NCBI GenBank assembly: GCA_964419335.1 | Contig: CAYQOX010000024.1 | Location: 1,162 to 65,161 of the forward strand | Direction of reading: 5' to 3' | DNA: 64,000 bases | From: an uncultured bacterium | Lineage (GTDB): Bacteria > Hinthialibacterota > Hinthialibacteria > Hinthialibacterales > Hinthialibacteraceae | In this document: positions 1 through 64,000 of the stretch, in pieces | How positions within the stretch are numbered: the first letter of the stretch is position 1 | Layout of the letters: every line of letters begins with the position of its first letter | The notes under the pieces: model-generated | What the model was told of the DNA's origin: nothing | Database searches by the model: none | What the model saw: the letters and a program-made list of their open reading frames with translations, nothing else | Made by a program: the position numbers and the translations under genes

Positions 1-2
1 AA

Positions 3-656
3 CAATATGTTGACGATGTCCAAAACCGGCTGCGAGAAGCCAATGAAAAATTCGATCAACTCGAACAAGATTTTCCTTATGAAACCCCAGAATCCATCCA
101 ACCGTTCGAAGAAGAACGTTTTAACCAATTCCTGAACATCCGCGATCAAACCATCGAAACCGCCGAAGAAGAATTTGATTGGCTTCTATCCATGATTCAA
201 GAAGAGGCTCAGAAAGAATTCTCTTTTATTGAATTTATCCGCAATGTCATTAATGTCCCCAATCAAATCGCCGAAATTGGCCTCAATCAATCTCAACAAT
301 TACGCCAAATGGAAATGTCACCCAAAGAATGTTCTTACATGACCAAAGTCATGGCTGCTGAAATCAATTCATGGCGTGATATGGAAGAAGACTCCCAACA
401 ATACAAATATGCCATAAACTACTTCGATCCCTTGCAACAAGTCAAAAGAGGCATTGAAAAACAAAAAGAACAAAATCCCAATTCAAATATTGATCCCGGC
501 CCCTTTTCGTATGAAGAATTCTTGTCACGCATTGAGGATTTCGAAGATCCCGAACACCTCAATCGTGATTTGATTTTAACCAACATGGAACGCATCAATT
601 CTTCCACCGCCGCCATCTTCGTCGATGCGATTATGGTCCAAAAAGAGCCTTTTTAA
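3..656 (+). CDS. hypothetical protein, 5' partial (frame open to window start)
   Basis: ORF 192..656 is in frame with stop-free sequence back to position 3; no recognisable domain. Confidence 0.45.
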   Translation, partial: QYVDDVQNRLREANEKFDQLEQDFPYETPESIQPFEEERFNQFLNIRDQTIETAEEEFDWLLSMIQEEAQKEFSFIEFIRNVINVPNQIAEIGLNQSQQLRQMEMSPKECSYMTKVMAAEINSWRDMEEDSQQYKYAINYFDPLQQVKRGIEKQKEQNPNSNIDPGPFSYEEFLSRIEDFEDPEHLNRDLILTNMERINSSTAAIFVDAIMVQKEPF

Positions 657-679
657 ATTTACCTTATAGGAGAAGAGAA

Positions 680-1624
680 ATGAGTGATGTAACAAGAAGA
701 GGTTTCATGAAACAGGCGATCACTGTGAGCGCAGGAATGGGAGTTGCCAAAATGACGGTACCCAATGCCTTGAGCTATCCGATCCCAGACCAAGATGCGA
801 TTTCATTAGCCACCTGGTCTCTTGTCAACAGTTTTCGTGCCGGGGTTTGGAAACTAACCGATATCCCCCGCATTTGCCGCGAGGATTTTGACATCGACGG
901 CATCGAGTATGTCAACCAATTTTTTGAAGTCCCCACCGCCAACTATCTGAATCAGCTCAACAAAGCCGCCAACGATTACGGCGTTCAAAATGTTTTAATC
1001 ATGGTCGATCTCGAAGGCGCTATGGTCGCCCAGGATCAAAAGGAACGCAAACAAGCGGTGATCAACCATCGAAAATGGGTGGATATTGCCGCTTACTTGG
1101 GCTGCCACGCCATCCGCTGCAACGCCCACGGGGGCGGCAATACCCCAGAAGAAGATCCCGAGGCTCTCGAACGTGCCGCCGAATCCTTCAGCGAGTTGAT
1201 TGACTACGCCAAAGAATTTGAGATCAATATTCTCATTGAAAATCACGGCGGCTTGTCATCCCATCCCACCTGGCTTCCTGATCTGGCGAAGAAAATTGAT
1301 AGCCCGCATTTTGGCCTGTTGCCGGATTATGGCAATTTTACCCCCACCGAAGAACATGATGTGTACGAATGCGTAAAACAGGCAATGCCCTATGCCAAAG
1401 GCGTCTCCGTCAAAGCCGGCTGGCAGCCGGATGGTACTCATCCAAACTATGACTTAGAACAATTATTGACGATCTCCAAAGAAACCGGCTATTCCGGCTT
1501 TTGGGGCATTGAATCGGGTATGCGTAGCGACAAAAGAGGCCTGAATGCAGAAGAAATCAAAAAACAAGATTGGCAGGCCGTCCAGTGGACGAAAGAAAAA
1601 ATCGAGAAAGTGGTCCTTTCCTAA
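680..1624 (+). CDS. Tat-secreted sugar phosphate isomerase/epimerase (xylose isomerase-like TIM barrel)
   Basis: N-terminal RRGFMKQA twin-arginine signal; ILIENHGG motif typical of AP_endonuc_2/xylose-isomerase-like TIM barrels. Confidence 0.75.
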   Translation: MSDVTRRGFMKQAITVSAGMGVAKMTVPNALSYPIPDQDAISLATWSLVNSFRAGVWKLTDIPRICREDFDIDGIEYVNQFFEVPTANYLNQLNKAANDYGVQNVLIMVDLEGAMVAQDQKERKQAVINHRKWVDIAAYLGCHAIRCNAHGGGNTPEEDPEALERAAESFSELIDYAKEFEINILIENHGGLSSHPTWLPDLAKKIDSPHFGLLPDYGNFTPTEEHDVYECVKQAMPYAKGVSVKAGWQPDGTHPNYDLEQLLTISKETGYSGFWGIESGMRSDKRGLNAEEIKKQDWQAVQWTKEKIEKVVLS

Positions 1625-1660
1625 AACTTTGAATTTCGGTCCTAACTATACTTTGCAATG

Positions 1661-1695
1661 AAAAAAAGAGGGTGGCCTTTTTCAGACCACCCTCT
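1661..1695 (-). terminator. Rho-independent terminator-like hairpin (minus-strand orientation)
   Basis: agagggtgg-N11-ccaccctct stem preceded on plus strand by A7 (T-run on minus strand); lies beyond MITE copy 1 downstream of the minus-strand gene ending at 1950. Confidence 0.4.
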
Positions 1696-1722
1696 CTGCG
1701 TATCTCTTCACAATTTAATATA

Positions 1723-1949
1723 GGTTCATCCTGTATTTGAGTCCTTTTTGATACATTGAAAAGAAAACAGAACATGATTCTAAAGTGAGAACCATGGTTA
1801 TTTTCAATTTACATGAATCGTACCAAAACGCCGAAGGGGCCTGTGTGGAGCGGCTTTCGGAGCAAGCGGCCCTTAAGGCCGCGCGGAGACAAGCGAAACA
1901 CATCCCCAAGGCGTTTTCCCAAAAAAAGGACTCACTTTCGTGATGAGCC
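1723..1949 (+). mobile_element. MITE copy 1 (full length, ~227 bp) flanked by 8-bp TSD TTAATATA (1715-1722 / 1950-1957)
   Basis: Starts ggttcatcctgtatttgagtcc, ends ggactcactttcgtgatgagcc; internal conserved GC-rich core gcggcccttaaggccgcgcgg; identical 8-bp direct repeats on both flanks. Confidence 0.85.
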
Positions 1950-2960
1950 TTAATATATTGCCCATTCACTCACATCCGAGGGAAATTCTCCCCCCGGTAC
2001 GACCGCCATATTGAAGAAAGAACGAAAACTCGCATCCGCCTCCAAACCGGCTTGTTCAAAACCCGATGTGATATCGATAATGCGAGGCCCTGCGTTTAAA
2101 TCCGTAGCATCAAATACCCCAAACTTATTGAGGAGCTCCGGCACATCATGATTCCCCACTACGAAATTCGTGGTTCCCGGGATCTGGGCGATTCCCCATA
2201 TTCCTGTAAATCCGTCTTCCACCGCGTTGTACTCTTCTTCCAATTCACCATCCAGGCTAATTCGTACTAACGTGGATTGATCCCCCAAAGAGGCTACCAC
2301 CGAACCAATTTCATCATTATAAGTCAAAGAACGTACCACCCGGTCATCATTATAAAAGACCCCCGTAGGCTCTCCTCCTTCTTCTTTGTCATACACATGA
2401 ATCCCGGGATTATTTGCATCTCCCATCAACAACCGGCCATCCGGCAGCAACAATGCTTCCCCATGACCGCCTTTAACATAATCGCTCCACTCTGTGATGT
2501 CACCATCTGCAATTTTATAACGCCAGGCAACATCTTGATCATCCACATTACTATTCACGACCACTTCCCCCGGTCCAATCGCGGCCAAATGGGTAATCTT
2601 TATAATATCCGCCATGAATAACTGCTGATTGCCTTCACTATCAATCCGCAACATTTCTCCAATCCCATCGGGATATTCATTCTCTGGATCCGGCTCAAAT
2701 ACTGCCGTAATTCCTACCCAGACTACCCCTTCGGGATCCACATCTAACCCTAAAGCACGCCGACGATCGGTGTCTTCTAAGTCCCAACGAATCACGTTGA
2801 TCACTTCCGCCTCGTTTCCGTCGATGTTCAACTCAACAATTTGACCATCAGGCGAATAAAAAGGATCAGCAAAGATCACATTCCCCGGTTCAAACAGCTG
2901 CGCTTGAACCATCATCGGCGCCAAAAGAAAAGCGAATACCACAAATAATCTCATTCTCAT
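1950..2960 (-). CDS. secreted hypothetical protein (signal peptide MRMRLFVVFAFLLAPMMVQAQ; beta-propeller-like repeats)
   Basis: ORF 1950..3119 trimmed to Met at 2960, which has GGAGG 8 nt upstream; the N-terminal extension MLCFLFNVSKRTQ is translation of MITE copy 2. Confidence 0.6.
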   Translation of the reverse strand: MRMRLFVVFAFLLAPMMVQAQLFEPGNVIFADPFYSPDGQIVELNIDGNEAEVINVIRWDLEDTDRRRALGLDVDPEGVVWVGITAVFEPDPENEYPDGIGEMLRIDSEGNQQLFMADIIKITHLAAIGPGEVVVNSNVDDQDVAWRYKIADGDITEWSDYVKGGHGEALLLPDGRLLMGDANNPGIHVYDKEEGGEPTGVFYNDDRVVRSLTYNDEIGSVVASLGDQSTLVRISLDGELEEEYNAVEDGFTGIWGIAQIPGTTNFVVGNHDVPELLNKFGVFDATDLNAGPRIIDITSGFEQAGLEADASFRSFFNMAVVPGGEFPSDVSEWAIY

Positions 2961-3061
2961 AATACAACCTCCATCTAAAAAAGATTTAATCGATATAATA
3001 AAAAATAATAATAATTCATTCTTTTGTATAGATTTATACAACCCATTTTCCAAAAAAAATG

Positions 3062-3292
3062 AAAAAAGTTCATCCAGTATTTGAGTCCTTTTTGATACAT
3101 TGAAAAGAAAACAGAGCATGCTTCTAAAGTGAGAACCATGGTTATTTTCAATTTACATGAATCGAACCAAAACGCCGAAGGGACTTGTGTAGAACGCTTT
3201 TTGTACCAAGCAACCCTTAAGACCGCGCGGAGACAAGCGGAACTCATCCCCGAGTCGTTTATCTCAAAAAAATACACCCTTGTCGAATAATC
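3062..3292 (+). mobile_element. MITE copy 2 (full length, divergent termini) with 10-bp TSD AAAAAAAATG (3052-3061 / 3293-3302)
   Basis: Same conserved core as other copies; direct repeat AAAAAAAATG on both flanks. Confidence 0.75.
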
Positions 3293-3375
3293 AAAAAAAA
3301 TGGCATGGAACCTCGGCTTCCCTTTATATATGGACTACAATGATGAAATTACATCTTCTCATGGGAGACTAGGAA

Positions 3376-4660
3376 ATGACGCTTCTCATCGCGATCACGC
3401 TCTGTTTGATCAACCAGACGCCAAATCAGCTCGATCAAGCCAATCTACACGTACAACAACAAAACTATGAAGCGGCTATAGATATATACCAATCCATTTT
3501 ACAAGAAGATCCCTCTCCGTATCCTGCCCAACTTGGTTTAGGACGAGCCCTAGCCTATTCTGGCCAATGGGAACAAGCCGAAGAACTCTTCACCGATTAT
3601 GTTGGAAAATGAACCGAATGATGTCGATGTATTGTTGCTCCGCGGCCTTGTGCGCTCTTGGCAAAATAAATACGAAGCGTCCGAAAAGGATCTACGCTGC
3701 GTCATCAACCAGACCCCAAACTATACCGACGCCTACTTAGCCTTAGCCAATGTTTATCAATGGACAGAACGCTACGATGAAGCCCTTGACCTCTACCATC
3801 AATACAGCCTACAGCAACCCCAAGATCCAAAACCCCACTTGCAACGTGCCGCCATCTATAAACAGCAAAACCAACCCCAAAAACGAGAAGATGAATTACA
3901 ATTCGCCGAACAAAAAGGAGCCGACCCTGAACAACTCGAGTCATTGCGCCAAACGGAGCCTTTACCTAAAAGTGGCTATTGGGAAGTTCGCTTAGGCTAC
4001 AATTTCCATTCCCTCTCCGATGACTTAAGCGATTGGCACGAATATTCCACCCGCCTGATCCGCGAATTCCCCCACGGCTCCATCGCCCTCGAATGGCTTC
4101 AGCACCATCATTTTTCCGACCGTGATGACGCACTTCAACTCGATACCTACTTCGACCTCTGGCAAGAAGCCTATGGCAACTTCCGCTTTCAAGCCGCCCG
4201 GAATACCGAGTTTCTCGCCAAAACCGATTACCGCCTTGAACTGTTCCAAGGTTTTGCCGAATCATGGGAAACATCACTCAACGCCCGCGTCATGAAATTC
4301 AGCAACAATACCGTCGATATCTATGGCCTCTCCTTGGGAAAATATCTCGGCGATTTCTACCTCCGCGGCAACATTTTCCTCAGCCCCGAATTCAACAATG
4401 AACTCTTCTCCTACGCCCTCTTAGGCCGCTACTACTACACCCCTGACAGTTTCCTTGAACTTTCGGGAGGTTACGGCGAAGAACTGGTTACCGTCGCCGT
4501 TGGCCCTATTCTCGAAAAACGGAACACCGCAACCCTGGGCTTCAAACTTCAACATTATTTTAATGAGAAAATCGGCTTCTCTCTTGGATATGAACTCTTC
4601 GATATAGAATCAACCTGGAGCCGCCATGGCGTATCCTCCACGCTCATGTATCGCTGGTGA
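3376..4660 (+). pseudogene. TPR-repeat plus C-terminal outer-membrane beta-barrel protein (PgaA/BcsC-like), interrupted by +1 frameshift at ~3597-3612
   Basis: ORF 3376..3612 (TPR: AAIDIYQSIL, GLGRALAYSGQWEQAEELF) and ORF 3599..4660 overlap by 14 nt in adjacent frames; TPR continues across the junction; C-terminus ends ...STLMYRW (aromatic terminus typical of OM beta-barrels). Confidence 0.5.
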
Positions 4661-4699
4661 AATAAAATTCCATCATTTGATCAAAAGAAAAAACAAAGT

Positions 4700-6246
4700 A
4701 TGAATACCAGATTCGATGATTTACAAAACTTTTTCCTTCAAGGGCTTCCCAGCAAGATCTATGCTCTTGAATCTATCCAACGTGAACTCTCTCAACCGGG
4801 CACCCAAACCTATGCCTCCATCAGACGCATTGCCCGTGCACTTCGCATCTCGTGCGAGGAATATGGCTTCCCTGACATCTGCAAGAAAGCGCAAGAAGTC
4901 GAAGAAGCCCAAGATCAGCATATGGCCTCTACATTGAATGAACTTTTACAAGTTCTCAACACCTTATCGATTGCTGATGAAAAACAAAAGTTTAAAATTC
5001 TCATCATTGAAGATGCGCCCGATACCGCCCAATTAATCGCTCTCACGCTAAAAGCCCCCTACCGGGAAATCTTCATCGCCGAGACCTGCGAACTTGCCAG
5101 AGAAATCTTGGATGATCACGATGTCTCCTTAATTCTCCTCGATTTGTTCTTACCCGATACCGATGGACGGAACTTGCTCATCGAACTCCGCGAACGCCCT
5201 CGAACCGCCAACGTTCCCATCTTCGTGGTTTCTGCACAAATTGGTACTCAGGCTGAAAGCGAATGCTACGCCTTAGGAGCGGATGAGTTCATTCGCAAAC
5301 CCTTTGATCTAAAAAACCTCGCCAACGCGGTCTCTTCCAAACTTCAACGAGCCGCCGATATCAAACAAAAACCCCAAATGGATAAATTAACCGGCCTCCC
5401 GAGTCGAGCTGGCTTCAAACGTAAATACAATGAAGCCTTGGGGAAGGCTATTCGTACTTCCAACTATTCAGCGTAGGCTTGATCAACTTAGATCGCCACG
5501 AATCTTTCAAAAAGAAATATGGCGATTCCTTTGGCCAGCAATCCATCCTCCTGACCTCCCAAACCTTACAAGAACACCTCGACGAGTCCTGCACTCTCGC
5601 GAGATGGGATGGCGCCGCCTTTGCCGCTCTCTTTCCCGATACCATGCCCGCTCAAGCCCAACAAAGGTTAGTCCAAGCACTCACCTCTCTCCGCCATAAA
5701 CCCATCCAGGTTCCCCAAGGCGACCCGGTCCCCATCACCTTTTCCGCCGGCGTTGTCTTCGTCTCCCAAGGACAATCGATCAAAGATGTCATGGAACAAG
5801 CGGATACCTATTTATTCCATGCAAAAGCCCATGGACGTAACCGCGTCTTCTCCTCTCAAGATGATGTAAAAGCCATCCCTAAAGAAATTCTTTTGCTGGA
5901 AGATGACGAATCAACCGCCATGTTAATTGAACACCGCCTTATGCGTTCTCATTTCGATGTGATGACTTTTTCTGATGGCCGCAGCGCTTACGAGGCGATT
6001 TGCAATGAAAGCGTTTCCTTGGCGATCTTGGATGCCAATGTTCCGGTGATGAGTGGCTTCGAATTGCTTTCCCGCATCCGCAACGTTCCTGCCTATATGG
6101 ATTTACCCATCATCATGCTCACCAGCATGGGCAGTGAAAAAGATATTCAGCGTGGCTTCGATCTTGGCGCCAATGACTACATTCTCAAACCTTTTTCTCC
6201 CACAGAATTAATGGCACGCGTACATCGCTTACTCAAAAATACGTAG
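4700..6246 (+). pseudogene. REC-GGDEF(degenerate)-REC response regulator, frameshifted at ~5455-5476
   Basis: ORF 4700..5476 has a REC domain (KILIIEDAPD...LLDLFLPDTDG) then a GGDEF start (DKLTGLPSRAGFKRKY). The GGDEF continues in the next frame (FSVGLINLDRHESFKKKYGD...ADTYLFHAKAHGRNRV), followed by a second REC (LLLEDDES...DANVPVMSGFELL...DYILKPF). The GGEEF position reads WDGAAF (5605-5622). Confidence 0.55.
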
Positions 6247-6253
6247 AGATATA

Positions 6254-7182
6254 ATGGAACTCTGGCAATCAATGAATTCCTTTTTGGATCCCCTCGTTAA
6301 TCCGTCCTCCCTTCAAGATCGCTTGCTAGGGATCTTGATCTTATCCATCCTTTTTCTCTTATTCTTGTCCCTTTTCTTCACCTTTCTTACTTTTCTCTTC
6401 CGTTTTCGCAATAACCGTCATGAACGAATCCGGAATCAATTACAATCCCGTTGGAAAGAAACCTTGCTGGATGTATTAGCAGGCGATGCTTCCGAAGAAG
6501 AATTGCACAACCAAGTCCAGCCCCAGGATTCTCTCTATTTCATTGATTTTTTATTAAAACATGCGCGCATCCTCCGAGGAGAGGAATACCAACTCATTCA
6601 ACGTCTAGCCAAACCCTATCTTCCGGTTCTCAAACAACGTCTCCATTCCCGCGACGTCGAACGCGATGCCCTGATCCGCGTCGTACGCCCCTTCTTGGAA
6701 AACCAACAAACCGTCGCCGCAGGCGGGATTATTCGCATTGTCAACGATTGTGAAATCAAAGCCGGGATGGTCACCAAGATCAATCTCCCCACAAATCTCC
6801 TCGCACGCTTTCAAGTGCTTGAATATCTTCGCGCCTTCTTAACCGGCCGCGTGGGCTGGTATGCAATTCGCTCCATCATGATCATCTCCGGCGCTTTTGG
6901 CTTATTCAAGCGCTCCGTCGTCGTCGACGCCGGCGGCTATTACACCGATTCGGCATCACCCTCTCTATCGCTGCTGTCGCGCTCGAAGAAATCGCTTTTC
7001 AACGCTATCCCAAGTTTCGTGATTTAATTCAACTCTTTTATCTCGCCGTCCTCGAAAATTTCGGCTACCGCCAATTAAATCAATATTGGCGCTTTAAAGG
7101 CATGCTTTCTAAACTCTTTCGCGTTAAAGGCTGGGGCAAAATGGAACGAAAAGGCTTTTCTACCAAAACTTCTACCCCCTAG
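6254..7182 (+). pseudogene. GT2 glycosyltransferase remnant (PgaC/IcaA/NodC-like C-terminal half), N-terminally divergent and frameshifted at ~6950
   Basis: DALIRVVRPFLENQQTVAAGGIIRIVND...ARFQVLEYLRAF...GAFGLFKRSVVVDAGGYYTDS resembles the distal half of PgaC-type synthases; no DXD/DDGS-type catalytic N-half seen; the reading frame shifts after YYTDS and continues ...WRFKG...KGWGKMERKGF to a stop at 7182. Confidence 0.4.
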
Positions 7183-7331
7183 AATGCTTTTATATTTTGA
7201 CAAGCATAAGGCATCTATGGTAAAAAAGAAGAGAAAATCTACCCTTGAGAGAATTCAACGCCGTAGGCAACCTGTCCTGATCTCTTTTTTAAGGTTGGAT
7301 TTTCTTTCGTGGATTAAATTTGGTTCATCCT

Positions 7332-7519
7332 GTATTTGAGTACTTTTTAATGCCTTGAAAAGAAAACATGACATGATTCGATCGCGAGGCCTCTGTTTTT
7401 CAATCCTAGTGAATCGAACCAAAACACCGAAGGGGCTTGTGTGGAGCGGCTTTTGGAGCAAGCGGAACCCATCCCCAAGGCGTTTTCTCCCAAAAAAGTA
7501 CTCACTTTCGTGATGATCC
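7332..7519 (+). mobile_element. MITE copy 3 (internal ~40-bp deletion of the GC-rich core)
   Basis: Shares both termini and the 5' half with other copies; lacks the gcccttaaggccgcgcggagacaagc segment; flanks TTAAATTT / TTATATTT (1 mismatch). Confidence 0.75.
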
Positions 7520-7568
7520 TTATATTTATACAATCGGTTCGTTAAACGAATAGAATGCGAGGTTGATC

Positions 7569-8918
7569 ATGAAACGAAGAGAGTTTTTGCGTATAACGAG
7601 TCAAGCGGGATTCCTGGCGGCCTGGTCCGCCTGGGCGAAACCTATGGCCACAGCTCAAGGCCAAGATTCGAAAACCCCCAACGTGGTCTTTATCATCGCC
7701 GATGATATGGGATGGAACGATGTCGGTTACAACAATCCTTCCATGATTACACCCCATATCGACCAACTCGCCAAAGAAGGCGTTACCTTCACCCATCACT
7801 ACGCAACCCCCACCTGTACCCCCACCCGGGTGGGTATTCTAACCGGACAATACCCCAGCCGTTTTGGAGTTACCGGCCCCGATTACGGCAAAATCTTCCG
7901 GGATGATACGCTGACCCTCGCCAACGCTATACGAGATGAAGGCTACCACACCGCCATCTCCGGCAAATGGCATGTAGGCTCGCCCCCCAAATGGACCCCC
8001 ACCCGCTACGGCTTCGAGTCCTCGTATGGCTACTTCCACGGCCAGATCGATCCCTATTCTCACTTATACAAAACCGGGGTCAAATCCTGGCATCGCAACG
8101 ATGAATACATCTTCGAACTCGGGCATGCCACCGATCTCATCAGCGACGAAGCCGTACGCGTTATCGAAGAGAAACAGGATGAACCCTTCTTCCTCTATGT
8201 ATCTTACAGCGTTCCCCATTACCCCTTAAGCGAACCCGAAAAATGGGAATCCCTCTATTCCGATGTTGAATCGGAATCACGCCGATGGTACAACGCAAGT
8301 ATCTCCCACATGGATCAAGGGATTGGCCAAATTGTCGAAGCCTTGGATCGTACCGGACAGCGGGAAGATACCCTCATCGTCTTCGTCAGCGATAATGGCG
8401 GCCAAAAAGGATGGAGTAATGATCAACAATACCATGGCCAATACGCCGATAAACCCCACACCGTCCTTGGCGACAATGCTCCTCTCCGCGGTTGGAAAGG
8501 CCAAGTCTACGAAGGCGGTATCCGCGTTCCCGGTTTAATCAACTGGAAAGGAAAACTCAAACCTCGCACCTTCGATATGCCCATCCACTGCGTGGATTGG
8601 ATGCCAACCCTTTGTTCCCTCTGCGGCGGGGAAGAAAAACTAAAAGAATGGGATGGCATTAACTTTTGGCCCTACCTCAAAAAAGAGAAAGACGAATTCC
8701 CCTCACGCAGCATGTATTGGAATACGGGCGGCATGTTGGCCGTGCGCCAGCATGGCTGGAAATTAATCCAAAACCGAAACGGCGATCGCGTCGAACTCTA
8801 TCACATCGAAAAAGATCCCCATGAGAAAAAGGATCTTGCCGATGAAAAACCGGAAAAAGTACAAGAATTAAAACAATTACTCCAAGAGATTCAAAAACGA
8901 GATCGAGATAAATTATAA
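7569..8918 (+). CDS. Tat-secreted formylglycine-dependent sulfatase (arylsulfatase family)
   Basis: MKRREFLRITSQAG Tat signal; IADDMGWNDVG; CTPTR (C-x-P-x-R) motif; ORF 7563 trimmed to ATG 7569 with GAGG upstream. Confidence 0.85.
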   Translation: MKRREFLRITSQAGFLAAWSAWAKPMATAQGQDSKTPNVVFIIADDMGWNDVGYNNPSMITPHIDQLAKEGVTFTHHYATPTCTPTRVGILTGQYPSRFGVTGPDYGKIFRDDTLTLANAIRDEGYHTAISGKWHVGSPPKWTPTRYGFESSYGYFHGQIDPYSHLYKTGVKSWHRNDEYIFELGHATDLISDEAVRVIEEKQDEPFFLYVSYSVPHYPLSEPEKWESLYSDVESESRRWYNASISHMDQGIGQIVEALDRTGQREDTLIVFVSDNGGQKGWSNDQQYHGQYADKPHTVLGDNAPLRGWKGQVYEGGIRVPGLINWKGKLKPRTFDMPIHCVDWMPTLCSLCGGEEKLKEWDGINFWPYLKKEKDEFPSRSMYWNTGGMLAVRQHGWKLIQNRNGDRVELYHIEKDPHEKKDLADEKPEKVQELKQLLQEIQKRDRDKL

Positions 8919-8920
8919 TA

Positions 8921-10123
8921 ATGTGGTTTTCCTCCAAACGCTTCTGGCTCTTTGACGATCCTCGTTCTTACGGCGCACGAGCGATGATGCGTGGTGTGGT
9001 GGAGGGATTGAAGGAAAATGGAAAAAATGTGCGCCTCTATTCCTTCAATCCCTCCGAACAAGATGCCGTCTCCAAAATGCGCGAAGATTTACTGCAATTT
9101 AATCCCCATGTGGTTTTCCTCGCCAACCATCCCGCCTCTCTTTTCTTATCCCAATTGGGCTTAAAAAAAGAAAACCTGGATTGTTCCTTTTGGATTTGGC
9201 TCTTTGACGATCCCCTCCTCATGGGCGACGAACCTTTCGATCCCGATGAAATCGTCCTCGCAGCCGACCCGAAATTCATTTCCGGCGCTCGCTCCCGCAG
9301 CGCTAAGAACATCATCTTTCTCCCCGTGGCCGCACCTTCCAACCTCTCCGTGGAATACCGGCAAGAATACGAGGCTCCCCTCGCTTATGTCGGGGCGGTG
9401 ATGGATATCACTTCCATGCGTAATCAAATTCAACCCTTTGTCCGAGATTATCTCGACCGCATTGCCGAAAAACGTCTAGAAAATCTCCAAACCGACTTTA
9501 TACGCCTCGTCGCACAAAATCCCATCGCCGAGGGGAAAGAATTAACCCTCAATGGCCCTTTGCTCTACTACCTCTACGCTCTCACCAATCGCATCTATCG
9601 TATGCAATTCATAAAACAATTGGCTCCCTTGGGCTTAAAACTTTACGGCAATGAGGTGTGGCGCCCTCTGCTAAAAAATGAAAACCTCGAATCCCTCTTC
9701 CAAGGCCCTCTCGATCCCTTCCACGAATACCCCCATCTCTTGGCCTCCGTAAAAATCAACCTCAACTTACGCAGCTTACAAGGGTTTGTCGCCCCCACTC
9801 AGCGCGATTTCCTCATCCCGATGACCGGTGGGTTTATGCTCTCCACTAAGATTCGTCAGGAATATTTCGATTGGCCCCAAGTGGACCAGGATAATGTCTT
9901 CCAATTAGAATCCTTCCCCTGGTCCCCCGAATTCTCCACTCCCGAATTGATGCTGGAAGCCGTTCAAGTTTACCTCCATAAACCTCGCTTTTGCCAAGAA
10001 TGGGTTGACTATGTCCAGCGTCAATTTCACAAAAATCATACCTTCGCCCATCGTATGCAGCAATTGGGTATGATTCTCGATCATCCTAAACATGGAGGTC
10101 TCCCTATCGCCTCCATGCCCTGA
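8921..10123 (+). CDS. CgeB-like / DUF3880 family glycosyltransferase (GT1-like fold)
   Basis: C-terminal region (NLNLRSLQGF...TQRDFLIPMTGGFMLS...) resembles spore-maturation CgeB-family glycosyltransferases; start 3 nt after the sulfatase stop. Confidence 0.55.
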   Translation: MWFSSKRFWLFDDPRSYGARAMMRGVVEGLKENGKNVRLYSFNPSEQDAVSKMREDLLQFNPHVVFLANHPASLFLSQLGLKKENLDCSFWIWLFDDPLLMGDEPFDPDEIVLAADPKFISGARSRSAKNIIFLPVAAPSNLSVEYRQEYEAPLAYVGAVMDITSMRNQIQPFVRDYLDRIAEKRLENLQTDFIRLVAQNPIAEGKELTLNGPLLYYLYALTNRIYRMQFIKQLAPLGLKLYGNEVWRPLLKNENLESLFQGPLDPFHEYPHLLASVKINLNLRSLQGFVAPTQRDFLIPMTGGFMLSTKIRQEYFDWPQVDQDNVFQLESFPWSPEFSTPELMLEAVQVYLHKPRFCQEWVDYVQRQFHKNHTFAHRMQQLGMILDHPKHGGLPIASMP

Positions 10124-10135
10124 TCCTTGTTTCTC

Positions 10136-10163
10136 TTTGATCCCATCACCCTATGCTATAATA
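10136..10163 (+). promoter_or_regulatory. sigma-70-like promoter candidate (TTGATC -N16- TATAAT)
   Basis: ctttgatcc...ctatgctataatacc 30 nt upstream of GGAGG RBS and ATG 10195. Confidence 0.4.
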
Positions 10164-10194
10164 CCCCTAACGACTCTAGGAGGAATCTATACTT

Positions 10195-10848
10195 ATGTTG
10201 AAACGTCTCTGTCTTTATTGTTTATTACCTCTCTTTTTCACTTCCTGTTCCTGGATGAAATTCTGGGAAAAAAGTATGGAATATGATGATATTCAGCCCG
10301 AATATGAATCCCTGTTCGATGGCAAATCCCTGCGCCATTGGGTGGTCATGGGCAATCCCGAAGGCTTCCAAGTCCTCGATGGTGTCATTCGGAGCGAAGG
10401 CGGCCAATCCGGCGACTGGCTCCGCTCCGAAAAACAGTACGGGGATTTTGTCTTACAACTTGAATACCGGCTCTCCCCAGAAGGTAACAGCGGAGTCTTC
10501 TTCCGCTGCCAAGAAGATGGCCAACCCTGGGAAACCGGCTTTGAATGCCAACTCTCAAATGAGCAGCCCCCGCGCGATGAACTACATTGTACCGGCTCTC
10601 TCTATGGACTCGTCCCCGTCCAACAACGGCCGGATGAATCCCCTGAAGTCTGGCACCAATGCAAAATTATTTGCAAACAAGAACGCGTTATCATCTTCAT
10701 TGATGGCGTTCAAACCGTGAACGCCCGCATGGATACCCACGATGCCATCCACAATAAACCCATGAAAGGATATATCGGCTTACAAGATTCTCACACCGAG
10801 GAAGGAAAATGGGTCGAATTTCGCAATATCCAAATCCGTGAATGGTGA
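10195..10848 (+). CDS. lipoprotein, DUF1080 / 3-keto-disaccharide hydrolase-like (LamG-like jelly roll)
   Basis: Lipobox LFFTSC; DGKSLRHW, GNSGVFFR, GYIGLQDSHTEEGKWVEFRNIQIRE match the DUF1080 pattern. Confidence 0.7.
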   Translation: MLKRLCLYCLLPLFFTSCSWMKFWEKSMEYDDIQPEYESLFDGKSLRHWVVMGNPEGFQVLDGVIRSEGGQSGDWLRSEKQYGDFVLQLEYRLSPEGNSGVFFRCQEDGQPWETGFECQLSNEQPPRDELHCTGSLYGLVPVQQRPDESPEVWHQCKIICKQERVIIFIDGVQTVNARMDTHDAIHNKPMKGYIGLQDSHTEEGKWVEFRNIQIREW

Positions 10849-10859
10849 CCATCAATTTT

Positions 10860-11084
10860 GCTCATGTAATTTGTCTCTTTTTTGACACATCGAAAAGAAA
10901 GCATGACATAATTCTATAGCAAGACCTATGACTTTTTTAGAACTCAATGAATAGAACCAAAACGCCGAAGGGGCTTGTGTGAAGCGGCTTTCGTAGCAAG
11001 CGGCCCTTAAGGCCGCGCGGAGACAAGCGGAACTCATCCCCGAGGCGTTATCTCCAAAAAAAGTATTCACTTTCGTAGTAAGCC
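10860..11084 (+). mobile_element. MITE copy 4 (full length, 5' terminus divergent)
   Basis: Conserved core gcggcccttaaggccgcgcggagacaagcgg; flanks TCAATTTT / ACTAATTTT; starts immediately after the stop codon of 10195..10848. Confidence 0.75.
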
Positions 11085-11259
11085 ACTAATTTTCTTCTTG
11101 TAATGTATTTTCTGTTATGTTATTAATGGAAAAGAGCATGTTCTGATCATCTTGTTTATTTTTAGGAAAGGGGGGATAACCAACACTTATTCCAAATAAC
11201 AGAACCCAAAATGGACAAGTAGTTTTTCACAAAAGGATTAGGTTTGGGGAGGTATTCTT

Positions 11260-12273
11260 ATGAAAAAAAGAAATGCTTTTTTCTTAATTTGCTTCGTTTG
11301 TTCTTGTTGCCTTTCCTTGGGCTACACTCAGGATATTACAACATTCGACCCCAATGCCGATGGCCCCTGGAATGATCCGGAAGAAACCACCATCGTTGTT
11401 CCCAAAGTTCCACTTGGTTCAGTTCAATTGGACGCCGAACCCTCCGATGCCGAATATGGCGGCTTCGAAGGAAAAACTATCATCCCTATGGAACATGGCT
11501 GGATCCTTAACTGGCCGGACACCAGGCAGTGGGATGGCGAAGAAGATTCTACCTTCACCTTCTGGTTTGCTCATGATGATGAGAATCTTTACGTCGGTGT
11601 CGATGTTATTGACGATGTCGTGAACCAAGATCAAACCGATCCCGCTCAATTTTGGGCGGATGACTCACTAGAATTGGTTATCGATCCCGCTTTTTGGCAA
11701 TTGGACGCCGGTTTTAACGGCGAAGCCTTCGATTACGGCGGTCACATGTACTTTACCTGCAACGGAAAATTCTCCCATGTCACCGAAGACACCTACGAAC
11801 GCTTTCGCGATGAAGAAATTTTTGCTACCGAAGTCGATTGGACCTTTGGCCCTGATGGTGATATCTGGGCTGTCGGCGAAGAAACCGATCAGGGATGGGC
11901 TTTAGAAGCGCGTATCAACAAACGGGTTTTCGAAGATCCTGAAGCCGAAGCCCCTTGGGGTGAAACCAAAGAAATTATATTTGATAATGAATATGAAGCC
12001 GGCTACCAAATTGCCGTCGATGAGGATGATCAACACGCCGATCGGGATGATGGCTTTGAGTTACAATACTGGTTCCCTGTGACCAAAAAACTCCAAGGTT
12101 TTACGCCCGAAGACGCCGCCATTTGGACTCCCGAAGAAATCGCGAATGATGATCACATCGAAGGCCCTTATGCCTATGATATCGTACCCGGTGAACGCCT
12201 AAATTATGGCTCTTTGGGCACGATGATTTTCTCTTCCGAAATTACAGATGTAGGAGAATGGATGCTACAATAA
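11260..12273 (+). CDS. secreted acidic protein with CBM9-like (carbohydrate-binding family 9-like) domain
   Basis: Signal peptide; FWFAHDDENLYVGVDVIDDVV...DDSLELVIDP resembles CBM9/DOMON-like sugar-binding modules; GGGGAGG RBS. Confidence 0.45.
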   Translation: MKKRNAFFLICFVCSCCLSLGYTQDITTFDPNADGPWNDPEETTIVVPKVPLGSVQLDAEPSDAEYGGFEGKTIIPMEHGWILNWPDTRQWDGEEDSTFTFWFAHDDENLYVGVDVIDDVVNQDQTDPAQFWADDSLELVIDPAFWQLDAGFNGEAFDYGGHMYFTCNGKFSHVTEDTYERFRDEEIFATEVDWTFGPDGDIWAVGEETDQGWALEARINKRVFEDPEAEAPWGETKEIIFDNEYEAGYQIAVDEDDQHADRDDGFELQYWFPVTKKLQGFTPEDAAIWTPEEIANDDHIEGPYAYDIVPGERLNYGSLGTMIFSSEITDVGEWMLQ

Positions 12274-12379
12274 TCAAAACACTTCCTATCCCCCCACCCA
12301 TGAAGGCCGCCTTGCGCGGCCTTCTTTCTATCCACCCCTTAGCCATGGTTTGTATATCCATCCCTCGCACTTATAATAA

Positions 12380-13852
12380 ATGGATGATGTTATCTCGATG
12401 AATACTTCACTTGAAAGGGTCAAAACAGAATCGATGACAGAACACACCTCTCAATTACGTTTTTACAATACTGAAAGCCTTCGCAAAGATATCTTCGAAC
12501 CGCTCGAACCCGGCCTCGTTAAACTCTATACCTGTGGCCCTACGGTCTACGACTATGCCCATATCGGTAACTTTCGCGCTTATTTATTCGAGGACGTCTT
12601 ACGCCGTTATTTAAAATACAAAGGCTACCAAGTCAACCAAGTTATGAATATCACCGACGTCGAAGATAAAATCATCCGCGAAGCCAATCAACGGGGGATT
12701 TCGATTTTTGAATATGTAAAACCCTACCGCCAAGCCTTTTTCGAAGATCTCGATACTCTCAATATTGAACGAGCCGACCATTATCCCAATGCAACCGACT
12801 TTATCCCCAAAATGGTGGAAATTATCCAGGATCTTCAGCAAAAGGGATATACCTACGAAAAAGATGGCTCCATCTATTACAAAATCTCCAACTTCAAAGA
12901 CTACGGCCGCCTCTCTGGCATCCGCCCCGATCAAGTGAAAGTCGGCGCCCGCATCGATGCCGACGAATATGACAAAGAAGACGCCCGCGACTTCGTCCTC
13001 TGGAAAGCCCATCGCGAAAATGAACATGCCTGGGATACCCCCCTTGGCCGCGGCCGCCCAGGCTGGCACATTGAATGCTCTGCCATGTCCATGTACTATC
13101 TCGGCGATCAGCTCGATATCCACTGCGGCGGTGAAGATAACATTTTTCCCCATCACGAAAATGAAATCGCCCAAAGCGAAGCCCATACTGGCAAAAAATT
13201 TGTTAACTACTGGCTCCATTGCCGCCATCTCTTAGTCGAAGGCGAAAAAATGTCCAAGTCCAAGGGTAACTTTTTTACCCTCCGCGACCTCCTCGCCAAA
13301 GGCTTCCACCCCATGACTATACGCTATTTCATTGCAACCAGCCATTACCGCACTCCTGTGAATCTTACCATGGAAGCTTTACATGCCGCCCATTCCGCCT
13401 GGTCACGGATCATGGACTTCCGCGCCCGGGTAAAAGAATGGATCGATAAAGACGAAGCGGCTTCTCCTTCTCCACAAGTGGATGAATCCCTCTCCACCAT
13501 GCTATCTCGCTTTGAAAAACACATGGATGATGACCTCGATACCCCCCGCGCCGTGGCCGCCCTCTTCGATTTCATCCGGGATAGCAACAAACTCTTCGAC
13601 CAAACCGCCATCCCCCAAGCCCAAGCCCAAAAGGTCTTGCAGGCCCTGGATCAAATCGATTCTGTCTTTGGCATTGTTCAAGAAGAGGATGAAGGAATGT
13701 TGGATCATGAGATCGAACGCTTAATCGAGGAACGTCAACAAGCCCGTAAACAAAGAGACTTTACCACGGCCGATGCTATCCGCGATCAATTAGCCGCCCA
13801 GGGAATTCTTCTCGAAGACCGCCCCGACGGCGTGCGCTGGAAAAGAAGATGA
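12380..13852 (+). CDS. cysS: cysteine--tRNA ligase
   Basis: LYTCGPTVYDYAHIGNFR (HIGH region), KMSKSKGN, C-terminal DALRD-like segment; TATAAT at 12348. The true start may be an internal Met (12398 or 12434). Confidence 0.9.
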   Translation: MDDVISMNTSLERVKTESMTEHTSQLRFYNTESLRKDIFEPLEPGLVKLYTCGPTVYDYAHIGNFRAYLFEDVLRRYLKYKGYQVNQVMNITDVEDKIIREANQRGISIFEYVKPYRQAFFEDLDTLNIERADHYPNATDFIPKMVEIIQDLQQKGYTYEKDGSIYYKISNFKDYGRLSGIRPDQVKVGARIDADEYDKEDARDFVLWKAHRENEHAWDTPLGRGRPGWHIECSAMSMYYLGDQLDIHCGGEDNIFPHHENEIAQSEAHTGKKFVNYWLHCRHLLVEGEKMSKSKGNFFTLRDLLAKGFHPMTIRYFIATSHYRTPVNLTMEALHAAHSAWSRIMDFRARVKEWIDKDEAASPSPQVDESLSTMLSRFEKHMDDDLDTPRAVAALFDFIRDSNKLFDQTAIPQAQAQKVLQALDQIDSVFGIVQEEDEGMLDHEIERLIEERQQARKQRDFTTADAIRDQLAAQGILLEDRPDGVRWKRR

Positions 13853-13861
13853 AGTGGAGCC

Positions 13862-14548
13862 TCATTCTCCCTGAATGAATTTATACCCCATCCGATGCAC
13901 CGTGATAATATGCTTCGGATTCTCGGGATCGTCTTCTAACTTTTGCCGCAACTTCACGATATGATTATCCACCGTCCGCGTCGCAGGAAAATGGGAATAG
14001 CCCCACACTTGCTGTAAGAACTGTTCACGCGTTACGATCTCATTCTCATGCTCAATAAAAAGACGAAGCATCTCAAATTCACGGGGAGAAAACTCGATCG
14101 GCTTTCCCCCCTTCGTTGCAGTATAGGAATCAAAATCAATCACCACATCATCAAACTTATACTCATGAAGGCTATCCCGCTCTTGTTGAGTGCGCCGCAA
14201 AATCGCGTTGATCCGCGCCATCAGCTCCCGCAGATTAAACGGCTTCGTGATATAATCATCCGCCCCCGTCTCTAAACCGCCCACCTTATCGGCTTCCCCT
14301 CCACGAGCCGTCAGCATAATAATTGGCGTGGTGCAATTGGACGTTCGTAAATGCTGGCATACTTCAATCCCATCCTTCCCCGGCAGCATCAAATCAAGTA
14401 TGATTAAATCGAATCGTTCTTTCAGTGCCAAACGCAATCCCTCATTCCCATTGCCCGTGGCGACGGTTTCATAGCCTTCATACTCAAGATTGTCTTGTAA
14501 TCCCCGCCGCATATCCGGTTCGTCTTCAATGATGAGAATGCGTGTCAT
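13862..14548 (-). CDS. OmpR-family response regulator (REC + winged-helix)
   Basis: MTRILIIEDEPDMRRGL...LILDLMLPGKDG...; C-terminal trans_reg_C (VWGYSHFPATRTVDNHIVKLRQKL...GYKF). Confidence 0.85.
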   Translation of the reverse strand: MTRILIIEDEPDMRRGLQDNLEYEGYETVATGNGNEGLRLALKERFDLIILDLMLPGKDGIEVCQHLRTSNCTTPIIMLTARGGEADKVGGLETGADDYITKPFNLRELMARINAILRRTQQERDSLHEYKFDDVVIDFDSYTATKGGKPIEFSPREFEMLRLFIEHENEIVTREQFLQQVWGYSHFPATRTVDNHIVKLRQKLEDDPENPKHIITVHRMGYKFIQGE

Positions 14549-14554
14549 TTTTTT

Positions 14555-14650
14555 GGTTCATCCTGTATTTGAGTTCTTTTTGATACATTGAAAAGCAAAC
14601 ATGACATGATTCTAAGCGAGACCTTTGACTTTTTTCAGTGCATAAATAAA
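14555..14650 (+). mobile_element. MITE copy 5, 5' fragment only (~95 bp), abutting start codon of response regulator at 14548
   Basis: ggttcatcctgtatttgagttctttttgatacattgaaaagcaaacatgacatgattctaagcgagacc... then unrelated sequence; conserved core and 3' terminus absent. Confidence 0.7.
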
Positions 14651-14714
14651 AAAAACTTAAAGGAACTTCCCATTATTCCATAACCTATGATACAGAAGCA
14701 AGTTGTCGAGCCCC

Positions 14715-15830
14715 TTATTTTTGACTCTCTTCGCCCCATTTCTCTTTCCATCTCGGATAATCCTTTTCCAGCAACTGGCGTGCATAGCCCCCATACCAGC
14801 CATACCCCATTCGCCGCTCCGGCGTTATCTCCGCGATATCATAACGAACAACCCCATCACGGGCGCTAAAAATGGGACGGTTAGTCTCTATTTCATAAAA
14901 TCGCGCCCACAGGGTCGGTGCCTCCGGATCCTTCACAATAATAATATCATCCGTCCGCTCTCTTCCCTGAAGATCCTCCCAGGGCTCGACTTCCACCCGT
15001 TCCTTGCGTATTCCTTCGATCTTCGCTGGACCTTTGAACCATTCTACCGCGCTTTCTATCGCTTTCTTCACGCGTTCTGTCGGAGGCTCCATCCCCATTA
15101 GAAAACCCACGACACCCACACTTTCACTCCCACTAAGCGAGGGATGCTCATACGAACGCGCCCCTTCCGGCTTAAGCGTCTCTCGATGATGCTGGGCACA
15201 CCAAACCGTCAATTTCTCATCCACTTCAATTTGACAATCCAGGATGCACTCAATCCCTTTCTCTAACGCCTTTTCTGCTTTTACCCGTCGTTCTTCATCC
15301 ACAAACGTATAATTTTCTTCTTCTCGCGCCACTTTCCGCAGTACCGTCAACGCCCCAATCATCGCATTGTCATTAAAGGTAATGTGATCCGAGTATCCAC
15401 CCCGCAAGGGATAAAACTGAGGAAAGCCTCCATTCTCATACTGCGCTTCCAACAAGTACTCCAACCCTCGCCTAAATCCTTCACGAAAACGCTCGAGCCC
15501 CGTCACGCTGTACACCCGGGCGAGATAACCCATCTCCGTATGGGTCGCCCCATTATCTAGCGTTGAATCTTTACGCGACTTCCGCTCTCGTAATCTCTCT
15601 TTCTCCTCTTCCGAGAGAGGTCGTGTCATATCGGTGTTCTTCGGCCATCCCCCACTCGCGCGCTGAAACAACAGAAGATTATCCCCGATTCGAACCGCTT
15701 CTTCCGAGGCATACCACTCACTCGGCTGCCGCAGCATTTCTTTCCATGAGATGGGTTCCTCTTCGCCAACTCCAGCAGGAGTTGCCATGAGTATGAAAAT
15801 CGCAATCAATGAACTATAGCGTAGCCACAT
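14715..15830 (-). CDS. polysaccharide lyase family 10 (PelA/Pel-15E-type pectate lyase)
   Basis: WYASEEAVRIGDNLLLFQRASGGWPKN, DNGATHTEMGYLARVYSVTG, AQYENGGFPQFYPLRGGYSDHITFNDNAM match the Pec_lyase (PL10) signature; signal peptide. Confidence 0.75.
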   Translation of the reverse strand: MWLRYSSLIAIFILMATPAGVGEEEPISWKEMLRQPSEWYASEEAVRIGDNLLLFQRASGGWPKNTDMTRPLSEEEKERLRERKSRKDSTLDNGATHTEMGYLARVYSVTGLERFREGFRRGLEYLLEAQYENGGFPQFYPLRGGYSDHITFNDNAMIGALTVLRKVAREEENYTFVDEERRVKAEKALEKGIECILDCQIEVDEKLTVWCAQHHRETLKPEGARSYEHPSLSGSESVGVVGFLMGMEPPTERVKKAIESAVEWFKGPAKIEGIRKERVEVEPWEDLQGRERTDDIIIVKDPEAPTLWARFYEIETNRPIFSARDGVVRYDIAEITPERRMGYGWYGGYARQLLEKDYPRWKEKWGEESQK

Positions 15831-15869
15831 AAAGCCTCCTCAAAATACTTTCTATTACGAAAGGATAAA

Positions 15870-17183
15870 TTACGTTCCTATTTTTGGAAGCTGCCAAGGA
15901 TCACGATATTCCCGGCTTTGCAAATTCCGCGCTTCTTCATCACCGACAATCTCACCTTTGCTTCCATCCCATTGAATCTCACGCCCCACGCGCCATGAAA
16001 TCAACGCCAATAGCCCCGGCAAATTGGCTTCATAGCCCTCCACTGGCGTACACGCCGTCTCTTCCCGCGAACGCACGCAGTCCAGAAAATTCCTCTTATG
16101 CGGTACATCCCCGCCACCACTGGGAATCGTTTCCACTTCCTCCAAATCAGGCTCGGGGTAAAACTTCGCATGTCGCCGGTTCACCAAGACCGTCCCTTGA
16201 TCCCCATAGAAATACACCCCATGATCAATACCCGCTTCTTCCGGATCACAGGGAAAGCCATTCCCATGCCGTAGCGTATAAGAAAACGTATAATTCGGCG
16301 TATCGAATAACACCTCTGCCGTATCGGGTGTATCTCGCATATCCTCATGGGCATACTTCCCCCCAATCGTCGCCACCGAATTCATTTCGGCTCCCATCGC
16401 CCACATCACAATATCAAACAGATGCACCCCCCAGGCGATGATCATTCCTCCCGAATAATCCAAAAAGAAATAGAAATTTCGCAAAAATCGATTGGGATTA
16501 AAAGGACGCTTTGGCGCTGGGCCCAGCCATATATCATAATCCAACCCTTCCGGCACCGGCTCATCTTCTTTATGCCCAATCCCCTCCGGTCCACCGCTCA
16601 AATAGCCGGTGATAGGCCAAACATTAATGCAATAAGCCGAAGTAATCTTCCCCAATTTCCCCCGGCGCACCATTTCCACCGCTCGCTGAAATTGATCCAT
16701 ACTCCGCTGTTGTTGCCCCACCGTAACCACACGGTTATAATAATCAGCCGCCTCCATCAATCGTTTGCCTTCCTCTATCGTATGACACATGGGTTTTTCC
16801 ACATAAACATCTTTCCCCGCTTGACAAGCCATGATCGCCTGCAGTGCATGCCAATGATCGGTCGAGGAAATTACCACCGCATCCACCTCTTTATTCTCCA
16901 ACACCTCGCGAAAATCCTGAGTCTTTTGCACAGAATGCCCAAGACGTTCCGCATTTTGCTCAATATGGGGCCGATACGCATCGCTCAAAGATACGATGTT
17001 AACATCCTCAAAATCCTGTAATTGACGCAAATGAAAACTCCCTCGTCCCCCCAAACCAATGAATCCCAGATTGATCTTCTCATTCGCTCCCGCAGCCTTC
17101 ATACTTGGTACCGCACTGTAGACCGCGGCGGCACTCAACATCGCGCTTTGCTTCGAAAATTGACGGCGGTTTATCTTCGACAT
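15870..17183 (-). CDS. Tat-secreted Gfo/Idh/MocA family oxidoreductase
   Basis: RRQFSKQSAMLSAAA Tat signal; GFIGLGGRGSFH Rossmann motif; EKPM motif. Confidence 0.8.
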   Translation of the reverse strand: MSKINRRQFSKQSAMLSAAAVYSAVPSMKAAGANEKINLGFIGLGGRGSFHLRQLQDFEDVNIVSLSDAYRPHIEQNAERLGHSVQKTQDFREVLENKEVDAVVISSTDHWHALQAIMACQAGKDVYVEKPMCHTIEEGKRLMEAADYYNRVVTVGQQQRSMDQFQRAVEMVRRGKLGKITSAYCINVWPITGYLSGGPEGIGHKEDEPVPEGLDYDIWLGPAPKRPFNPNRFLRNFYFFLDYSGGMIIAWGVHLFDIVMWAMGAEMNSVATIGGKYAHEDMRDTPDTAEVLFDTPNYTFSYTLRHGNGFPCDPEEAGIDHGVYFYGDQGTVLVNRRHAKFYPEPDLEEVETIPSGGGDVPHKRNFLDCVRSREETACTPVEGYEANLPGLLALISWRVGREIQWDGSKGEIVGDEEARNLQSREYRDPWQLPKIGT

Positions 17184-17319
17184 TTCTTAGCCTCTTCCTT
17201 CCATTGATTAAATCGAATGAATTAACCTCTCCTAAATCCTTTCTAATCTAACATAAACCAACCCACAAATCGACATGACAAGACTTTTTTTCCCTTTTTC
17301 CCGCATTTTCTTCTTCTTG

Positions 17320-17328
17320 TGGTATAAT
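17320..17328 (+). promoter_or_regulatory. extended -10 promoter element TGgTATAAT
   Basis: tgtggtataatat located 15 nt upstream of MITE copy 6 and ~265 nt upstream of the sigma-54 activator gene. Confidence 0.35.
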
Positions 17329-17342
17329 ATCTTACGATACCT

Positions 17343-17571
17343 GGTTCATCCTGTTTTTGAGTACTTTTTGATACATTGAAAAGGAAACATGACATGATGC
17401 CATAGCGAGACCTATGACTTTTTTTCAATCCTAATGAATCGAATCAAAACGCCGAAGGAGATTGTGTGAAGCGGCTTTCGGAGCAAGCGGCCCTTAAGGC
17501 CGCGCGAAGACAAGCGGAACACATCCCCCAGGCGTGTGCTCCCAAAAAAGGACTCACTTTCGTGATGATCT
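17343..17571 (+). mobile_element. MITE copy 6 (full length) in the 5' leader of the sigma-54 activator gene
   Basis: Both termini and conserved core present; lies between a TGnTATAAT element and ATG 17593. Confidence 0.8.
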
Positions 17572-17592
17572 CGAATCCTTTACTTTCACTAA

Positions 17593-18978
17593 ATGAACAT
17601 TACTCTCATGAATCTCCATCTTCAAAATAATCACCATACAGACTTTGATATCATTCTCGACTCCATCGCCGATGGCGTGTTTACCGTCGATCACGAATGG
17701 AAAATCACCAGCTTTAACCGCGCAGCCGAAGAAATTCTTGGTATTCCCCGGGATGAGGCCATCGGTCGCCCCTGCTGCGAAGTCTTTCGCTCCAGCATCT
17801 GCGAAAGCCAATGCGCCCTAAGTGAAACCATGCGCTCCGGCCAATCCATTGTGAATAAAACCATCTTTGTCGTGAACACCAAAGGCGAAAAAATCCCCAT
17901 CAGCATTTCTACCGCCATCCTCAAAGATGAAGAAGGTAACATCATTGGCGGCGTAGAAACCTTCCGGGATGTCAGCCAAGTAGAAGAATTAAAAAAAGAA
18001 CTCACCAAACAATACTCCTTCATGGATATTCTCGGCCGCAGCCCCTCCATGCAAAACATCTTCGAAATTCTCCCCCATATCTCCCAAAGCAACGTCGCCG
18101 TTCTCCTCAGCGGCGAAAGCGGCACCGGCAAAGAACTCTTCGCCCGCGCCATCCATAATATCTCCCCCCGCGCCAAATATCCTTTCGTCGCGGTTAACTG
18201 TGCCGCCTTGCCCGATTCTTTACTGGAATCGGAACTGTTTGGCTACAAAGCCGGCGCCTTTACCGACGCAAAACACAATAAAGCCGGACGCTTTTCTCTC
18301 GCCCACCGCGGGTCTATTTTCCTCGATGAAATTGGCGATATCTCCCCCGCCATGCAGACGCGCCTTCTCCGCGTTCTCCAAGATCAAACCTTCGAACCGC
18401 TGGGCTCCACCGACTCAGTCCAAGTGGACGTCCGCATCATCACCGCTTCCAACAAGGACCTTTCCCAACTTGTTCAACAAGGGGTCTTTCGTGATGATTT
18501 ATACTACCGTATTAATGTCATCAAAATCGATATTCCCCCCTTGCGCGAACGCAAAGAAGATATCCCTCAATTGATCCAACATTTCGTCTCCAAATACAGC
18601 CGTTTAGAATCCAAAGAAATCTCCGGCGTCTCCGACTCCGTCATGGCCACACTGATGGATTACGAATTCCCTGGCAATGTCCGTGAATTGGAAAATATTA
18701 TCGCCCATTCCGTCGTTTTATGCAGCACCGGCACCCTCGAAATCCAACACCTCCCCTCCAACATTCTCCCCCAATCCCTCACTCCCTCCACTCCCTCCAC
18801 AAAACCCATGTCACTTCGCGATATGGAATCTTTCCATATCATGAATTCCATTCGTCAACATCACGGCAATCGCACCGCCGCTGCCAAAGCCCTGGGTATC
18901 CACCCCAGTACGTTGTTCCGCAAAATTAAAGAACTAAACCTCGATCTCCCTGATATGGACGGCCGCCATCGCAAATAA
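17593..18978 (+). CDS. PAS-domain sigma-54-dependent transcriptional activator (enhancer-binding protein, no REC domain)
   Basis: N-terminal PAS; AAA+ sigma-54 interaction domain (GESGTGKELFARAIH, ESELFGY, GAFTDA variant of GAFTGA, FLDEIGD); C-terminal HTH (AAAKALGIHPSTLFRKIKEL). Confidence 0.85.
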   Translation: MNITLMNLHLQNNHHTDFDIILDSIADGVFTVDHEWKITSFNRAAEEILGIPRDEAIGRPCCEVFRSSICESQCALSETMRSGQSIVNKTIFVVNTKGEKIPISISTAILKDEEGNIIGGVETFRDVSQVEELKKELTKQYSFMDILGRSPSMQNIFEILPHISQSNVAVLLSGESGTGKELFARAIHNISPRAKYPFVAVNCAALPDSLLESELFGYKAGAFTDAKHNKAGRFSLAHRGSIFLDEIGDISPAMQTRLLRVLQDQTFEPLGSTDSVQVDVRIITASNKDLSQLVQQGVFRDDLYYRINVIKIDIPPLRERKEDIPQLIQHFVSKYSRLESKEISGVSDSVMATLMDYEFPGNVRELENIIAHSVVLCSTGTLEIQHLPSNILPQSLTPSTPSTKPMSLRDMESFHIMNSIRQHHGNRTAAAKALGIHPSTLFRKIKELNLDLPDMDGRHRK

Positions 18979-19145
18979 TAGTATTGCATAATGCGATCCT
19001 CTTTATCCCTATTTACTCTCCTTTTGCAAGTCTGTCTTTTCGCTAATCTCTGTCCCCTCAAACAAAAATGCTTGAATCTATTATTTTTATAAAAGATTGT
19101 TCTCAATTCCCAAATTTGGCACGTTTCCTGTATACCTACCCTAAC

Positions 19146-19550
19146 ATGAAAGTATCAATCCCGGTTTGGAACCATAGGGTATCGCCCGTATTCGATACCG
19201 CCCGGCGTTTATTGGTCTTCACAGATACAGGAGAAGATCAAATTAAACAGGTGGAATACTTAGTCGAAGGACTTGACTTCTTCCACCGGGTCGAATGTCT
19301 CATTCGCATCGAAGTTGATGTGCTTATCTGTGGGGCTATTTCCAAACCTCTGGAAGATGAGATCGTTTCACGCGGGATTCAAGTCATTTCCCAAGTGTGC
19401 GGAAATGTAAACGAGGTATTCGAAGCCTATTGCTCCAAACGTATTTTTACCGATTACTTCTTGATGCCCGGCTGTTGTAAAAAAAGAAGAATTCGCAATC
19501 GGTTTAGAAAAAAGAAAGGAAAGGATCCATTACGTGAAAATCGCTATTAG
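19146..19550 (+). CDS. NifX/NafY-like (dinitrogenase FeMo-cofactor-binding fold, PF02579-type) small protein with basic Cys-containing tail
   Basis: MKVSIPVWNHRVSPVFDTARRLLVFTDTG...LICGAISKPLEDEIVSRGIQVI fits the NifB/NifX-family fold; ORF 19068 trimmed to ATG 19146. Confidence 0.5.
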   Translation: MKVSIPVWNHRVSPVFDTARRLLVFTDTGEDQIKQVEYLVEGLDFFHRVECLIRIEVDVLICGAISKPLEDEIVSRGIQVISQVCGNVNEVFEAYCSKRIFTDYFLMPGCCKKRRIRNRFRKKKGKDPLRENRY

Positions 19551-19896
19551 TTCCCAAGGGAAACACTTGGATAGTCCAATCGATCCTCGATTTGGACGCG
19601 CATCGTACTTCATCATCGTCGACACAGAAACAGACGAATTTACATGCCATGATAATGACCAAAACAAGAATGCCACCCAAGGCGCTGGGATCCAAACCGC
19701 CAGTACTCTCATTGATCTCGGCGTAAAGGCTGTCATTAGCGGCAACCTCGGCCCTAAAGCCTTTTCAACTTTACAAGCAGATAATATCGATATGTACACC
19801 ATGCCAGCCGGTACCGTCAACGAAGCCGTTACGAAATTTAAAACCAGTCAATTAAATTCTGTAAACAAAGCAAGCGTAGAAGGACGTTGGGTATAA
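19534..19896 (+). CDS. NifX/NafY-like (PF02579-type) cofactor-binding protein
   Basis: MKIAISSQGKHLDSPIDPRFGRASYFIIVD...GAGIQTASTLIDLGVKAVISGNLGPKAFSTLQADNI canonical family pattern. Confidence 0.7.
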   Translation: MKIAISSQGKHLDSPIDPRFGRASYFIIVDTETDEFTCHDNDQNKNATQGAGIQTASTLIDLGVKAVISGNLGPKAFSTLQADNIDMYTMPAGTVNEAVTKFKTSQLNSVNKASVEGRWV

Positions 19897-19897
19897 T

Positions 19898-20779
19898 ATG
19901 AAATCTTATCTTGACTGTATACCATGTTTCATGCGCCAAACCTTGGATGCCATTCGCCGCATCACTGACGATGAAAGCATCCAAGAAAGTGTCCTGCGCA
20001 CCATTTTGCTTGAAGCCAGTCAAATGGATCTAAACGAACCGCCGCCCCGCATGGGACAAAAAATTCATCGCCTTATTCGTAAAAAAACCGGAGTTTCTGA
20101 TCCCTACGAAGAAACAAAACGCCAATCCAATCAGGAAGTCCTTTCCCTCTACCAGGGATTACGCTCCATCATCGACGATACAGATGAATCGATCGAACTG
20201 GAAACTGCTTTTCGCTTAGCCATCGCGGGCAACATCATCGATCTCGGCACTAATTCGCATATTCATCGCGCCGATATCCAAAAAGGAATCGATCAGGCTC
20301 TTGTCGATCCTTTTTACTGGGACCATAAAGAAATACTGAAATCCATCAGCCAAGCCCATAGCATTCTCTACATCGCCGATAATGCCGGTGAAATTGTCTT
20401 TGATCGCTTACTGATCGAACGTCTACCCAAAGATAAAATCACGGTCGCCGTACGAGGCTTTCCCGTCTTAAACGATGCCACCCGCTTCGACGCTGAAGAA
20501 ACCGGCTTAACCTCTCTCGTGCATGTGATTGATACCGGCTCCGATGCCCCCGGCATCCTTCTTGAAGAATGCTCAGACGAGTTTTTACACCATTTCAACA
20601 ACGCCGATCTCATCATGGCCAAAGGCCAAGGAAACTATGAAACCTTAAGCGATCTCAACAGAAAAATTCTTTTCATATTGAAAGCCAAATGTCCTGTCAT
20701 CGCTCGGCACATTGGCTGCCAAGTCGGTGACATGATTTTAACCATGAATCGTTCTCCAGCTACGATTCAACAACCATAA
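19898..20779 (+). CDS. DUF89 family protein (ARMT1-like damage-control phosphatase fold, CxxC subfamily)
   Basis: N-terminal LDCIPCFMRQ motif characteristic of subfamily-I DUF89 proteins; length ~290 aa. Confidence 0.55.
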   Translation: MKSYLDCIPCFMRQTLDAIRRITDDESIQESVLRTILLEASQMDLNEPPPRMGQKIHRLIRKKTGVSDPYEETKRQSNQEVLSLYQGLRSIIDDTDESIELETAFRLAIAGNIIDLGTNSHIHRADIQKGIDQALVDPFYWDHKEILKSISQAHSILYIADNAGEIVFDRLLIERLPKDKITVAVRGFPVLNDATRFDAEETGLTSLVHVIDTGSDAPGILLEECSDEFLHHFNNADLIMAKGQGNYETLSDLNRKILFILKAKCPVIARHIGCQVGDMILTMNRSPATIQQP

Positions 20780-20804
20780 AAAGATATCATTCTAAGAAAG
20801 TGAG

Positions 20805-21212
20805 GTGATGATGATGCCAGGAGGAGACAGAAGAGGACCCTTAGGCATGGGACCCATGACCGGTCGTGCCGCAGGTTTCTGCGCAGGCTACTCCGCCCCG
20901 GGTTACATGAACCCGGCCTTCGGTCCTGGCTTTGGCCGCGGCCGTGGCCGGGGTGGTATGTTCGGCGGTGGCCGTGGTTGGCGTAATTGGTATTACGCCA
21001 CCGGCTTAACCGGTTGGCAGCGTGCTATGGCCGGGATGCCGCCCCATGGATACACCCCTCCCGCGGCGGCACCCGCCCAAGCCCCCCCAAATTGGGCTAT
21101 GAGCAAAAACCAAGAACTCGATGAACTCAAAGGCCAGGCGGAATATCTCGAGGACGCTCTGGATGGAGTAAAAAAACGCATCTCAGAATTGGAAAGCGAA
21201 CAAGCAAAATAA
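20805..21212 (+). CDS. DUF5320-like protein with Gly/Arg-rich N-region and C-terminal coiled coil
   Basis: GPMTGRAAGFCAGY...GRGRGRGGMFGGGRGWRNWYYATGLTGWQR matches DUF5320 conserved block; C-terminal ELDELKGQAEYLEDALDGVKKRISELE. Confidence 0.55.
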   Translation: MMMMPGGDRRGPLGMGPMTGRAAGFCAGYSAPGYMNPAFGPGFGRGRGRGGMFGGGRGWRNWYYATGLTGWQRAMAGMPPHGYTPPAAAPAQAPPNWAMSKNQELDELKGQAEYLEDALDGVKKRISELESEQAK

Positions 21213-21282
21213 ACTAACACTATGTTTGGCTAGGGTTCCTCCCATCATCCCATTCACCCTAGCCATTTTTTTGGAGAATACT

Positions 21283-21849
21283 ATGAGTATCGCGATAACT
21301 GCACAACAACCAACTTTAGATTCCGATGTGGATCCTCGCTTTGGCCGCTGCGCCTACCTTCTCATCGTCAATCCTGATAACTTCGAATTCGATGTCATGG
21401 AAAATCCCAATCTCTCCGCTTCCAGCGGCGCCGGGATCCAAACCGCCTCCCTCCTTTCCGAAAAAGGAGTCGATACCGTCATTACCGGCAACTGCGGCCC
21501 CAACGCCCACCAAACCCTCTCCGCTGCTGGGATCAACGTCATTACCGGTGCCGGCGGCCCCATCCGCGCTGTGCTCGAACAGTATCAACTCAATCATTTT
21601 TCTTCCGCCCAGGGCCCCAACGTCGATTCCCATACCGGCATGGCCAATAACGTAAATCCTTCTCCCGACCCAAATTTAAGTACACCGAATACAGGTTTCC
21701 CCGCCTCGGGTATGGGCCGAGGGAAAGGCCAAGGTCGAGGTGCCGGGGGTGGAGGCGGACGCGGCCAAGGCGGCGGCCGTGGTCAGGGACGAGGTCGAGG
21801 CCAAGGCCAAGGCGGTGGTGCTGGCGGCGGCCGTGGACGCAATCGCTGA
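21283..21849 (+). CDS. NifX/NafY-like (PF02579-type) protein with long C-terminal RGG/GRG-repeat tail
   Basis: MSIAITAQQPTLDSDVDPRFGRCAYLLIV...GAGIQTASLLSEKGVDTVITGNCGP; tail GRGKGQGRGAGGGGGRGQGGGRGQGRGRGQGQGGGAGGGRGRNR; GGAGA RBS; ORF 21226 trimmed to ATG 21283. Confidence 0.65.
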   Translation: MSIAITAQQPTLDSDVDPRFGRCAYLLIVNPDNFEFDVMENPNLSASSGAGIQTASLLSEKGVDTVITGNCGPNAHQTLSAAGINVITGAGGPIRAVLEQYQLNHFSSAQGPNVDSHTGMANNVNPSPDPNLSTPNTGFPASGMGRGKGQGRGAGGGGGRGQGGGRGQGRGRGQGQGGGAGGGRGRNR

Positions 21850-21894
21850 TTAATGTATTCTTACTCACGGATCAACCCAAGGGACTTTCGATCG

Positions 21895-22761
21895 ATGAAA
21901 ATATCAATTGCTAGTGGAAAAGGTGGTACCGGCAAAACCACCATCGCGACCAATCTCGCCTTTGCTCTATCCCAACAAGGCCTTCCAACATCCTATGTGG
22001 ATTGCGACGTTGAAGAGCCCAACGGGCACCTCTTTCTCAATCCCACCCGTGAAAGTCGAGAAACCGTGGGCATCACCGTTCCCTCCGTTAATCAAGAACA
22101 GTGCACCTTATGCGGGCTCTGCGGCCACATTTGCGCCTACAGCGCCATCGTTTGCGTTGGACAACAAGTGCTTACTTTCCCTGAATTATGTCATTCGTGC
22201 GGCGGGTGTTGGTTGGTCTGCCCCCAAAAGGCAATCTCAGAATCTTTTCGTCCCATGGGGGTCATCGAATTTGGACACGCAGGCTCCCTTCAATTCACCC
22301 AAGGAGTCTTAAACATTGGTGAAGTCATGCCCACCCCTGTACTCCGTGAATTGAAGAAAAAAGCCCCTCTGACCGAGGTCTCCATCTTTGACGCTCCCCC
22401 CGGGACCTCATGCCCCGTCATTGAAACCATACTCGATTCTGATTATGTCCTCCTTGTCGCCGAACCCACCCCCTTCAGCTTCCACGATTTGAAACTGGCA
22501 ATCGAGATGGTTCGTGAAATAAAATTACCTTTTGGCGTGGTTCTCAACAAAGCCGATGTGGAATACAGCGACTTGCTTGATTATTGCAATCGCATGCAAA
22601 TTCCAATCTTAGCCCAAATTCCACACCAACGCCCTATTGCTGAAGCCTATTCCCGGGGTGAATTACTCTGTTCTATCTTCCCAGAATATACAAAACTGTT
22701 TTTGGATATTTATAAATCAATTGAAACTGAGGTCGGTCAAACAAAGGGTATGACAATATGA
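21895..22761 (+). CDS. MinD/Mrp-superfamily P-loop ATPase with inserted 4Fe-4S ferredoxin domain (COG1149-type)
   Basis: MKISIASGKGGTGKTT deviant Walker A; CTLCGLCGHICAY and CHSCGGCWLVCP cysteine clusters. Confidence 0.75.
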   Translation: MKISIASGKGGTGKTTIATNLAFALSQQGLPTSYVDCDVEEPNGHLFLNPTRESRETVGITVPSVNQEQCTLCGLCGHICAYSAIVCVGQQVLTFPELCHSCGGCWLVCPQKAISESFRPMGVIEFGHAGSLQFTQGVLNIGEVMPTPVLRELKKKAPLTEVSIFDAPPGTSCPVIETILDSDYVLLVAEPTPFSFHDLKLAIEMVREIKLPFGVVLNKADVEYSDLLDYCNRMQIPILAQIPHQRPIAEAYSRGELLCSIFPEYTKLFLDIYKSIETEVGQTKGMTI

Positions 22762-23654
22762 AAGAATTGGTTGTGATCAGTGGTAAAGGTGGAACCGGCA
22801 AAACTTCCATTGCCGCTTCTCTCGCTGCATTAGTACAAAAGGTCGTTATTGCGGATTGTGATGTGGATGCCGCCGATATGCATTTGCTCCTTTCACCACA
22901 AATTCAATTCAAACAAAACTTTTCTGGCGGCTCCATCGCTCGGATTTTACCTGGACATTGCACCGCGTGTGGCAAATGTGAAGAGATCTGCCGCTTCGAT
23001 GCCATTTACTACGACGGCCCAGGTAATGGCATGGTCGACAAAACCTTTCGAATCAATCCTGTCCAATGCGATGGGTGTGGTGTGTGTGCCTGGTTTTGTG
23101 CAGAACATGCCATTGAATTCAAACCAGCCATCAATGGTGAATGGTATCAATCAGAAACCCGCCTTGGATCCATGGTTCATGCCAAATTAGGTGTCGCCGA
23201 AGAAAACTCGGGAAAACTAGTCACCTTAGTTCGTAATGAAGCAAAAAAACTCGCCCAACAGCAGCAAAGCGATTGGCTTCTCATTGATGGTTCTCCCGGC
23301 ATTGGTTGCCCTGTCATCGCTTCCATCACCGATACCGATTTAGTTCTCATTGTCGCCGAGCCCACCCGCAGCGGGATCCATGATTTAGAGCGGGTCGCGA
23401 AACTTACCCATCAACTCAACCTCAAAACCTTTGTTTGCATAAACAAGTGGGATATCAATCCCGAGCTTTCCCAGCAAATCGAAGAAAAAGCCCAAAACGT
23501 ATATTTACATTTTGCCGGCCGCATTCGTTATGATCCTGCATTCGATGCCGCCCAAAGAGAGCAGAGAACCCTCATCGAATTCCAACACAATGGTTCAGCG
23601 GATGATATCAAAAAATTATGGACAAACATAATCAATCATAAGGAGAGCAGATAA
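22758..23654 (+). CDS. MinD/Mrp-superfamily P-loop ATPase with inserted 4Fe-4S ferredoxin domain (paralog)
   Basis: ISGKGGTGKTS; CTACGKCEEICRF and CDGCGVCAWFC clusters; ATGA start/stop overlap with upstream paralog. Confidence 0.75.
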   Translation: MKELVVISGKGGTGKTSIAASLAALVQKVVIADCDVDAADMHLLLSPQIQFKQNFSGGSIARILPGHCTACGKCEEICRFDAIYYDGPGNGMVDKTFRINPVQCDGCGVCAWFCAEHAIEFKPAINGEWYQSETRLGSMVHAKLGVAEENSGKLVTLVRNEAKKLAQQQQSDWLLIDGSPGIGCPVIASITDTDLVLIVAEPTRSGIHDLERVAKLTHQLNLKTFVCINKWDINPELSQQIEEKAQNVYLHFAGRIRYDPAFDAAQREQRTLIEFQHNGSADDIKKLWTNIINHKESR

Positions 23655-23655
23655 A

Positions 23656-23994
23656 ATGAAGATTGCCATACCCGTTGTTGATGAAAAATTATCGGCTCAT
23701 TTTGGTCATTGTGAGTATTTCTCTTTGTACGAGGTGGATGAAAACACAAAGTCTATCCGTAGCCAATCCCAGCACACCCCGCCCCCGCATGAACCTGGCC
23801 TATTACCCCAATGGCTGCACGACCTGGGAGCGGATGTCATCATTTCCGGGGGCATGGGACAGCGGGCCCAACGCCTTTTTCAACAAAAAGGCATCCAAGT
23901 CATCGTCGGCGCCTCCAACGATCCCCCCGAAACCATCGTTACTCACTACATCAATAATTCTCTCGAAACCTCCTCCAACATGTGCGATCACTAA
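23656..23994 (+). CDS. NifX/NafY-like (PF02579-type) cofactor-binding protein
   Basis: MKIAIPVVDEKLSAHFGHCEYFSLYEV...LGADVIISGGMGQRAQRLFQQKGIQVI. Confidence 0.65.
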   Translation: MKIAIPVVDEKLSAHFGHCEYFSLYEVDENTKSIRSQSQHTPPPHEPGLLPQWLHDLGADVIISGGMGQRAQRLFQQKGIQVIVGASNDPPETIVTHYINNSLETSSNMCDH

Positions 23995-24000
23995 CCCAAA

Positions 24001-24028
24001 GGCCTGCCCCTTCCCGGGGCAGGCCTCC
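24001..24028 (+). terminator. perfect 10-bp GC hairpin (ggcctgcccc-ttcc-ggggcaggcc) after the NifX cluster, no T-tract
   Basis: Seen directly; weak intrinsic terminator or RNA-stabilising hairpin. Confidence 0.35.
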
Positions 24029-24207
24029 CTCCATGCCGTTATCCTATCCATCCTTCCATCCTGGCCATCCTGATTCAGACAAAAAAAAACAAAAATACCT
24101 CCCCCCATTTCTACTCCAACTCTTTCCCATCCCTCCTTGAAACACGAGTCGTCTCTTATAATGACATAAGATATTATCTTCGAAAAAAGAGTTCACAATC
24201 TTACACA

Positions 24208-24849
24208 ATGCATAAAAAAACATTAAGGAAAAGATGGGGTGAGTTAGTCTTTCGACTGGCGGGGAAGAATCTTTCCAATGCTTCTCTCCGTCGTTCACGG
24301 GCTTTTTATAATTTAATTGGTCGTTTTTATGATTGGCTTTATACCAAGCCTATCCACGAGTACCAAAATGCGGCGAACCATCTCGTTGAAAAGTACATCC
24401 CCACAGGGGGAACCGTATTAGACCTAGGCTGCGGCACCGGGGTTTTAGCAAAACGCATCGCTCCACAAGCGGACAACATCCTTGGCTTGGATTTATCCAT
24501 TCGCATGCTCCAACAAGCGAAGAAGAAATTACGTGACCAATCTTCCGCCTTACTCATCAACGCCGATTGCCGTTACCTTCCCTTTCGACCGGGAATTTTT
24601 GATACAATCGTGACCAGCTTCATGTTGGTCATTCTCTCTTCTGAAGAGCGCATCGATGTGATTCAACAGGTGTCTCATTTATTACGTGATGAAGGCCGCG
24701 TCGTGTTTTTAACCTCGCGCGAAGATTTATCCGAGCAATGGTGGAGTCCGGCCATGTGGCGGCAGGCAGGCAATAAAACTGGCTTTACTCAACTTGAGAT
24801 TGAGGATTGTTTTGAATATTATCGAATTGTATGTATGAAAAAAACATGA
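24208..24849 (+). CDS. class I SAM-dependent methyltransferase
   Basis: VLDLGCGTGVLAKRIA motif I; Methyltransf_11-like. Confidence 0.7.
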   Translation: MHKKTLRKRWGELVFRLAGKNLSNASLRRSRAFYNLIGRFYDWLYTKPIHEYQNAANHLVEKYIPTGGTVLDLGCGTGVLAKRIAPQADNILGLDLSIRMLQQAKKKLRDQSSALLINADCRYLPFRPGIFDTIVTSFMLVILSSEERIDVIQQVSHLLRDEGRVVFLTSREDLSEQWWSPAMWRQAGNKTGFTQLEIEDCFEYYRIVCMKKT

Positions 24850-25126
24850 CCTTTGGATTTTTGATTTTATTTTTGAATCCAAAAATGTTCTTAAGCGGTA
24901 GATTGTATTGAAACTACCTTGTAGATTATACAAGAAATTATGTAATTATTTTCGGGTTGAGGATGTTGCCCTCACATCGGGAGAAACGTAAGAATGTAGA
25001 GTGCCGTAGGATGATTCCATGCGTTCCGGTATTCTCTCGGGTTAACAATCCCCTATTAGTAGACAAGGGGGTGGCATCTCCACGACTCCGGTTTCAATTT
25101 TCATTTCCTGAAGGTGAGGTTTATGA

Positions 25127-26377
25127 ATGATGAACTATCAATCTCTCTTTGTCTTTATTCTCTTTCCTTTATTGTTTACAGCCTGCACGACTCCGAATTT
25201 CATGGCGACTTCGTACGATGTTCCTGTCATGGATGGAGTCATGCACACCGTCCATGAAGGAGATACCATCGATGCGATCGCTGAAACCTATGATGTTACA
25301 TCACAGCGCATTCGTCGCGTGAATAATCTGCAAACCGATGTGAATCCCCAACCGGGGACTCGCTTGTTTATTCCGGGTGCCCAAGAATTACGGGTCGTCA
25401 ATGTGGACAAAGTAAAGAAGGAGAGACGAGATGGGTTATATCACTGGGTCGCCCCCGGGGAAACTCTCATTGCCATCGCCAATGCCTACAAGGAATATGG
25501 AGTGACCGTCGACGAATTGCAACGCGTTAACAACATCCCTGATGCGAAAAAACTCCGAGCCGGCCAAGAAATTTGGATCCCTCGGGGCATGGAAGTCAAG
25601 GATGTTGATATTCCTAAATTCACGGTGAAGACGGAAAGTCCTATTCCTGCCTATCAGGATGAAAAAAAGGAGCCCCGCGTCCAGCAACAAATTGTCTCTT
25701 ACGAGAAAGACAATCAAGAAGCAGATGAACAAGATCTCCCTGACGAAACTCAAACCGTTGTCCAAACCGAACAAGAGGATCAAGAAGAACAAAAGCAAGA
25801 AATCACGCAAATAGATCAAGTAGACCAAGAAGAACCTCAAGACCAAGAAGAAAAAACAACCCCGCAAGAACAAGTTTCAAAATCACAAGAATCCCAAACT
25901 CAACCTGAACCCGAAGGAGAAGAGGTGGAGTTTCCCCGCAAAATTGAACGTGTCGGGGAACTAAAATTCCAATGGCCCCTCAAAGATAATTTCCGCGTCC
26001 TCCGGTCTTTCAGCTCCTCAATGACCAACTATAACGCTGGCATCGATCTCGGCGCTGAAATCGGGACTCCCGTTTATGCCGCCGCCCATGGCGAAATCCA
26101 ACTGGTGGGTTCGGTCACCGACGAACTGGGCAGCAGCTACGGCAACCACATCATCTTGTACCATGGCACCCGCAATAACAAAGGCATGCGCACCTTTTAC
26201 GCTCATCTTAACGAAACCGCTGTTGAGGTGGGACAAGAAATCGAACGCGGTGAACTCATCGGCCGTATTGGCAATACCGGCCGTCCCTCGGTCAAAGAAA
26301 GCGGGGTTTTACATTTCGAAGTTCGTGAATTAGGCAATGCCATGGATCCCATGGATGTCTTACCCCCTCTGGATTAA
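25127..26377 (+). CDS. lipoprotein with two LysM domains, E/Q-rich linker and C-terminal M23 peptidase (NlpD-like)
   Basis: Lipobox LLFTAC; two LysM blocks (HTVHEGDTIDAIAETYDV..., HWVAPGETLIAIANAY...); M23 motifs (GIDLGAEIGTPVYAAAHG, HLNE...GQEIERGELIGRIGNTG, HFEV). Confidence 0.8.
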   Translation: MMNYQSLFVFILFPLLFTACTTPNFMATSYDVPVMDGVMHTVHEGDTIDAIAETYDVTSQRIRRVNNLQTDVNPQPGTRLFIPGAQELRVVNVDKVKKERRDGLYHWVAPGETLIAIANAYKEYGVTVDELQRVNNIPDAKKLRAGQEIWIPRGMEVKDVDIPKFTVKTESPIPAYQDEKKEPRVQQQIVSYEKDNQEADEQDLPDETQTVVQTEQEDQEEQKQEITQIDQVDQEEPQDQEEKTTPQEQVSKSQESQTQPEPEGEEVEFPRKIERVGELKFQWPLKDNFRVLRSFSSSMTNYNAGIDLGAEIGTPVYAAAHGEIQLVGSVTDELGSSYGNHIILYHGTRNNKGMRTFYAHLNETAVEVGQEIERGELIGRIGNTGRPSVKESGVLHFEVRELGNAMDPMDVLPPLD

Positions 26378-26445
26378 CTCGAGGCTCACTTTTTAGACTC
26401 TATTTTGATACTTTGATTAAAAAAACACTGTGAGGGTGACGTAGA

Positions 26446-26817
26446 ATGAACAAAAATAAAGAACGCCGAGTCTTCGAACGGGAAACGGTCCGTATTCCCT
26501 TTATTTACAGCTTGGATGAAGGTGAATCTTTCGACGAAGGAGAATGGAAAGAAGCCATGACCGAGGATATCGGTCCCGTCTTGGTCGGCGGCCTCGCTTT
26601 TTACACTGATGATGAACTCCAGGTCGATGACACCATCCGCATCGCCCTCTTTATGGATCTTGAACTCAAAGAAATGTGGTGCGACGAACCCGAAGCCTTC
26701 CCCGCCATCTATCACGGCAAGGTCCTGCGGATTACGAATGATGATCGCGGCCAACGGGTGGCGGTTGTTTTTCGAGGTTTCGAAAAACAGTATGGCGAAG
26801 CCCCAGAAGAAACTTAA
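26446..26817 (+). CDS. PilZ-domain protein (c-di-GMP receptor-like)
   Basis: N-terminal RRVFERETVR (RxxxR) and DIGPVLVGGLAF (DxSxxG-like) motifs. Confidence 0.55.
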   Translation: MNKNKERRVFERETVRIPFIYSLDEGESFDEGEWKEAMTEDIGPVLVGGLAFYTDDELQVDDTIRIALFMDLELKEMWCDEPEAFPAIYHGKVLRITNDDRGQRVAVVFRGFEKQYGEAPEET

Positions 26818-26825
26818 CTCAACTT

Positions 26826-28034
26826 CTAACTCCCGGGAAAATATTTCTTAGCGCATTCTTCACATATACTGTGGGTGAAATCGGCATCCGAATGATCTCG
26901 TATATATTCTTCCAACTGATTCCAATACCCCTTGTCGTCCCGTATTTTTTTACATGAGGAACAGATGGGTATCAAACCGCTAAGCCGCTTCACTTTCTCT
27001 AGCGCTTCTTGTAATTCTTGAATTAATTCTTTTTGTTCCCCTTCAATTCGCTTCCGTTCCTCCACCTCATGCCCCAACTTCTCATTCGCTTGGACTAAAT
27101 TCTCCGTACGCTTGGTAATCATCTCCTCTTGCTGATCCATTTGATTCCGCAAATTCAGCGACATTTGATTAAAAGCATTCGAAAGTTCTACCCATTCACG
27201 CCCCTGCCTCAAATCAATCGTTTCCCCGATTTTCCTTTGATCACTCGATATTTCCTGCGATTTTTTTCTCAACACCTTGAGGGGATAATAGATCAAATGC
27301 CGGCTAATTAAATATTGAGCACCAAACAGAATTAATAATATTCCCACCATATAAACGGTTAACCGCCACGTAAATGCCTCCACCTGGGCATAGGCTTGCT
27401 CCAACGGAATGCGTATCGATATGGCTGAGGCCACCTCTCCCACATCGCGATGAAAACTCCGCTCATCCCCATACCGCGCTACCAACTCCCGAGGCGCCGC
27501 CTCAGGTTCACTATGACACATCAAACAGGATTGTTCGAGAGTTTCCCCCCGCCGCATGACCACATATTGCAGCGCTCCATCGATCTTTCGCACCTCTGTC
27601 TTTTCCTCAAGATCAGGGGCGGATTGTAACTCCCTCAAAAATTGTTTTTCATAGATATCCGCTTCATTCTCCGGACTGCGGGCATTGATCGCACATTCTT
27701 TATAATAATATCCCTCTTCTGAATATTCTTTAAAATACTGATCCATCTTTCGAATCGCATAGGTGGATGACATCCATGTGGGATCAAAATATTCCTCATC
27801 CCGAAAGGATTCACTCCACTCCAGCACATTAGGCTTCAAGACTTCAGTAAAATATGTGTGAGTGGCCAAATTACGGTCTAACAAAAGCCTCGCCTTCTGC
27901 CGCGCATCTTCCAAAGCCTTGCTTTTCATTTCCTTGTCCAAAATATAAACCACCATCAAACCCAGGAATAACAAAACAAGGAATAATGCTATATTTTTTG
28001 TGAACAGAATACTAAAACTTTTCATTCGAAACAT
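26826..28034 (-). CDS. membrane sensor: periplasmic c-type heme-binding DUF3365-like domain (CxxCH) - TM - HAMP/coiled coil - C-terminal Cys4 module, no kinase/MCP/GGDEF output
   Basis: TM1 (ALFLVLLFLGLMVVYIL); CLMCHSEP...YGDERSFHRDVGEVASAISIRIP; TM2; coiled coil; C-terminus LIPICSSCKKIRDDKGYWNQLEEYIRDHSDADFTHSICEECAKKYF. Confidence 0.65.
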   Translation of the reverse strand: MFRMKSFSILFTKNIALFLVLLFLGLMVVYILDKEMKSKALEDARQKARLLLDRNLATHTYFTEVLKPNVLEWSESFRDEEYFDPTWMSSTYAIRKMDQYFKEYSEEGYYYKECAINARSPENEADIYEKQFLRELQSAPDLEEKTEVRKIDGALQYVVMRRGETLEQSCLMCHSEPEAAPRELVARYGDERSFHRDVGEVASAISIRIPLEQAYAQVEAFTWRLTVYMVGILLILFGAQYLISRHLIYYPLKVLRKKSQEISSDQRKIGETIDLRQGREWVELSNAFNQMSLNLRNQMDQQEEMITKRTENLVQANEKLGHEVEERKRIEGEQKELIQELQEALEKVKRLSGLIPICSSCKKIRDDKGYWNQLEEYIRDHSDADFTHSICEECAKKYFPGS

Positions 28035-28090
28035 TGAATTTTACCAACAAATTTTCATAAGGCTAAAAAGTCCTAAAGCAGGTGTTGTTA

Positions 28091-28112
28091 ACGTGAATAA
28101 CACCTTTTTTAT
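28091..28112 (+). terminator. hairpin aggtgtt-N12-aacacct followed by T6, directly abutting MITE copy 7 (overlaps its left TSD)
   Basis: Seen directly; no plus-strand gene immediately upstream. Confidence 0.3.
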
Positions 28113-28340
28113 GGTTCATCCTGGATTTGAGTACTTTTTGATCCATTGAAAAGAAAACAGAACATGATTCTAAAGTGAAAACCATGGTTATTTTCAATGT
28201 ACATGAATCGAACCACAACGCCGAAGGGGCTTGTGTGGAGCGGCTTTCGGAGCAAGCGGCCCTTAAGGCCGCGCGGAGACAAGCGAAACACATCCCCAAG
28301 GCGTTTTCCCCAAAAAAAGTACTCACTTTCGTGATGAGCC
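28113..28340 (+). mobile_element. MITE copy 7 (full length) flanked by 8-bp TSD TTTTTTAT (28105-28112 / 28341-28348)
   Basis: Near-identical to copy 1; perfect direct repeat on both flanks. Confidence 0.85.
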
Positions 28341-28466
28341 TTTTTTATTATAGTTTTATATTACAATAAGACCAGAACAATAAAATAAAATTTTTCAATA
28401 CTCCAAGTGAACCGCATCAAAATGATACTACACAACACCAACCTTCTCTCTCTCCAAAATATACAC

Positions 28467-30089
28467 CTAATCTCGCTTCTCCAGCCAAGCGATCCAGTCC
28501 TTGACTCCCGTTCTCGCAACCTCCGGAGTAGGGTTCTCCAAGGTATAGGCTCCCTCAACCGTTATCTGCTTCCCTTCAACCCACCTCCCCCTGCGCGGAT
28601 TAAACCACCTTAGTTGATAATCCCCCGCAGGCAGTTCCACTTCCTGCTTAAATCCATCGATCCGCGGGTTATCACTGCGTACATCTTCCCCATCCGGATT
28701 CGGCAAATAAATAATATAATTTTGCTCATCATGAATACACTTCGCCCGCTTAGGCTCGCCTCCTACCCGCTCATCCGCGGGTCTCATCCCTGCCAATGTA
28801 AGGTTGCTCTCCTCAAAGAACGTGTGTATATGCTTAAAATCATGCGCTCCCTGAGATAACACCCCCTTGCGATTGGCGTCGTAGTACCCCTGCACGCCTC
28901 GCACCAGCCCACCGTCATAGGCTTCATAAGTCCTTAACCCACCATACGTTGCATGACCTCCCGAGAGTAAGTTCGCCCACATCAAGCGCCGGAAATAATA
29001 ACGCGCATTGGCCGGATCGCGATACATTTCATATCGGTCTTCATCCAGCACCACCGGATCATTCCCCTTTTCCCGATACTCCAAAACCAACTCCCCCGCC
29101 GCCTCATCAATATCCTCTAGCGTAATCATGTCAGACCAGGACGCATCCACAAAAGAATACCCCGCAAACCGGTTTTGCTGATTGGTAATAAGCGTCCCCC
29201 AGGGCTCGCGTTTCTTCATATCCATGCCAATTTGATCAATCACGTGCCGGCTAATTTCACGTCCGCTTAATTGACTTAAATCTTCTTCCTCCACTATTTC
29301 ACGATCATTGGAAATTTCCCAGTAGATATTCGGGAAAGACGACCAGCGGGCTTGCGCATAACCGGCAATAAACTGCGATAGCCGATCCCCTTGCCCATAA
29401 CGAATCAACTCTTGCGTATCTTCCGCATAAGGAATCAACTGCACTAGGATATGGGGATAATGCTCCAAACAATAAAGCAAACGTTTTTCGATTTCTTGCC
29501 AATAATTTAAAACCAACCTTTCCCGCTCCGGCGTATATAACGCTTCCACCGTACTTCGGGATTGCGCAAACCAGGTACGTATTTTCGTAAATCCGGCTTC
29601 CGCGGCTTGATCGATATATTCTTGCCACTTTGGCTCCGACTGCACCACAAACCGATATCCGGTATCCCCAATATGCAAAAACCACTCTCCGTTATCATAC
29701 GCAAATTGCCGGGAATCCTCGGGATGAATGCGTAACTTCCCAGGCAGTTCCGATGGAATCACCTCAAACGTACCCCGGATACCCTCCAAAGCCTCGAGAT
29801 TAGATCGAACTTCATAATTCCAAGTCCCTTGCGTATCACAATACGCCCGCGCTTTATACGTCCGGTACCCGTCATAAAAACCCTCAGCGGTAGTTTTCGT
29901 ACCATCAGGACGCGTAAATTCCACCTGAAAGTGGAGATCAAGATAAGGATCGTCGATGCCACGGTTTGTTTGGACCTTGATCTCATACACCCCGCGATGC
30001 AAGGCTTTATCGCCATGATAAATCATCTCTTCGGCTTTCACTGAAACGCTTACAAGGAATAAAAGCATAAACATAATCGTTTGTTTCAT
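28467..30089 (-). CDS. secreted glycoside hydrolase-like protein (DUF5060 Ig-like N-domain + DUF4038 cellulase-like TIM barrel; GH140-like architecture)
   Basis: Signal peptide; domain-level resemblance only (YDNGEWFLHIGDTGYRF..., TKIRTWF...). Confidence 0.45.
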   Translation of the reverse strand: MKQTIMFMLLFLVSVSVKAEEMIYHGDKALHRGVYEIKVQTNRGIDDPYLDLHFQVEFTRPDGTKTTAEGFYDGYRTYKARAYCDTQGTWNYEVRSNLEALEGIRGTFEVIPSELPGKLRIHPEDSRQFAYDNGEWFLHIGDTGYRFVVQSEPKWQEYIDQAAEAGFTKIRTWFAQSRSTVEALYTPERERLVLNYWQEIEKRLLYCLEHYPHILVQLIPYAEDTQELIRYGQGDRLSQFIAGYAQARWSSFPNIYWEISNDREIVEEEDLSQLSGREISRHVIDQIGMDMKKREPWGTLITNQQNRFAGYSFVDASWSDMITLEDIDEAAGELVLEYREKGNDPVVLDEDRYEMYRDPANARYYFRRLMWANLLSGGHATYGGLRTYEAYDGGLVRGVQGYYDANRKGVLSQGAHDFKHIHTFFEESNLTLAGMRPADERVGGEPKRAKCIHDEQNYIIYLPNPDGEDVRSDNPRIDGFKQEVELPAGDYQLRWFNPRRGRWVEGKQITVEGAYTLENPTPEVARTGVKDWIAWLEKRD

Positions 30090-30127
30090 TTTTCTTGTTC
30101 CTTCGAAGTATTAGATTCTCTTTGTGG

Positions 30128-30167
30128 GGTCATCCTGTATTTGAGTCCTTTTTGATACATTGAAAAC
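30128..30167 (+). mobile_element. MITE copy 8, ~40-bp 5' terminal stub upstream of the start codon (30089) of the minus-strand GH gene
   Basis: ggtcatcctgtatttgagtcctttttgatacattgaaaac then unrelated sequence. Confidence 0.6.
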
Positions 30168-30336
30168 AATACCTTCATATGACTTAGACAATATCCAAAC
30201 ATTAAGATATCTTATAATAATAGTGTATTTTTTCATGAAGGGGGACAGGTCACTTTTTAACCTCTTCTCCACCTAGCCAAACAAAATCAACTCGGGATAT
30301 ACTATCCGAGAAATTCATACGCGAAATTTTCATGGA

Positions 30337-30681
30337 GTGAAGATCTTGTCTGAACGTTTTCAATTTGATATGAATTCATCCTTATACGTTTCAGTCGCCG
30401 GTTCCTTAGATGCGACCTCCTCCGGCGATTTTGAAACGAACCTGATGGGAAAAATCGAAGAAAAAGAAAAACCCATGATTGTCTTAGACCTACAACAATT
30501 GGAGTTTATCAATAGTCTGGGATTAGCATCGATCGTCAAAGTCTGGAAAGAAGTTAGAGCCGATAATGGCTCCTTACGCATTCTCGTAACCGAAAAAATT
30601 GCTAAAATCTTTCAAGTCGCCAATCTTGATACGATTATCGATATGTATGTTTTACGGAGTTTACCCCAAAAATCCTCTTGA
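30337..30681 (+). CDS. STAS-domain protein (anti-sigma-factor antagonist SpoIIAA-like)
   Basis: SLYVSVAGSLDATSSGDFE...MIVLDLQQLEFINSLGLASIVKV...LRILV pattern; GTG start inferred. Confidence 0.6.
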   Translation: MKILSERFQFDMNSSLYVSVAGSLDATSSGDFETNLMGKIEEKEKPMIVLDLQQLEFINSLGLASIVKVWKEVRADNGSLRILVTEKIAKIFQVANLDTIIDMYVLRSLPQKSS

Positions 30682-32639
30682 CAATATATACAATGCTGCC
30701 TTCTGAACAATCCAAAACCCTTTCCTTGCCCGGCACCCAATTCTCCTTCATGGTGGTTTGGTGGCTGTGTTTTCTCCTCTACCCCAATTGGTATCTTCCC
30801 GGGTTAGAAAAATCGCGCCTTCTGGTATGCGCCGCTATCTTCGCCCTCTTTGTTTTTCAATGTTTTTTGTTCCGTTGGCTGGCCGATTATGCCCGCGATG
30901 AGCCTCCCCAGCAAGCGCAGCCTTTGCAAGACCGCTTCTTTTTCGCTACTCTGTTTTCCCTCAATTTCATCTTACATCTCCCGTTTCTCCCAAAACCCAT
31001 CCTCGCCGGCTTGGATACGATCGATCATGCTGCGGTTCCTGCTCTTGTGGCCAACTCGATCGTAACCTCACTCTCAGAGGCCGTCGGTTTTTCTCTCCGC
31101 CCTTTGTTCTTACTTCTTGCCATTGTTTTACTCTTTTTGGCTTTTTACCCCCCTTTCGTGCGCTCTCTCTGGCAGCGCCTGCGAACCCTCATAAACCTCG
31201 CGATCCAACATTGGCTTTATACTTTTCTGATTCTCTTTCTCTTCACCATGGGCTACGCTTTCTTATTAGTCTGGACAGCCTATCCCCAACAATTCGGCGA
31301 TCTATCCACCCTCTTTCGCTACCAACCGATCTCCAAGATGATTCTCATCCCGGTATATATCCTTTTTGGCCTAAGAGAATTCCTCGGCCGCTTTATCCAA
31401 TTAATGTTCTTTTACGCTGGAGCCGTCTATTTATATAAATTAACCGCCCTTTATGGCGGGAGAGAAGCCTCCCGCGTGGCATGCATCCTCTACTTATTTC
31501 TTCCCCCCATTTTTCACTATGGAAATACTCACATGATCGAGGGCGGAACCTTATTTTTTATCCTCGCTTCTTACTTTCATTATGTGCGCTACATGGAAAC
31601 CAAGCGCTATTCCGATTTAATTATCGGCACCCTATGGACCGTCATGGGATGTCTTTACAAACATCCTGCGGTTAGTCTCATCCCCGGTTTAGCCCTAATG
31701 ACCGCCTATGATTTCCTCTTCCCCCGCAAAGGGCAAGTGCGTCGTTTTCCTTTGCCTGAAATTCTTTCCTGCACGATTTCCAGTCTCACTTTCTTACTCT
31801 ATATGAAACTCTCCGCATACAATCAAGAAGTCCCCTCCAGCATGCATTTCCCCACCTTAGAACGCATGTTGACCAATCTCTCTGCCTTGACCCAGGGGGT
31901 AACCTGGCCTATCGCCTTGCTTTTCCTGGCCGGTTTGATCTTTCTACTCGCGCGAAACCATCGACGCATTTTTATACTGATTATGTGTTGGGTTGGCGCT
32001 CATTTTGTACTTACCGTTATGTCCGCCACCTTCGCCAATGTCCGCCAGGCGCTCCCCTATTACCTGGGCTTAATCGTCCCTGCCGCGCTCTTTTTGGAAT
32101 GGCTGGGAATTTTTTCTCTAGGATTACGCAAAGCCCTCATCTATGGGGTCTTACCCCTCTTTCTCTTATGGACATGCTTGTTCATGGATCGTGAGCAGCT
32201 GGATCCAAAAACCCAACGCGCCATGGGCGACCGCTCCTACATCACCTTCACCAACTGGGAAGAATCGTACCTTCCTTATGACGAAGCCATGCGCACGCTT
32301 AAAAACCTCGCCCAACCTGGGGATATTGTCTATGCTCCCATGGCCAACGAACCGGTGCATTTTTATTTACAAAAACATGATGTAAATCACATTCAATACA
32401 TCCGCCAAATCTGGGAACCTGACATCGAAAAACAATCGCTTGAATCTTTCCTGGAATACGTCGATACCCTCCAAGCAGATTGGGTTCTCATTCCCATGGG
32501 ACGCTGGCTGCTTAGCTATGTTGATCTTAATTTAATTCACGACCTGGAAGAAAGCCCCCCTGAAGGGTGGGAGGTTGCCCGCGAATTTACCTACGGCAAG
32601 GAACGAATGCGGCTGTGGCGAGTTAATCAGCCAAAGTAA
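30678..32639 (+). CDS. polytopic membrane protein, GT-C-superfamily glycosyltransferase-like (ArnT/PMT-like) with C-terminal soluble domain
   Basis: ~12 predicted hydrophobic segments over 500 aa followed by a ~150-aa hydrophilic C-domain; 4-nt overlap with STAS gene. Confidence 0.4.
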   Translation: MTIYTMLPSEQSKTLSLPGTQFSFMVVWWLCFLLYPNWYLPGLEKSRLLVCAAIFALFVFQCFLFRWLADYARDEPPQQAQPLQDRFFFATLFSLNFILHLPFLPKPILAGLDTIDHAAVPALVANSIVTSLSEAVGFSLRPLFLLLAIVLLFLAFYPPFVRSLWQRLRTLINLAIQHWLYTFLILFLFTMGYAFLLVWTAYPQQFGDLSTLFRYQPISKMILIPVYILFGLREFLGRFIQLMFFYAGAVYLYKLTALYGGREASRVACILYLFLPPIFHYGNTHMIEGGTLFFILASYFHYVRYMETKRYSDLIIGTLWTVMGCLYKHPAVSLIPGLALMTAYDFLFPRKGQVRRFPLPEILSCTISSLTFLLYMKLSAYNQEVPSSMHFPTLERMLTNLSALTQGVTWPIALLFLAGLIFLLARNHRRIFILIMCWVGAHFVLTVMSATFANVRQALPYYLGLIVPAALFLEWLGIFSLGLRKALIYGVLPLFLLWTCLFMDREQLDPKTQRAMGDRSYITFTNWEESYLPYDEAMRTLKNLAQPGDIVYAPMANEPVHFYLQKHDVNHIQYIRQIWEPDIEKQSLESFLEYVDTLQADWVLIPMGRWLLSYVDLNLIHDLEESPPEGWEVAREFTYGKERMRLWRVNQPK

Positions 32640-32764
32640 TCCTCTTCTTCACCCTCCTTATAAACTCGTTGTAGTTTTGGAATCAAAGGCGGTCGTTCTT
32701 CTTCAATGACCTGCCAAAAAAGATTCACCGCCGGCTCGTTGGTTTTCTCTGCTCCTGTAACCGC

Positions 32765-33544
32765 TTACTTTCCCTTTCGCACATGCATCCCCCCATGACG
32801 AAGTGGGGAAGGTTTCTCTTTCTCTCCCGCGCTCAGAGGAGGCATCTCCGCCGAGGAGATGGTCATCCGGGCATTCAGTTTCTCTTCTTCCTCACAGGTC
32901 TCACACATCGTCTTAGGAGCATCGATTTCATCTCCGCATTTCGAACAGAGAGATTTCCCCCGGTCGATTTTGATTTTCCCTTCGCGCTCTAATTCGTTAA
33001 TCATTTGATGAATCACCTTACGCGCATCTAATTCCGCGCTCGGAATAGAATAAAAATTCATAACCGTCTCGCGGGTTTCCTCATCAACCGGCTCTTTAAA
33101 GGTGCGCAAGAACTCATACATCTGATCGCGTACCATACTATAAATCTCATCATGCATGAGTTTTAACGGCGGGAAATCTTTATCCTTACGTAACTCTTTT
33201 ACCATGGTATACGCCACCAAATGCGCAAACCAAACGCCCTCCGTCTTGAGCAATTTATTGAATTTACGAATACGTTTCGCCAACGTAAACGGAAATTCAT
33301 CCAGGAGTTCGGATATCGCCACTTCCCGTGGTTTACGATACGCTTCTTTATCCGTTGCCGCGTTAGAAACATTCCCTTTCTTAATCAACATCTCTCGGCA
33401 GACATGATATACCGCATTATCCATATGGCTATAACACGATTTACAAAACCCATTATCGAGCATTTGCCCACAAAAGGGACACCCTTCCTCTTCCAAGGCA
33501 ATATCAAGGATTGACCAAAGATCGTTGGAATTCTTTTTAAGCAT
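32765..33544 (-). CDS. hypothetical protein with N- and C-terminal CxxC...CxxC zinc-ribbon motifs
   Basis: CPFCGQ...CKSCY at the N-terminus; CSKCGDE...CETCEEE at the C-terminus; no recognisable family. Confidence 0.5.
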   Translation of the reverse strand: MLKKNSNDLWSILDIALEEEGCPFCGQMLDNGFCKSCYSHMDNAVYHVCREMLIKKGNVSNAATDKEAYRKPREVAISELLDEFPFTLAKRIRKFNKLLKTEGVWFAHLVAYTMVKELRKDKDFPPLKLMHDEIYSMVRDQMYEFLRTFKEPVDEETRETVMNFYSIPSAELDARKVIHQMINELEREGKIKIDRGKSLCSKCGDEIDAPKTMCETCEEEEKLNARMTISSAEMPPLSAGEKEKPSPLRHGGMHVRKGK

Positions 33545-33889
33545 GATTTTTTACCGGTTTCAGCTTTCAGCGAGTTACAATAATTTTATAGAGATTCCTC
33601 ATCGAATTCGTCATGATTTTACTATTTTTCCCCAAAGAGGAAAAGATGAGTCTATAATGAATCGAAAGGATTTTCTACACATTTTACACGTATTAAAACA
33701 AGGAAGAATTAGCCAAATCGTGAATTCATCCGATACGTATTGTGCTCTTCGTTTGAGAAGAAATAACAAGAAAAAACAATCAAGACGACAAACGCCATGA
33801 CAAGATTTTACAAAATGATCATGCGATTGCTTTCGTTTTATATACACTGAAAAATGTAGGTAGGAGGGAAAAACCGGAAGAGGTGATGT

Positions 33890-34888
33890 ATGAATACCAA
33901 GGTTTTACCCTACAATCGGTCCAGAGAACAGGAACACGAGATCGTCCTTTTCTATGTCGAGCGGATTCTCGACATATTTAATGAGGGGTGTGTTGCCCTC
34001 GCTCATAAAATCTATAACGAGTATAGGGATGAATGTAAAAGCATTCTTTCCAAAGAAAATGTGGCTTATTTAAAACAGAAAATGGAACAACCCGACGATT
34101 GGTCGGATGAAAAACAAAATACTTTTGTCGAACGGATCGAAAATGCCCGCTCCTTCGGCGAATATCAGTCCGTCCATGATATGTGTCATGAAATCCTTCT
34201 GCATCACAATCACCGGGCTGACCGTTGTCCCACGCATGAGATTTGCTACAAGATTCAAGATATCTTAGCAAGAAATAACATGCACTATCTTGAACCCAAT
34301 GAAGTGAATATCAACACGTTTTTGAACGCTTCTATCGAATTTGTGGTGGATCGCCGCCGTTCTAGCAGCCAGGATAATAAAACCCTGGAAGGCAATCCCG
34401 GGTTTTACCTATCCGATGCACTTGGCCAGCGCTATCGCTGCTTTGTGAAACAAGTTGGCCATGTGGAAGTCGGTACCGAGGTCAAAGTAAAAATCACCAA
34501 TATCCCAGGACCGGCTTTAAACAATGGGAAAAAGTGGGAACCCATTGTTTACGTGGAACCTCGGGTTTCTCCCGGTGACCTGATTGAAATCGAATTGAGC
34601 AGCCTCTCCCATACGGGCAATAGCTTCACCTTCAGGCACCATAGCTACGACGGCTTCCTCTGGTTCAAAAGGCGCGGGGTTAACAAAGAAATATTTAACC
34701 AAAATACGCTTCATCCCAAAGATCGCATCTTAGCCAAAGTTCTCTATACCACCGATGAGATGAAGCGGGGTAGCAGCGGCAAGGTCAACCGCTTGGGAAT
34801 TATTAAAGCTATTCCCATGAAACGCTTGGGCGAGGAACAAGCCCGTGAGGATGATCAAGATATGTCCGCTGCCAGATTTCTAGGCTAA
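33890..34888 (+). CDS. hypothetical protein (Cys/His-rich N-half, two beta-rich TRAM/S1-like segments in C-half)
   Basis: Open frame of 332 aa with GGAGGG RBS; no recognisable family. Confidence 0.45.
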   Translation: MNTKVLPYNRSREQEHEIVLFYVERILDIFNEGCVALAHKIYNEYRDECKSILSKENVAYLKQKMEQPDDWSDEKQNTFVERIENARSFGEYQSVHDMCHEILLHHNHRADRCPTHEICYKIQDILARNNMHYLEPNEVNINTFLNASIEFVVDRRRSSSQDNKTLEGNPGFYLSDALGQRYRCFVKQVGHVEVGTEVKVKITNIPGPALNNGKKWEPIVYVEPRVSPGDLIEIELSSLSHTGNSFTFRHHSYDGFLWFKRRGVNKEIFNQNTLHPKDRILAKVLYTTDEMKRGSSGKVNRLGIIKAIPMKRLGEEQAREDDQDMSAARFLG

Positions 34889-36752
34889 GCAGTATCCATA
34901 ACTGATTATTATTGTCTCGCTTCCCGTCTTGATGATCCATCATAATCTGTCGGACGCGCCGGGGGTCAAATAACCCCCGGCGCTTTGTTGTCTCTTCAGA
35001 ACAGACATCCTCAATCACATCCCGCAACTCATGCCGAAACCATTCCCCCACCGGCACATCGAAGCCGTGCTTTCGCCGATGAACGATCGATTTTGGTAAT
35101 TTATTCTTAAACGCTTCTTTTAAAATCCATTTCGAGCTCTTTCCCCGCAATTTCACCACATCGGGCAGGGAAAAAGCAAATTCTACCAAGGTATGGTCGA
35201 GAAATGGCACCCGCACTTCTAACGAATGGAGCATCGACATCCGGTCGACTTTGCATAACATATCCGCTGGTAAATTATGCCGCAAATCCACCCACAACAT
35301 GCGCGTCAGCTCATCCACGTTTTTCAATTCATTAAATAAACGCTGGCGATAACGACGGGGCGCGTCGAAATCGATCTGCCGTAACACCTCGGACTGAAAT
35401 AACGACTCCCGGGTCTGATCCTCAAAATGAATCGCCCAGCCTAAATTTCGTTCAAAAGCGCTGGGATCAAAGCCGCGGAAAAATTTCTTCACCTGGCGCG
35501 ACATATCCATCCAATACCCCGAACGGGATTCAGGTAAATTCTTTTCGACTCTTTTTGTCATAAAACGCATGGCATGATCGGGAACCCAAGAGAAAAATTT
35601 TCGGAAATATTCGCCTTGGTATTTTCGATATCCCGCAAACACTTCATCCCCTCCATCGCCGGAAAGGACTACTTTTACATGTTCTGCCGCCAATTTAGAA
35701 ACAAAGTAAAGCGGGAGACAAGAGGAATCCGCCAAGGGATCATCCAACTGCCAGGTAATGTCGTCCAATGCTTTCAATAGATCATTGGGTTTCAACTTTT
35801 GTTGATAATGATCGGTTTGATAAAGACGGGCGACTTCTTCCGCATGAGGCGTTTCATCAAAGAGTTTGTGCCCTTCGAATCCAATCGCAAAGGTCTTGAA
35901 TCCTGGTCCCAGAAACTCATGCATCAACGCCACCAGGACGCTGGAATCAATCCCACCCGAAAGAAAAGCACCCACCGGGACATCAGAAAGCATATGCTCG
36001 CGTACAGTCAAACGCATACGGTCTTGTAATTCTTCCACCATTTCATTTACGGGACGCGCGCGGTTTTGCTGGATCGTTTCTGCGGGATCCCAATACGTGC
36101 GGTAGCGGGTTTTCCCTTCCTGCAAAATGAGCATTTCTCCCGGCATGAGTTGATAAATATTACGAAACATCGTATGAGGCGCAGGCGCCGATAAAAAACC
36201 AAGAAAGAAATTTAACGCTCGTAAATCAATCGCCCGGGGAACATCGGGATCGCATAGTATGGATTTTATTTCCGACCCAAAACGCAACCCGGATTGATCG
36301 AGCTGATAATACAAAGGCTTAATCCCCAATCGATCCCGGCTCAGGATCAACTTCTGCTCGTTTCGATCCCACAAAGCCACCGCAAACATACCCCGGGTTT
36401 TTTCCAAAAACCTCTCTCCATATTCGCGGTATAAATGAAGAAAGGTTTCCGTATCGGACTGTGTCCGGTAGGTGTATCCTTTCCCCTGCAATTCTTTCTT
36501 GAGTTCCGGATGATTATAGAGCTCCCCGTTGTATACAATCCAAAGCGCCCCATCCTCGCTACACATGGGCATATGCCCATCTCCAAGCCCGACAATCGAA
36601 AGACGACGTGATCCCAATCCTACCGAGCCTTCTATATGATGACCTTCATCATCCGGCCCGCGATGTTGAATGATATTGGTCATCGCTTGCAGCAAAGCAG
36701 GATCGACCTCGTGTTGTTTGTCAAAATAACAGATTCCACAAATTCCACACAT
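34809..36752 (-). CDS. asnB: asparagine synthetase B (glutamine-hydrolysing) family amidotransferase
   Basis: MCGICGI N-terminal Cys nucleophile; SGGIDSS PP-loop; full AsnB-like length; 3' end overlaps convergent gene by 80 nt. Confidence 0.8.
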   Translation of the reverse strand: MCGICGICYFDKQHEVDPALLQAMTNIIQHRGPDDEGHHIEGSVGLGSRRLSIVGLGDGHMPMCSEDGALWIVYNGELYNHPELKKELQGKGYTYRTQSDTETFLHLYREYGERFLEKTRGMFAVALWDRNEQKLILSRDRLGIKPLYYQLDQSGLRFGSEIKSILCDPDVPRAIDLRALNFFLGFLSAPAPHTMFRNIYQLMPGEMLILQEGKTRYRTYWDPAETIQQNRARPVNEMVEELQDRMRLTVREHMLSDVPVGAFLSGGIDSSVLVALMHEFLGPGFKTFAIGFEGHKLFDETPHAEEVARLYQTDHYQQKLKPNDLLKALDDITWQLDDPLADSSCLPLYFVSKLAAEHVKVVLSGDGGDEVFAGYRKYQGEYFRKFFSWVPDHAMRFMTKRVEKNLPESRSGYWMDMSRQVKKFFRGFDPSAFERNLGWAIHFEDQTRESLFQSEVLRQIDFDAPRRYRQRLFNELKNVDELTRMLWVDLRHNLPADMLCKVDRMSMLHSLEVRVPFLDHTLVEFAFSLPDVVKLRGKSSKWILKEAFKNKLPKSIVHRRKHGFDVPVGEWFRHELRDVIEDVCSEETTKRRGLFDPRRVRQIMMDHQDGKRDNNNQLWILLSLEIWQRTYLDHPHGLVPRPSVSWE

Positions 36753-36816
36753 AATTGTTTTCCCTGAGGCTAAAATTCACACAGTCCAAAGTTTCATTCT
36801 ATAGGTTTTCCTTGAC

Positions 36817-39800
36817 CTATTCAGTTTCAATTACGAATGCTTCCTTCTCATTTTTATGTTTTACATGAATCAATAAAGCCTTATGTTCAGAATCGTATTT
36901 CCACCCATAATCCTGTTCAAAGAGTGAATCTCGTTGCGGTAGGGATGGCTGATTGTTGAGCACACGTTTGGGCGCCTTTTCCATCGGCGCAATCAGAATT
37001 TCCGTAAGCCGGCCTTCTTTCGATTCTACCTTGAAAACAATCTCGCCATCTTTTGCCTTCACGTCATTGATATCTGCATTCGCGCTAATGCGGGTAGCCT
37101 CGGGGGTTCGCTCTTCGACAAACGCCGTGCGAATATTGAAACTGTTTCCCTTTAACGCATGCAGGTTGGTCATGATATTCTCAGGATTGATATACGCACC
37201 GTGCGCGGTGAGAAAGTAATCCCCATAACTATCAGGCAAAGTCCCCACATAGGGGCCTTCGGTCAATAGTTGATACAAGGCGCTGGTGGTAATCCCTTCT
37301 GCCAGTTTACGCCAGTCGTGGCTCTCGTCGAACACCGCGAGTTCCTGTAAAGCATACGCATAAACCAATCCGCACCATTGCACCGGTACCCCGCGCCACG
37401 TGTGGGTAAAGAAAGTCGCCCCAAAAATCGGAATCGTGGCATACATTTGCAAAGGACGCTCTTGGAGATACCACAGATAATGAAACCCAATCCCGGTGCG
37501 CGCCCAATAGCGGGCATAATCGAGGTAGGCCGGCTCCCCGGTAATGCGGTAAGCGTCCAGATTGGCACGCGCGGCCTGAGCGGATACCATAATATCCGCC
37601 GAAGCCAGAGGACACTCCCACCCCTGGGCCCCGCGCGGCACGCTTCTACGGTTAAGCGCTTCCAGGCTCTTTAAACCGGTTTGCGTAGCAACCGGATCGG
37701 CGGTGATGCGGGCCAGGCGCATAAGCCGCATGGCGGTGGGCGAGATGGTGCCCGACACCACCTCGCCTTCTTCGCCCAAGCCTTCTTGCTGTTCCCGATA
37801 GATATGGAATCCCCAGCTGCCATCTTCGTTTTGGTTTTGCTTATGGCGTTGGGCTTCTTCATGCCATGAGGATAGCCAAAAATCACTCACTCCCCAAAAA
37901 AACGCCGGTTCGAAGGTCATCACATGACATCCCGCGCTGTTGCCCAATCCTTTCGCCCCATAGCGATCAAGAATCGTCTCATACACGGTTTGGATTCGGT
38001 TATCCAGTTCCTCGTTGGGCGGAGTTACTGCTAAGAATTGATCCATTTTCAATAACGCCAACATTCCCCCGGATGGATACGGCGACCATCCCACACAGTG
38101 TCCCCAGCCTTTCTCTTCTTCATCCCAACAAGTGGTCATATAGGCTTCGCGGCTCATCTCAATCGATTCTCGGTAGGAGCGTGGCTCTGGCAAAGGGTCA
38201 GGAAGTGACCCTTCATGATAAAACGCATTCCAAGCATCCACCGCATCGTTGGGATCATTGCTTTCTGTTATGTAAATAAAACTTTCAAGCACCATCGCTT
38301 CGTCTTTCTCTAATGCGAAGGGCTTGTAAGCGATTTCCTGATTCTCCCGGACATAATCGGGCACGCTTGGAGCGAATAAGCCCAAGAGATGATTCTCCTG
38401 CTTTTCTAAACGATTAGGAACCGCGAATTTTGGCGAGGGATTATGATAACCTTCCGCCCAAGACGCATTGGGTGGCCACATCATCGAGATCAGCCGGTGA
38501 TCATAAGTCAGCGCCATAAGGGGAATCGTCACTTTATAGGGATGGGGCATATAGTGATCTCGTACTGGCGGATGGGCGGCTTCGGTGCTGGATGAAACCG
38601 CGGCTGTATCAAGATATTCCACCCCGGGAAAGATCGCCAAGTCCTTTTCACGTCCAAAACTTTTTTCCCCGATATAGAGCTCAGGTCCGGAAAAGTGCAA
38701 GACCTCCGCCGGGTGATCGCAGGCAATGGAGGAGTGGATACTCAAGGCCGACTTGGGGGAGTCGTGCCGCACCAGGTCTTGCGAAAAACTCCACGTTCGA
38801 CCATCGCGGTCCTCGATGCGTGAGCGGAGATGATAGGAGCCCTCGGTTTTCTTGTGCAGTTTTGGTGTAATGGGCAGCCATTGCTCGGTCCCATCTTCAC
38901 ACTGCACCACAAGTTTTCCCGCCCGGGGAATCCAAGCCAGATCGTTCCAATCATCCTCTTGTTTGATTTGCAGGCGAATGGGGCCAATTTCATCTTCGAT
39001 GGCATAGAATTGGGCTTGCCAGTCGCGGGCTTCCAGGGTGGCACGGGGTTTATCGAGTTTAGAAATTTGTACTAAGGTTGTGAGCCTTCTCTGCGTTGTT
39101 TCTGCTTTATCTTTTTTGGATTTTTCCTCCCATTCCAATTGCACCGGAAACAGGCCTTCTTCTCGCCCTGGAATCTCCCATCGCAGGGATTGTTCGCTTT
39201 CAGCCTCGAGCGTGATGGTTTTTAATGATTCCTCAACGGAGATTGAGGGAGAAAGAATCTTTAACTCAACGACCCCCTTTGCATCTCCCTGATTTCTAAC
39301 CGTAGCGTTTAATTTGACCGTTTCCCCGAGTGATACGAAAGGAGCCTGGGGATTAAACGGACCCACGTTTATATCCGCTCCTCCAAAGTTGAAAATATGG
39401 AAATGACGCAGGATTACCTCGCCCTGAGTATTCAATGGATCTAACCGCAAGCGCTTGATGGTGCCGTCCCAGCGCTCATGGCTTTTCAGGCGCAAAGTAT
39501 ACGTATGAAACTCTCCATCCACTTCGACCATGAAGCGCTTACTTTGATCTTCTGTGATAGCCGGTGATTGTTCGCTGCTCCAAAACAATTGCGCTTGAGA
39601 GCCTGCCGTGACTTTCATCTCCATTTGGATGACCGAGTATTGATTCGCGGAAAAATCCAGCGGGTTTGTGAGGATGTATGGATCCGATCCCGTACAAACG
39701 ATCTTGATTCCCTGATCGGTATCCGTCAGCGGTTTGACATCATGGGTGGGCTGCCAGTCCGCGGCTTGATTAAGGTTGGCCAATTCTTTTTGTTCAGGAT

Positions 39801-39885
39801 ACTCATCGCTCAAGGCGAAAAGACTTGCCGTATAGTGTAATGATAAAAGCAGAGGGATAAGCAAAAAGTATGAGCGTAACTTCAT
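36817..39885 (-). CDS. large secreted protein (1022 aa), function unknown (possibly polysaccharide-active alpha/alpha-barrel-like)
   Basis: Signal peptide MKLRSYFLLIPLLLSLHYTASLFA; no confident family. Confidence 0.5.
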   Translation of the reverse strand: MKLRSYFLLIPLLLSLHYTASLFALSDEYPEQKELANLNQAADWQPTHDVKPLTDTDQGIKIVCTGSDPYILTNPLDFSANQYSVIQMEMKVTAGSQAQLFWSSEQSPAITEDQSKRFMVEVDGEFHTYTLRLKSHERWDGTIKRLRLDPLNTQGEVILRHFHIFNFGGADINVGPFNPQAPFVSLGETVKLNATVRNQGDAKGVVELKILSPSISVEESLKTITLEAESEQSLRWEIPGREEGLFPVQLEWEEKSKKDKAETTQRRLTTLVQISKLDKPRATLEARDWQAQFYAIEDEIGPIRLQIKQEDDWNDLAWIPRAGKLVVQCEDGTEQWLPITPKLHKKTEGSYHLRSRIEDRDGRTWSFSQDLVRHDSPKSALSIHSSIACDHPAEVLHFSGPELYIGEKSFGREKDLAIFPGVEYLDTAAVSSSTEAAHPPVRDHYMPHPYKVTIPLMALTYDHRLISMMWPPNASWAEGYHNPSPKFAVPNRLEKQENHLLGLFAPSVPDYVRENQEIAYKPFALEKDEAMVLESFIYITESNDPNDAVDAWNAFYHEGSLPDPLPEPRSYRESIEMSREAYMTTCWDEEEKGWGHCVGWSPYPSGGMLALLKMDQFLAVTPPNEELDNRIQTVYETILDRYGAKGLGNSAGCHVMTFEPAFFWGVSDFWLSSWHEEAQRHKQNQNEDGSWGFHIYREQQEGLGEEGEVVSGTISPTAMRLMRLARITADPVATQTGLKSLEALNRRSVPRGAQGWECPLASADIMVSAQAARANLDAYRITGEPAYLDYARYWARTGIGFHYLWYLQERPLQMYATIPIFGATFFTHTWRGVPVQWCGLVYAYALQELAVFDESHDWRKLAEGITTSALYQLLTEGPYVGTLPDSYGDYFLTAHGAYINPENIMTNLHALKGNSFNIRTAFVEERTPEATRISANADINDVKAKDGEIVFKVESKEGRLTEILIAPMEKAPKRVLNNQPSLPQRDSLFEQDYGWKYDSEHKALLIHVKHKNEKEAFVIETE

Positions 39886-39953
39886 GATGCTTTGTTTCTC
39901 CTAATCCTCGAAAACATGATATTTATCTCAACAAGATTACCGTGGCTTAGGCG

Positions 39954-39990
39954 AAAAAAAAACCGCTCGGGAGGGGGTCCCGAACGGTTT
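39954..39990 (-). terminator. Rho-independent terminator downstream of sulfatase gene 40207..41979
   Basis: Minus strand: aaaccgttcggga-ccccc-tcccgagcggttt followed by T8. Confidence 0.7.
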
Positions 39991-40206
39991 AAGGGCTTTT
40001 TAAGCGTTGATCCCTATTTTGTACTTTCCTCTTTGTCTTTCTCCGATTCGGATTGTTTATGATTTCCTTGCGGAGAAAAGCCTTTGATGGGCATTTTTGG
40101 CCTGGGAGTCATTGGATCTGTATTGACTCCGCCTCTGCGCACAGAGGCCCTTCCTGGAACATACTGAAATATTGGGTCTTATTTTTACTCATGGGTTTAG
40201 ATCTCC

Positions 40207-41979
40207 TTACCCCTTCACGCGGCGGACTTTCACTGCTTTAAGATCCATCACCATTTCGCCGGGCTTGCTCAGGGCTTTCACGCGTAATTGAGTCTTTCCC
40301 TTCGGTAGTTGCATGCGCCCTAGTTTTAAGGGAGCCCATTCCTTTTCATACACTTCCTTCCGCGGGACGCGATCGGGACTAGGCAAGGGCTCGGGATCAT
40401 GCGCTTTCTCGACAGTTCCCTCAAGCTGGGCATCCGCCGCTTCAACTCGGATTTTTGCACCGACATCCTCCTCGGCGCAGATGTACATCAGGGTGATTTC
40501 ATACTCCCCCGGGCAAACCACATCGATTTCCCAATAGGGATAAGCCTCAGTATCAGTCCATCCAGTCACCCAATCGTTCGCCCAGCCAGAAGGCCCATCA
40601 TAGCGGATGCCCTGATTCTTTTCGGGATGAAGAAAAGCCTCATGTCCGGGCATGACCACTTCAGGATGTTCTTCATGGCCTATCGGGATGGGGATCGGAT
40701 CGAAGCCTTTCTTCGTGACTTCCTGATACCATTGCTCATAAGCATTTTTTAATTGTTGTAAAAGATCAGGATGCTCAGAAGCCACGTTCTCTTTTTGTTC
40801 AGGATCATTCGCCATGTCGTAGAGTGTCCACTCGCCCCGTTCGAAGACCGCCCGCCAGCGTTGACTGCGCACTGCTCCCCGATTGCCCCAATGGTTGAAG
40901 ATCAAACGCTCTGGCCAATCCTCCGCTTGCTCCAGAAGCAAAGGCGCAAGAGTTACGCCATCTAATGGAAGTGTATCCGGCATGGGAATATCGCAGAGAT
41001 CAACCAGCGTGGGCAGGAGATCAATATGGGCGGCGATCGGCTCAACGACAGTTCCCGCCTCAATGGTTCCCGGCCAGCGCACAAAGAGCGGTACCCGCAC
41101 GCCACCCTCATGAGTACTTCCCTTGCGGCCTTTCATGTTTCCATTGTAACGGTCGGAATTAGGGCCGTTATCGGTGAGGAAGAGAAGGATGGTGTCATCA
41201 GTAAGATCCAATTGTTCCAGGCGGTCTACAATGCGCTTTAAGTTATCGTCAATATTTTCACACATTCCGTAGGCGCAAGCGGTTTTATCATCCAAGCCCC
41301 GCTGCTTATATTTATCGAAATATTTGTCTGGCACTTGCCAGGGAGAGTGGGGCGCATTATAGGACAGGTAGCAGAAAAAAGGCCGCTCTTGATTTTGATC
41401 GATAAACTCCAGCGCCGCATCAGTCAAAACATCAGTAATGTAACCCTCGGTTTTCACCATCTCGCCGTTGTGATCCAGGTGGGTATCAAAATAATTATTC
41501 CAGTGGCCGGCACAGAAACCCAAAAATTCTTCAAAACCCTGCCCGTTGGGATGAAAAGGATAATGCGCGCCATTATGCCACTTCCCAAAGCAGCCGGTCT
41601 TGTATCCCGCCGCCTGAAAGACTTCCCCGAGGGTGACCTCTTCGCTGCGCATGGTTTCCTGGCCCCGAGTCACTCCATGGCTGCCGGTACGCATATGATA
41701 ACGTCCGCTCAGCAGGCTCGCACGCGTGGGCGCACATACCGGACTCACATAAAAACGCTCGAACCGCGCCCCGGAATCTCCCAGGAAGTCCATCACCGGC
41801 GTGTCAATCTTGCCATTCCCATGACTATGAATATCACCCCAGCCTTGATCGTCGGTCATGCAGAGGATGACGTTAGGTTTTCGTGTTTCTTGGGCGTGTA
41901 GTGAGCGGTTCAAAGCGATATAGGTGCTGCCTGCGCCGATTGCGGATAAAAAATGTCGTCGTGAGATGGTTTTCTTCAT
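40207..41979 (-). CDS. Tat-secreted formylglycine-dependent sulfatase with C-terminal extra domain
   Basis: RRHFLSAIGAG Tat signal; CMTDDQGWGD; CAPTRASLLSGRY (C-x-P-x-R); ORF 42012 trimmed to ATG 41979 with GGAGG RBS. Confidence 0.85.
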   Translation of the reverse strand: MKKTISRRHFLSAIGAGSTYIALNRSLHAQETRKPNVILCMTDDQGWGDIHSHGNGKIDTPVMDFLGDSGARFERFYVSPVCAPTRASLLSGRYHMRTGSHGVTRGQETMRSEEVTLGEVFQAAGYKTGCFGKWHNGAHYPFHPNGQGFEEFLGFCAGHWNNYFDTHLDHNGEMVKTEGYITDVLTDAALEFIDQNQERPFFCYLSYNAPHSPWQVPDKYFDKYKQRGLDDKTACAYGMCENIDDNLKRIVDRLEQLDLTDDTILLFLTDNGPNSDRYNGNMKGRKGSTHEGGVRVPLFVRWPGTIEAGTVVEPIAAHIDLLPTLVDLCDIPMPDTLPLDGVTLAPLLLEQAEDWPERLIFNHWGNRGAVRSQRWRAVFERGEWTLYDMANDPEQKENVASEHPDLLQQLKNAYEQWYQEVTKKGFDPIPIPIGHEEHPEVVMPGHEAFLHPEKNQGIRYDGPSGWANDWVTGWTDTEAYPYWEIDVVCPGEYEITLMYICAEEDVGAKIRVEAADAQLEGTVEKAHDPEPLPSPDRVPRKEVYEKEWAPLKLGRMQLPKGKTQLRVKALSKPGEMVMDLKAVKVRRVKG

Positions 41980-42029
41980 GGAACTTTCCTCCCATTCTAT
42001 TTTTCCACCCATGATCCAAGTGAACCTAT

Positions 42030-43061
42030 CTATGAGCTTGGCGGGGTGATGTCACGCAAAAACGCCGCCGCTTTTTCCGGAGGCGTAGTCTCTACATAGG
42101 TTCCTACCCGCAGATACCAATCGACGAAACCCGGAGGAATGGGCAGAAACTCAATATGCCAATGATAGTCGAGCGGAACCGTGGCAATATACTCCATCCG
42201 CGGAGGATAAACCGGGGCGGTGTGGATCGTCATAAGAATCCGCCAATCCGGGATGGCCTGTTCCAAACGATAGGCGGTATCCTTGATCATCTCCGCCAAG
42301 TCGAGCAGCCGTTTTTCGCCGCCCACCGTGAAATCCGCATCATGGTGATGGGGGAAAAGATGGACTTCAAAAGGAAAGCGGGAAGCATAAGGGCAATAGG
42401 TGATAAATTCATCGGTGACATGCACGATGCGTTCTTCGTCCATATTCTCTTGCCGGATCATATCACAAAAAATACAGGTTTCCCGAAAGTTGTAATAGTC
42501 CCGCGCGGCATCCAGTTCATTCTTAAGCGTAAGGGGTATAATCGCGTTGGCGATAATTTGCGAATGCGGGTGAATCTTCTTTCCCTTTTCACCACAAAAC
42601 CATTCCCGAAAGATCGAAAACGAGCGCATGCGTTGATCTTTGTGCAGATCGTTGAGGCGATCTAAATACGCACGTAGAATAAAGGAAATATGCTCCGTAT
42701 GCATGCTGAGAAGTGTATCCTCTTGCTTATCGCTTTCAATCACCAGCTCGTGGGCTCCCAGTCCCTGCATTTTATCATAAATACCGTAGCCTTCGCGTCC
42801 CCCCTTGCCTTCCACCCGGTAGAGAGGGAAACGATTCGCGATGACCCGCACCCGGCACTCTTCTTGATTCGATAAGGTGGCAGAATGGTTCCAGAGCATA
42901 ACCGCTCCGGTGGCTTCAGGTTTTTCGAAAACCTTCGAGTAATCCAGAGGCCAATCCTCGATTCGGCTGTTTAACAGCTGCTCGCGTTCAGGATCGTTGG
43001 TCAACAGCACCCAGCCTCCATGGTGAGCATCTCTACGTAGTTCGGAAAATCGCTGTTTCAT
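42030..43061 (-). CDS. galT: galactose-1-phosphate uridylyltransferase family (GalT-like HIT nucleotidyltransferase)
   Basis: HPHSQII (HxHxQ) active-site motif; FCDMI; ~340 aa as in type-1 GalT. Confidence 0.65.
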   Translation of the reverse strand: MKQRFSELRRDAHHGGWVLLTNDPEREQLLNSRIEDWPLDYSKVFEKPEATGAVMLWNHSATLSNQEECRVRVIANRFPLYRVEGKGGREGYGIYDKMQGLGAHELVIESDKQEDTLLSMHTEHISFILRAYLDRLNDLHKDQRMRSFSIFREWFCGEKGKKIHPHSQIIANAIIPLTLKNELDAARDYYNFRETCIFCDMIRQENMDEERIVHVTDEFITYCPYASRFPFEVHLFPHHHDADFTVGGEKRLLDLAEMIKDTAYRLEQAIPDWRILMTIHTAPVYPPRMEYIATVPLDYHWHIEFLPIPPGFVDWYLRVGTYVETTPPEKAAAFLRDITPPSS

Positions 43062-43094
43062 ACGGCTTGTCCTCTCATTCCATGTATGAAGTGA

Positions 43095-44615
43095 CTACTT
43101 CTTGGGTTGATAAAGATAATATCGGCCAATTTGCCTCTGAAGCGAATAATGTTCGCGTAAGGTGTCAATCATTGCTTGACTAAATCGCTCACGATCGATA
43201 TTTTCCTCTTCCAAATCGAAGCGCAAGACCACATAGGTGAACTCCCGTTCGCGTATCCTTGCTAAAAGCGTATCTTCATCCCATAACCCTTGTAAATGTA
43301 GTTGCGTACAAATAAAAGGCTCATAGATAGGCGGGTGACCTGCCATTAAGGCCGTACCGGCTAGATCGGAGAGCACGGGTCCTGCCGTTTCTTGTAAGAT
43401 TCGCTGCACATAACGGCCGGATTGGGTATCCTCGCGCGTGGGAGTATAGGCAAACGCCTGCGAGGTATTAGGCCAATGCCAGGTGTTGAACCATTGAAAA
43501 ACAAAGCCCGCGATCAAAACCATTGCGAGCAGGTGCTTTCCTCTGTTCGTGGCTTCTTTTCCATACTCGAGGATATAAGAAAAAACAATACCTACGCCCG
43601 CCGCTGAGGCGGTGACCAGCGAGAAGAAATAATTCGGGGCGGCTCCCACTTTTCCCGAGAAGAGCGCTTCCCCAAAGGCAAAGAGGGAGAACCACGCCAA
43701 AGGGGTTACATGCTGATACGGATAATCTCTGGATTCACGATGGGCGAAGAGAATTCCCAAAGGAACGCATCCAAAAATCGTGTAAAGAAAAACCCAGTGA
43801 CGGAGAAAATTGAGAAGGTTTTGTGCCGTGATTTCGTTTTGATTATAGAGGATCAAATGGTTTAGGGCTCTGCCTTGGGAGAGGAGTAATAATAACGAAA
43901 AAAGAATGAGAGAGAGAAGAATCAAAGAGAGGAGAAAAGTGATAGCCTGTTTTTTCGATTGAGGGTACAGCGAAAAGAAAATAGCCAGCGGGGCTGCGAA
44001 GAAAGTCTGCCGCGTAAAGAGCGCGAGAAGGCATAATCCCAGGGGGATACGCCAGTCTCTTGTATATATAAATACTGTCAATCCGAGGACGGCAAACAAA
44101 CAACCGACCGAATCCACCCGGGCATAAGCTCCCCAATCATAGACGTGATAAAAAGATAAAAACACGATCGCGCTGAAAACCGCGCTTAGCCGCTCTCGCG
44201 TGTAGTAATAGGTGATGAACCCCGCACAACAGGCAATACCCAAACTCGACAGAAAAGACAACAGCCGCGGCCAATGAAAGTTGGGCCCTGTAAAGATAAA
44301 TTCTGCCGCCAACAGCAAGGGATAAACCGGCGGGTAATTATCCACCAGATACGGTTCTTCCTCGAGTGGGGCATAGAGCATTTCTCCCTGCGCGAGACGC
44401 TGCCCCTGATACACGAGATAGGCTTCACTATTGTCCTGATCGAAAGGAAATTGTACCAATCTTGTTCCGTGATACCCATAGAGAACCGCATACAATCCCC
44501 ATCCCGCCAAGAGCAGGGCCACCAGAATCTTGGCTTTTTTCGCTACGCTTTGGCTCAGGAAGAACGAAGCACTCTCTCGGCGGACCTGCGTATTCTGAGT
44601 AAAGTCATGATCCAT
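43095..44615 (-). CDS. polytopic membrane protein, GT-C-superfamily glycosyltransferase-like (polyprenyl-phosphate-sugar dependent)
   Basis: Eleven or more hydrophobic segments; paired with upstream GT2 polyprenyl-phosphate glycosyltransferase; 61-nt overlap with that gene. Confidence 0.45.
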   Translation of the reverse strand: MDHDFTQNTQVRRESASFFLSQSVAKKAKILVALLLAGWGLYAVLYGYHGTRLVQFPFDQDNSEAYLVYQGQRLAQGEMLYAPLEEEPYLVDNYPPVYPLLLAAEFIFTGPNFHWPRLLSFLSSLGIACCAGFITYYYTRERLSAVFSAIVFLSFYHVYDWGAYARVDSVGCLFAVLGLTVFIYTRDWRIPLGLCLLALFTRQTFFAAPLAIFFSLYPQSKKQAITFLLSLILLSLILFSLLLLLSQGRALNHLILYNQNEITAQNLLNFLRHWVFLYTIFGCVPLGILFAHRESRDYPYQHVTPLAWFSLFAFGEALFSGKVGAAPNYFFSLVTASAAGVGIVFSYILEYGKEATNRGKHLLAMVLIAGFVFQWFNTWHWPNTSQAFAYTPTREDTQSGRYVQRILQETAGPVLSDLAGTALMAGHPPIYEPFICTQLHLQGLWDEDTLLARIREREFTYVVLRFDLEEENIDRERFSQAMIDTLREHYSLQRQIGRYYLYQPKK

Positions 44616-45283
44616 CGTACTATAATTCCCGGAGTGATTTTGGTTTCGCCCGCTCCGCGTTTTCGGTAATAGATCGGCACTTCGATGATACGCGCACCGC
44701 GGCGTTTGAGATAGTACAGGGTTTCCTCGACGATTGATGGACCCGGGGAAATCATCTTATCCCAAGGCAAAGGTTCCAAGGCTTGGCGCCGGTAAACCCG
44801 ATACCCCGAGGTCGGATCGGTATAGTTTAATCCGAGAAGCAACACACTAAGAAAGCGCGCGGTTTTACTATTCAGCCAACGGAAAATCCCGAATTCTTCC
44901 GTACCTCCACCGGGCATATACCGCGAGCCGATCACGAGATCGGCGTTCTCTGAGGCTTCCAGCAGTTGAGGTAAATCCTCAGGATCATGGGATAGATCGG
45001 CATCCATTTCCACCACCAGCCGGCAGGAGGTTTGCGCGGCTTCAGACAATCCTACGATTCCTGCCTTGCCGCGTCCACGATCCCCCTCGCGATGGATCAC
45101 CCGCACCTTGCCTTCGTATTGTTTCGCCAGTTCCTCGGCAACCTCACCCGTTCCATCAGGCGAATGATCATCCACAATGAGGACCGAGAGCTCGTAAGGC
45201 ATGGAAAAGAGTCGTTCGAGTAAGACCGGCAAATTTTCTCGTTCGTTATACGTGGGTAGAAAAACTAAAATCTCGCTGTTCAT
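44555..45283 (-). CDS. GT2 polyprenyl-phosphate sugar synthase (dolichyl-phosphate mannosyltransferase / ArnC-like)
   Basis: VFLPTYNERENL...VLIVDDHSPDGT...DADLSHDP motif set; ORF 45364 trimmed to ATG 45283. Confidence 0.8.
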   Translation of the reverse strand: MNSEILVFLPTYNERENLPVLLERLFSMPYELSVLIVDDHSPDGTGEVAEELAKQYEGKVRVIHREGDRGRGKAGIVGLSEAAQTSCRLVVEMDADLSHDPEDLPQLLEASENADLVIGSRYMPGGGTEEFGIFRWLNSKTARFLSVLLLGLNYTDPTSGYRVYRRQALEPLPWDKMISPGPSIVEETLYYLKRRGARIIEVPIYYRKRGAGETKITPGIIVRWIMTLLRIRRSAERVLRSS

Positions 45284-45398
45284 AGGTAATCTTGATTTTG
45301 GATTCGCATATTTTTCGTTATCGTTGTAGTATAATAGAGAGAAATTAACTCGTTTGTAAGACACTCACGAACTGAAATTGTAGGGGATAAGGAGAAAG

Positions 45399-46403
45399 AT
45401 GAAACAATTTACCACCTTGCTTGTTGTTCTTAGTACTTTATTTGTCATCTCGTGTGGAGAAGAGTCTTCTGATTCCTCCCTCATCGCCCGAGTCAACGAT
45501 CATGAGATTGATATGGATGAATTGAAAGCCTTGGGCAAGATCGCGCTTTCCAAGTCGGGTGTGAAATTCGATTCAGAAGAAGGGCAGGAACGCTTCAAGG
45601 AAATCGCGCCGAATTTATTCAACACCGTCATCGATATTTATGTTATGAAAGACGCAGCCCGGGAAGAAGGGATCGAACCTTCGGAGGAAGAGTTAGAAAC
45701 CGAATTTGTGAAAATGAAAGAGCACCTCAAAAATCAGGGGGCGTATGAACGATTTCTGCAAAACATGGGCTTCGACGAAGAGTCGTTTCGCAAATCCATC
45801 CGCGATCATCTGGCTTTGAAGATTTTGCAATCAGAGAAATTCTTTAGCACGGATTATGAACCCACAGAGCAGGAGATCGAGGATTATTACTATAAAAACC
45901 TGGCTCATTACCGCTATCCCAATCGTTTTCGCTTCAGCCACATCTTCATTGAGGCGGGCAAAGACGAGAGCACGGCGGCTCGGCGGACTGCCAAGGAAAA
46001 AGCGATGAATATCCGGGAACAAATTGGGGAGAATCCCGAGGAGACTTTTGCTGACTTGGCGCGGAGATACTCCGAAGATCCCTACACCGCCTCGGATGGG
46101 GGGGATTTTGGCTTTGTGCTACGCCAGGATCCAAAAATTCAAAAAGAATTTTTGGACGCCGCCGCCGATTTACAGGAGGGAGAAGTCAGCGATGTCATCG
46201 AAACCGATTTAGGCTATCACATCGTTTGGATGACTGACCGCGAGCAATCCTTGGAAGAAGCAAAGGAGGAAGTTCAAGAAGTTCTCATCAACGACAAACG
46301 GAAAGAACAATTTCAACAATGGCTTGAACAAAAACGGGAGAAAATGGAGATCGAGCATTTCTTCGATCCTCATTCCTTCACCTTCTCGGATCAAGAATCT
46401 TGA
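45399..46403 (+). CDS. lipoprotein peptidyl-prolyl cis-trans isomerase (SurA/PrsA-like, parvulin PpiC-type)
   Basis: Lipobox LFVISC; SurA_N-like chaperone region; parvulin domain (FSHIFIEA...DGGDFGFV...GYHIVWM). Confidence 0.7.
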   Translation: MKQFTTLLVVLSTLFVISCGEESSDSSLIARVNDHEIDMDELKALGKIALSKSGVKFDSEEGQERFKEIAPNLFNTVIDIYVMKDAAREEGIEPSEEELETEFVKMKEHLKNQGAYERFLQNMGFDEESFRKSIRDHLALKILQSEKFFSTDYEPTEQEIEDYYYKNLAHYRYPNRFRFSHIFIEAGKDESTAARRTAKEKAMNIREQIGENPEETFADLARRYSEDPYTASDGGDFGFVLRQDPKIQKEFLDAAADLQEGEVSDVIETDLGYHIVWMTDREQSLEEAKEEVQEVLINDKRKEQFQQWLEQKREKMEIEHFFDPHSFTFSDQES

Positions 46404-46438
46404 TCCGCTTTTAAGAAACCAAAGAGAGGGAGGCTCGT

Positions 46439-47671
46439 ATGAGCGATTCAAGACATAAACCAAAAACCGCTTATTGTCCTTGGGGCGTCTTTACCCGCCG
46501 GGATTTCTTGCGTCAAACCGCCTTGGCCGCCGCCGCCGCTTCGAGCGGTTTCATCACGTCCCGCTCTTCTATCGCGGAGGAAGAAAAACCCGTCCCTCGG
46601 GCTCCATCCACCGTCCGCTTTTGCAAACGTTATGATTACCCCGAGATTCGCCGCACACTCGCTTCTATGTTCGATGAACTGGGAACCGTGCGCAAATTAG
46701 TCAAAAACAAATATGTGACCGTGAAGGTGAACCTAGTGAATGTGGCGACCGAACATGTTCATGGTCTGCCGGTGGAAATGACAGTGGTGACCCATCCCAA
46801 AGTCGCCTTGGCGGTAGCAAGCTTACTCGCCGAGTATGGCGCCAAGGAAATCCGTTTTTGTGATCAACTCCCTTACCGGGATCCTGACAACGAAGCCTTT
46901 GGCAAGTATGGCTATGAGATGAATGAATTTCAGCAGGAAACCGAAGGGCGCGCCCGCTTTGTCAACACCCGCAACCGAGGCGAATATAAGGATTATGAAC
47001 TTGTCAAAGTCCCCCAGGGCGGCTTTATCGCCAACGCTTGGGAAGTCAACCGCACCTACACAGAAACCGATGTGCTGGTCTCGTTGGGCAAGCTGAAAAG
47101 CCATGTGTCCGGCGGTATCACCCTGGGACTGAAGAATCTCTTTGGCCTGCCGCCTAGCAGCCTCTATGGGAATGATCTTGAGGATGAACCGGATGAGGAC
47201 GCGATCGGCTATCGCGGCAAAACCATGCATTCCTGCGAACGCAAACCCTTAACCTCTGTCGAGACCTTCGTTGGCAAGACCGTGGAAGGCGATCATGGCT
47301 ATAACGTTCCCCATTGCATCGCTGACCTATCCATGGCTTTCCCGCCTTCGCTCACGGTTATTGATGGGATTTGTACCATCCAGAGTGCTGAAGGCTGGTG
47401 GCTGCGTTCGATGGTCAACGTCGCGCATCCGGGATTATTGCTCGCGGGGACGAATCCCGTTTCGACCGATGCCGCCGGTGCCTTGATTATGGGCTTCAAT
47501 CCCGAAGCCGAACATCGAACTCATCCCTTCGCCAATGGCTTTAATTATCTCAATTTGCTGCGAGAAAAGGGACTCGGGGATAACCGAGTTGCGAATCTGG
47601 AAATTGGAGGAATTGGACTGGAGAAAGCCCGGTTTCATTTTCTCCCAACCTATGAACGGCCGAGGTCTTGA
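46439..47671 (+). CDS. Tat-secreted DUF362-domain protein
   Basis: RRDFLRQTALAAAAASS Tat signal; VTVKVNLV...HPKVALAVASLL pattern of DUF362. Confidence 0.55.
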   Translation: MSDSRHKPKTAYCPWGVFTRRDFLRQTALAAAAASSGFITSRSSIAEEEKPVPRAPSTVRFCKRYDYPEIRRTLASMFDELGTVRKLVKNKYVTVKVNLVNVATEHVHGLPVEMTVVTHPKVALAVASLLAEYGAKEIRFCDQLPYRDPDNEAFGKYGYEMNEFQQETEGRARFVNTRNRGEYKDYELVKVPQGGFIANAWEVNRTYTETDVLVSLGKLKSHVSGGITLGLKNLFGLPPSSLYGNDLEDEPDEDAIGYRGKTMHSCERKPLTSVETFVGKTVEGDHGYNVPHCIADLSMAFPPSLTVIDGICTIQSAEGWWLRSMVNVAHPGLLLAGTNPVSTDAAGALIMGFNPEAEHRTHPFANGFNYLNLLREKGLGDNRVANLEIGGIGLEKARFHFLPTYERPRS

Positions 47672-48816
47672 TCATGCCGCTAACTAAACAATCCTTTTGG
47701 ACGACCTTGGGCGGGGATAATCAACGTACCAGCAGAGTCGAGTCTTCTTTTCCTTCCTCGCCAAAAGCGAAGGCGCCATTGCGCGCCAAAGGGCGTATTC
47801 ACGCGTCGCCGGTTGCTGATCTGCATCAGAATATCTTTATTGCTGATATGAGTGGATTGGTGCAGGCTTTTTCCCGCAAAGGGGCTCGGCTGTGGCGCAA
47901 AACCTTGGAGGATGGAGTCCATGCCACTCCCGCGGTACATTTCGAGACCTCCCAGAAGACCGCTCGTTTACTCATAGCCACGGTAAACGGCTGGCTCTAT
48001 TGCCTAAATGCCGCCAACGGGGAGGAACATTGGAAAGAGCGAATCCCTAGTGAAGGGGATTACCGCATCTTGTCGGATGTATTGTGCTTGCCTAAAAATA
48101 AACTCGTCGTCGTGAGCAGCTGGGGAGAGAAATTTACCGCCCTCAACCTGGAGGATGGCTCGCAGGCGTTCACGTGGGATGCGGGGTCTTTTCCCTACGC
48201 GGCGGCCTCGGCGGCCGCCGAGGAGACGATTTACTCCCTGCGTTCGCGCTGGTCGCGAACCGACCCGTGCGGCATTGCTTTAATCCAAGTGAACCCTTCC
48301 GACGGGGAAGCCGAAACCGCTTATTTCCACGAACTCGATCGTAATCAGGATGTTCTCTCGGTACTCACCGCGCCCGTGATCGATGAGAAGAATAACCGTC
48401 TGTGGTTTATGGTTTACGAGGGCAGAGAAACCCTCCTCTATTGCTTGAATCGCAAAGATGGCGAGGTGGAAGAAATCCGCCGTTTTGAGGGGCATGTCAC
48501 CGCTACCCCGGCTCTGATGGCAGACGGTTCTTTGATTATTGCCGATATGCAGGGACAGGTAAATGCCCTCGATGCGGGTGGTTCTCCCCAATATCACTAT
48601 GACACCGGGGCGGATTATTTATTAAGCGGCCCCATTTGTGATCAACAAGGCAACACCTTCCTCGGCGATGTCTATGGGACAATCCATTGCATCACTTCGA
48701 ATGGCGAAGGCAAGCCGATTGTGGAAGACAAGCGCGGGTTTGAAGGGAAAGGCGCTTTCGCGGGTCAGAATCTCCTCTTCCCATGCGTAGATGGTTCAAT
48801 AGTGGTGATGGGGTGA
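47668..48816 (+). CDS. PQQ-like beta-propeller repeat protein (BamB-like)
   Basis: Repeated NGWLYCLNAANGEEHWK-type blades; 4-nt overlap with upstream gene. Confidence 0.6.
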   Translation: MIMPLTKQSFWTTLGGDNQRTSRVESSFPSSPKAKAPLRAKGRIHASPVADLHQNIFIADMSGLVQAFSRKGARLWRKTLEDGVHATPAVHFETSQKTARLLIATVNGWLYCLNAANGEEHWKERIPSEGDYRILSDVLCLPKNKLVVVSSWGEKFTALNLEDGSQAFTWDAGSFPYAAASAAAEETIYSLRSRWSRTDPCGIALIQVNPSDGEAETAYFHELDRNQDVLSVLTAPVIDEKNNRLWFMVYEGRETLLYCLNRKDGEVEEIRRFEGHVTATPALMADGSLIIADMQGQVNALDAGGSPQYHYDTGADYLLSGPICDQQGNTFLGDVYGTIHCITSNGEGKPIVEDKRGFEGKGAFAGQNLLFPCVDGSIVVMG

Positions 48817-48836
48817 CATCACCTCGCCCCGTGGGG

Positions 48837-50042
48837 TTACTTGGCGATAGGCTGTTGCAGGCGCTGCTCGATTTGCTCCAATTCTTCTAAGGTGTTGAAG
48901 CCCATAACATCATAATCGTTAGGAGTGCGCACGCATGAAACCGTATAATGACGCTGGTTCTCATGGGTGACGAGATCATGGACTGCGTCGGTTAGATAGA
49001 GTTCACCCTGGGCGTTGTTGGCTTGTAGTTTCTCTGTAGAAGCGTAATAGGCTTGGTTTTTAAAGAGATAGAGCGAGATGTTCACCAAGTCGCATTGTTC
49101 TTCCACTTCAGCAGCCGTGAGATTCCATTCTTCGTGGATAGTGAATACAGGCTCTGGATCCTTGAGATGCTTGATTGCTTCCTGCTTGGAAACATTCTCT
49201 TTTTCTTCCAATAAATCCCAGAACGACTCTCCCAGGATTTTCTTCAACTTCTTGGGACGGTTCCAGAGCCGCAAAGCGTGTTCCTGAAAGGCATGGCAGG
49301 GAACCGGATCGCTCACCCAATGAAGAAAATCATAGACCAATTGTTTTTGCACGATGTCCGGTTTCTCGATGATCGCGTAGACCCGATTGGCTTCATCGGT
49401 GAGTACCCGCCCTGAATCCGGCCAGGCTTCTTTGGCGGCCGAAGTCAGAGTTAAATCAGGGTGGTGTTTGTCATGGTGGGCTAAAACCACTTGCAATCCC
49501 GCATGGGTGAGAAATTTGTCCCCCATAGTAACAATCACATCGTCGGGGTAATCCATATAACGTAAAAAGCGGGCGGCCAGGCGTCCCGCATGGCCGGTGC
49601 CCATCTGCGCTTCCTGAAACAGGTAGGTGATATTGGGATTGTTTACTCCTAAACAATTCACTACATGAGAATAGCCCGCGCCTACAATAATAACAAAACG
49701 ATCGAGTCCAAAAGAACGAAAGGTCTCCATGGTGCGTTGGATGGCGGGGCAGCCTTGAATCGGCGCCAAGACTTTTTGTTTGAATTGGCTGTTCATGCGT
49801 GAACCTTGTCCTCCCGCCAAGATCACCACGATCGGTTTCTTCTTCTCCGGGAAACGATGGGGTGAGGGAAGAGAGGAGATCGTTTGTAATATTTCTTCCG
49901 GAGTTTGCGGGGTTTCAGGCGCATTGTATGAGGGATCAGGTCTCCAGGCTTTTTTACCGTAGGCGCTGGTAAGGCTCACCGGAACACTTTGGAGAAATTC
50001 GGGATATAAAGTTTCTAAAAATGATTGAAAGTGTGCAGTCAT
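48837..50042 (-). CDS. sugar-phosphate nucleotidyltransferase family protein with C-terminal extension
   Basis: ILAGGQGSRM (GxGxR) NTP_transferase motif. Confidence 0.6.
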   Translation of the reverse strand: MTAHFQSFLETLYPEFLQSVPVSLTSAYGKKAWRPDPSYNAPETPQTPEEILQTISSLPSPHRFPEKKKPIVVILAGGQGSRMNSQFKQKVLAPIQGCPAIQRTMETFRSFGLDRFVIIVGAGYSHVVNCLGVNNPNITYLFQEAQMGTGHAGRLAARFLRYMDYPDDVIVTMGDKFLTHAGLQVVLAHHDKHHPDLTLTSAAKEAWPDSGRVLTDEANRVYAIIEKPDIVQKQLVYDFLHWVSDPVPCHAFQEHALRLWNRPKKLKKILGESFWDLLEEKENVSKQEAIKHLKDPEPVFTIHEEWNLTAAEVEEQCDLVNISLYLFKNQAYYASTEKLQANNAQGELYLTDAVHDLVTHENQRHYTVSCVRTPNDYDVMGFNTLEELEQIEQRLQQPIAK

Positions 50043-50165
50043 GAGATCAATTCTTTTTTATTTTTGTAGTCGGTTCCCCATTTTAGCCATCTCATAAAAA
50101 ACTACTATAAAGAAAAAGCACAATGAAATAAAGTCTTTATACCTCAAAAGTTCCAATGAAATAGT

Positions 50166-50202
50166 AAAAAAAATACCGCACTCTCAACCGTCCTGAGTGC
50201 GG
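50166..50202 (-). terminator. Rho-independent terminator downstream of dnaA
   Basis: Minus strand: ccgcactc-N11-gagtgcgg followed by TATTTTTTTT. Confidence 0.65.
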
Positions 50203-50231
50203 CACCCTGGGCCTTTTACCCCGTTTCGCGT

Positions 50232-51644
50232 CTATTTGAAATTTGTGATCGTGTCGGTAATTTGTTCCATGACCGAGCGTAATTTTTGTTCGGCTTCCAT
50301 TTCTTTCTCAATTTTGTTGTAAGCAAAGAGAACCGTGGTGTGATCTTTGTTCCCGAAAAACGCGCCAATTTCTGGGAAAGAATGCTGGGTTAATTTCCGG
50401 CTGAGGTACATGGCGATTTGCCTAGGACGCGCGATCGAACGCGAACGGTTCTTCCCGATGATATCTGATGGTTTGATGCTGAAATATTCTGCGACTTTTC
50501 GTTGGATTTTCTCAATCGTGACTTCCTTGGTGGGACGGTCGAAGATCTCCCCGAGCACCTTACCCACTGTTTCAACGTTGAGATTCTCATTCGAAAACTT
50601 CGCGTAGGCGGTAATCTTGGCGAGGGCGCCTTCCAACTCACGAATGGAAAAACGCACTTTACTGGCGAGAAATTCCAAAATGTCATCGGGGATGATCATA
50701 TCCTCGGTTTCACATTTTTTCCGTAAAATCGCCATACGCATCTCAAAATCGGGAGGGGTAATATCTACGATCAATCCCCACTCGAAGCGTGAGCGGAGGC
50801 GGTCTTCGATGGTGGGGATATCCTTAGGCGGACGATCGCTGGAAATCACGATTTGTTTGCGGCGGTTATGGAGCGCGTTAAACGTATGGAAGAATTCTTC
50901 CTGGGTAGATTCTTTCCCCGCTAGAAATTGAATATCGTCGATCAGCAAGACATCCACATTACGGAAGGTGGATTGAAACGAGAGGCGGGCGTTGCGCTTA
51001 ATCGCATCGATAAAGACGTTGACGAATTGTTCCGCCGAGAGATAGACCACCCGCTTGGCGGGGTGTAAATACTGCACTTTATTCCCGATCGCCTGCATTA
51101 AGTGGGTTTTTCCCAGTCCGACACCGCCGTAGACAAACAGAGGGTTGTAGGATTGGGCTGGAGCAGCGGCCACCGCTTGAGCGGCCGCATTCGCCATTTT
51201 GTTACATGTTCCAACCACGAAATTGTCAAAAGTATAACTGGCGTTTAATGGTTCAAACTCAAGCAATCCTTCTGTGCTTGTAATGGCTGGGCTGTAGGAA
51301 GGAGCATAAGAACTTGGGGCTTGTGCCTTCACCTCTTCCCCCATCGAGCCGCTGAGTCGAATTTCTACATCCACAATACAATCCAATAATTCAGAAAATA
51401 TATCCGTTAGCAGGGCATGGTAATTCTTTTCGATGTATTCCCTGCGGTACCCGCTGGGGATACCTAGTATGACGTTACCATCTATGTTTTCAAGGACTTG
51501 TGCATCTTCAAACCAATCTTCTAATTCATCTTCCGTGAGTTTATGACGCAGCGCTTCTTGCGCCTTTTCCCAAAGAGAGCGTGTGTTATCCGTGTTCATT
51601 ACATTGGGCATGACTACCATTTTTTCCATAATCCTCCTTCCCAT
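50232..51644 (-). CDS. dnaA: chromosomal replication initiator protein DnaA
   Basis: AAA+ box LFVYGGVGLGKTHLMQAIGN; domain IV IARPRQIAMYLSRKLTQHSFPEIGAFFG.KDHTTVLFAYNKI; true start probably 51628 or 51620 (GGAGGA RBS at 51633-51638). Confidence 0.9.
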   Translation of the reverse strand: MGRRIMEKMVVMPNVMNTDNTRSLWEKAQEALRHKLTEDELEDWFEDAQVLENIDGNVILGIPSGYRREYIEKNYHALLTDIFSELLDCIVDVEIRLSGSMGEEVKAQAPSSYAPSYSPAITSTEGLLEFEPLNASYTFDNFVVGTCNKMANAAAQAVAAAPAQSYNPLFVYGGVGLGKTHLMQAIGNKVQYLHPAKRVVYLSAEQFVNVFIDAIKRNARLSFQSTFRNVDVLLIDDIQFLAGKESTQEEFFHTFNALHNRRKQIVISSDRPPKDIPTIEDRLRSRFEWGLIVDITPPDFEMRMAILRKKCETEDMIIPDDILEFLASKVRFSIRELEGALAKITAYAKFSNENLNVETVGKVLGEIFDRPTKEVTIEKIQRKVAEYFSIKPSDIIGKNRSRSIARPRQIAMYLSRKLTQHSFPEIGAFFGNKDHTTVLFAYNKIEKEMEAEQKLRSVMEQITDTITNFK

Positions 51645-51649
51645 GCTTA

Positions 51650-52610
51650 CAAACTGTAAAACAGTTCACTAGATGGGAGCCAAAAGTTCAATTCATACAA
51701 TGACTTATGCTCAAAATAGAGCAAAAAAAACCATCCCTCCCTCACTCGGTGGTCCTAAGTGAGCCTTGATCCAATCGCATTGTGACCTCTCAGTTAATTC
51801 AGATTGCGGAAATTATAGAGTTTCTCGATCTTTCCTTTTTATTTCTCAAGGTTTTGTTGTTCGTAAATGGATGTCGTAAAGGAGGGCCTTTTTCTATCCC
51901 TTATTCACAAGTTATCCCCTTTATCCACAGGACTATCCACAGGTTATTAACAAAGCCTTGATTTTTATAATCTTATGAATGTGATTCGTTGTTGATATTT
52001 TTAGCATTCTCTTCGTATTCACGCAATGCCTTTTTCACTTTTTCCGATTAAAACAAGGAAATTAAAAAGGCTGTAAATGGTTTAATGAAAGTCTGTTAGC
52101 CCATCAAAAAAAAATTGAAATTTTTTCAGCCGCTTTTGTTTGTTTTTTGTCTTATTCTTTATAAAAAATTGAATTTATTGACTTTAATAGTTTGGAGAAA
52201 TAGAGAACCTTGAATTTACTTGAAAAAGTTAAGAAAAACCAATTAGATAGAATTAATAGGCCTCGGTTAGATTTCTTGCCAAGACTTCTTCTATCTTCTT
52301 AAAAAACAGTCCATTACAAAAGCATTTTGCAAGAAGATTTTACGAATATCCCCAGAAAGGGGCCTCTTTTTTTGTACCTAAGTTCAATAATTCTTGGTCT
52401 ATAACGAGGAAATGCTTGTATTGACCGATGCGATGATGAAACCTCTTTTCGTTCCTGATCGGCTTTATTTATCCACAGATTTGAGATTTTCTCGTTCAAA
52501 AACGCTGGATTTCGGTCAATCCATCGAACCGGGAGGTGCTTTTTCTCCAAATTCCCTTAAACGTTAGTTGGTTAGGAGCCAAAATACAGAGTAAGACATT
52601 TTAGCATTGG
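51650..52610. other. candidate chromosomal replication origin (oriC): DnaA boxes plus AT-rich unwinding region
   Basis: TTATTCACA 51901-51909, TTATCCACA 51921-51929, CTATCCACA 51933-51941, TTATCCACA 52469-52477; long A/T tract 52100-52200; immediately upstream of dnaA. Confidence 0.65.
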
Positions 52611-52619
52611 AGGTAGAAA

Positions 52620-53729
52620 ATGAGAGCCAGCCCCTTGTTCGCGACCCATCAAAAAAAACAGGCGGTATTTTCTCCTTGTGGAGAAGGGACGATTCCTGCT
52701 CATTTTGGCGATGTGCGGCAAGAATATGAGCATGTGCGCCGCCAGGCGGGGTTAATCGATTTATCGCATTGGAGTCTTTTGAGCCTGCGGGGACCGGACA
52801 GGAAAGAGTTTCTTCATGGGATGGTCACCAACGATGTGAAGTCCCTGCCGCTTCATCATGGGAATTATTCCTTAATGCTGACCAAGCAGGGGAAAATCAT
52901 CGCTGAAGCCTGGGTTATCCAGCGGCAGGAGGATTTGCTCCTGATTTCACGGGGAGAGAATAGCCACGAGATTGATCAAAACTTGGATAAGTATCACATT
53001 ATGGAAGATTTAGAAATTTATACCTATGAGCAAGAGTTTGCTTTATTGGCCTTGCAAGGCCCAAAGGCCAGAGAGATTATGAGGCACGGCTTTCGTGATG
53101 GCGAACTGCCGGCCAACGATGGTGGGTATCAGTGCAGTGCGTTTCAAGGCGTGCCCGTGGGGCTGTTTCAAGCAAGTTGCAGCGGCGAGCAAGGCTTCTT
53201 TCTCCTGGTCGAGTCCCGACAGGCCGAGGCTTTAGGGAACCTCTTGCGGGATCATGGAGCCCAGCCCGTGGGCTTGCAGGCGTTGGATAGGCTGCGTATT
53301 GAGACGGGGATTCCCGTCTGGGGACGGGAATTGGATGAGAGCGTCATTCCCCAGGAAGCCTGCCTGTATCACGCGCTGGACTTCTATAAAGGCTGCTATA
53401 TCGGCCAAGAAGTGGTTGCCCGGCTTCAGTATCGCGGGCATGTCAATCGTGAACTGACAGGCTTTCTTTTGCCGGAGAAGGTGGAGTGTGAGGAAGAGAT
53501 CACCTTGCATGCGGAAGGGAAAACCGTCGGCAAGATCACCAGTGTATGCGAATCACCGAGATTAGGCCAAATCGTGGGGTTAGGTTATCTGCGGTGTAAA
53601 GTACGCGAGGAAGGCAAGGAGATTGAAGCGCAGTGCGGAGAGCAGGCTTTTAGGGTGCAAGTGGCGGCCTTGCCGCTGGTTGAGACTCCCCACTCCCCGA
53701 TGATGTTTACCACGGAGAAAAATCGTTAA
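52620..53729 (+). CDS. GcvT/YgfZ-family folate-binding protein (aminomethyltransferase-like)
   Basis: Aminomethyltransferase folate-binding domain pattern (GLIDLSHWSLLSLRGPDRKEFLHGMVTNDV...) and C-terminal barrel. Confidence 0.6.
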   Translation: MRASPLFATHQKKQAVFSPCGEGTIPAHFGDVRQEYEHVRRQAGLIDLSHWSLLSLRGPDRKEFLHGMVTNDVKSLPLHHGNYSLMLTKQGKIIAEAWVIQRQEDLLLISRGENSHEIDQNLDKYHIMEDLEIYTYEQEFALLALQGPKAREIMRHGFRDGELPANDGGYQCSAFQGVPVGLFQASCSGEQGFFLLVESRQAEALGNLLRDHGAQPVGLQALDRLRIETGIPVWGRELDESVIPQEACLYHALDFYKGCYIGQEVVARLQYRGHVNRELTGFLLPEKVECEEEITLHAEGKTVGKITSVCESPRLGQIVGLGYLRCKVREEGKEIEAQCGEQAFRVQVAALPLVETPHSPMMFTTEKNR

Positions 53730-53833
53730 GACGGAAAGAGATGCTCCCAAGCTCTGGCAATTGAATTCGGTGTGGGTTTTCATTACGATTCAGTGAAAAT
53801 CGAATGCCGGTTTTGTAAGGGAAGGGTAGCTTC

Positions 53834-55666
53834 TTGGCCTCCGCTTGGGTATCGCTCGATCAAATCAATACACCCAATCTGCAACGCAATCTTGCCTACC
53901 TGCAAGTGATGGATGGGGATTTGTGCCAACGGCTGCAAACTCAGTATCATGATGAGCCGCTGGAGTTTCAAAATCAAGCGGGTTTTATTCGCTGTCGAGT
54001 GAAAGAGGAGCCTCCCCGGTGGCTGTTAGGGAAAAATCATCTCGAAAGCGAAATTCAAACTATCCGAAAACAAGTTCGGCAACGCGCGGAGGAAGCCAAC
54101 GTAATTTTATTGCTGGGCAATGCTCTGGGCTATGCTTTGGCGGAACTGCTGCCTCTGATCGTGCAGAATCCGGGGCTGCGGGTTTTTGTAGTGGAGCGCT
54201 CTTACGCCCGGCTGCGGGCATGTTTGGCCTTTCTGGATATTCGCGCCGCCTATGAAAGCGGGCGTTTGGCTCTCACGGTGGGAGAACCGAGCACTCGGGG
54301 GGTGATTGAGGCGGTTCGGCCTTTCTCTCCTTGGAGGTTGGAGGAGCCCGCCGTCTATTGTCCCCCTGAAGACGGTTGGAATGAGATTGAAAGTCTTCGG
54401 AAGCAATGGCGGGAAGAAAAGTGTAATTATGTTCACTCTCGGCAATCGGTGATCGAAACGGTTGCTGCCCGTGCTTACCAAGAAGAAATTACCACGCGGG
54501 TGCTTTTGCTTGATTGTTGGCCGGGAGCCCCGGGAGAAGCGCATATACGTGCGATTCAACGAGCGCTGAAGCAGCGGGGAATTGAGGCGCCGGTGATCCC
54601 CTTTAACCGCTATTTGATCGAACGCCACGGGGTGGAATACCGACGGCGCATGGAAGGGAAATTACTGCAGGCGTTTGAAGAGGTGCAGCCGCAATGGGTA
54701 TTGAGTTATGGCTATCATGGGCATCAGTTGGTGGAGCCTGCGTTGATGGAGAAGAGCGGGGCGGTTTGGCTGCAGGTGGTTTCGAACATCGCTTATTTTG
54801 ATACTACCTATAGTCCGATTGAACATAGCGCTTTGATCGAGCGCCGGTTGATTCCTTCTTTTCAAAAACGTGGTGCCGATCATCCTTTTTTTGTTCCATT
54901 AATGGCGGATTATAGCTCGCCGCATCCCCTGCCCACGAATCGGGCGATCCCGATTCTTTTCGTAGGCAATTCGCTGGGACTGCCGCCTTCGGCCGTGAGT
55001 GAGTTTATGCAGCGCTGGCAAGGGCGCGAGGCACTGGTTGCTTATATTCAAAAGGCAGAACAGGAGTTAAGTTCTTTTGACTCCCAGTTGAATTTGTATG
55101 ATTACTTGGAAGATTCGCCTCCGCCGCAGCTGCAGAGTTTGGAAGAAGAATACGCTGTGTTTCGCTATTTACTATGCCAAGCATCCGCCGCGCGACGAAA
55201 AAAACTACTTGAAAAGTTGCTCCCTTGTGGTCTGGTGTTGTATGGCGGTGATTGGGAGAATTATCTCCCATCGGATTCCCCTTTACGTGCTTGTTTGAAA
55301 GGACCGCTTCCTATGCAGGATGAGCCGAAACTATTTTCTTATACGCATATTTTCTTAAATATTCATTCTATTGGTCATGTGACCGGCCCTAATATGCGCT
55401 TTTTTAACGTGGCGGGATTGGGGGGCTTTCAAATCAGCGATGGAAAGCATTTCGGCGAGTATTTACAGCCGGGAGAAGAGACGGTTTTTTATTATTCTGA
55501 AGAAGAATTGCTTGAGCAAGTGCGTTATTATATCGCGCATCCAGAAAAAGCCGAGCGGTTTCGGGACCAAGGGCACGCCCGGGTTAGGCGCGATTGGACC
55601 TATCAAAACTGGCTGGATTGGATCGAAAGAGAATTGTCGATCACGCTGCCCAAAGAGAGATCATGA
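53834..55666 (+). CDS. CgeB-like / DUF3880 family glycosyltransferase, paralog 2
   Basis: C-terminal FLNIHSIGHVTGPNMRFFNVAGLGGFQISD...EELLEQVRYYIAHPEKAERFRDQGHARVRRDWTYQNWL matches the CgeB-family GT pattern; start uncertain (TTG 53834, GTG 53903 or ATG 53906). Confidence 0.6.
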   Translation: MASAWVSLDQINTPNLQRNLAYLQVMDGDLCQRLQTQYHDEPLEFQNQAGFIRCRVKEEPPRWLLGKNHLESEIQTIRKQVRQRAEEANVILLLGNALGYALAELLPLIVQNPGLRVFVVERSYARLRACLAFLDIRAAYESGRLALTVGEPSTRGVIEAVRPFSPWRLEEPAVYCPPEDGWNEIESLRKQWREEKCNYVHSRQSVIETVAARAYQEEITTRVLLLDCWPGAPGEAHIRAIQRALKQRGIEAPVIPFNRYLIERHGVEYRRRMEGKLLQAFEEVQPQWVLSYGYHGHQLVEPALMEKSGAVWLQVVSNIAYFDTTYSPIEHSALIERRLIPSFQKRGADHPFFVPLMADYSSPHPLPTNRAIPILFVGNSLGLPPSAVSEFMQRWQGREALVAYIQKAEQELSSFDSQLNLYDYLEDSPPPQLQSLEEEYAVFRYLLCQASAARRKKLLEKLLPCGLVLYGGDWENYLPSDSPLRACLKGPLPMQDEPKLFSYTHIFLNIHSIGHVTGPNMRFFNVAGLGGFQISDGKHFGEYLQPGEETVFYYSEEELLEQVRYYIAHPEKAERFRDQGHARVRRDWTYQNWLDWIERELSITLPKERS

Positions 55667-57519
55667 ATCAAGAAGATGCACAGCGTTTCCGGGATAATGT
55701 CAAGCTGGCCATGCAAGTTCGCCCTGGGTTATTCGACTCGTGCGAGGCCTTGCTGGGGTTGGCGGACCGGCTGCGGATTGATCGCGAGGGGGAGCGGATT
55801 CTTTGCGTGAGGGCCTTGGAGGAGGGCGGCGAGCAGACCTTGTATGAGAGCGCCTGCGAATCATTGTGTAAAAAACAACAAGCCGCCTTGCAGAACAATC
55901 TAGAGCAAGGGGTGCGTTTTCAAGTGATTGCGGGGCTGGGTATTGGCCATGTAATGGAGAGTGCTCATTCTCTTTTACAGCAATACCCGCGGGGGGCGAT
56001 GGCGCTTTTCGAGACGGATTGGATGCGCTGGGCAGGGTTGTTTGCCTTGTTTGATGTGCGGGAATGGTTGAGTCAAGAACGTCTTTATCTCTTTGCGGGG
56101 GAGAATGCTCCTCAAAACCTGGTGGAGTTTATTACCCAAGAGTATGTTTATCTTTTGCCCACCTCGCAATTCGCGTATGTGCTTGGGCATCTTCCCCGCC
56201 GGGAAGATGAAGCCCAGTTTTATATGCAGAAGGCGCGTCAAACGGCGGAATCGATTGAGCAGGCGCGTCAATCTTTTGATCAATCATTGAACACATTTCT
56301 AACCGCAATGAAAGAGCCGCCGCAGGTTTTTCGTACGGTTTGGAGTTGCGTCTCACGCGAAGCCTATATCCATTTTCCTCTTGCACGAGCCTTTATGGAG
56401 GGGTGGGAAAAACAAGGTTTTCGTTCTCAGCTAGAGCCTTTCGATCATCAGTTTACAACCAATTTTCGAATTGTAGGGCATTTGGTGGAGAGCCGGCCGG
56501 ATGTGTTTTTTTCTATAAATACGTGGCCGGTTGAAATGCTGCTTGATCTTGGTTTTCAGAAAGAGACGGTAGAGTCGATGCCCCATCCGCGGGTGGGGTG
56601 GCTAGTGGATGATACGCGGTTGTACGAGGATGAGTTTTCGCCGGCACCGCTAACCTCGTGGGATTTCATTTTTTGTATTGACCGAACGTACATGGAGACT
56701 ATTCGTCATCCCGCCCAGCAGGTGTATTTCCTTCCTCCCGCGAGTCAGTTTGAGAAGCCGGGGGACTATCGTGAAGAGTTTGCAGCGCCGATTTCGTATG
56801 TGGGATCGTTGCCGGATGTGATGGAGTCCTTGCAGCGATTGCCTGCGGGAGTGAGAGATCTGATTGAGCGGGTGGAGAGAGCGCGGCAAGGAGAGTATCG
56901 GGTTTCGTTTGTGGAGCATTGGCGCAGGTTGGAAGCGAAGGATGAAGAGCGGCTGCTTGGGGTTGCGCGGGAGTTTTGCGCGACGACGCATAAGGGGTTT
57001 ACTAACGAACGCGCCATGCTGGAATATTTTCTTTATAATTGTGCGACCTTTTTGAAACGAAAGCGGATTGTAGAGGCTTTATTGCCTTTGGGGTTAAAGG
57101 TTTTTGGTCCCCAAGCCTGGTTGGATTGGCTTCCTGAAGAATATAAAGAGCGGTATGGGGGATTTGTCGCTTCTCGGGAGTTAGCGGATTGTTATGCTTC
57201 GGCGAAAATAAGTTTGAATATCCACAGTCATCAATGTCCCACTTGTTTGAATCCCCGTGATTTTGATGCCGCGATGGCGGGGAGTGTGGTCTTAGGCGAT
57301 TGGGTGGAAGATATGGAGAGGGATCTCTTCTGTCCAGGGAAGGAGATCTATGCGTTTCATCATGAAGAGGAAGCGGTCGAGAAGGCGCAATGGTTATTGC
57401 ACGATGAAGATCAGTTGGACGCGAGTCAAGAGCGGGTGCGAAGGCGTATCCTGAAAGAGCATCTCTATGAACACCGGGTCCAAAGGGTGTTAGAGAAGAT
57501 CAAAGCCTCCAAAGGATAA
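55663..57519 (+). CDS. CgeB-like / DUF3880 family glycosyltransferase, paralog 3
   Basis: ISLNIHSHQCPTCLNPRDFDAAMAGSVVLGD...EEAVEKAQWLLHDEDQLDASQERVRRRILKEHLYEHRV; ATGA overlap with upstream paralog (ORF 55594 trimmed to ATG 55663). Confidence 0.6.
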   Translation: MNQEDAQRFRDNVKLAMQVRPGLFDSCEALLGLADRLRIDREGERILCVRALEEGGEQTLYESACESLCKKQQAALQNNLEQGVRFQVIAGLGIGHVMESAHSLLQQYPRGAMALFETDWMRWAGLFALFDVREWLSQERLYLFAGENAPQNLVEFITQEYVYLLPTSQFAYVLGHLPRREDEAQFYMQKARQTAESIEQARQSFDQSLNTFLTAMKEPPQVFRTVWSCVSREAYIHFPLARAFMEGWEKQGFRSQLEPFDHQFTTNFRIVGHLVESRPDVFFSINTWPVEMLLDLGFQKETVESMPHPRVGWLVDDTRLYEDEFSPAPLTSWDFIFCIDRTYMETIRHPAQQVYFLPPASQFEKPGDYREEFAAPISYVGSLPDVMESLQRLPAGVRDLIERVERARQGEYRVSFVEHWRRLEAKDEERLLGVAREFCATTHKGFTNERAMLEYFLYNCATFLKRKRIVEALLPLGLKVFGPQAWLDWLPEEYKERYGGFVASRELADCYASAKISLNIHSHQCPTCLNPRDFDAAMAGSVVLGDWVEDMERDLFCPGKEIYAFHHEEEAVEKAQWLLHDEDQLDASQERVRRRILKEHLYEHRVQRVLEKIKASKG

Positions 57520-57550
57520 GGTTGTGCATTTCCTCGGAGGCTTTTTTTAT

Positions 57551-57777
57551 GGATCCTCACGAAAGTGAGCCCTTTTTTTGGAGAACGCCTTGGGGTTGTG
57601 TTCCGCTTGTCTCCGCGCGGCCTTAAGGGCCGCTTGCTACGAAAGCCGCTCCACACAAGCCCCTTCGACGTTTTGGTTCTATTGATTCGGATCGAAAAAA
57701 GGCATGACTTTCATTTATAGAATCATGTCATGTTTCCTTTTCGAGGTCTCAACAAATACTCAACGACAGGAAGAACC
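57551..57777 (-). mobile_element. MITE copy 9 (full length, inverted orientation) flanked by 9-bp TSD TTTTTTTAT (57542-57550 / 57778-57786)
   Basis: Reverse complement of the family consensus including gcggcccttaaggccgcgcgg core; perfect 9-bp direct repeat on both flanks; between convergent genes. Confidence 0.85.
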
Positions 57778-57802
57778 TTTTTTTATTGGTATCAGGCGCT
57801 TT

Positions 57803-58879
57803 TTATTTCACGTTCATTAATGTTTTCATAATCAGCATATCCAGGGCTTCGTAGTTGCGTTGGGTGCGGTAGCGTTTGAGGCTGGCGCGGTCGATGGAGC
57901 GCGAAATGGTTAATAAGAGGTTAAACATTTCGCGGCTGTTTTTTAGGTGCATGGTGGCGTCTTTGTCTTTTTGGGTGCGTAAGGCTTTTACGTCGAGCCC
58001 GACATATTCCCCGTTGAGTCCGAAGCCGTGTTGATCCAAGACATCCACTTGATCGAAGGCGCGGCGCAGGTTCACCATACCAAAGGCGCGGTCTTGGTCA
58101 AATTTTAAGCCGTTTTGATCGTTAAGGTGGACGCTCCAAAGTTTTTTACAGGAGAGGGCGAAAGCCATATCATCAGCGGGGTCCAAGCCTGCGAGCACGG
58201 AGTGGGCTGATTCGATCAAGGCACCAACTCGATCGGGATCTTTGGCACGATAGGAGAGGGCGAGGAAGTGGCCGACGGTGGGCGAGTACATTTGATCCAT
58301 GGGTTCATTGGGTTTCATTTCGCCCAGGATTTTGATTTCGGAATCGTGGTCTAAAAGGATGTCGAGCCATTCCACCATGCGGTCGATGGATTCGACCGGA
58401 TCTTTGGCTTCGCGCAGGTAGGTGCCTTCGCGAGCAGGCCACCAGACGATTAATTTAGTACCGATCATATTGGCGATATCGACGGCGCGTTTGGAGCGAT
58501 CGATGGCGTATTGACGTTCTTTTTTGCTATTGGAGGTAATCCCGCCGTCGATGGTGCGGGGATCTTCCCATAAACGAGGGGCAATGAATTCGGGTTCAAG
58601 TTCCTCGCCTTCGATCATTTTGCGGACTCGGGTTACGCCTCGTTTGGTTTGGGTCTCATCCCAATCGGCGGGCACTACATCATCATCGTGCAATTGGACG
58701 CCAGTGAAACCAAGCTTTTTGTATTCTTTCAATTTGTTACCAAAGGAACGTTCTTTTCGTACGGCAGGTCCGAAGGGATCCGCCCCTTCATGGATGTTCC
58801 AAGGACCAAACGAAAAGCGGTATTTATCTGTGCGTCCTTGTTGATTGTTCGATGATTTTTTTGGGGTTTTACGAGCCAT
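57803..58879 (-). CDS. xylA: xylose isomerase (class I, short form)
   Basis: YRFSFGPWNIHEGADPFG (cf. FTFGLWTVGWQGRDPFG), KPNEPMDQMYSPTVGHFLA (cf. KPNEPRGDILLPTVGHALA), HLNDQNGLKFDQDRAFG (cf. HIDLNGQSGIKYDQDLRFG). Confidence 0.7.
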   Translation of the reverse strand: MARKTPKKSSNNQQGRTDKYRFSFGPWNIHEGADPFGPAVRKERSFGNKLKEYKKLGFTGVQLHDDDVVPADWDETQTKRGVTRVRKMIEGEELEPEFIAPRLWEDPRTIDGGITSNSKKERQYAIDRSKRAVDIANMIGTKLIVWWPAREGTYLREAKDPVESIDRMVEWLDILLDHDSEIKILGEMKPNEPMDQMYSPTVGHFLALSYRAKDPDRVGALIESAHSVLAGLDPADDMAFALSCKKLWSVHLNDQNGLKFDQDRAFGMVNLRRAFDQVDVLDQHGFGLNGEYVGLDVKALRTQKDKDATMHLKNSREMFNLLLTISRSIDRASLKRYRTQRNYEALDMLIMKTLMNVK

Positions 58880-59211
58880 GCTATTCCTCCATTTGTTATA
58901 GTTTATTTATGTTTGTTATCAACAAATAAATAAAAGTCAATCAAAGCAACTTCTGTGATTATGCCATGGAAGTAAATCCCTGTACAAGGTGAAATGTAAA
59001 AAAACAAAGTTTTATAGTCTTTTTTTGTATTGCATCAACTTCTTGATATACTTATTTTCCAAATAAAAAAGAAGATCATCACGGATTCTTTCTGCTTTTT
59101 TTTGTAAGAAAGGAGCCTTCCATTTTTTTAGTGCAGACCTAAGGTTTGCACTTATCCCAAGAAAAATTTGTTTTACGCAAATGTTTGTAATGTATTTTTG
59201 CGATCCATTAC

Positions 59212-59856
59212 TTGTATTCAAAAATATCAAGAAGGAAGGTTGTTACTATGTCTCGTATTTCTCCAAAACCTGAGAAAAAGTATCCATGGTATGCACGATT
59301 TTTCTTTTGGCTGCAGCGAAAAAAGTATGGTCAGGTGTTAGAGCCGGCTAAGTTGTGGGCGCGTTCTCCTCGCGTGTTTTTGGGAGTCGCTGCGCTTTAT
59401 GGTGCGTTGGATCGGAAGGGATCTCCTATTGATCCTATGCTGCGAGCGTTGATCACGGTCAAGGTTTCGCAAATCAATTGGTGTACATTTTGTGTGGATA
59501 TTAATTCAGCGACGGTCTTAAAACGGGGAGGATCGGAGCCGAAATTGAAGCATTTGGAGAATTATAAAGGAAGCGATTCTTTTACTGATAAGGAGAAGAT
59601 TGTTTTGGAATATGCGGAAGCGATGACTCTTACGGAGGCTGTGGTAACCGATGAAATGTTTGACCGATTGCGTCAGTATTTTGATGAGGATGCGCTATGT
59701 GAATTGACGGGATTGATTGCGTTTCAGAATCTTTCGAGTAAGTTTAATGCGACTTTGGATGTCCAGCCCCAAGGCTTTTGTGACATGGCCCCCCAAAGGA
59801 AAAAAGAAGAAGACAAGAAGGAGGTTCACGTAGATTCATCCTTGGGCAATAAGTAG
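59212..59856 (+). CDS. carboxymuconolactone decarboxylase (CMD/AhpD-like) family protein
   Basis: VSQINWCTFCVDINSA...EKIVLEYAEAMT...ELTGLIAFQNLSSKFN fits CMD-family pattern; start may be Met 59248. Confidence 0.6.
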   Translation: MYSKISRRKVVTMSRISPKPEKKYPWYARFFFWLQRKKYGQVLEPAKLWARSPRVFLGVAALYGALDRKGSPIDPMLRALITVKVSQINWCTFCVDINSATVLKRGGSEPKLKHLENYKGSDSFTDKEKIVLEYAEAMTLTEAVVTDEMFDRLRQYFDEDALCELTGLIAFQNLSSKFNATLDVQPQGFCDMAPQRKKEEDKKEVHVDSSLGNK

Positions 59857-59872
59857 GCAGGCAAGGTTTTGT

Positions 59873-60928
59873 TTAGCTCTGTACGATTTTTTTGATGGTT
59901 TCGATCAGCCGTTGGTTTTCCTGTTCGGTTCCGATGGCGAGACGCAGAGCGGATTGTTTGAGACCCAGGTTGGCGGTTTGATCGGAGACCAGGAATCCTT
60001 TTTGGGCAAGTTGCTGCGCCGGGTTTTCGATCTTGGTATCAAAGAGGGCAAGGAGGAAGTTGGTATGGGAGGGAAAGACTTGTAGGCCGAGTTGGGTGAG
60101 TTCATGGGCGAGCTGATTGCGTCGATGAATGAGCTCATAAATGCGTTTTTGGTAGATCTCGTGATCTTCGAGGGCGGCGATGGCGGCGGCTTGGGCTAAG
60201 GCATTGACCGGGAAGGTCATGGCAAAGCGTTCCAGGGTTTGGATGAGTTCCTCATGGGCGACCATATAGCCTAAGCGCAGTCCAGAGAGACCGAAACTTT
60301 TGGAGAGGCTGCGAAAGATGATGAGGTTTTTGTATTTGTGAATCAAGTCGACAAGGGTTTCTTCGCTGAATTCATAGTAGCATTCATCGATGACAAGGAT
60401 GCCGGGCAGATCGTTGATATACCGCACCAGCTGTTCTCTTGGGGAGAGGGTGCCGGTGGGATTGTTAGGATTGGCGACGAAGGTGAGTGCCACACCGCTG
60501 CGTTCATCTTGGGTGATATGGGAAAGAGGAGGGAGGGCGAATGTGGCGGTACGGCGAACGGTTTGGGTGTAGATGTCATGGCGATGGGCTGCGAACTGGT
60601 AGACGAAGAAGCTAGGCTCGAAGGTCAGGACTTTTTGGCCAGGGATACAAAAGGTAACGACGGCGAGGTCAATCAGTTCATCAGAGCCATTGCCGACCAG
60701 AATATTATGGGGGCTAACACCGTGTCCCACATAGTCCGCCAAGGCTTCGCGAAGTTGGATGGCGTTGGTATCAGGGTAGCGGTTGGCGTTCTGGGCGGCT
60801 TCGTAAATGCTTTGGAGTACATGAGGGGTTGGGGTGTAGGGATTTTCTCCCAGGTGAAGGTAGACTTGGGTTTTGGTTTCCCGCCAGAAGGAGGGGATAT
60901 CTTTTCTTGGGGGGAGAGAGTGTTTCAT
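59873..60928 (-). CDS. hisC: histidinol-phosphate aminotransferase (class II aminotransferase)
   Basis: NPNNPTG, FRSLSKSFGLSGLRLGY (PLP lysine region); ORF 60979 trimmed to ATG 60928 with GAGGA RBS. Confidence 0.7.
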   Translation of the reverse strand: MKHSLPPRKDIPSFWRETKTQVYLHLGENPYTPTPHVLQSIYEAAQNANRYPDTNAIQLREALADYVGHGVSPHNILVGNGSDELIDLAVVTFCIPGQKVLTFEPSFFVYQFAAHRHDIYTQTVRRTATFALPPLSHITQDERSGVALTFVANPNNPTGTLSPREQLVRYINDLPGILVIDECYYEFSEETLVDLIHKYKNLIIFRSLSKSFGLSGLRLGYMVAHEELIQTLERFAMTFPVNALAQAAAIAALEDHEIYQKRIYELIHRRNQLAHELTQLGLQVFPSHTNFLLALFDTKIENPAQQLAQKGFLVSDQTANLGLKQSALRLAIGTEQENQRLIETIKKIVQS

Positions 60929-61000
60929 AGGGGATTCCTCGCATAAAAAAGGGGCGCTCCCACGGTGAAAGCACCCCAATTTGTCAAACCGAAGCTACAA

Positions 61001-62029
61001 TTAGTCAGCGCCCATGCCATCTTCGAAGGAGCCAGCAGCGACCGGGAAGCAGAGGTGATCGCGGACGTATTGAATGCCGTTGGCACTGCAGGCATCGAGG
61101 TCGATATGTGCGCTTTCGGCTTCAACCACCATGGGGGCGGTTTTGGTACCCATGATCTGGCAATAGCGGGTGGGATAGTCGATTTGAATCATCAGTTCGA
61201 CGAAGCGGTTCATATTGATATCGCCAGTGGGCAGGTCGGTGAACTGCATCCCGCGTTTTGGCCAATCGGGATCCATGGAGCGGAGAGCGTGTTCGGGGCG
61301 AACCACGTGATTTTTAATGTGGCAGCCGTAGCAGCGATCGGCGAGGCGTAAGAATCTTTGTTCCCAGCCTTCGCCTTCCCAGCAGTGGGAGGGATCGACA
61401 TTGACGCCGAGGCATTTGTCGTGATCGCAAATCTCTACGAGCATTTGGAAGTCTTCGGTGCACATGGCGCCGGTTCCGGGGTGAATTTCATGGCAGATAT
61501 AAAAGCCTAATTGGTTAGCGCGTTCACGAATCTTGGCGGTTTTTTGAACGAAGCGTTCTTTTCCTTCTTTGACTAAGTCATATCCTGGACCCGCCCAGAA
61601 GCCCCAGGGATAACCGGTGGCTATTTCCCAACCAAAGGCGACTCCCCAGAACATGGGAATAATTTTCACATTTAATTCGGCAGCGAGGTCGAACATTTTG
61701 AGGATATAATCCTCAGCCCATTGTTCGATTTCCTGCAATGATTTTTGCGCCACGTCTCCTGGAAGGAAGGGTTTGATGGTAGGGCTGCCGGTCCATGCGG
61801 TGGTATGGACCCAGAAGGGGCAGTGCATAGAGAACCCATCCAAATGCAACCCTCGTGAATCAAATGCGGATTTGATTTCTTGGGCACTTTTGCCTTCCAG
61901 CATAAAATTGGATGGTTGAGCGCCGGCGGCTCCTGATTGTTTGGCGAAATCCAGAAATCCTTCCAAACCTTTTGGCCCATGTTGGGCACCTTCGACACTT
62001 GGATGGAAGCACGGTTGTGCCATAATCAA
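61001..62029 (-). CDS. sugar phosphate isomerase/epimerase family protein (xylose isomerase-like TIM barrel)
   Basis: AP_endonuc_2-like pattern (FYICHEIHPGTGAM, VDPSHCW). Confidence 0.55.
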   Translation of the reverse strand: MIMAQPCFHPSVEGAQHGPKGLEGFLDFAKQSGAAGAQPSNFMLEGKSAQEIKSAFDSRGLHLDGFSMHCPFWVHTTAWTGSPTIKPFLPGDVAQKSLQEIEQWAEDYILKMFDLAAELNVKIIPMFWGVAFGWEIATGYPWGFWAGPGYDLVKEGKERFVQKTAKIRERANQLGFYICHEIHPGTGAMCTEDFQMLVEICDHDKCLGVNVDPSHCWEGEGWEQRFLRLADRCYGCHIKNHVVRPEHALRSMDPDWPKRGMQFTDLPTGDINMNRFVELMIQIDYPTRYCQIMGTKTAPMVVEAESAHIDLDACSANGIQYVRDHLCFPVAAGSFEDGMGAD

Positions 62030-62186
62030 TTCTCCTTTTCATAATGTGTTTTATAGTCGCACGGAGAGAAAGGTTTCCCCACGCCTTTCTCTGCATAATG
62101 ACTATATTAAATTTCAAACTTACTCTTTTTTGCAAAATTCCTCAAGATGTGTTTAACTAGAATTTCATGAAAAAATAACGAAACGC

Positions 62187-62510
62187 TTATTCAAGCGAAT
62201 TTTGTAATTTTGTGATCTGTTCTTCGAGGCGGTCGATTTTTTTGTTGAGTTCATCGATGCGTTGGTTTTGGGATTGAAGCATGGCTTGTTGGGTTGAAAA
62301 AGAAGTTTGCAAGCCGGAAATTCTTTCTTCGAGATTTTCAACATCCCGTTGGAGGGCTCTAATATCGCGGGTGCCTAAATTTCCAAAGAAGAGAACAATG
62401 AGGATGAGGAGAATAATAGTTCCGCATCCAAGGGTGGCGCGATTGTTGTAATCGAAAAAGACTTGGGAGCGTCTCATGTGTTGGTAATTGTTGGGTTCTT
62501 GGTATTCCAT
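62187..62510 (-). CDS. small membrane-anchored coiled-coil protein
   Basis: One TM segment (GCGTIILLILIVLFF) then heptad-repeat region (LQRDVENLEERISGLQ...IDRLEEQITKLQN). Confidence 0.45.
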   Translation of the reverse strand: MEYQEPNNYQHMRRSQVFFDYNNRATLGCGTIILLILIVLFFGNLGTRDIRALQRDVENLEERISGLQTSFSTQQAMLQSQNQRIDELNKKIDRLEEQITKLQNSLE

Positions 62511-62518
62511 ATTGGTTG

Positions 62519-64000
62519 TTATTGATCCTTCTGGCGTTGATTAAATTGTTGGCGTTCTTTTTGGGTATAGTAGACATAGTGATCCCAAGGCGATTGTTCT
62601 TGCATGCGGGGATCCTCGGTTTGTTTGAGGTATGCTTCCATGCGTGCTTTCAGGGACTTTTTGATTTCTTGGTAGTCGGGATTTTCTGCGAGATTATGGA
62701 TTTCGCCGGGATCGTTTTCCAGATCATAGAGTTCTTCCGGTGGGCGTTTTTCGAAAGCGAGTAGGAAGAAGTTTTTTATAGCGGGATCTTCCTTGTGTTC
62801 GAGCATATAGGATTTGGATGGGCTGCCGTCGATATCCCCGTAATTCCCTCGCTTGGCGCTTTCATTGTCAGGGACGCCCGCAGGCCAACGGTCGGGTTCG
62901 TAGTTACGAATATAGCGGTAGCGATGGGTGCGGAGGGAGCGCATGGGATAGCCGACATCCTTGGGACGGCAGAGGGTGTGGCGTTCAAAGTAGGTGATAT
63001 TGAAGTCCCGTTGGGGATCGATGCGGTCTTCTTCGTCGCTTTGAAGAATAGGCATTAGGCTACGGCCGGCCATTTGTTTGGGGATGGGGAGTCCCGCGGC
63101 TTCGAGAAAGGTGGGTGCTACATCGACCAGACTCACCATGTCATTGACAACGCGGCCACCGGGAATTTTCTTAGGCCAGAACACGACAAAGGGTTCGCGG
63201 GTCCCCATGTCGTATAAATTGGCTTTGCAGCGGGGGAAGGGCATGCCGTTATCGGAAGTGGCAATGATCAGGGTATTCTCTAATTCGCCTTTTTCTTCCA
63301 AGGTGTTGATCATACGCATGAGATGGGCATCGAGGTGTTCGATTTCGTGATAATAATCCAGGACATCGCTGCGAATTTCAGGGGTATCGGGATAGGAGGG
63401 TGGAAGTTTGGCGTCTTCCAGTTTTTTGCCGGAATTTAATCCTGCGCCTTTTTCATAGACGCGATGCGGTTCGAAGGGGCCGTACCAGAAGCAGAAGGGT
63501 TGGTCTTGGGGGCGATCCTCGAGAAAGGCATCGAAGTTGGCGGCGTAGTCGATATTGTTCATGCCTTCGGGGCGAGGTTTGAGTTTGATTTGGTTATAGG
63601 CCTGGCCTGTGGGAGAGTCTTCCCAGCCTCCGGCTTTGAGGAAGCCTGGTCCCCAGGTTTTTCCTGTGGAGCCGATGGCATAGCCCGCTTTTTCGAGTAA
63701 TTTGGGGAAAACGGGAAATTTGCTGGGTAAGGCTCCATACAGCAGGCTTCCCTCTTCCAGACGCCAGGCGTGTTGCCCGGTGAGGACAGCACTGCGGGAA
63801 GGGGTGCAGGAGGGGGCGGCGGTGAAGGCATAGTTGAAGAGGACACCCTCGCGTGCGAGGCGATCGAAGGCGGGGGTATGGATGCCTTCGTCGCCGTAGG
63901 CTCCTACGTGGAGCCAGGATTGATCGTCGGAGATGACGAAGAGGATGTTGGGGCGTTCTTTTTGGCTATGGGCGGGGAGGTGGTTTAGGGAGGTTAGGGC
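62519..64000 (-). CDS. formylglycine-dependent sulfatase (iduronate-2-sulfatase/heparan-N-sulfatase-like), N-terminus beyond window end
   Basis: Frame is open and continuous from the window end through ORF 62519..63562: ...ILFVISDDQSWLHVGAYG...APSCTPSRSAVLTGQ (C-x-P-x-R)...MNNIDYAAN... Confidence 0.8.
   Translation of the reverse strand, partial: ALTSLNHLPAHSQKERPNILFVISDDQSWLHVGAYGDEGIHTPAFDRLAREGVLFNYAFTAAPSCTPSRSAVLTGQHAWRLEEGSLLYGALPSKFPVFPKLLEKAGYAIGSTGKTWGPGFLKAGGWEDSPTGQAYNQIKLKPRPEGMNNIDYAANFDAFLEDRPQDQPFCFWYGPFEPHRVYEKGAGLNSGKKLEDAKLPPSYPDTPEIRSDVLDYYHEIEHLDAHLMRMINTLEEKGELENTLIIATSDNGMPFPRCKANLYDMGTREPFVVFWPKKIPGGRVVNDMVSLVDVAPTFLEAAGLPIPKQMAGRSLMPILQSDEEDRIDPQRDFNITYFERHTLCRPKDVGYPMRSLRTHRYRYIRNYEPDRWPAGVPDNESAKRGNYGDIDGSPSKSYMLEHKEDPAIKNFFLLAFEKRPPEELYDLENDPGEIHNLAENPDYQEIKKSLKARMEAYLKQTEDPRMQEQSPWDHYVYYTQKERQQFNQRQKDQ

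Follow-up and report, generated by a model that had tools for sequence, protein, structure and literature searches.

A probable MITE family with nine members in a 64-kb DNA region containing dnaA

Background

In the classical bacterial MITEs, the target-site duplications (TSDs) are TA for Correia and RUP and 9 bp for MITEAba12. The repeat family described here was found in a stretch of DNA of 64,000 nucleotides, hereafter called the window. With Correia/NEMIS, RUP, ERIC, Nezha and MITEAba12 it shares terminal inverted repeats (TIRs), a TSD, the lack of an ORF, an intergenic location, folding into hairpins and, presumably, mobilisation in trans, but its TIR sequences and TSDs are different and no sequence is held in common.

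A 187-nt MITE with GGCTCTTCG tips and 8-nt direct repeats (DRs), linked to ISL3, has been described from Microcystis aeruginosa PCC 7806 (PMC11448079). Like that element, the present one is a short non-coding stem-loop with imperfect TIRs starting from GGCTC/GGYTC and 8-nt repeats, occurs in multiple copies and would be mobilised in trans. The two differ in the tip (GGYTCATCC here, GGCTCTTCG in Microcystis), in the length of the TIR (longer here, at 27 bp, and including TGAGTNCTTTTT as another conserved block) and in their hosts (Planctomycetota-like and other uncultivated lineages here, rather than cyanobacteria); furthermore, no ISL3 transposase with matching ends was found here, as none of about 20 genuine TIR-bearing loci contained a DDE_Tnp_ISL3 gene between these TIRs.

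In published ISL3 elements, the inverted repeats (IRs) start with GG, and the DRs measure 8 bp and are often AT-rich; examples are TTTTTAAA and CAAAAAAG in ISPst2 and GGCTCTTCG... in ISArsp7 (PMC6305408). ISL3 insertion sequences (ISArsp7, ISPst2/ISPpu12) resemble the family in the GG tips of their IRs, which span about 24 bp, and in their 8-bp DRs, many of them A/T runs (PMC6305408), whereas those elements are autonomous, are 1.4-3 kb long and carry DDE_Tnp_ISL3. The sequence features common to the TIR and the ISL3 IRs are the GG tip and GGCTC, with an identity of 12-13/24 to the IRs of ISArsp7 (shuffle P 0.005-0.13) and of 7-10/24 to those of ISPst2. Target duplications of 8-9 bp are also made by the prokaryotic Mutator-like families IS256, ISH6, ISLre2 and ISKra4, of which ISH6, almost entirely archaeal, prefers an AT-rich 8-bp target with the motif AANATNTT (PMC3942029). 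Compared by TSD and target, these families agree with the present one in TSD length; the ISH6 motif AANATNTT was, by reading, absent from either strand of the perfect TSDs TTAATATA, TTTTTTAT, AAAAAACT, TTTTTATT, ATTCCTTT and TTATTAAA.

Repeat copies in the window

Searches of the window with copy 1 (BLASTN) and with a profile built from the copies (nhmmer) returned exactly nine family members, seven full copies and two 5' stubs, with E-values from 1e-117 to 1e-15, thereby bearing out the nine copies in 64 kb of an earlier reading that had been made from the sequence alone (the sequence-only reading). The seven full copies were 198-229 bp long with pairwise identities of 73-96%, and the copies split into two subfamilies. 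Two of the starts had to be moved relative to that reading, from 3062 to 3067 (copy 2) and from 7332 to 7322 (copy 3). The members are listed below; fractions are identical positions between the two flanks.

Copy 1, 1723-1949, plus strand: full copy, 227 bp; TIRs GGTTCATCCTGTATTTGAGTCCTTTTT and, as reverse complement, GGCTCATCACGAAAGTGAGTCCTTTTT; TSD TTAATATA at 1715-1722 and 1950-1957, 8/8
Copy 2, 3067-3292, plus strand: full copy, 226 bp; 5' tip AGTTCATCC; degenerate 3' TIR
Copy 3, 7322-7519, plus strand: full copy, 198 bp; TSD TTAAATTT/TTATATTT, 7/8
Copy 4, 10857-11084, plus strand: full copy, 228 bp; degenerate 5' tip TTTGCTCATGTAATTTG
Copy 5, 14555-14643, plus strand: 5' stub of about 89 bp; left TIR intact
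Copy 6, 17343-17571, plus strand: full copy, 229 bp; decayed TSD CGATACCT/CGAATCCT, 6/8
Copy 7, 28113-28340, plus strand: full copy, 228 bp; 96% identity to copy 1; TSD TTTTTTAT, 8/8
Copy 8, 30127-30172, plus strand: 5' stub of 46 bp; left TIR intact, GGGTCATCCTGTATTTGAGTCCTTTTT
Copy 9, 57551-57777, minus strand: full copy, 227 bp; TSD TTTTTTTAT, 9/9

The repeat is very probably a MITE, that is, a hitch-hiker transposon. This supports the interpretation of the sequence-only reading, the general features of a MITE all being present: the element is small (about 228 bp, where MITEs stay below some 500 bp) and non-coding, has 27-bp TIRs and 8-bp (once 9-bp) AT-rich TSDs, is present in dispersed copies with unrelated flanks, and is found in a window in which Pfam scans of 53 ORFs detected no transposase gene. 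Copy 2 was situated between divergent genes and the stub at 14555-14643 between two minus-strand genes, and the right-hand TSD of copy 1 includes the stop codon of a minus-strand ORF (1950-3119). This ORF, lying between copies 1 and 2, was considered as a hidden transposase and rejected, having a signal peptide, a secreted-like character and no Pfam match.

Terminal inverted repeats and target-site duplications

The full copies end in imperfect TIRs of 27 bp in which two blocks are conserved: GGYTCATC at the tip and TGAGTNCTTTTT, 7 nt inwards of it. Allowing up to 3 mismatches, the TIR pattern GGNTCATCNNGNANNTGAGTNCTTTTT gave 12 matches in the window, against 0 in 100 shuffles, and the TIRs paired with each other in every computed fold. 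On either side of intact copies stood a duplicated AT-rich target of 8 bp (in one case 9 bp), frequently an A/T tract beside a terminator-like hairpin: the TSD of copy 7, TTTTTTAT, is the T-tail of such a hairpin (28080-28105), and copy 9 adjoins another. When flanks were compared in register over 8 bp for 14 elements (from the window and from other genomes), the identity was 8/8 in five, 7/8 in two and 6/8 in four, while mismatched flank pairs, used as a null, matched 8/8 in 0.5% of cases. Clean flanking repeats had been reported for four copies, and those of copies 1, 7 and 9 stood; the repeat given for copy 2, AAAAAAAATG, is separated from the TIR by six A's and is of low complexity, so that this copy has no clean TSD (its A-run flanks make the duplication ambiguous, at 6/8 in register). 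For copy 9, forcing the TSD to 8 bp lowered the match to 6/8, owing to a shift of 1 nt. The flanks of copy 4, ATCAATTT/ACTAATTT, matched at 6/8 only with the tip re-placed by eye at about 10859, the nominal tip giving 2/8.

Eight of the copies lie within 30 kb and in the same orientation, as remnants of a segmental duplication or an intergenic cassette spread by recombination might, rather than products of transposition. In the alignment, however, the flanks of the copies were unrelated and similarity stopped exactly at the TIR tips, which indicates that the copies were inserted separately rather than within a larger duplicated block, in line with the sequence-only reading; moreover, each intact copy has its own distinct 8-bp direct repeat, and unrelated genomes contain elements with this arrangement of TIRs and TSDs. 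A duplication origin is therefore extremely unlikely, and transposition is inferred from its footprints. Under the MITE reading, a DDE-type transposase whose gene lies in another part of the genome would bind both TIRs and would cut the target with an 8-bp stagger, gap repair then producing the duplication. The eroded tips and TSDs of the older copies, together with the reduction of two copies to 5' stubs, point to an old and decaying family, in which copies 1 and 7 are the only pair that could be recent.

Elements with the same ends in other genomes

The TIR pattern was also scanned for in genome, metagenome and viral contig collections, where the genuine TIR-bearing loci numbered about 20. 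Elements of 206-418 bp bounded by the TIR, with unrelated interiors, were present at loci L003, L004, L006, L007, L008, L009 and L010, and the MAG labels of elements sharing the TIR were Omnitrophota, Planctomycetota, Saprospiraceae and unclassified bacteria. The recurrence of flanking repeats at further elements, whose absence would by the sequence-only reading have refuted the interpretation, was observed at four of these loci:

L003: TSD AAAAAACT, 8/8
L006: TSD TTTTTATT, 8/8
L007: TSD ATTCCTTT, 8/8
L009: TSD TTATTAAA, 8/8, scored in addition to the 14-element set

The combination of the same TIR, unrelated interiors and perfect 8-bp duplications elsewhere supports the MITE reading well. Scans of genome and metagenome contigs produced only small elements or chance matches in coding DNA, the latter being discarded (a ParA/Mrp-like gene at L011, L013, L017 and L020; L001/L014; a methyltransferase gene at L012), and scans of viral contigs produced two loci. 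Plasmid and phage collections contained no match to the TIR or the element, and the literature searched yielded nothing relevant on the TIR strings or on planctomycete MITEs. These results, together with those from Rfam (below), are consistent with the claimed novelty, namely a new family of the well-known MITE kind. When an unoccupied site was sought, the closest homologues for one flanking gene were only 66-67% identical at the protein level, and their contigs (L037 and L038) were without a copy and not collinear.

Internal structure and coding content

Six-frame translation showed no coding-like frame inside the elements, and no convincing coding remnants were seen in the longer related elements. 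Besides the TIR pairing, the element folds into two hairpins, one AT-rich and the other long and GC-rich. In copy 3, 27 bp have been deleted internally, between CAAGCGG direct repeats of the GC-rich hairpin. Rfam searches gave 0 matches at the gathering score over the window and 0 at E<=1 with copy 7, by which a known RNA family was rejected as the identity of the repeat, and ARAGORN detected no tRNA or tmRNA.

The fold of the top strand was far more stable than those of shuffled sequences (z = -5.3), the GC-rich hairpin region was more conserved (89%) than the TIRs (76-79%), and the AT-rich hairpin contained one compensatory change (columns 35/86). These observations, together with the single orientation of all nine copies relative to dnaA/oriC (see below), would fit an element that is a MITE by origin but is kept for an orientation-dependent selected module (a small RNA, a transcription or replication signal, or an RNA-stabilising hairpin), a reading that would explain both why the polarity is uniform and why the GC-rich hairpin is so well conserved. 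Such retention nevertheless seems improbable, given that the TIR pairing common to any MITE supplies much of the fold stability, that the diverged copies 2 and 6 break pairs of the GC-rich hairpin without compensation, that a simple scan detected neither a promoter nor a terminator within the element, that Rfam gave no match even at the relaxed threshold, that copy orientation does not track neighbouring genes, and that only nine copies, all from one window, were available. For a plain MITE, the internal hairpins would be a by-product or a passenger feature and not a selected RNA; the higher conservation of the GC-rich hairpin than of the TIRs counts against this plain reading.

Orientation around the origin

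The window holds dnaA and an oriC-like gap, and relative to these and to the direction of the replication fork all nine copies have one orientation; copy 9 is both the sole minus-strand copy and the sole copy to the right of dnaA/oriC. This uniform polarity counts against simple DDE cut-and-paste transposition, because that model does not predict polarity. Single-strand, fork-coupled spread, as for palindrome-associated elements derived from IS200/IS605, would explain why the strands are polarised about the origin, and is also favoured by the strong hairpins of the elements, both subterminal and internal. IS200/IS605-type elements have subterminal hairpins and insert strand-specifically 3' of a short target, but have no TIRs and make no target duplication, whereas clear 27-bp TIRs and in-register 8-bp TSDs were found here, the orientation bias being the only resemblance; in addition, no TnpA(Y1) or TnpB gene was detected among the 53 ORFs of the window. 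Spread of this kind is accordingly very improbable.

It is also conceivable, but improbable, that the 27-bp TIR GGYTCATCNNGTAWNTGAGTACTTTTT defines a cross-phylum MITE superfamily mobilised by the transposase of an IS family that is undescribed, or not known to behave in this way, and that inserts in an orientation set by the fork. The MAG labels gathered for this putative superfamily were Planctomycetota, Omnitrophota, Bacteroidota and others. To our knowledge, strand-specific insertion has been described mostly for ssDNA transposons and Tn7 with TnsE, and not for TIR/TSD elements. If the uniform orientation extended genome-wide, a TIR/TSD element would, unusually, have been inserted or retained with a polarity set by replication.

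Transposase partner

None of the approximately 20 genuine TIR-bearing loci contained an autonomous element bounded by these TIRs, which may be an effect of assembly breaks at repeats. At one locus, L026, a TIR was followed 182 nt on by the N-terminus of a DUF772 (PF05598) transposase. This candidate was rejected as the partner, since homologues and contigs placed the start of the IS at ACAGCCCGTTGAAAAAC, about 100 nt inside, and the DNA upstream of the DUF772 IS was unrelated in L034 and L036; the IS at L026 is IS5/IS1182-like and had simply inserted into, or next to, a TIR-bearing element.

An ISL3-family transposase is the leading candidate for the partner, an assignment that is tentative and somewhat short of probable. 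The sequence-only reading had itself offered ISL3/IS256 as a guess, and a guess it remains: the length and AT-richness of the TSDs and the GG tips fit ISL3, but the TIR identity is just 12-13/24 and no TIR-flanked transposase was found among the loci. Other families with 8-9-bp duplications are possible partners, namely Mutator-like elements of the IS256/ISH6 type, IS1595 and IS6.

Consequences for annotation and assembly

Since MITEs are commonplace in genomes, the family is of practical use mostly for annotation. Together with the wider TIR superfamily, it makes up about 3% of this origin-proximal region. The conserved 27-bp TIR can serve to trace the transposase presumed to pass among Planctomycetota, Omnitrophota and Bacteroidota lineages, and a known consensus aids repeat masking, binning and scaffolding. 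In several uncultivated phyla, MAG assemblies appear to be interrupted by the elements, as contigs end 50-200 nt inside them.

Discrete copies and their target-site duplications

The ~228-bp element was present in the window as seven full copies and two 5' stubs, numbered from left to right, and an identical list was returned by a repeat finder, by a BLASTN search of the window with copy 1 and by nhmmer with a profile of all seven full copies. No other match in the window had E < 0.4. The coordinates of the sequence-only reading were reproduced apart from two starts, copy 3 beginning at 7322 rather than 7332 and copy 2 at 3067.

Copies of the element in the window (each found by repeat finder, BLASTN and nhmmer) and identity of their flanks (8 nt left against 8 nt right, in register)
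Copy 1, full, 1723-1949, + strand; TSD TTAATATA, 8/8
Copy 2, full, 3067-3292, + strand; flanks are A-runs, 6/8, ambiguous
Copy 3, full, 7322-7519, + strand; flanks TTAAATTT / TTATATTT, 7/8
Copy 4, full, 10857-11084, + strand; tip eroded, flanks ATCAATTT / ACTAATTT, 6/8 with the tip set 2 bases inward by eye
Copy 5, 5' stub, 14555-14643, + strand
Copy 6, full, 17343-17571, + strand; flanks CGATACCT / CGAATCCT, 6/8
Copy 7, full, 28113-28340, + strand; TSD TTTTTTAT, 8/8
Copy 8, 5' stub, 30127-30172, + strand
Copy 9, full, 57551-57777, - strand; TSD TTTTTTTAT, 9/9 (6/8 when forced to 8 bp, owing to a 1-nt shift)

Copy 1, read at 1650-2020, started with GGTTCATCCTGTATTTGAGTCCTTTTT and finished with ...AAAAAGGACTCACTTTCGTGATGAGCC, and TTAATATA directly abutted both ends. 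In an alignment of the copies with 30-nt flanks (A1), similarity stopped at the tips of the terminal inverted repeats (TIRs), and the copies were therefore discrete units and not parts of a larger duplication, as first proposed for this nine-copy repeat. A degenerate TIR pattern, GGNTCATCNNGNANNTGAGTNCTTTTT, had 12 matches at ≤3 mismatches in the window, versus none in 100 dinucleotide-preserving shuffles. Pairwise identity among copies was 73-96%, and two subfamilies were distinguished (copies 1, 2 and 7 versus copies 3-6 and 9). Copy 3 (7322-7519) lacked 27 bp of the GC-rich internal hairpin, precisely between two CAAGCGG direct repeats, which looks like slippage or a microhomology deletion.

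When the left flank of one element was paired with the right flank of another, 8/8 identity occurred in 0.5% of the mismatched pairs; 6% reached 6/8 or more. Decay of the target-site duplications (TSDs) was greater in the more diverged copies, matching what is expected for old insertions. The clean TSDs reported earlier for copies 1, 7 and 9 held; that of copy 2 did not, the proposed AAAAAAAATG lying six A's away from the TIR. With TIRs, copy-specific TSDs, discrete copies and no transposase in the window (none among 53 ORFs in Pfam scans, as the sequence-only reading had stated), interpretation as a MITE is well founded, and the element is an undescribed family of a well-known kind.

Non-coding character and folding

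Rfam gave no match for the whole window at gathering thresholds or for copy 7 at E ≤ 1, no tRNA or tmRNA gene was found in the window, six-frame translation of the element yielded no coding-like frame, and plasmid and phage collections contained no match to it. Folding was far more stable than in shuffled sequences (as RNA, z was -5.3 on the top strand and -4.0 on the bottom; as DNA, -3.1), with much of this stability supplied by TIR pairing. The best-conserved part was a long GC-rich internal hairpin (columns 106-196 of A2, a second alignment of the copies; for example, window 28217-28305), with a mean pairwise identity of 89% versus 76-79% for the TIRs. In the consensus fold of seven copies, pairs of this hairpin were broken and not compensated in diverged copies; a double change was seen at one pair only, in an AT-rich hairpin.

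Target sites and transposition

Targets were A/T-rich (~85% A+T), and terminator-like hairpins adjoined the insertions of copies 1, 7 and 9 and of L007, a locus on another contig.

Regions where insertions lie in an A/T tract directly beside a terminator-like GC hairpin
1663-1695, window
28080-28112, window
57778-57830, window
~6520-6553, L007

A simple promoter/terminator scan found neither within copy 7, and its lone terminator-like hairpin lay just outside the element; for copies 7 and 9 the T-tail of such a hairpin was the TSD itself. Terminator tails, or simply intergenic A/T runs, may be preferred as targets.

TIRs, copy-specific target duplications and decay of the older copies were observed directly. 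A DDE transposase acting in trans would bind the bipartite TIR (tip GGYTCATC plus inner block TGAGTNCTTTTT), make 8-nt staggered cuts in the target and join the element to it, and gap repair would then generate the target duplication.

The same ends in other genomes

Scanning with the TIR pattern gave 11 loci in 185,579 species-representative genomes and 13 in a metagenome collection. These loci had the TIR in common with the window element, the interior being unrelated. Inverted TIR pairs 206-418 bp apart were found at L003, L004, L006, L007, L008 and L010, in MAGs labelled Omnitrophota, Planctomycetota or just "bacterium". A 308-bp element in a Saprospiraceae (Bacteroidota) MAG (L009, 2191-2498; TIRs GGTTCATCGCGTAAATGAGTAC / GGTTTTTCGCATTTTTGAGTAC) extends the TIR superfamily past the PVC and Omnitrophota lineages. 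In a lake-metagenome series (L015, L016, L021-L024) the end was GGTTCATCCGGTATTTGAGTACTTTTT, one mismatch from the left TIR of the window. The flanking repeats, on whose recurrence at further copies the sequence-only reading had staked its interpretation, were present here too.

Flanks of TIR-bearing elements at other loci
L003, TSD AAAAAACT, 8/8
L004, flanks TCAAACGT / TCAAACTT, 7/8
L006, TSD TTTTTATT, 8/8
L007, TSD ATTCCTTT, 8/8
L009, TSD TTATTAAA, 8/8

Given these shared TIRs and 8-bp repeats, the window family is one branch of a wider, cross-phylum set of small elements marked by a conserved 27-bp end, GGYTCATCNNGTAWNTGAGTACTTTTT, and 8-bp duplications. Several other TIR matches were due to chance and lay within conserved coding DNA (L011, L013, L017 and L020, in a ParA/Mrp-like gene; L001 and L014; L012, in a methyltransferase gene).

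The autonomous partner

No transposase was found between or beside the TIRs of any genuine TIR-bearing locus. Contigs L002, L005, L015, L023 and L025 ended 50-200 nt within TIR-bearing elements; these elements, or longer relatives, were therefore repeated enough to break assemblies, and such breaks in short-read assemblies may explain the absence of longer copies.

On a viral contig from IMG/VR (L026, 8692-9119), the TIR was followed 182 nt on by an ORF for a DUF772 transposase N-terminus. This insertion sequence was rejected as the partner, its homologues and their contigs placing its start at ACAGCCCGTTGAAAAAC, ~100 nt inside the TIR; upstream of that start the DNA was unrelated among L026, L034 and L036. 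The insertion sequence at these three loci was IS5/IS1182-like, with the second ORF frameshifted in L036, and has simply inserted into or beside a TIR-bearing element. The N-terminal ORF had many homologues, all just 73-143 aa long, which were truncated remnants or lay on short contigs (L028, L033).

Duplications of 8 bp are made by ISL3, IS6, IS1595 and the Mutator-like group (IS256, ISH6, ISLre2, ISKra4), among others. Those of the Mutator-like group measure 8-9 bp, ISH6 having the AT-rich target AANATNTT (PMC3942029). Among ISL3 members, ISArsp7 has the end GGCTCTTCGCGGTTGGTGGTGAAT and direct repeat CCTTTGCC, and ISPst2 the end GGGTATCCGGAATTTCTGGTTGAT and repeats TTTTTAAA and CAAAAAAG (PMC6305408, Table 3); ISL3 has also been linked to a Microcystis MITE 187 nt long, whose tips are GGCTCTTCG and whose repeats measure 8 nt (PMC11448079). 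Ungapped identity of the window TIRs was 12-13/24 to the ends of ISArsp7 (shuffle P 0.005-0.13) and 7-10/24 to those of ISPst2, and was at chance level for the IS30, ISAs1, IS3 and Tn3 ends (PMC6305408, Table 3). Judged by such ends, ISL3 is the best lead to the family of the partner transposase, and no more than a lead, an assignment rated somewhat less likely than not.

Orientation relative to the replication origin

The gene dnaA (50232-51644, - strand) is preceded by a 975-bp gap of 35% GC. The gap contains TTATCCACA as a perfect DnaA box at both 51921 and 52469, and a box with one mismatch at 51901 and at 51933. GC skew of the + strand was negative left of ~36 kb and positive right of 52.5 kb, changing sign across 36-52 kb. 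The chromosomal replication origin is therefore almost certainly located here (dnaA and gap, 50232-52619). Left of the origin, all eight copies (stubs included) lay on the + strand; the only one to the right lay on the - strand, so that the top strand of every copy reads toward the origin and 9/9 share one orientation relative to fork direction (two-sided probability ~0.004, if insertions were independent and unbiased). Copy orientation did not track neighbouring gene direction: copies 3 and 4 were sense and copies 5 and 7 antisense to the flanking genes, and the others lay in convergent or divergent gaps. The polarity may be a small-sample accident, a result of local hopping or a genuine fork-related bias. 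Together with the missing transposase, it is the only aspect of the family that could grow into more.

The genes at 3599-26377 were mostly on the + strand, though GC skew marks this as the lagging strand there. Their transcription thus runs head-on against replication as inferred, an unusual gene-strand arrangement so near an origin.

Gene content of the window

Pfam scans of the 53 ORFs identified sulfatases, a 3-keto-disaccharide hydrolase, GFO/IDH/MocA oxidoreductases, xylose-isomerase-like TIM barrels, a pectate lyase, a sigma-54 activator, CysS, AsnB and DnaA. The closest relatives of an apiosidase-like protein (P0001, 28467-30089) were 66-67% identical and came from Planctomycetota/Phycisphaerae MAGs, by which the host would most likely be an uncultivated Planctomycetota bacterium; the contigs of two relatives (37 kb in total) contained no copy of the element. 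A cluster at 19068-23994 encodes small Nitro_FeMo-Co (dinitrogenase cofactor-like) proteins, two CbiA/ParA-type 4Fe-4S ATPases, DUF5320 and an ARMT1-like phosphatase, with a PAS/sigma-54 activator upstream (17593-18978), and looks like a conserved operon.

Follow-up and report, generated by a model that had tools for sequence, protein, structure and literature searches.

Correia/NEMIS of Neisseria, ERIC, RUP, BOX and SPRITE belong to the small repeats that have an inverted repeat at either end, and in transcripts they form long hairpins that can alter the fate of the mRNAs of neighbouring genes (RNase III sites, terminators, promoters). In most cases it is their terminal repeats that make up the functional hairpin, or else the hairpin is a simple terminator. 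Imperfect palindromes of a different kind are found in integron attC sites, in IS200/IS605 hairpins and in REP/RAYT elements, where pairing is maintained over sequence and where the palindromes are strand-specific and polar with respect to replication; these systems depend on tyrosine or HUH enzymes and have neither terminal inverted repeats nor target duplications. The MITE-like element bcr1 of the Bacillus cereus group, about 155 bp long, adopts a cruciform-like fold with two independent internal stem-loops, shows compensatory changes, and loses stability in single copies over time (PMC3184786). For the insertion sequences (IS) of the ISL3 family the published descriptions used here give ends of the form GGCTCTTCG... 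or GGGTCTTCGGA and 8-bp, often AT-rich target duplications (PMC6305408, PMC11448079, PMC9782665). One ISL3 element mobilises a MITE in Microcystis (PMC11448079). An orientation against the replication fork has been reported for few IS families, among them ISL3, whose transposase binds to the beta clamp (PMC3971601).

How does the locus analysed here compare with these systems? The window, by which we mean the whole 64-kb stretch of DNA that was analysed, contains a repeated element that resembles each of them in part. With ISL3 elements and their MITEs (PMC11448079) it has in common the 8-bp AT-rich duplication and a short, non-coding, intergenic nature; its ends resemble the type GGCTC(A/T)TC, and its orientation is biased relative to the replication fork in the manner reported for ISL3 (PMC3971601). 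It differs in that its terminal repeats agree with the available published ends only over the first 9–11 nt or so, and in that it contains a conserved subterminal hairpin, of which there is none in the ISL3 descriptions that were compared. The likeness to bcr1 is one of architecture, no similarity in sequence having been noted; it includes the MITE-like organization with target duplications, the internal stem-loops, the compensatory changes and the loss of stability in single copies, whereas bcr1 has a 5-bp duplication, a Firmicutes host and known transcription. Unlike Correia/NEMIS and the other small repeats, the element carries a separate internal palindrome that is conserved above the terminal repeats, and its terminator-like tracts are not conserved. 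The resemblance to attC, IS200/IS605 and REP/RAYT lies in the preference of pairing over sequence, which here applies to the outer stems, in the proposed strand specificity and in the polarity relative to replication; the difference is that terminal repeats and duplications are present and that the central sequence itself is conserved. A hairpin-forming MITE is a kind of element that is already familiar, and the less ordinary features are the internal palindrome conserved above the terminal repeats and the replication-polar orientation of an element without a gene.

Seven full copies and two left-end fragments were identified in the 64-kb window by a search for repeats, by patterns specific to the ends and by a profile run with nhmmer. 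Copy c1 (positions 1723–1949, plus strand) is 227 bp long and non-coding and is flanked by the target duplication TTAATATA at 1715–1722 and 1950–1957. From left to right the element consists of a left terminal inverted repeat, a variable AT-rich domain, a 93-nt palindrome, a 2-nt spacer and a right terminal repeat. In c1 these are the left repeat GGTTCATCCTGTATTTGAGTCCTTTTTG (1723–1750), which has an internal dyad symmetry GGTTCA..TGAGTCC, the AT-rich left domain (1756–1807), in which a helix of TTGAAAA (1756–1762) and TTTTCAA (1801–1807) surrounds a hairpin at 1773–1796, the GC-rich core (1825–1917), an imperfect palindrome with 64% GC, and the right repeat CAAAAAAAGGACTCACTTTCGTGATGAGCC (1920–1949), all read on the plus strand. 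The terminal repeats, 28–30 nt in length, match each other at 22 of 28 positions when the left one is compared with the reverse complement of the right one, and they pair with each other in the fold of the MITE alignment. The other full copies on the plus strand are the decayed c2 (3067–3293, core about 3169–3261), c3 (7322–7519, core 7421–7486, target duplication TTAAATTT/TTATATTT), c4 with a degenerate left repeat (10859–11084, core 10959–11051), c6 (17343–17571, core 17446–17538) and c7 (28113–28340, core 28215–28307, target duplication TTTTTTAT), and c9 (57551–57777, core about 57584–57674, flanking duplication ATAAAAAAA) is found on the minus strand. Fragments c5 (14555–14645, left end without core) and c8 (30127–30172, left terminal repeat only) are also in plus orientation. 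The 8-bp AT-rich duplications are exact in c1, c7 and c9, are preserved at seven of eight positions in c3 and at six of eight in c4 and c6; c1 and c7, both with perfect duplications, are 96% identical. All nine copies and fragments are intergenic, in two convergent, four tandem (two sense, two antisense) and three divergent spacers. No reading frame is kept across the copies, as in every frame stops occur or starts are missing in some of them, and the element has no match to Pfam or another protein family. By its terminal repeats, its 8-bp target duplications, its small size, its multiple copies and its lack of a conserved ORF the element is a MITE.

Three details of the ends may be added. The insertion point of c1 is the exact stop codon of a minus-strand gene ending at 1950, and this gene still has a stop because a TAA falls within the duplicated 8-mer TTAATATA. 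Each terminal repeat contains an internal dyad GGYTCA-N9-TGAGTCC (1723–1744 and 1928–1949 in c1), which is also kept in a diverged relative (5743–5764 of locus L003, see below). Read on the minus strand, the right repeat and the T7 behind it were scored as terminator-like.

The core is real and foldable. An earlier note on this DNA had claimed a conserved GC-rich structured core between 1790 and 1945, with complementary outer segments, a gggg/cccc pairing and an inner hairpin, and all of this is indeed found at 1825–1917: an outer stem AAAACGCC/GGCGTTTT is followed inwards by GGGG/CCCC, by TGTGT/ACACA, by an irregular middle part and by the inner hairpin GCGGCC-CTTAA-GGCCGC (1866–1882 in c1). 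A 43-nt piece of the core occurs five times with at most three mismatches, as compared to no occurrence in 100 shuffles. Folding, which the note had named as a check, yields −43 kcal/mol for the core with z-scores of −2.1 to −2.9 in the intact copies, and the whole element reaches z-scores of −6.1 (plus strand) and −4.9 (minus strand). The statement that all full copies conserve the core was slightly generous, since five of the seven are essentially intact and c2 and c3 are not. In c2, for which multiple substitutions had been pointed out, 14 are counted in the core, mostly GC to AT, and the fold is gone (z = −0.95). In c3 the inner hairpin is missing as described, together with another 10 nt, the deletion comprising 27 nt (CAAGCGGCCCTTAAGGCCGCGCGGAGA); a direct repeat GAG(A)CAAGCGG borders the deleted segment, which argues for deletion by slippage. 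A GGAG..AAGCGG motif occurs in two to three direct copies within the core, and it could also be a site of protein binding. The position given for the sixth copy is likewise correct: c6 lies between an extended −10 element TGGTATAAT (17320–17328), the only promoter-like sequence seen near the MITE copies, and the ATG at 17593 of a gene for a sigma-54 activator. Judged from this arrangement c6 may well be transcribed as a leader, which by itself says nothing on function.

Within the window no part of the element varies less than the core: 5.5% of the alignment cells of the core are variant, as compared to 13% when the remainder is taken together with the terminal repeats. The left AT-rich domain divides the copies into subfamilies, with about 18 shared sites at which it distinguishes them, and across these subfamilies the core is constant. 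Architecture and junctions are common to all copies, and the subfamilies of the window are for this reason taken to descend from one MITE ancestor. A protein search with spurious ORFs across the MITE retrieved two further sequences, P0122 and P0123, which are probably other contigs of the source MAG and in which FRLSPRGLKGRLLRKPLHTSPF is unchanged; P0122 shares left-domain variants with c9 and P0123 with c1/c7, so that apparent singletons of the left domain are largely lineage variants. In the left domain (1756–1807 and equivalents) a double change from U-A to C-G is observed in c4 and c9, and the covariation signal of this domain is weak, 11 of 500 shuffles reaching it.

Is this constancy a matter of the stems? 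Among the window copies, which vary little, the substitutions contain no compensated pair, and with a structure predicted from the consensus sequence alone the variant cells amount to 5.8% in paired and 6.2% in unpaired columns (p = 0.86). An apparent three- to fivefold sparing of the stems, obtained with the RNAalifold structure, was discarded as circular, the predictor having left variable columns unpaired; it vanished with the structure from the consensus sequence. Moreover, 21 of the 24 variant cells at paired core positions break a plus-sense pair, the commonest change within the genome is G to A on the plus strand, in agreement with the local GC skew, and in c2 the core decays faster than the left half of the same copy. 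Once inserted, individual copies would thus seem to decay neutrally in their core.

The relatives retrieved from other assemblies are two diverged loci: L003 (GCA_019912865.1) was reached via P0124 in a protein search with spurious minus-strand frame-B ORFs of the MITE, and L004 (ERR15087783) via P0128 in an exhaustive HMMER search. Minus-strand frame-A ORFs retrieved nothing in the protein search, and a further HMMER match, P0127, was discarded as an unrelated repetitive protein. No MITE copy and no comparable repeats are present in L001, a syntenic contig of a relative; exact-pattern scans with the left repeat and three core patterns gave no match in genome, metagenome and viral contigs, the core patterns used on genome and metagenome contigs being too strict for a sequence of the L003 type; and blastn against plasmids and phages found no match to the MITE. 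The host is a Candidatus Omnitrophota MAG, and its nearest CysS among 5.8 billion proteins is 72% identical. P0124 (MBZ0255894.1; L003 5785–5922) and P0128 (L004 292–570) have been deposited or predicted as hypothetical proteins; both are mere translations of the MITE core and are annotation artefacts. The L003 element, of about 435 bp, contains at about 6060–6150 in minus-strand view a nested palindromic repeat, tctccccttgggagagggctggggtgaggg ... ccctcatcc...ctcccagagggagaaggg, probably an insertion of a second repeat family. In L004 tRNA-like 3′ halves (GCGGGA...GGGTCGAACCCGCAACC) are located on either side of the degenerate MITE copy at about 1–60 and 500–560, which suggests a tRNA-gene neighbourhood or a site at which another element has integrated.

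L003 and L004 share no more with the window MITE than the core and the right terminal repeat; the left halves are unalignable. Over 95 nt the identity of the core between the window consensus and L003 is 81%, and its central 62 nt match at 57 positions (92%), while the identity of the terminal repeats between the lineages drops to about 70%. The core is therefore better conserved than the terminal repeats between lineages as well as within the window. Of the five central differences two are located in the hairpin loop (CTTAA to AATAA), one is in an internal loop at a base that is also polymorphic among the window copies, and the remaining two constitute one compensatory pair (C-G to G-C). Since strong conservation extends to the unpaired bases within the central 62 nt, folding alone is an insufficient explanation for the conservation, and as no reading frame of the core has a synonymous excess, the constraint is not one of protein coding. 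Outside the centre GGGG/CCCC is replaced by GGTG/CACC in L003 and the outer AAAAC/GUUUU stem by CCAUGC/GUAUGG in the same register, and CGCC/GGCG has decayed. Despite these changes L003 folds into the same architecture, with a z-score of −3.9 in MITE plus sense and −2.2 for the other strand. In L004 the fold is lost.

The note had suggested covariation as a check for an RNA module, and here the answer differs with the level of comparison, the absence of compensated pairs within the genome standing against four to five compensated pairs between the lineages. In four cases a double change brings back a Watson-Crick pair. When 22 differences are placed at random in the whole core, at least four compensated pairs arise with P = 0.002 in a simulation for which the structure was predicted from the window consensus alone. 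For the well-aligned inner core P is 0.012 for at least two compensatory pairs, and 0.0007 if in addition no more broken pairs than observed are allowed. In an alignment of nine sequences the covariation score is 0.102 as compared to 0.049 in shuffles, none of 500 shuffles reaching 0.102 and slid controls remaining at or below 0.042; in stricter counts of pairs and pair types 9–10 of 500 shuffles reach the observed value. It has to be considered that L003 and L004 share the derived states, so that the compensatory evidence comes from one comparison of lineages with about four events, and two of these events fall in the poorly alignable outer stem. Furthermore, template switching at quasi-palindromes can produce changes that look compensatory without selection. 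Taken with these restrictions, the comparison of the sequences is suggestive of a maintenance of core stems by compensatory change between the lineages.

No transposase is encoded in the 64-kb window. The ends of the MITE, GGCTCATCA and GGTTCATCC (GGYTCATC...), match the ISL3 ends given in the published accounts at seven of nine positions; a blastn search of plasmids with the MITE end gave no match. In addition to the ends, the orientation of the copies is informative. The dnaA gene (50232–51644, minus strand) adjoins a 975-bp AT-rich spacer (51645–52619), with which it defines the polarity of the copies and that holds the only two perfect DnaA boxes of the window (51921 and 52469) and two near-perfect ones (51901 and 51933) and around which the GC skew switches sign; this spacer is the probable chromosomal replication origin. 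To the left of it all eight copies are in plus orientation, and to the right the only copy, c9, is in minus orientation, so that nine of nine have the same polarity with respect to fork movement (two-sided p = 0.004, for nine copies and one origin). Ends, 8-bp duplication and polarity are consistent with an ISL3-like parentage and do not prove it; to judge from such sequence features, the transposase that acts on the MITE in trans is most probably an ISL3-family enzyme with its gene elsewhere in the genome. Since the parent IS was not found, we infer both this assignment and the cis role of the core that is discussed below.

What could keep an internal hairpin of a MITE constant? The explanation that we favour, and to which we assign a somewhat better than even chance, is that the core is the right-end internal hairpin of the MITE and serves as a cis-signal in its mobilisation or propagation by an ISL3-like transposase, with selection acting on the element lineage. 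The MITE would be a non-autonomous DDE-type transposon that is moved in trans by an ISL3-family transposase from elsewhere in the genome. Its hairpin would be held constant by selection on the lineage of elements while subfamilies and lineages diverge elsewhere, and in each individual copy the core would decay neutrally after insertion. Constancy of the core across subfamilies and lineages combined with decay in single insertions argues for selection on the element and not on the host locus. The folded strand would then be a cis-acting signal for the element's own mobilisation or propagation, and any effect on neighbouring transcripts would be a by-product. As the consensus and L003 have G·U pairs of the plus-sense type only, the plus sense is favoured as the folded strand. 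Recognition of the signal could take place on single-stranded DNA at the fork, in keeping with the polarity that all copies share relative to replication. A more specific version, according to which the transposase or a conserved host factor reads a folded single-strand signal that couples DDE-type, ISL3-like mobilisation to the fork, would explain at once why the core is more conserved than the terminal repeats, why the wobbles occur on one strand and why the polarity relative to oriC is uniform; we regard this version as speculative and distinctly improbable. To our knowledge no subterminal structured cis-element of such a kind is known for ISL3 or for other cut-and-paste IS families.

Three other explanations each account for part of the data. 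The core might be a neutral palindrome that appears conserved since the copies are young and since each arm is corrected against the other in template switching or gene conversion. The near-identity of c1 and c7 with their perfect target duplications fits this proposal, as do the folding of both strands, the changes within the genome that look neutral and follow the mutational skew, and the faster decay of the c2 core relative to its left half. It does not explain, however, how the central core could remain 92% identical between lineages whose terminal repeats are down to about 70% and whose left halves are unalignable, nor why the core shows no change between the subfamilies, which about 18 shared left-domain sites set apart. 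In particular, arm-to-arm correction cannot account for the conservation of unpaired central positions. We therefore consider a purely neutral origin unlikely, though it is the strongest of the three.

Alternatively, the core could be a relic of the parent IS, derived from the 3′ untranslated region or terminator of the transposase mRNA or from the C-terminal end of the coding region, which would be under constraint in the parent alone and be re-imported into MITEs. Such an origin would be in line with the location of the core directly inside the right terminal repeat, in fixed orientation and in all lineages, with the UUUU that follows the hairpin in plus sense and with the TGATGA stops within the right repeat. 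Against it speak the lack of a synonymous excess in any frame, the stops in every frame in some copies, and the subfamilies of the window, which derive from one MITE ancestor and retained the core in spite of the divergence of their left domains. We rate this origin as quite a remote prospect.

The least probable of the three, with only a slim chance in our estimate, is a host-level role of the kind proposed in the earlier note, where the core was taken for an RNA-level module of stability or attenuation: in transcripts the hairpin would be an attenuator, a terminator or a 3′-end stabiliser for the neighbouring genes and would be kept for this reason. In the window copies the stable hairpin is indeed flanked by A4 and U4 tracts in both directions and resembles a bidirectional terminator, c6 has an extended −10 element on one side and a start codon on the other, and terminator-like MITEs such as SPRITE exist (PMC10969869). 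Moreover, the U-tract is damaged on the very side where read-through into a downstream gene would be needed (TTAT in c4 and TGTG in c6 in plus sense, TTGT in c7 in minus sense), and c3, which belongs to the same pattern, has its hairpin deleted. This pattern was recognised post hoc and is weak, at roughly p = 0.04; such damage would fit a situation in which an intact module disturbs the transcription units around it. Against a host function speak the lack of bias in genomic context or sense among the two convergent, four tandem and three divergent spacers, the variation of stems to the same degree as loops within the genome without any compensated substitution, and the absence of the fold from c2 and c3, two of the seven full copies of the window, and from L004. 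The tracts are not kept either: the U-tract of the window copies is only U4 in plus sense and UUUUGGUU in minus sense, U4 is short for a terminator, and a terminator scan does not mark the core. In L003 and L004 the A4/U4 tracts are replaced by CCAUGC/GUAUGG without a U-run, and the combination of a GC-rich stem with a conserved U-tract that characterises SPRITE-like elements is thus not found. Rfam yielded no match at gathering score and none within the core at E ≤ 10. On these grounds a stability or attenuation module finds little favour as the reason for the conservation. Three further candidates were rejected: a small coding protein or transposase remnant (stops in all frames, no synonymous excess, no Pfam match), an element of the REP/RAYT or IS200/IS605 type (ruled out by the terminal inverted repeats and the 8-bp duplications), and a tRNA-derived element or known RNA family (no tRNA or tmRNA found, no Rfam match).

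As a practical point, ORFs derived from such MITEs have already been deposited as hypothetical proteins, as the example of MBZ0255894.1 illustrates. If selection on the element lineage is the true reading, which we infer from the pattern of constancy and decay, the MITE would provide a compact natural case in which selection acts on the non-coding structure of a mobile element itself and not on its host, with conservation of structure across element lineages, decay after insertion and replication-polar orientation of a non-coding MITE as its signatures. It would also mean that the orientation bias of the ISL3 type is independent of the transposase gene and has its source in the ends of the element or in internal cis-signals.

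What the first reader, a model, noticed from the sequence alone, without database searches (positions are those of the whole stretch)
3376..7182. Decayed PNAG/cellulose-type exopolysaccharide locus: three adjacent genes each broken by a frameshift
In order: a TPR plus OM beta-barrel protein (PgaA/BcsC-like export porin) with a +1 shift at ~3600; a REC-GGDEF-REC regulator with a shift at ~5460 and a degenerate active site; and a PgaC/IcaA-like GT2 lacking its N-terminal catalytic half and frameshifted at ~6950. No other genes in the window show frameshifts (the sulfatase at the right end was checked and is continuous). Localized pseudogenisation of a c-di-GMP-controlled EPS synthase/export module is therefore more likely than general sequence error.
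Basis: partly seen in the sequence, partly recalled or inferred. Interest (0 to 1): 0.65.

Follow-up and report, generated by a model that had tools for sequence, protein, structure and literature searches.

The report
Broken exopolysaccharide synthase-export operon remnant
Window 3376-7182 holds the wreck of a four-gene operon that once made and exported a surface polysaccharide; two single-base frameshifts and two deletions killed it recently, which is ordinary gene decay, although the intact operon type seems undescribed.

Summary
Six intact reference operons from other phyla hold a Hpt-REC-GGDEF-REC regulator, an optional REC, a membrane HEAT-repeat protein, a processive GT2 synthase and a TPR + YaiO-type beta-barrel.

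Against five of them the window shows four lesions:
- One extra base near 3598-3610 splits the porin gene.
- One missing base near 5462-5470 splits the regulator inside its GGDEF domain.
- A deletion of about 1.2 kb fuses codon ~128 of the HEAT gene in frame to GT2 codon 177.
- A deletion of about 370 nt removes GT2 codons 275-397 and shifts the frame.

The GT2 remnant therefore lacks the D, DxD, ED and QxxRW motifs. About 47 other ORFs in the window look intact, so the damage is local. The remnant keeps every highly conserved residue and native codon usage, so the decay is recent.

Corrections:
- The porin is YaiO-family, not PgaA/BcsC.
- The synthase is not a PgaC or BcsA equivalog.
- The third ORF starts as a different (HEAT) gene.
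- A degenerate GGDEF also occurs in an intact operon, so it is not evidence of decay.

Reads could not be checked. Side finding: an abundant 227-nt MITE flanks the locus.

The parts
3376..3612 (+). 5' fragment of the TPR + YaiO porin gene (signal-like N-terminus and first TPRs), frame 1. It ends at a TGA created by the frameshift.
   Evidence: TPR Pfam hits. Aligns to residues 1-74/80 of intact 428-434-aa YaiO-family proteins.
3598..3610 (+). Lesion 1: one extra base (+1 shift). The best alignment places it at T3598; the A4 run at 3606-3609 is an alternative site.
   Evidence: Omnitrophota orthologue residues 1-74 map to 3376-3597 and residues 75-428 map to 3599-4657. Any single-base deletion in 3551-3610 restores a 427-aa ORF.
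3599..4660 (+). 3' fragment of the porin gene: remaining TPRs plus the YaiO-type beta-barrel, frame 2. It has no signal peptide of its own.
   Evidence: PF19413 at 91.3 bits and TIGR04390 at 118.8 bits. The AF2 model of orthologue P0122 has 11 helices and 14 strands.
4700..5476 (+). 5' fragment of the regulator: Hpt-like domain (phospho-His replaced, H46R), REC1 and the first ~30 residues of GGDEF, frame 2.
   Evidence: Response_reg hit. Aligns to residues 1-255 of intact 507-530-aa regulators.
5462..5470 (+). Lesion 2: one missing base (-1 shift) inside the GGDEF domain, probably in the TATTC stretch.
   Evidence: The frame-2 match ends and the frame-1 match starts at 5446-5467 in four references. 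A single-base insertion in 5431-5475 restores a 515-aa ORF. The AIRTSN / FSVGLINLD alignment places it after 5464.
5461..6246 (+). 3' fragment of the regulator: rest of GGDEF (motif DGAAF, I-site DESC) and REC2, frame 1. The listed ORF starts at TTG 5479.
   Evidence: GGDEF profile positions 37-161 at 68.2 bits and Response_reg at 90 bits; alignment A1.
6254..6661 (+). 5' remnant of the membrane HEAT-repeat gene (TM helix plus about the first 128 codons of ~350-370).
   Evidence: tblastn with five HEAT orthologues matches 6410-6670 to their residues ~38-128; alignment.
6656..6670 (+). Lesion 3: junction of a deletion of about 1.2 kb (HEAT codons ~129-end plus GT2 codons 1-176), in frame. The five codons VERDA fit both parents.
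   Evidence: The HEAT match runs to 6670 and the GT2 match starts at 6656. HEAT orthologues read GDVEQRARA and GT2 orthologues read LLERDALIR.
6662..6948 (+). GT2 remnant A: codons 177-274 of a ~473-codon processive synthase, 64-74% identical to orthologues.
6946..6952 (+). Lesion 4: junction of a deletion of about 370 nt (GT2 codons 275-397, including the ED and QxxRW motifs and several TM helices), with a frame change.
   Evidence: GT2 residues 177-274 end at 6949 in frame 2 and residues 398-473 start at 6949 in frame 1, in all five references. Deleted motif positions E283/D284 and Q326/R327/R329/W330.
6949..7182 (+). GT2 remnant B: codons 398-473 (last TM helices and the conserved GWGKMERKGF tail) plus the original stop, frame 1. 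Not translatable from the upstream ORF.

Best explanation
This is a recently inactivated copy of a conserved four-gene, synthase-dependent exopolysaccharide operon.

The intact form, seen in Electryonea, Planctomycetes, Fidelibacterota, Omnitrophota and other MAGs, encodes:
- a PleD-like Hpt-REC-GGDEF-REC response regulator, usually with an intact GGEEF diguanylate cyclase site;
- sometimes a single-domain REC;
- a membrane-anchored HEAT-repeat protein;
- a membrane-embedded processive GT2 of the hyaluronan/cellulose/chitin synthase fold, which polymerises and translocates a glycan;
- an outer-membrane TPR + 14-stranded YaiO-type beta-barrel, built like BcsC and PelB.

Inferred working of the intact system: phosphorelay, then c-di-GMP synthesis, then activation of the synthase (possibly through the HEAT partner), then export through the TPR-barrel.

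In this window the system is dead. The synthase has lost codons 1-176 and 275-397, and with them all catalytic motifs. The HEAT gene is truncated and fused to the synthase remnant. The porin gene is split just after its N-terminus, so the barrel part has no export signal. The regulator is split inside the GGDEF fold.

The lesions are shown by the sequence. That they are real in the organism, and not assembly artefacts, is inferred. That they are recent is inferred from the lack of further damage.
For: - Collinearity and breakpoints: five of the six intact operons were used as tblastn references and give the same breakpoints.
- Repair test: a single-base repair restores ORFs of 427 and 515 aa.
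- Missing motifs: family-invariant D98, D172/D174, E283/D284 and Q326/R327/R329/W330 all lie in the deleted parts.
- Folds: the GT2 model has pLDDT 86.5, with top PDB matches hyaluronan synthase, BcsA and chitin synthase. The TPR-YaiO model has pLDDT 82, with best full-length matches BcsC 9b8a and PelBC 9h80.
- Locality: about 47 other ORFs have full domain coverage and there is no other frame break.
- Recency: the GT2 remnant differs at 0 of 67 columns that are at least 95% conserved in 110 homologues. Fragment codon-usage scores are 0.21-0.27, against a genome mean of 0.18. After repair there are no extra stops.
- Neither single-base site lies in a long homopolymer or simple repeat. The longest run is A4.
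Against: - Reads are not available, so the two single-base indels cannot be verified. Site 1 could lie in an A4 run.
- The source is probably a MAG: CysS is 70-72% identical to Omnitrophota MAG proteins. Strain mixtures could therefore shape the consensus.
- No close relative carrying the locus was found, so the ancestral state in this lineage is inferred from distant operons at 32-50% identity.
- The near-perfect state of the remnants is also what sequencing errors would give for the two single-base sites.
- The biochemical roles of the intact operon are inferred from homology and fold only.
Confidence: 0.85

Rival explanations
1. Assembly or sequencing artefact. The two single-base frameshifts are consensus errors, so the porin and regulator genes are intact in the organism, and possibly the deletions are misassemblies too.
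For: No reads could be examined. After a one-base repair both genes are perfectly open, at 427 and 515 aa. Site 1 may fall in an A4 run. The source is probably a MAG.
Against: About 60 kb of flanking sequence shows no other frame break, so the error rate is too low to put two errors into 2.8 kb next to a gene with two deletions. The deletion junctions share at most ~15 nt with both parents, too little for a k-mer collapse. No repeat in the locus spans them. Even if genes 1 and 2 were intact, the synthase would still be dead.
Confidence: 0.08
2. Functional remodelling rather than decay. The fragments are expressed and have new roles: a stand-alone Hpt-REC protein, a REC-containing C-terminal fragment, and a 257-aa TM HEAT::GT2 chimera.
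For: The ~1.2-kb deletion is in frame and leaves a 257-aa ORF with a TM helix. The remnants keep conserved residues and good codon usage. The regulator had already lost its Hpt His, A-site and I-site, which hints at an earlier change of role. An intact operon (L014) also carries a degenerate GGDEF.
Against: The barrel fragment lacks a signal peptide. The GGDEF fold is cut in two, and the second half has only a TTG start at 5479. The chimera retains no complete domain (no Pfam GT2 hit). No second genome shows the same arrangement.
Confidence: 0.05
3. Programmed frameshifting or phase variation switches the porin and regulator genes on and off.
For: Surface polysaccharide loci are often phase-variable (general knowledge). 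Site 1 reads GGA AAA TGA A, with a stop right after an A-run.
Against: There is no homopolymer of 5 or more and no simple repeat at either site. Site 2 has no X XXY YYZ slippery heptamer. All six intact operons encode single unbroken ORFs. Switching would be pointless with the synthase deleted.
Confidence: 0.02

Closest known systems
PgaABCD (PNAG) system of E. coli and relatives
   Same: Synthase-dependent logic: an inner-membrane processive GT2, an outer-membrane TPR + beta-barrel exporter, and a link to c-di-GMP. The best NCBIfam hit of the intact GT2 is PgaC_IcaA.
   Different: The GT2 scores 134.5 bits against a cut-off of 422.3. The porin scores 22-24 bits against the PgaA cut-off of 366.65. 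No PgaB deacetylase or PgaD is present. A HEAT-repeat membrane protein and a dedicated Hpt-REC-GGDEF-REC regulator are present instead.
Bacterial cellulose synthase BcsA/BcsB/BcsC
   Same: BcsA is the closest solved relative by sequence (E 3e-7) and among the best by fold. BcsC is the best full-length fold match of the TPR-barrel protein.
   Different: There is no PilZ domain and no BcsB. CelA scores 46 bits against a cut-off of 699. The barrel is a YaiO-type domain of about 230 residues, modelled with 14 strands and about 5.5 TPRs. BcsC has a 16-stranded barrel and a long TPR array (BcsC figures from my knowledge).
E. coli yaiS-yaiP-yaiX-yaiO cluster (namesake of the YaiO family)
   Same: A YaiO outer-membrane barrel encoded next to a GT2 (YaiP). 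In K-12 that cluster is also decayed: yaiX is interrupted by IS2. YaiP aligns with the GT2 family at 25% identity.
   Different: E. coli YaiO has no TPR domain and shows no significant pairwise similarity to the window's barrel; the link is only through the family profile. YaiP is shorter. A deacetylase and an acyltransferase stand in place of the HEAT protein and the regulator.
NfrA/NfrB/DgcJ exopolysaccharide system of E. coli (phage N4 receptor)
   Same: From my knowledge: a c-di-GMP-activated GT2 synthase, an outer-membrane TPR + barrel protein and a dedicated diguanylate cyclase. A weak TPR hit to the NfrA model PRK09782 was seen.
   Different: NfrB carries a C-terminal MshEN c-di-GMP-binding domain and NfrA is much larger (my knowledge). 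No family-level match was found here (20 bits against a cut-off of 1223).
PleD-type response-regulator diguanylate cyclases
   Same: The intact orthologue's best NCBIfam hit is the PleD family (279.5 bits, below the 474 cut-off). It has REC + GGDEF with GGEEF and an RxxD I-site.
   Different: The domain order is Hpt-like-REC-GGDEF-REC. The window's copy has DGAAF, DESC and H46R, and is frameshifted.

Membership tests
Pga (PNAG) system | GT2 is a PgaC/IcaA equivalog (TIGR03937, cut-off 422.3 bits) | tested here: not met
   The intact orthologue scores 134.5 bits. The window remnant has no hit to this model.
Pga (PNAG) system | Porin is PgaA (TIGR03939, cut-off 366.65 bits) | tested here: not met
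   22.7 bits for the window and 24.3 bits for the orthologue, in the TPR part only.
Pga (PNAG) system | PgaB deacetylase and PgaD present in the operon | tested here: not met
   No such genes in the window locus or in six intact operons.
Bcs cellulose synthase system | BcsA with a C-terminal PilZ domain (TIGR03030/PRK11498) and a BcsB partner | tested here: not met
   46.1 bits against 699.1 and 28.5 bits against 992. No PilZ or BcsB in any of the loci.
Membrane-embedded processive GT2 synthases (HAS/BcsA/Chs fold) | GT-A domain with D, DxD, ED and QxxRW motifs joined to a TM channel | tested here: not met
   Met in the intact orthologues: invariant D98, D172/D174, E283/D284 and Q326/R327/R329/W330, with fold matches at E 1e-17 to 1e-11. 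Not met in the window copy: only codons 177-274 and 398-473 remain and all four motifs are deleted.
YaiO outer-membrane beta-barrel family (PF19413 / TIGR04390) | Match above the curated cut-off over the whole domain | tested here: met
   PF19413 at 91.3 bits (cut-off 23.9). TIGR04390 at 118.8 bits (cut-off 32) over profile positions 1-230.
Active GGDEF diguanylate cyclase | GG[DE]EF A-site and metal/GTP-binding residues; RxxD I-site for feedback | tested here: not met
   The domain is recognised (68.2 bits), but the motif is DGAAF, the I-site is DESC, and DxD/N positions are replaced. Orthologues have GGEEF and R(Q/K)SD, except L014 with SGRVF.
Pseudogene (decayed operon) | ORFs disrupted relative to several intact orthologues, with loss of essential parts | tested here: met
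   Four lesions mapped against five intact operons.
Pseudogene (decayed operon) | Lesions verified in raw reads or an independent assembly | not testable with these tools
   The window's ORFs occur once in the protein collection, on a single NCBI contig of 67,881 nt. No second copy of the locus was found.

The most novel reading that the evidence does not exclude
The intact counterpart is a distinct, widespread and so far undescribed synthase-dependent exopolysaccharide secretion system. It comprises a Hpt-REC-GGDEF-REC regulator, an optional REC, a TM-HEAT protein, a GT2 synthase and a TPR + 14-stranded YaiO barrel. The HEAT protein would be a new kind of synthase partner or c-di-GMP coupler, and the small YaiO barrel a new kind of glycan porin. 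The window would then be a natural knock-out of that system in an Omnitrophota-like lineage that is also being colonised by a MITE.
Probability: 0.45. Interest if true: 0.5.

Novelty: new variant of a known kind. Interest (0 to 1): 0.3.

Why it matters
The decay itself is ordinary. It matters in three practical ways.

1. The source record lists the 353-aa and 257-aa fragments as proteins. They are gene fragments and should not be used to infer that this organism makes or exports this polymer.

2. The comparison brought out a conserved operon (regulator, HEAT, GT2, TPR-YaiO) found in several phyla. I found no description of it in the searchable literature. It gives the YaiO family a likely role as a polysaccharide exporter.

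3. Recent loss of a surface-polymer system in a genome dense with a mobile MITE fits a lineage under relaxed selection or a change of lifestyle. This could be tested with more genomes.

Tried and rejected
- Exact look-ups of the window's ORFs and of P0001 found no other contig. P0001, P0121 and P0152 turned out to be the window's own proteins.
- The single genome-contig scan and the single metagenome-contig scan, both with the repaired regulator, returned only distant REC/GGDEF proteins. Neither returned the source genome or a close relative.
- The synteny test through CysS found the two closest MAGs (70-72% identity). They share at most the 3-keto-disaccharide-hydrolase/CysS pair and have no EPS module within 10 kb. 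The intact allele of this lineage was therefore not found.
- Other candidate frameshifts were rejected. The pairs 19068/19534, 43095/44555, 53834/55594 and 59873/61001 each hold complete domains. ORF 30337-30681 looks like a separate small gene (STAS-like by eye, not scanned) and ORF 62187-62510 a TM/coiled-coil gene. The right-end sulfatase is continuous in one frame.
- Rfam and tRNA scans of the window were empty.
- The relative-rate count was inconclusive. The porin has 17 private changes at otherwise invariant columns, against 6-10 in orthologues. The regulator (25 against 10-24) and the HEAT remnant (4 against 1-5) are within range.
- The 389-aa ORF 1950-3119 has no link to the module.
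- The repeats that flank the locus were considered as ends of an island or composite transposon. I rejected this as specific to the locus, because the same element sits in about half of the long intergenic gaps of the window.
Full report
**Observation**

The + strand of 3376-7182 carries five consecutive ORFs in changing frames:
- 3376-3612, frame 1
- 3599-4660, frame 2
- 4700-5476, frame 2
- 5479-6246, frame 1
- 6254-7027, frame 2, followed by an open frame-1 stretch from 6949 to the stop at 7182

Pfam gives the following:
- ORF 1: TPR.
- ORF 2: TPR plus the YaiO beta-barrel domain (PF19413, 91 bits).
- ORF 3: a REC domain.
- ORF 4: GGDEF profile positions 37-161 plus a second REC.
- ORF 5: nothing significant.

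**What the intact thing looks like**

A search with the repaired porin found one full-length homologue, P0122, a YaiO-family protein of Candidatus Electryonea clarkiae. It is 32% identical and aligns without a gap across the join. Its contigs carry a GT2 (469 aa), a HEAT-repeat protein (350 aa), a REC (124 aa), a Hpt-REC-GGDEF-REC regulator (519 aa) and an Hpt protein.

GT2 homologues on long contigs show the same neighbours, in the order regulator, optional REC, HEAT, GT2, TPR-YaiO. These come from a Planctomycetes MAG, a Fidelibacterota chromosome, an unnamed MAG (L014/L015) and an Omnitrophota MAG. This is therefore a conserved operon. In the window the porin gene lies first.

**Mapping the lesions**

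tblastn of the proteins of five intact operons against the window gives the same picture each time.

- Porin. Residues 1-74/80 match 3376-3597/3603 in frame 1 and the next residue onward matches from 3599 in frame 2. This is one extra base.
- Regulator. Residues 1-249/255 match up to 5446-5461 in frame 2 and residues 253-256 onward match from 5455-5467 in frame 1. This is one missing base. The local alignment (AIRTSN, then FSVGLINLD) places it after 5464.
- Repair test. A one-base repair restores uninterrupted ORFs of 427 and 515 aa. The longest homopolymer near either site is four bases.
- HEAT gene. Residues ~38-128 match 6410-6670.
- GT2. Residues 177-274 match 6656-6949 in the same frame as the HEAT remnant. 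Residues 398-473 match 6949-7176 in another frame.

So one deletion of about 1.2 kb removed the rest of the HEAT gene and GT2 codons 1-176 and made an in-frame fusion. The five codons VERDA at 6656-6670 fit both parents, which is consistent with a microhomology-mediated deletion; this is an inference. A second deletion of about 370 nt removed GT2 codons 275-397 and shifted the frame.

In an alignment of 36 homologues the invariant D98, D172/D174, E283/D284 and Q326/R327/R329/W330 all fall in the deleted parts (sequences).

**Function of the intact parts**

- GT2. An AF2 model of the Omnitrophota GT2 P0014 (pLDDT 86.5) is most similar to hyaluronan synthases, BcsA and chitin synthases. These are membrane-embedded enzymes that polymerise and translocate a glycan. 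By sequence the nearest solved protein is BcsA, at E 3e-7.
- Porin. The model of the Electryonea TPR-YaiO protein (pLDDT 82) has 11 helices followed by 14 strands. Its best full-length fold matches are BcsC and PelBC, both polysaccharide exporters, although with low TM-scores.
- Curated models. They reject membership of Pga and Bcs: PgaC 134.5 against 422.3, PgaA 22.7 against 366.65, CelA 46 against 699. They confirm the YaiO family: TIGR04390 at 118.8 against 32.
- Regulator. The regulators of Electryonea, the Planctomycetes MAG and Fidelibacterota have GGEEF and an RxxD site. The L014 regulator has SGRVF within an otherwise intact operon. The window has DGAAF and DESC, and has also lost the Hpt histidine (H46R).

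The working model of the intact system is: phosphorelay, then c-di-GMP, then synthase, then TPR-barrel. This is inferred from these homologies and is not demonstrated.

**Is the damage local and real?**

- Every suspicious same-strand ORF pair elsewhere holds complete domains.
- Thirty further ORFs scanned show essentially full profile coverage wherever a Pfam family matched (five matched none). They include CysS, DnaA, two sulfatases and asparagine synthase.
- A codon-usage scan found no orphan coding stretch other than separate small genes.
- The right-end sulfatase is continuous.

With no other break in about 60 kb, two random consensus errors falling in the 2.8 kb next to a doubly deleted gene is very unlikely; this is an inference. 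No repeat within the locus could explain the deletions as assembly collapses. Reads could not be examined.

**Age**

- The GT2 remnant differs at none of 67 columns that are at least 95% conserved in 110 homologues. It differs at two of 79 columns that are at least 90% conserved, and both changes are conservative.
- The fragments score 0.21-0.27 per codon on the window's own codon model, against a gene mean of 0.18.
- The repaired genes have no further stops.

I infer that constraint was lost recently, at roughly under 2% neutral divergence. The porin shows about twice as many private changes at otherwise invariant columns as its orthologues (17 against 6-10). The regulator and the HEAT remnant are within range. 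This is weak and confounded by branch length.

**Origin of the window**

CysS is 70-72% identical to proteins of Candidatus Omnitrophota MAGs. The sulfatases, pectic acid lyase, 3-keto-disaccharide hydrolase and GFO/IDH/MocA genes seem to me typical of PVC-group bacteria (my own impression, not tested). The two closest MAGs have no such operon near CysS. Neither collection scan found a close relative of the locus.

**Comparison with known systems and novelty**

The system works like the Pga, Bcs, Pel and Nfr synthase-dependent systems, but it fails the membership tests for Pga and Bcs.

The namesake E. coli yaiO sits in a yaiS-yaiP(GT2)-yaiX-yaiO cluster that is itself broken by IS2 in K-12. 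YaiP is 25% identical to this GT2 family.

Full-text searches for YaiO with glycosyltransferase, for the family accessions, and for HEAT/GT2/GGDEF combinations found nothing relevant.

The pseudogenisation is ordinary. The operon type is a variant of a known kind that appears to be undescribed.

**Side findings**

- A 227-nt element has terminal inverted repeats (GGTTCATCCTGTATTTGAGT...) and 8-9-bp AT-rich target duplications. It occurs seven times in full and twice in part in the window. Two copies bracket the dead operon. It has no Rfam match and no copy in the relatives' loci.
- dnaA, DnaA boxes and the GC-skew turn place oriC at about 51.6-52.6 kb.

Noticed in passing
window 1723-1949, 3067-3290, 7322-7519, 10869-11076, 17343-17571, 28113-28340 (all +), 57551-57777 (-); partial copies at 14552-14637 and 30127-30172: An abundant intergenic repeat of about 227 nt, with 20-27-nt terminal inverted repeats (GGTTCATCCTGTATTTGAGT...ACTCACTTTCGTGATGAGCC). 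Target-site duplications are exact at three copies (8, 8 and 9 bp, AT-rich) and 8 bp with one mismatch at a fourth. This is a MITE. Copies are 70-89% identical. They fill about half of the long intergenic gaps, roughly one per 7 kb. Two copies bracket the dead operon. There is no Rfam hit and no copy in loci of the nearest MAGs. All six full copies left of the putative origin are in + orientation and the one to its right is in - orientation.
   Followed up: partly
window 50232-52619: dnaA (50232-51644, minus strand, full-length domains) is preceded by a 975-nt non-coding region. That region holds two perfect DnaA boxes (51921, 52469) and two near-perfect ones (51901, 51933). GC skew changes sign at about 45-50 kb. 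The chromosomal replication origin is probably in this window.
   Followed up: partly
L007-L009, L011-L015, L024 (related loci): A conserved operon: Hpt-REC-GGDEF-REC regulator, optional REC, TM-HEAT protein, GT2 synthase, TPR + YaiO barrel. It occurs in Electryonea, Planctomycetes, Fidelibacterota, Omnitrophota and other MAGs, often next to Hpt proteins or sensor kinases. I found no description of it in the searchable literature.
   Followed up: partly
L025 (E. coli K-12 NC_000913.3 380069-384616): The namesake yaiO lies in a yaiS (deacetylase), yaiP (GT2), yaiX (acyltransferase, split by IS2), yaiO cluster. This looks like a small and likewise decayed polysaccharide locus.
   Followed up: partly
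window 19068-23654: A co-directional cluster of three Nitro_FeMo-Co-family (PF02579) genes, an ARMT1-like phosphatase, DUF5320 and two CbiA/ParA-type P-loop proteins with 4Fe-4S motifs. Its function was not examined.
   Followed up: no
window 8921-10123, 53834-55666, 55594-57519: Three proteins with a C-terminal Glyco_trans_1_2 domain. Two of them are tandem paralogues of 610 and 641 aa with long N-terminal regions of unknown function.
   Followed up: no
window 36817-39885 (-), 43095-44615 (-), 1950-3119 (-): Large ORFs of 1022, 506 and 389 aa with no Pfam match. The 389-aa ORF also has no NCBIfam match and is itself bracketed by two MITE copies that are 89% identical.
   Followed up: no
window 3599-4660 and 6254-7027: The protein collection holds the 353-aa porin fragment and the 257-aa HEAT::GT2 chimera as ordinary NCBI proteins (P0121, P0001) from a 67,881-nt contig. 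The source annotation therefore treats these pseudogene pieces as genes.
   Followed up: yes

Follow-up and report, generated by a model that had tools for sequence, protein, structure and literature searches.

Analysis of the window, that is, the whole 64-kb stretch of DNA considered here, indicates that two short repeats situated upstream of minus-strand genes, one (p1) at an OmpR-type response regulator gene and the other (p2) at an apiosidase-like gene, are probably what is left of two insertions of a ~228-bp MITE that decayed independently of each other. The same element is present in the window in seven full-length copies, detected by repeat finding, BLAST and profile search, which range in length from 198 to 229 bp and share 75-96% identity. 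A nhmmer profile built from these seven copies returned exactly two further, partial matches, p1 and p2, in agreement with the sequence-only reading, in which both loci had been described as truncated MITE copies; the profile search found no additional TIR matches in the window beyond these nine copies. Overall, the seven full and two partial copies amount to ~1.7 kb, or ~2.7% of the 64 kb, and all nine lie dispersed between ORFs, without transposase coding capacity (Table 1).

Table 1. Positions of the MITE copies, the two stubs and the associated genes and signals in the window.
Feature	Position	Strand	Remarks
c1, full-length MITE	1723..1949	+	TSD 8/8; stop codon of gene 1950-2960(-) overlapped by the right-hand TSD copy
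c2, MITE	3067..3292	+	Right end degenerate
c3, MITE	7322..7519	+	Internal deletion of ~27 nt, tip of hairpin B gone; TSD 7/8
c4, MITE	10858..11084	+	Left terminus diverged
OmpR-type response regulator gene	13862..14548	-	Pfam Response_reg and Trans_reg_C, both end to end
Putative p1 target octamer, ATTTTTTT (coding strand: AAAAAAAT)	14547..14554	+	Predicted retained TSD copy
p1, stub	14555..14643	+	Left TIR and hairpin A, element positions 2-93; nhmmer E 1e-19
Sigma-70-like match in p1	14609..14638	-	CTGAAA, 18 nt, TAGAAT; 9/12; points at the regulator
c5, MITE	17343..17571	+	Right end ~20 nt upstream of the ATG (17593) of a sigma-54 activator gene
c6, MITE	28113..28340	+	TSD 8/8
Apiosidase-like (formerly DUF4038) / DUF5060 gene	28467..30089	-	Pfam PF13204 and PF16586
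Native leader between p2 and ATG, 37 nt	30090..30126	-	SD-like GAAGGAA
p2, stub	30127..30172	+	Left TIR and 5' arm of hairpin A, element positions 2 to ~41-47; nhmmer E 2.7e-7
c7, MITE	57551..57777	-	Sole minus-strand copy; sole copy right of dnaA

The element is bounded by terminal inverted repeats (TIRs) of ~28 bp, the left end matching the reverse complement of the right end at 21 of 28 positions (c1, c3 and c6), and its termini read GGTTC(A/T)TCC and GGCTCATCAC. The predicted fold is rod-like (z = -5.2), with the TIRs pairing with each other; within it lie the A/U-rich hairpin A (alignment columns 35-41 / 82-88) and, spanning alignment columns 108-196, the long and GC-rich hairpin B, which is more stable than any other part of the fold and has a short U-run behind it. 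Direct duplications of 8 bp (TSDs), mostly at A/T-rich targets of varying sequence, bracket the copies. The two duplicated octamers agree at all eight positions in c1 (TTAATATA) and c6 (TTTTTTAT), a match expected by chance with a probability of ~1e-4, at seven positions in c3 and at six in c5 and c7, the 7/8 pair reading TTAAATTT/TTATATTT. A 37-nt core, TCATCCTGTATTTGAGTYCTTTTTGATACATTGAAAA, occurs six times in the window with three or fewer mismatches, against zero occurrences expected, and both stub sites share the block GG(T/G)TCATCCTGTATTTGAGT(T/C)CTTTTTGATACATTGAAAA. Covariation was uninformative, since the seven recent copies vary too little, with double changes at four pairs. The deletion in c3 is a clean one, the apical GCGGCC-CTTAAG-GGCCGC stem-loop of hairpin B having been lost from an otherwise intact element.

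On the basis of its TIRs, 8-bp TSDs, rod-like fold and nine dispersed intergenic copies, the repeat is a MITE, namely a non-autonomous TIR element of the cut/copy-and-paste kind. An identity as a PATE or REP of the IS200/IS605 type does not fit the clear TIRs and the 8-bp TSDs at variable targets; elements of that type, which use single-strand transposition and are replication-polarised, possess neither TIRs nor a TSD, carry subterminal hairpins and insert 3' of a fixed tetra- or pentanucleotide, and only the orientation bias of the MITE recalls them. The ISL3 family is characterized by an A/T-rich TSD of 8 bp, GGCTCTT-like termini and a parent with DDE_Tnp_ISL3, and it is this family that the 8-bp TSD and the GG(C/T)TC... 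termini of the MITE may resemble. The MITE matched no Rfam family at the gathering threshold over the whole window; at E <= 1 a full copy gave no match, and p1 matched only sub-threshold eukaryotic snoRNA and miRNA families, attributable to chance.

Stub p1 is 91.6% identical to c5 over 83 nt and bears the bases diagnostic of subfamily B (c3, c4, c5 and c7) through position ~88. Its terminal GG (14555-14556) is separated by six T residues from the CAT (14546-14548) of the regulator gene, placing the element 6 nt from the ATG, and by position all sequence from -7 upstream of this gene is element-derived. With the length of 8 bp taken from the full copies, the target octamer of p1 would overlap the A and the T of the regulator ATG, as read from the sequence, its partner TSD copy having been deleted. 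The regulator gene is intact and its start codon is native, since both Pfam domains are complete, homologues with up to 79% identity align over 99-100% of its length, and relatives share the N-terminus MTRILIIEDE. Related proteins carry labels such as Candidatus Hinthialibacter antarcticus or derive from Omnitrophota-labelled MAGs, which assigns the window to an uncultivated lineage.

Stub p2 is shorter and comprises an exact 37-nt match (30130-30166), identity being exact up to position 30166. The lengths of 95 and 40 bp previously given for the two stubs are approximately right (~89 nt for p1 and 41-46 nt for p2). The description of both as fused directly to start codons fits p1, whereas the terminal GGG of p2 (30127) sits 37 nt from the CAT (30087-30089) of the apiosidase-like gene, with a native SD lying between them. 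Similarly, the coding-strand junction quoted for both genes, caggatgaaccaaaaaaATG, with AGGA starting at -16, is found upstream of the regulator and belongs to p1 only. In the leader on the gene side of p2, the AAGG/AGGA matches within GAAGGAA start at -14/-13, and this motif is a ribosome-binding site of a type usual in this genome. The N-terminus of the apiosidase-like protein, read from the sequence, carries the signal peptide MKQTIMFMLLFLVSVSVKA.

The two truncations are independent events rather than copies of one duplicated junction, because p1 and p2 have unrelated flanks, break off at different points of the element (~position 90 in p1 and ~41-47 in p2) and carry different bases at one variable site; the independence assumed in the sequence-only reading, as opposed to a single ancestral duplication, is therefore upheld. 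Its suggestion of deletion hot-spots at the TIR is not, as both breakpoints are internal to the element, beyond the ~28-nt TIR. Each of them lies just 3' of one arm of hairpin A, and in each stub it is the left end that survives and faces the gene start; together these features might point to a non-random process, although they form an anecdotal pair (n=2). No right-end MITE fragments were detected by the profile search anywhere in the window, including the vicinity of p1 and p2.

A plausible course of events at the regulator locus would begin with insertion of the MITE into the A-run directly before the ATG, at the target AAAAAAAT, the target duplication regenerating the start codon. Later deletions would have taken the gene-distal part of each element, including hairpin B and the right TIR, while deletions extending toward the gene would have eliminated the start region and so have been purged. 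The gene-proximal end would thus have been kept in both stubs through survivorship. Translation of the regulator most likely still uses the retained A-rich leader and not the AGGA contributed by the element.

The last point bears directly on the earlier proposal of recurrent exaptation of the element end as a 5' UTR or ribosome-binding region. Confined to p1, this would mean that the left module (TIR and hairpin A) was recruited as a promoter and/or 5' UTR/RBS and that selection pared away what lay beyond it, a scenario that we consider unlikely. It can draw on the element-derived sequence upstream of -7, on the AGGA at -16, on the sigma-70-like site inside p1 that is aimed at the gene and owes its 18-nt spacer to two 1-nt deletions, and on documented cases of MITE- or IS-borne promoters, namely those of Correia elements, MITEAba12 and QMITE1 (PMC10969869) and an ISL3 hybrid promoter (PMC13216065). 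However, 0.8 sigma-70-like matches are expected by chance in the p1 region, so that the site found there occurs at chance frequency, and the scan of two full copies (c5 and c6) gave no equivalent match. In full copies the counterpart hexamers lie 19-20 nt apart (hand count); the spacer of p1 is what selection for expression would predict, yet it would not constitute evidence for domestication. A functional SD has a core complementary to the anti-SD at ~5-10 nt from the start codon. In about half of the window genes an SD-like 4-mer has its start in the interval from -18 to -6, most often at ~-12 and usually with a GGAG/GAGG core, whereas the AGGA of p1 is a bare 4-mer that leaves 12 nt to the ATG and so falls at the far limit of this interval. 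The regulator homologues in three other genomes moreover do without an SD, their leaders being A-rich, and the leader of the nearest one (contig L047, 79% identity) ends caaaaaaATGACACG / ...gaaagacaaaaaaATGACACG, A-rich like that of the window. Because of this shared ending, the simplest reading is that the A-run before the regulator is native, was the insertion target and would still support initiation, the AGGA being incidental. Stub p2 does not fit recruitment, given its native SD, the 37-nt gap and the lack of any promoter-like site on the strand of the gene in the sigma-70 scan. Recurrent exaptation is not supported, as only p1 abuts a start. The regulator may also be co-transcribed with a co-directional pectate-lyase gene that ends 166 nt upstream of it, by read-through from that gene. 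Folding of the chimeric p1 leader was no more stable than that of shuffled sequence (z = +0.9). A wider reading of two separate parts, in which the left module (~90 nt) of the MITE would act as a portable expression cassette and, independently of this, insertion or retention would be coupled to the direction of replication, is decidedly unlikely; in its first part, p1 would be a domesticated promoter and leader driving the regulator, tuned by the two 1-nt deletions. Overall, exaptation is unsupported for p2, and for p1 the argument is a positional one.

Two further explanations concern the process of truncation. Selection against the long, GC-rich hairpin B, which in a leader or within an operon would impede transcription or translation, might have favoured the deletion derivatives p1, p2 and c3; hairpin B is missing altogether from p1 and p2, c3 lacks ~27 nt at its apex, this hairpin is the most stable part of the fold with a short U-run after it, and both p1 and c3 lie between co-directional genes. 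The full-length copies c4 and c6, however, are likewise situated between co-directional genes, a simple terminator scan detected no terminator in full copies (c5 and c6), and three cases are insufficient as a test, which makes this explanation very unlikely in our view. Alternatively, the stubs might be primary products of aberrant transposition, one-ended or abortive and leaving solo TIRs, or might belong to a short modular repeat in its own right that the 228-bp MITE happens to include. This would accord with the retention, in both stubs, of one and the same end with its terminus intact and with the absence of right-end fragments from the window, but retention of the same end in two cases is expected half of the time by chance, the lengths (~89 versus 41-46 nt) differ and hence do not define a discrete unit, and up to ~position 88 the bases of p1 are those that mark a subfamily of the full-length element; such an origin is accordingly highly improbable. 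Independent decay of full-length insertions remains the preferred reading.

On this reading the two stubs are unremarkable products of MITE decay, of a kind already known. In the QMITE2 family of Coxiella only 10 of 78 copies are full length, and 57 partial copies are known for Chunjie of Geobacter; in both families many copies are partial, some without TIR or DR, as are p1 and p2 (PMC10969869). The hosts and sequences are different from those considered here, where two of the nine copies, counted within the window only, are partial.

The proximity of MITE ends to start codons is not beyond chance. The window is 84% coding, and among 7,624 non-MITE intergenic junctions, 7.3% fall within 15 nt and 20% within 50 nt of a start, while four of the nine insertions have an end at 50 nt or less from a start (binomial p ~0.09); the respective distances are 6 nt for p1, ~20 nt for c5, 37 nt for p2 and ~47-50 nt for c3. 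Element ends adjoin stop codons as often as starts: the TSD of c1 overlaps a stop, c4 begins ~9 nt past one, and c7 lies ~30 and ~25 nt from two. Ends are routinely found beside gene boundaries because the 228-bp copies sit in short intergenic spacers, which accounts for the closeness to starts that had been read as recurrent exaptation. A preference for A/T-rich targets concentrating insertions near starts was also considered and rejected, as such octamers are not enriched within 15 or within 50 nt of starts when compared with intergenic positions overall.

The right TSD of c1 (1950-1957) overlaps the stop TTA (= TAA, minus strand) of gene 1950-2960; the insertion fell on the last codon of this gene and the duplication preserved the stop, as a counterpart to p1 and its start codon. 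A terminator-like hairpin, AGGTGTTGTTAACGTGAATAACACCT (28080-28112), received copy c6 in its T-tract (TTTTTTAT). Insertions can hit the outermost bases of genes and leave the genes intact, because target duplication regenerates the start or the stop codon.

With regard to better-characterized mobile elements, further close parallels are found in Neisseria and Enterococcus. Correia elements are ~100-155 bp long and duplicate TA. Unlike them, the present MITE is ~228 bp long, has 8-bp A/T-rich TSDs and shows no sequence similarity, and its promoter role is only a candidate one. The likeness lies in the arrangement, the Correia elements (CREE) of Neisseria being short, TIR-bounded, non-autonomous and plentiful between genes, and often placed directly upstream of genes, to which they can donate promoters and into whose leaders they can be co-transcribed (PMC10969869). 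In Enterococcus faecium, an outward -35 of ISL3 upstream of folT forms a hybrid promoter, with an element terminus just upstream of the gene, as in p1 (PMC13216065). At the MITE terminus, in contrast, no outward -35 was found by the promoter scan, whose single match lies within p1 and is expected by chance. If the stubs had indeed been recruited for expression, they would add a further example of mobile-element ends rewiring bacterial gene regulation, a role for which Correia elements and IS ends provide well-documented precedents.

The main yield of the analysis is an uncharacterised and very dense MITE family in an uncultivated lineage without a close relative in public collections. A scan of ~186,000 species-representative genomes with the 17-mer TCATCCTGTATTTGAGT did not detect the MITE: it gave 46 single matches in unrelated phyla, none extending beyond 23 nt, which were rejected as chance occurrences. 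No matches were obtained in JGI metagenome contigs with either a degenerate 5'-end pattern or a central-hairpin pattern, nor in plasmids using blastn with a full copy. No parent IS with matching TIRs was found in the window, and the MITE is absent from the genome, metagenome and plasmid sets searched. A comparison of orthologous loci in relatives lacking the stub, proposed in the sequence-only reading, proved feasible in part: the nearest homologous loci (regulator homologues with 79% identity or less) are in non-syntenic contexts free of MITE copies, and only their leaders, A-rich and SD-less, are comparable. The high density in the window, together with undetectability in genome and metagenome collections, suggests a recent burst restricted to this lineage. 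The leader region of the nearest homologue (L047, 5225-5275) shows a 13-nt identity to the p1 junction, tgaaccaaaaaaa, consisting of the terminus GGTTCA and the A-run; its distance from the ATG is greater by 34 nt, and a second caaaaaaATG comes after it. This match may be coincidental, may be a relic of great age or may be a native motif similar to the MITE end, and no other MITE similarity was found on the L047 contig.

The distribution of the copies also shows a shared polarity. A full dnaA gene (50232-51644, minus strand), with the DnaA_N, Bac_DnaA and Bac_DnaA_C domains, is followed by a spacer of ~975 bp (51645-52619) of low GC (0.40-0.43), and the GC skew shifts from ~-0.2 (1-36 kb) through ~0 (36-52 kb) to +0.2 (53-64 kb); region 50232-52619 thus likely spans the chromosomal replication origin. 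All eight copies to the left of dnaA, stubs included, are on the plus strand, and the one to the right is on the minus strand. Relative to fork movement, all nine therefore have one polarity, for which the random expectation is 2/512, a post hoc figure involving one right-side copy. The orientation is independent of the direction of neighbouring genes, and a shared replication polarity is unusual for an element of the TIR/TSD type.

Finally, the repeats affect gene prediction. A mechanically called ORF (1950-3119, minus strand) starts within c2, whereas its real start is probably the ATG at 2960 (MRMRLFVVFAFLLAPMMVQA, with a signal peptide), c2 thus adding a spurious N-terminal extension of 53 codons; the protein of gene 1950-2960(-) itself had no Pfam match. 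MITE repeats of this kind give rise to false extensions at the N-termini of ORFs, and annotation should mask them.
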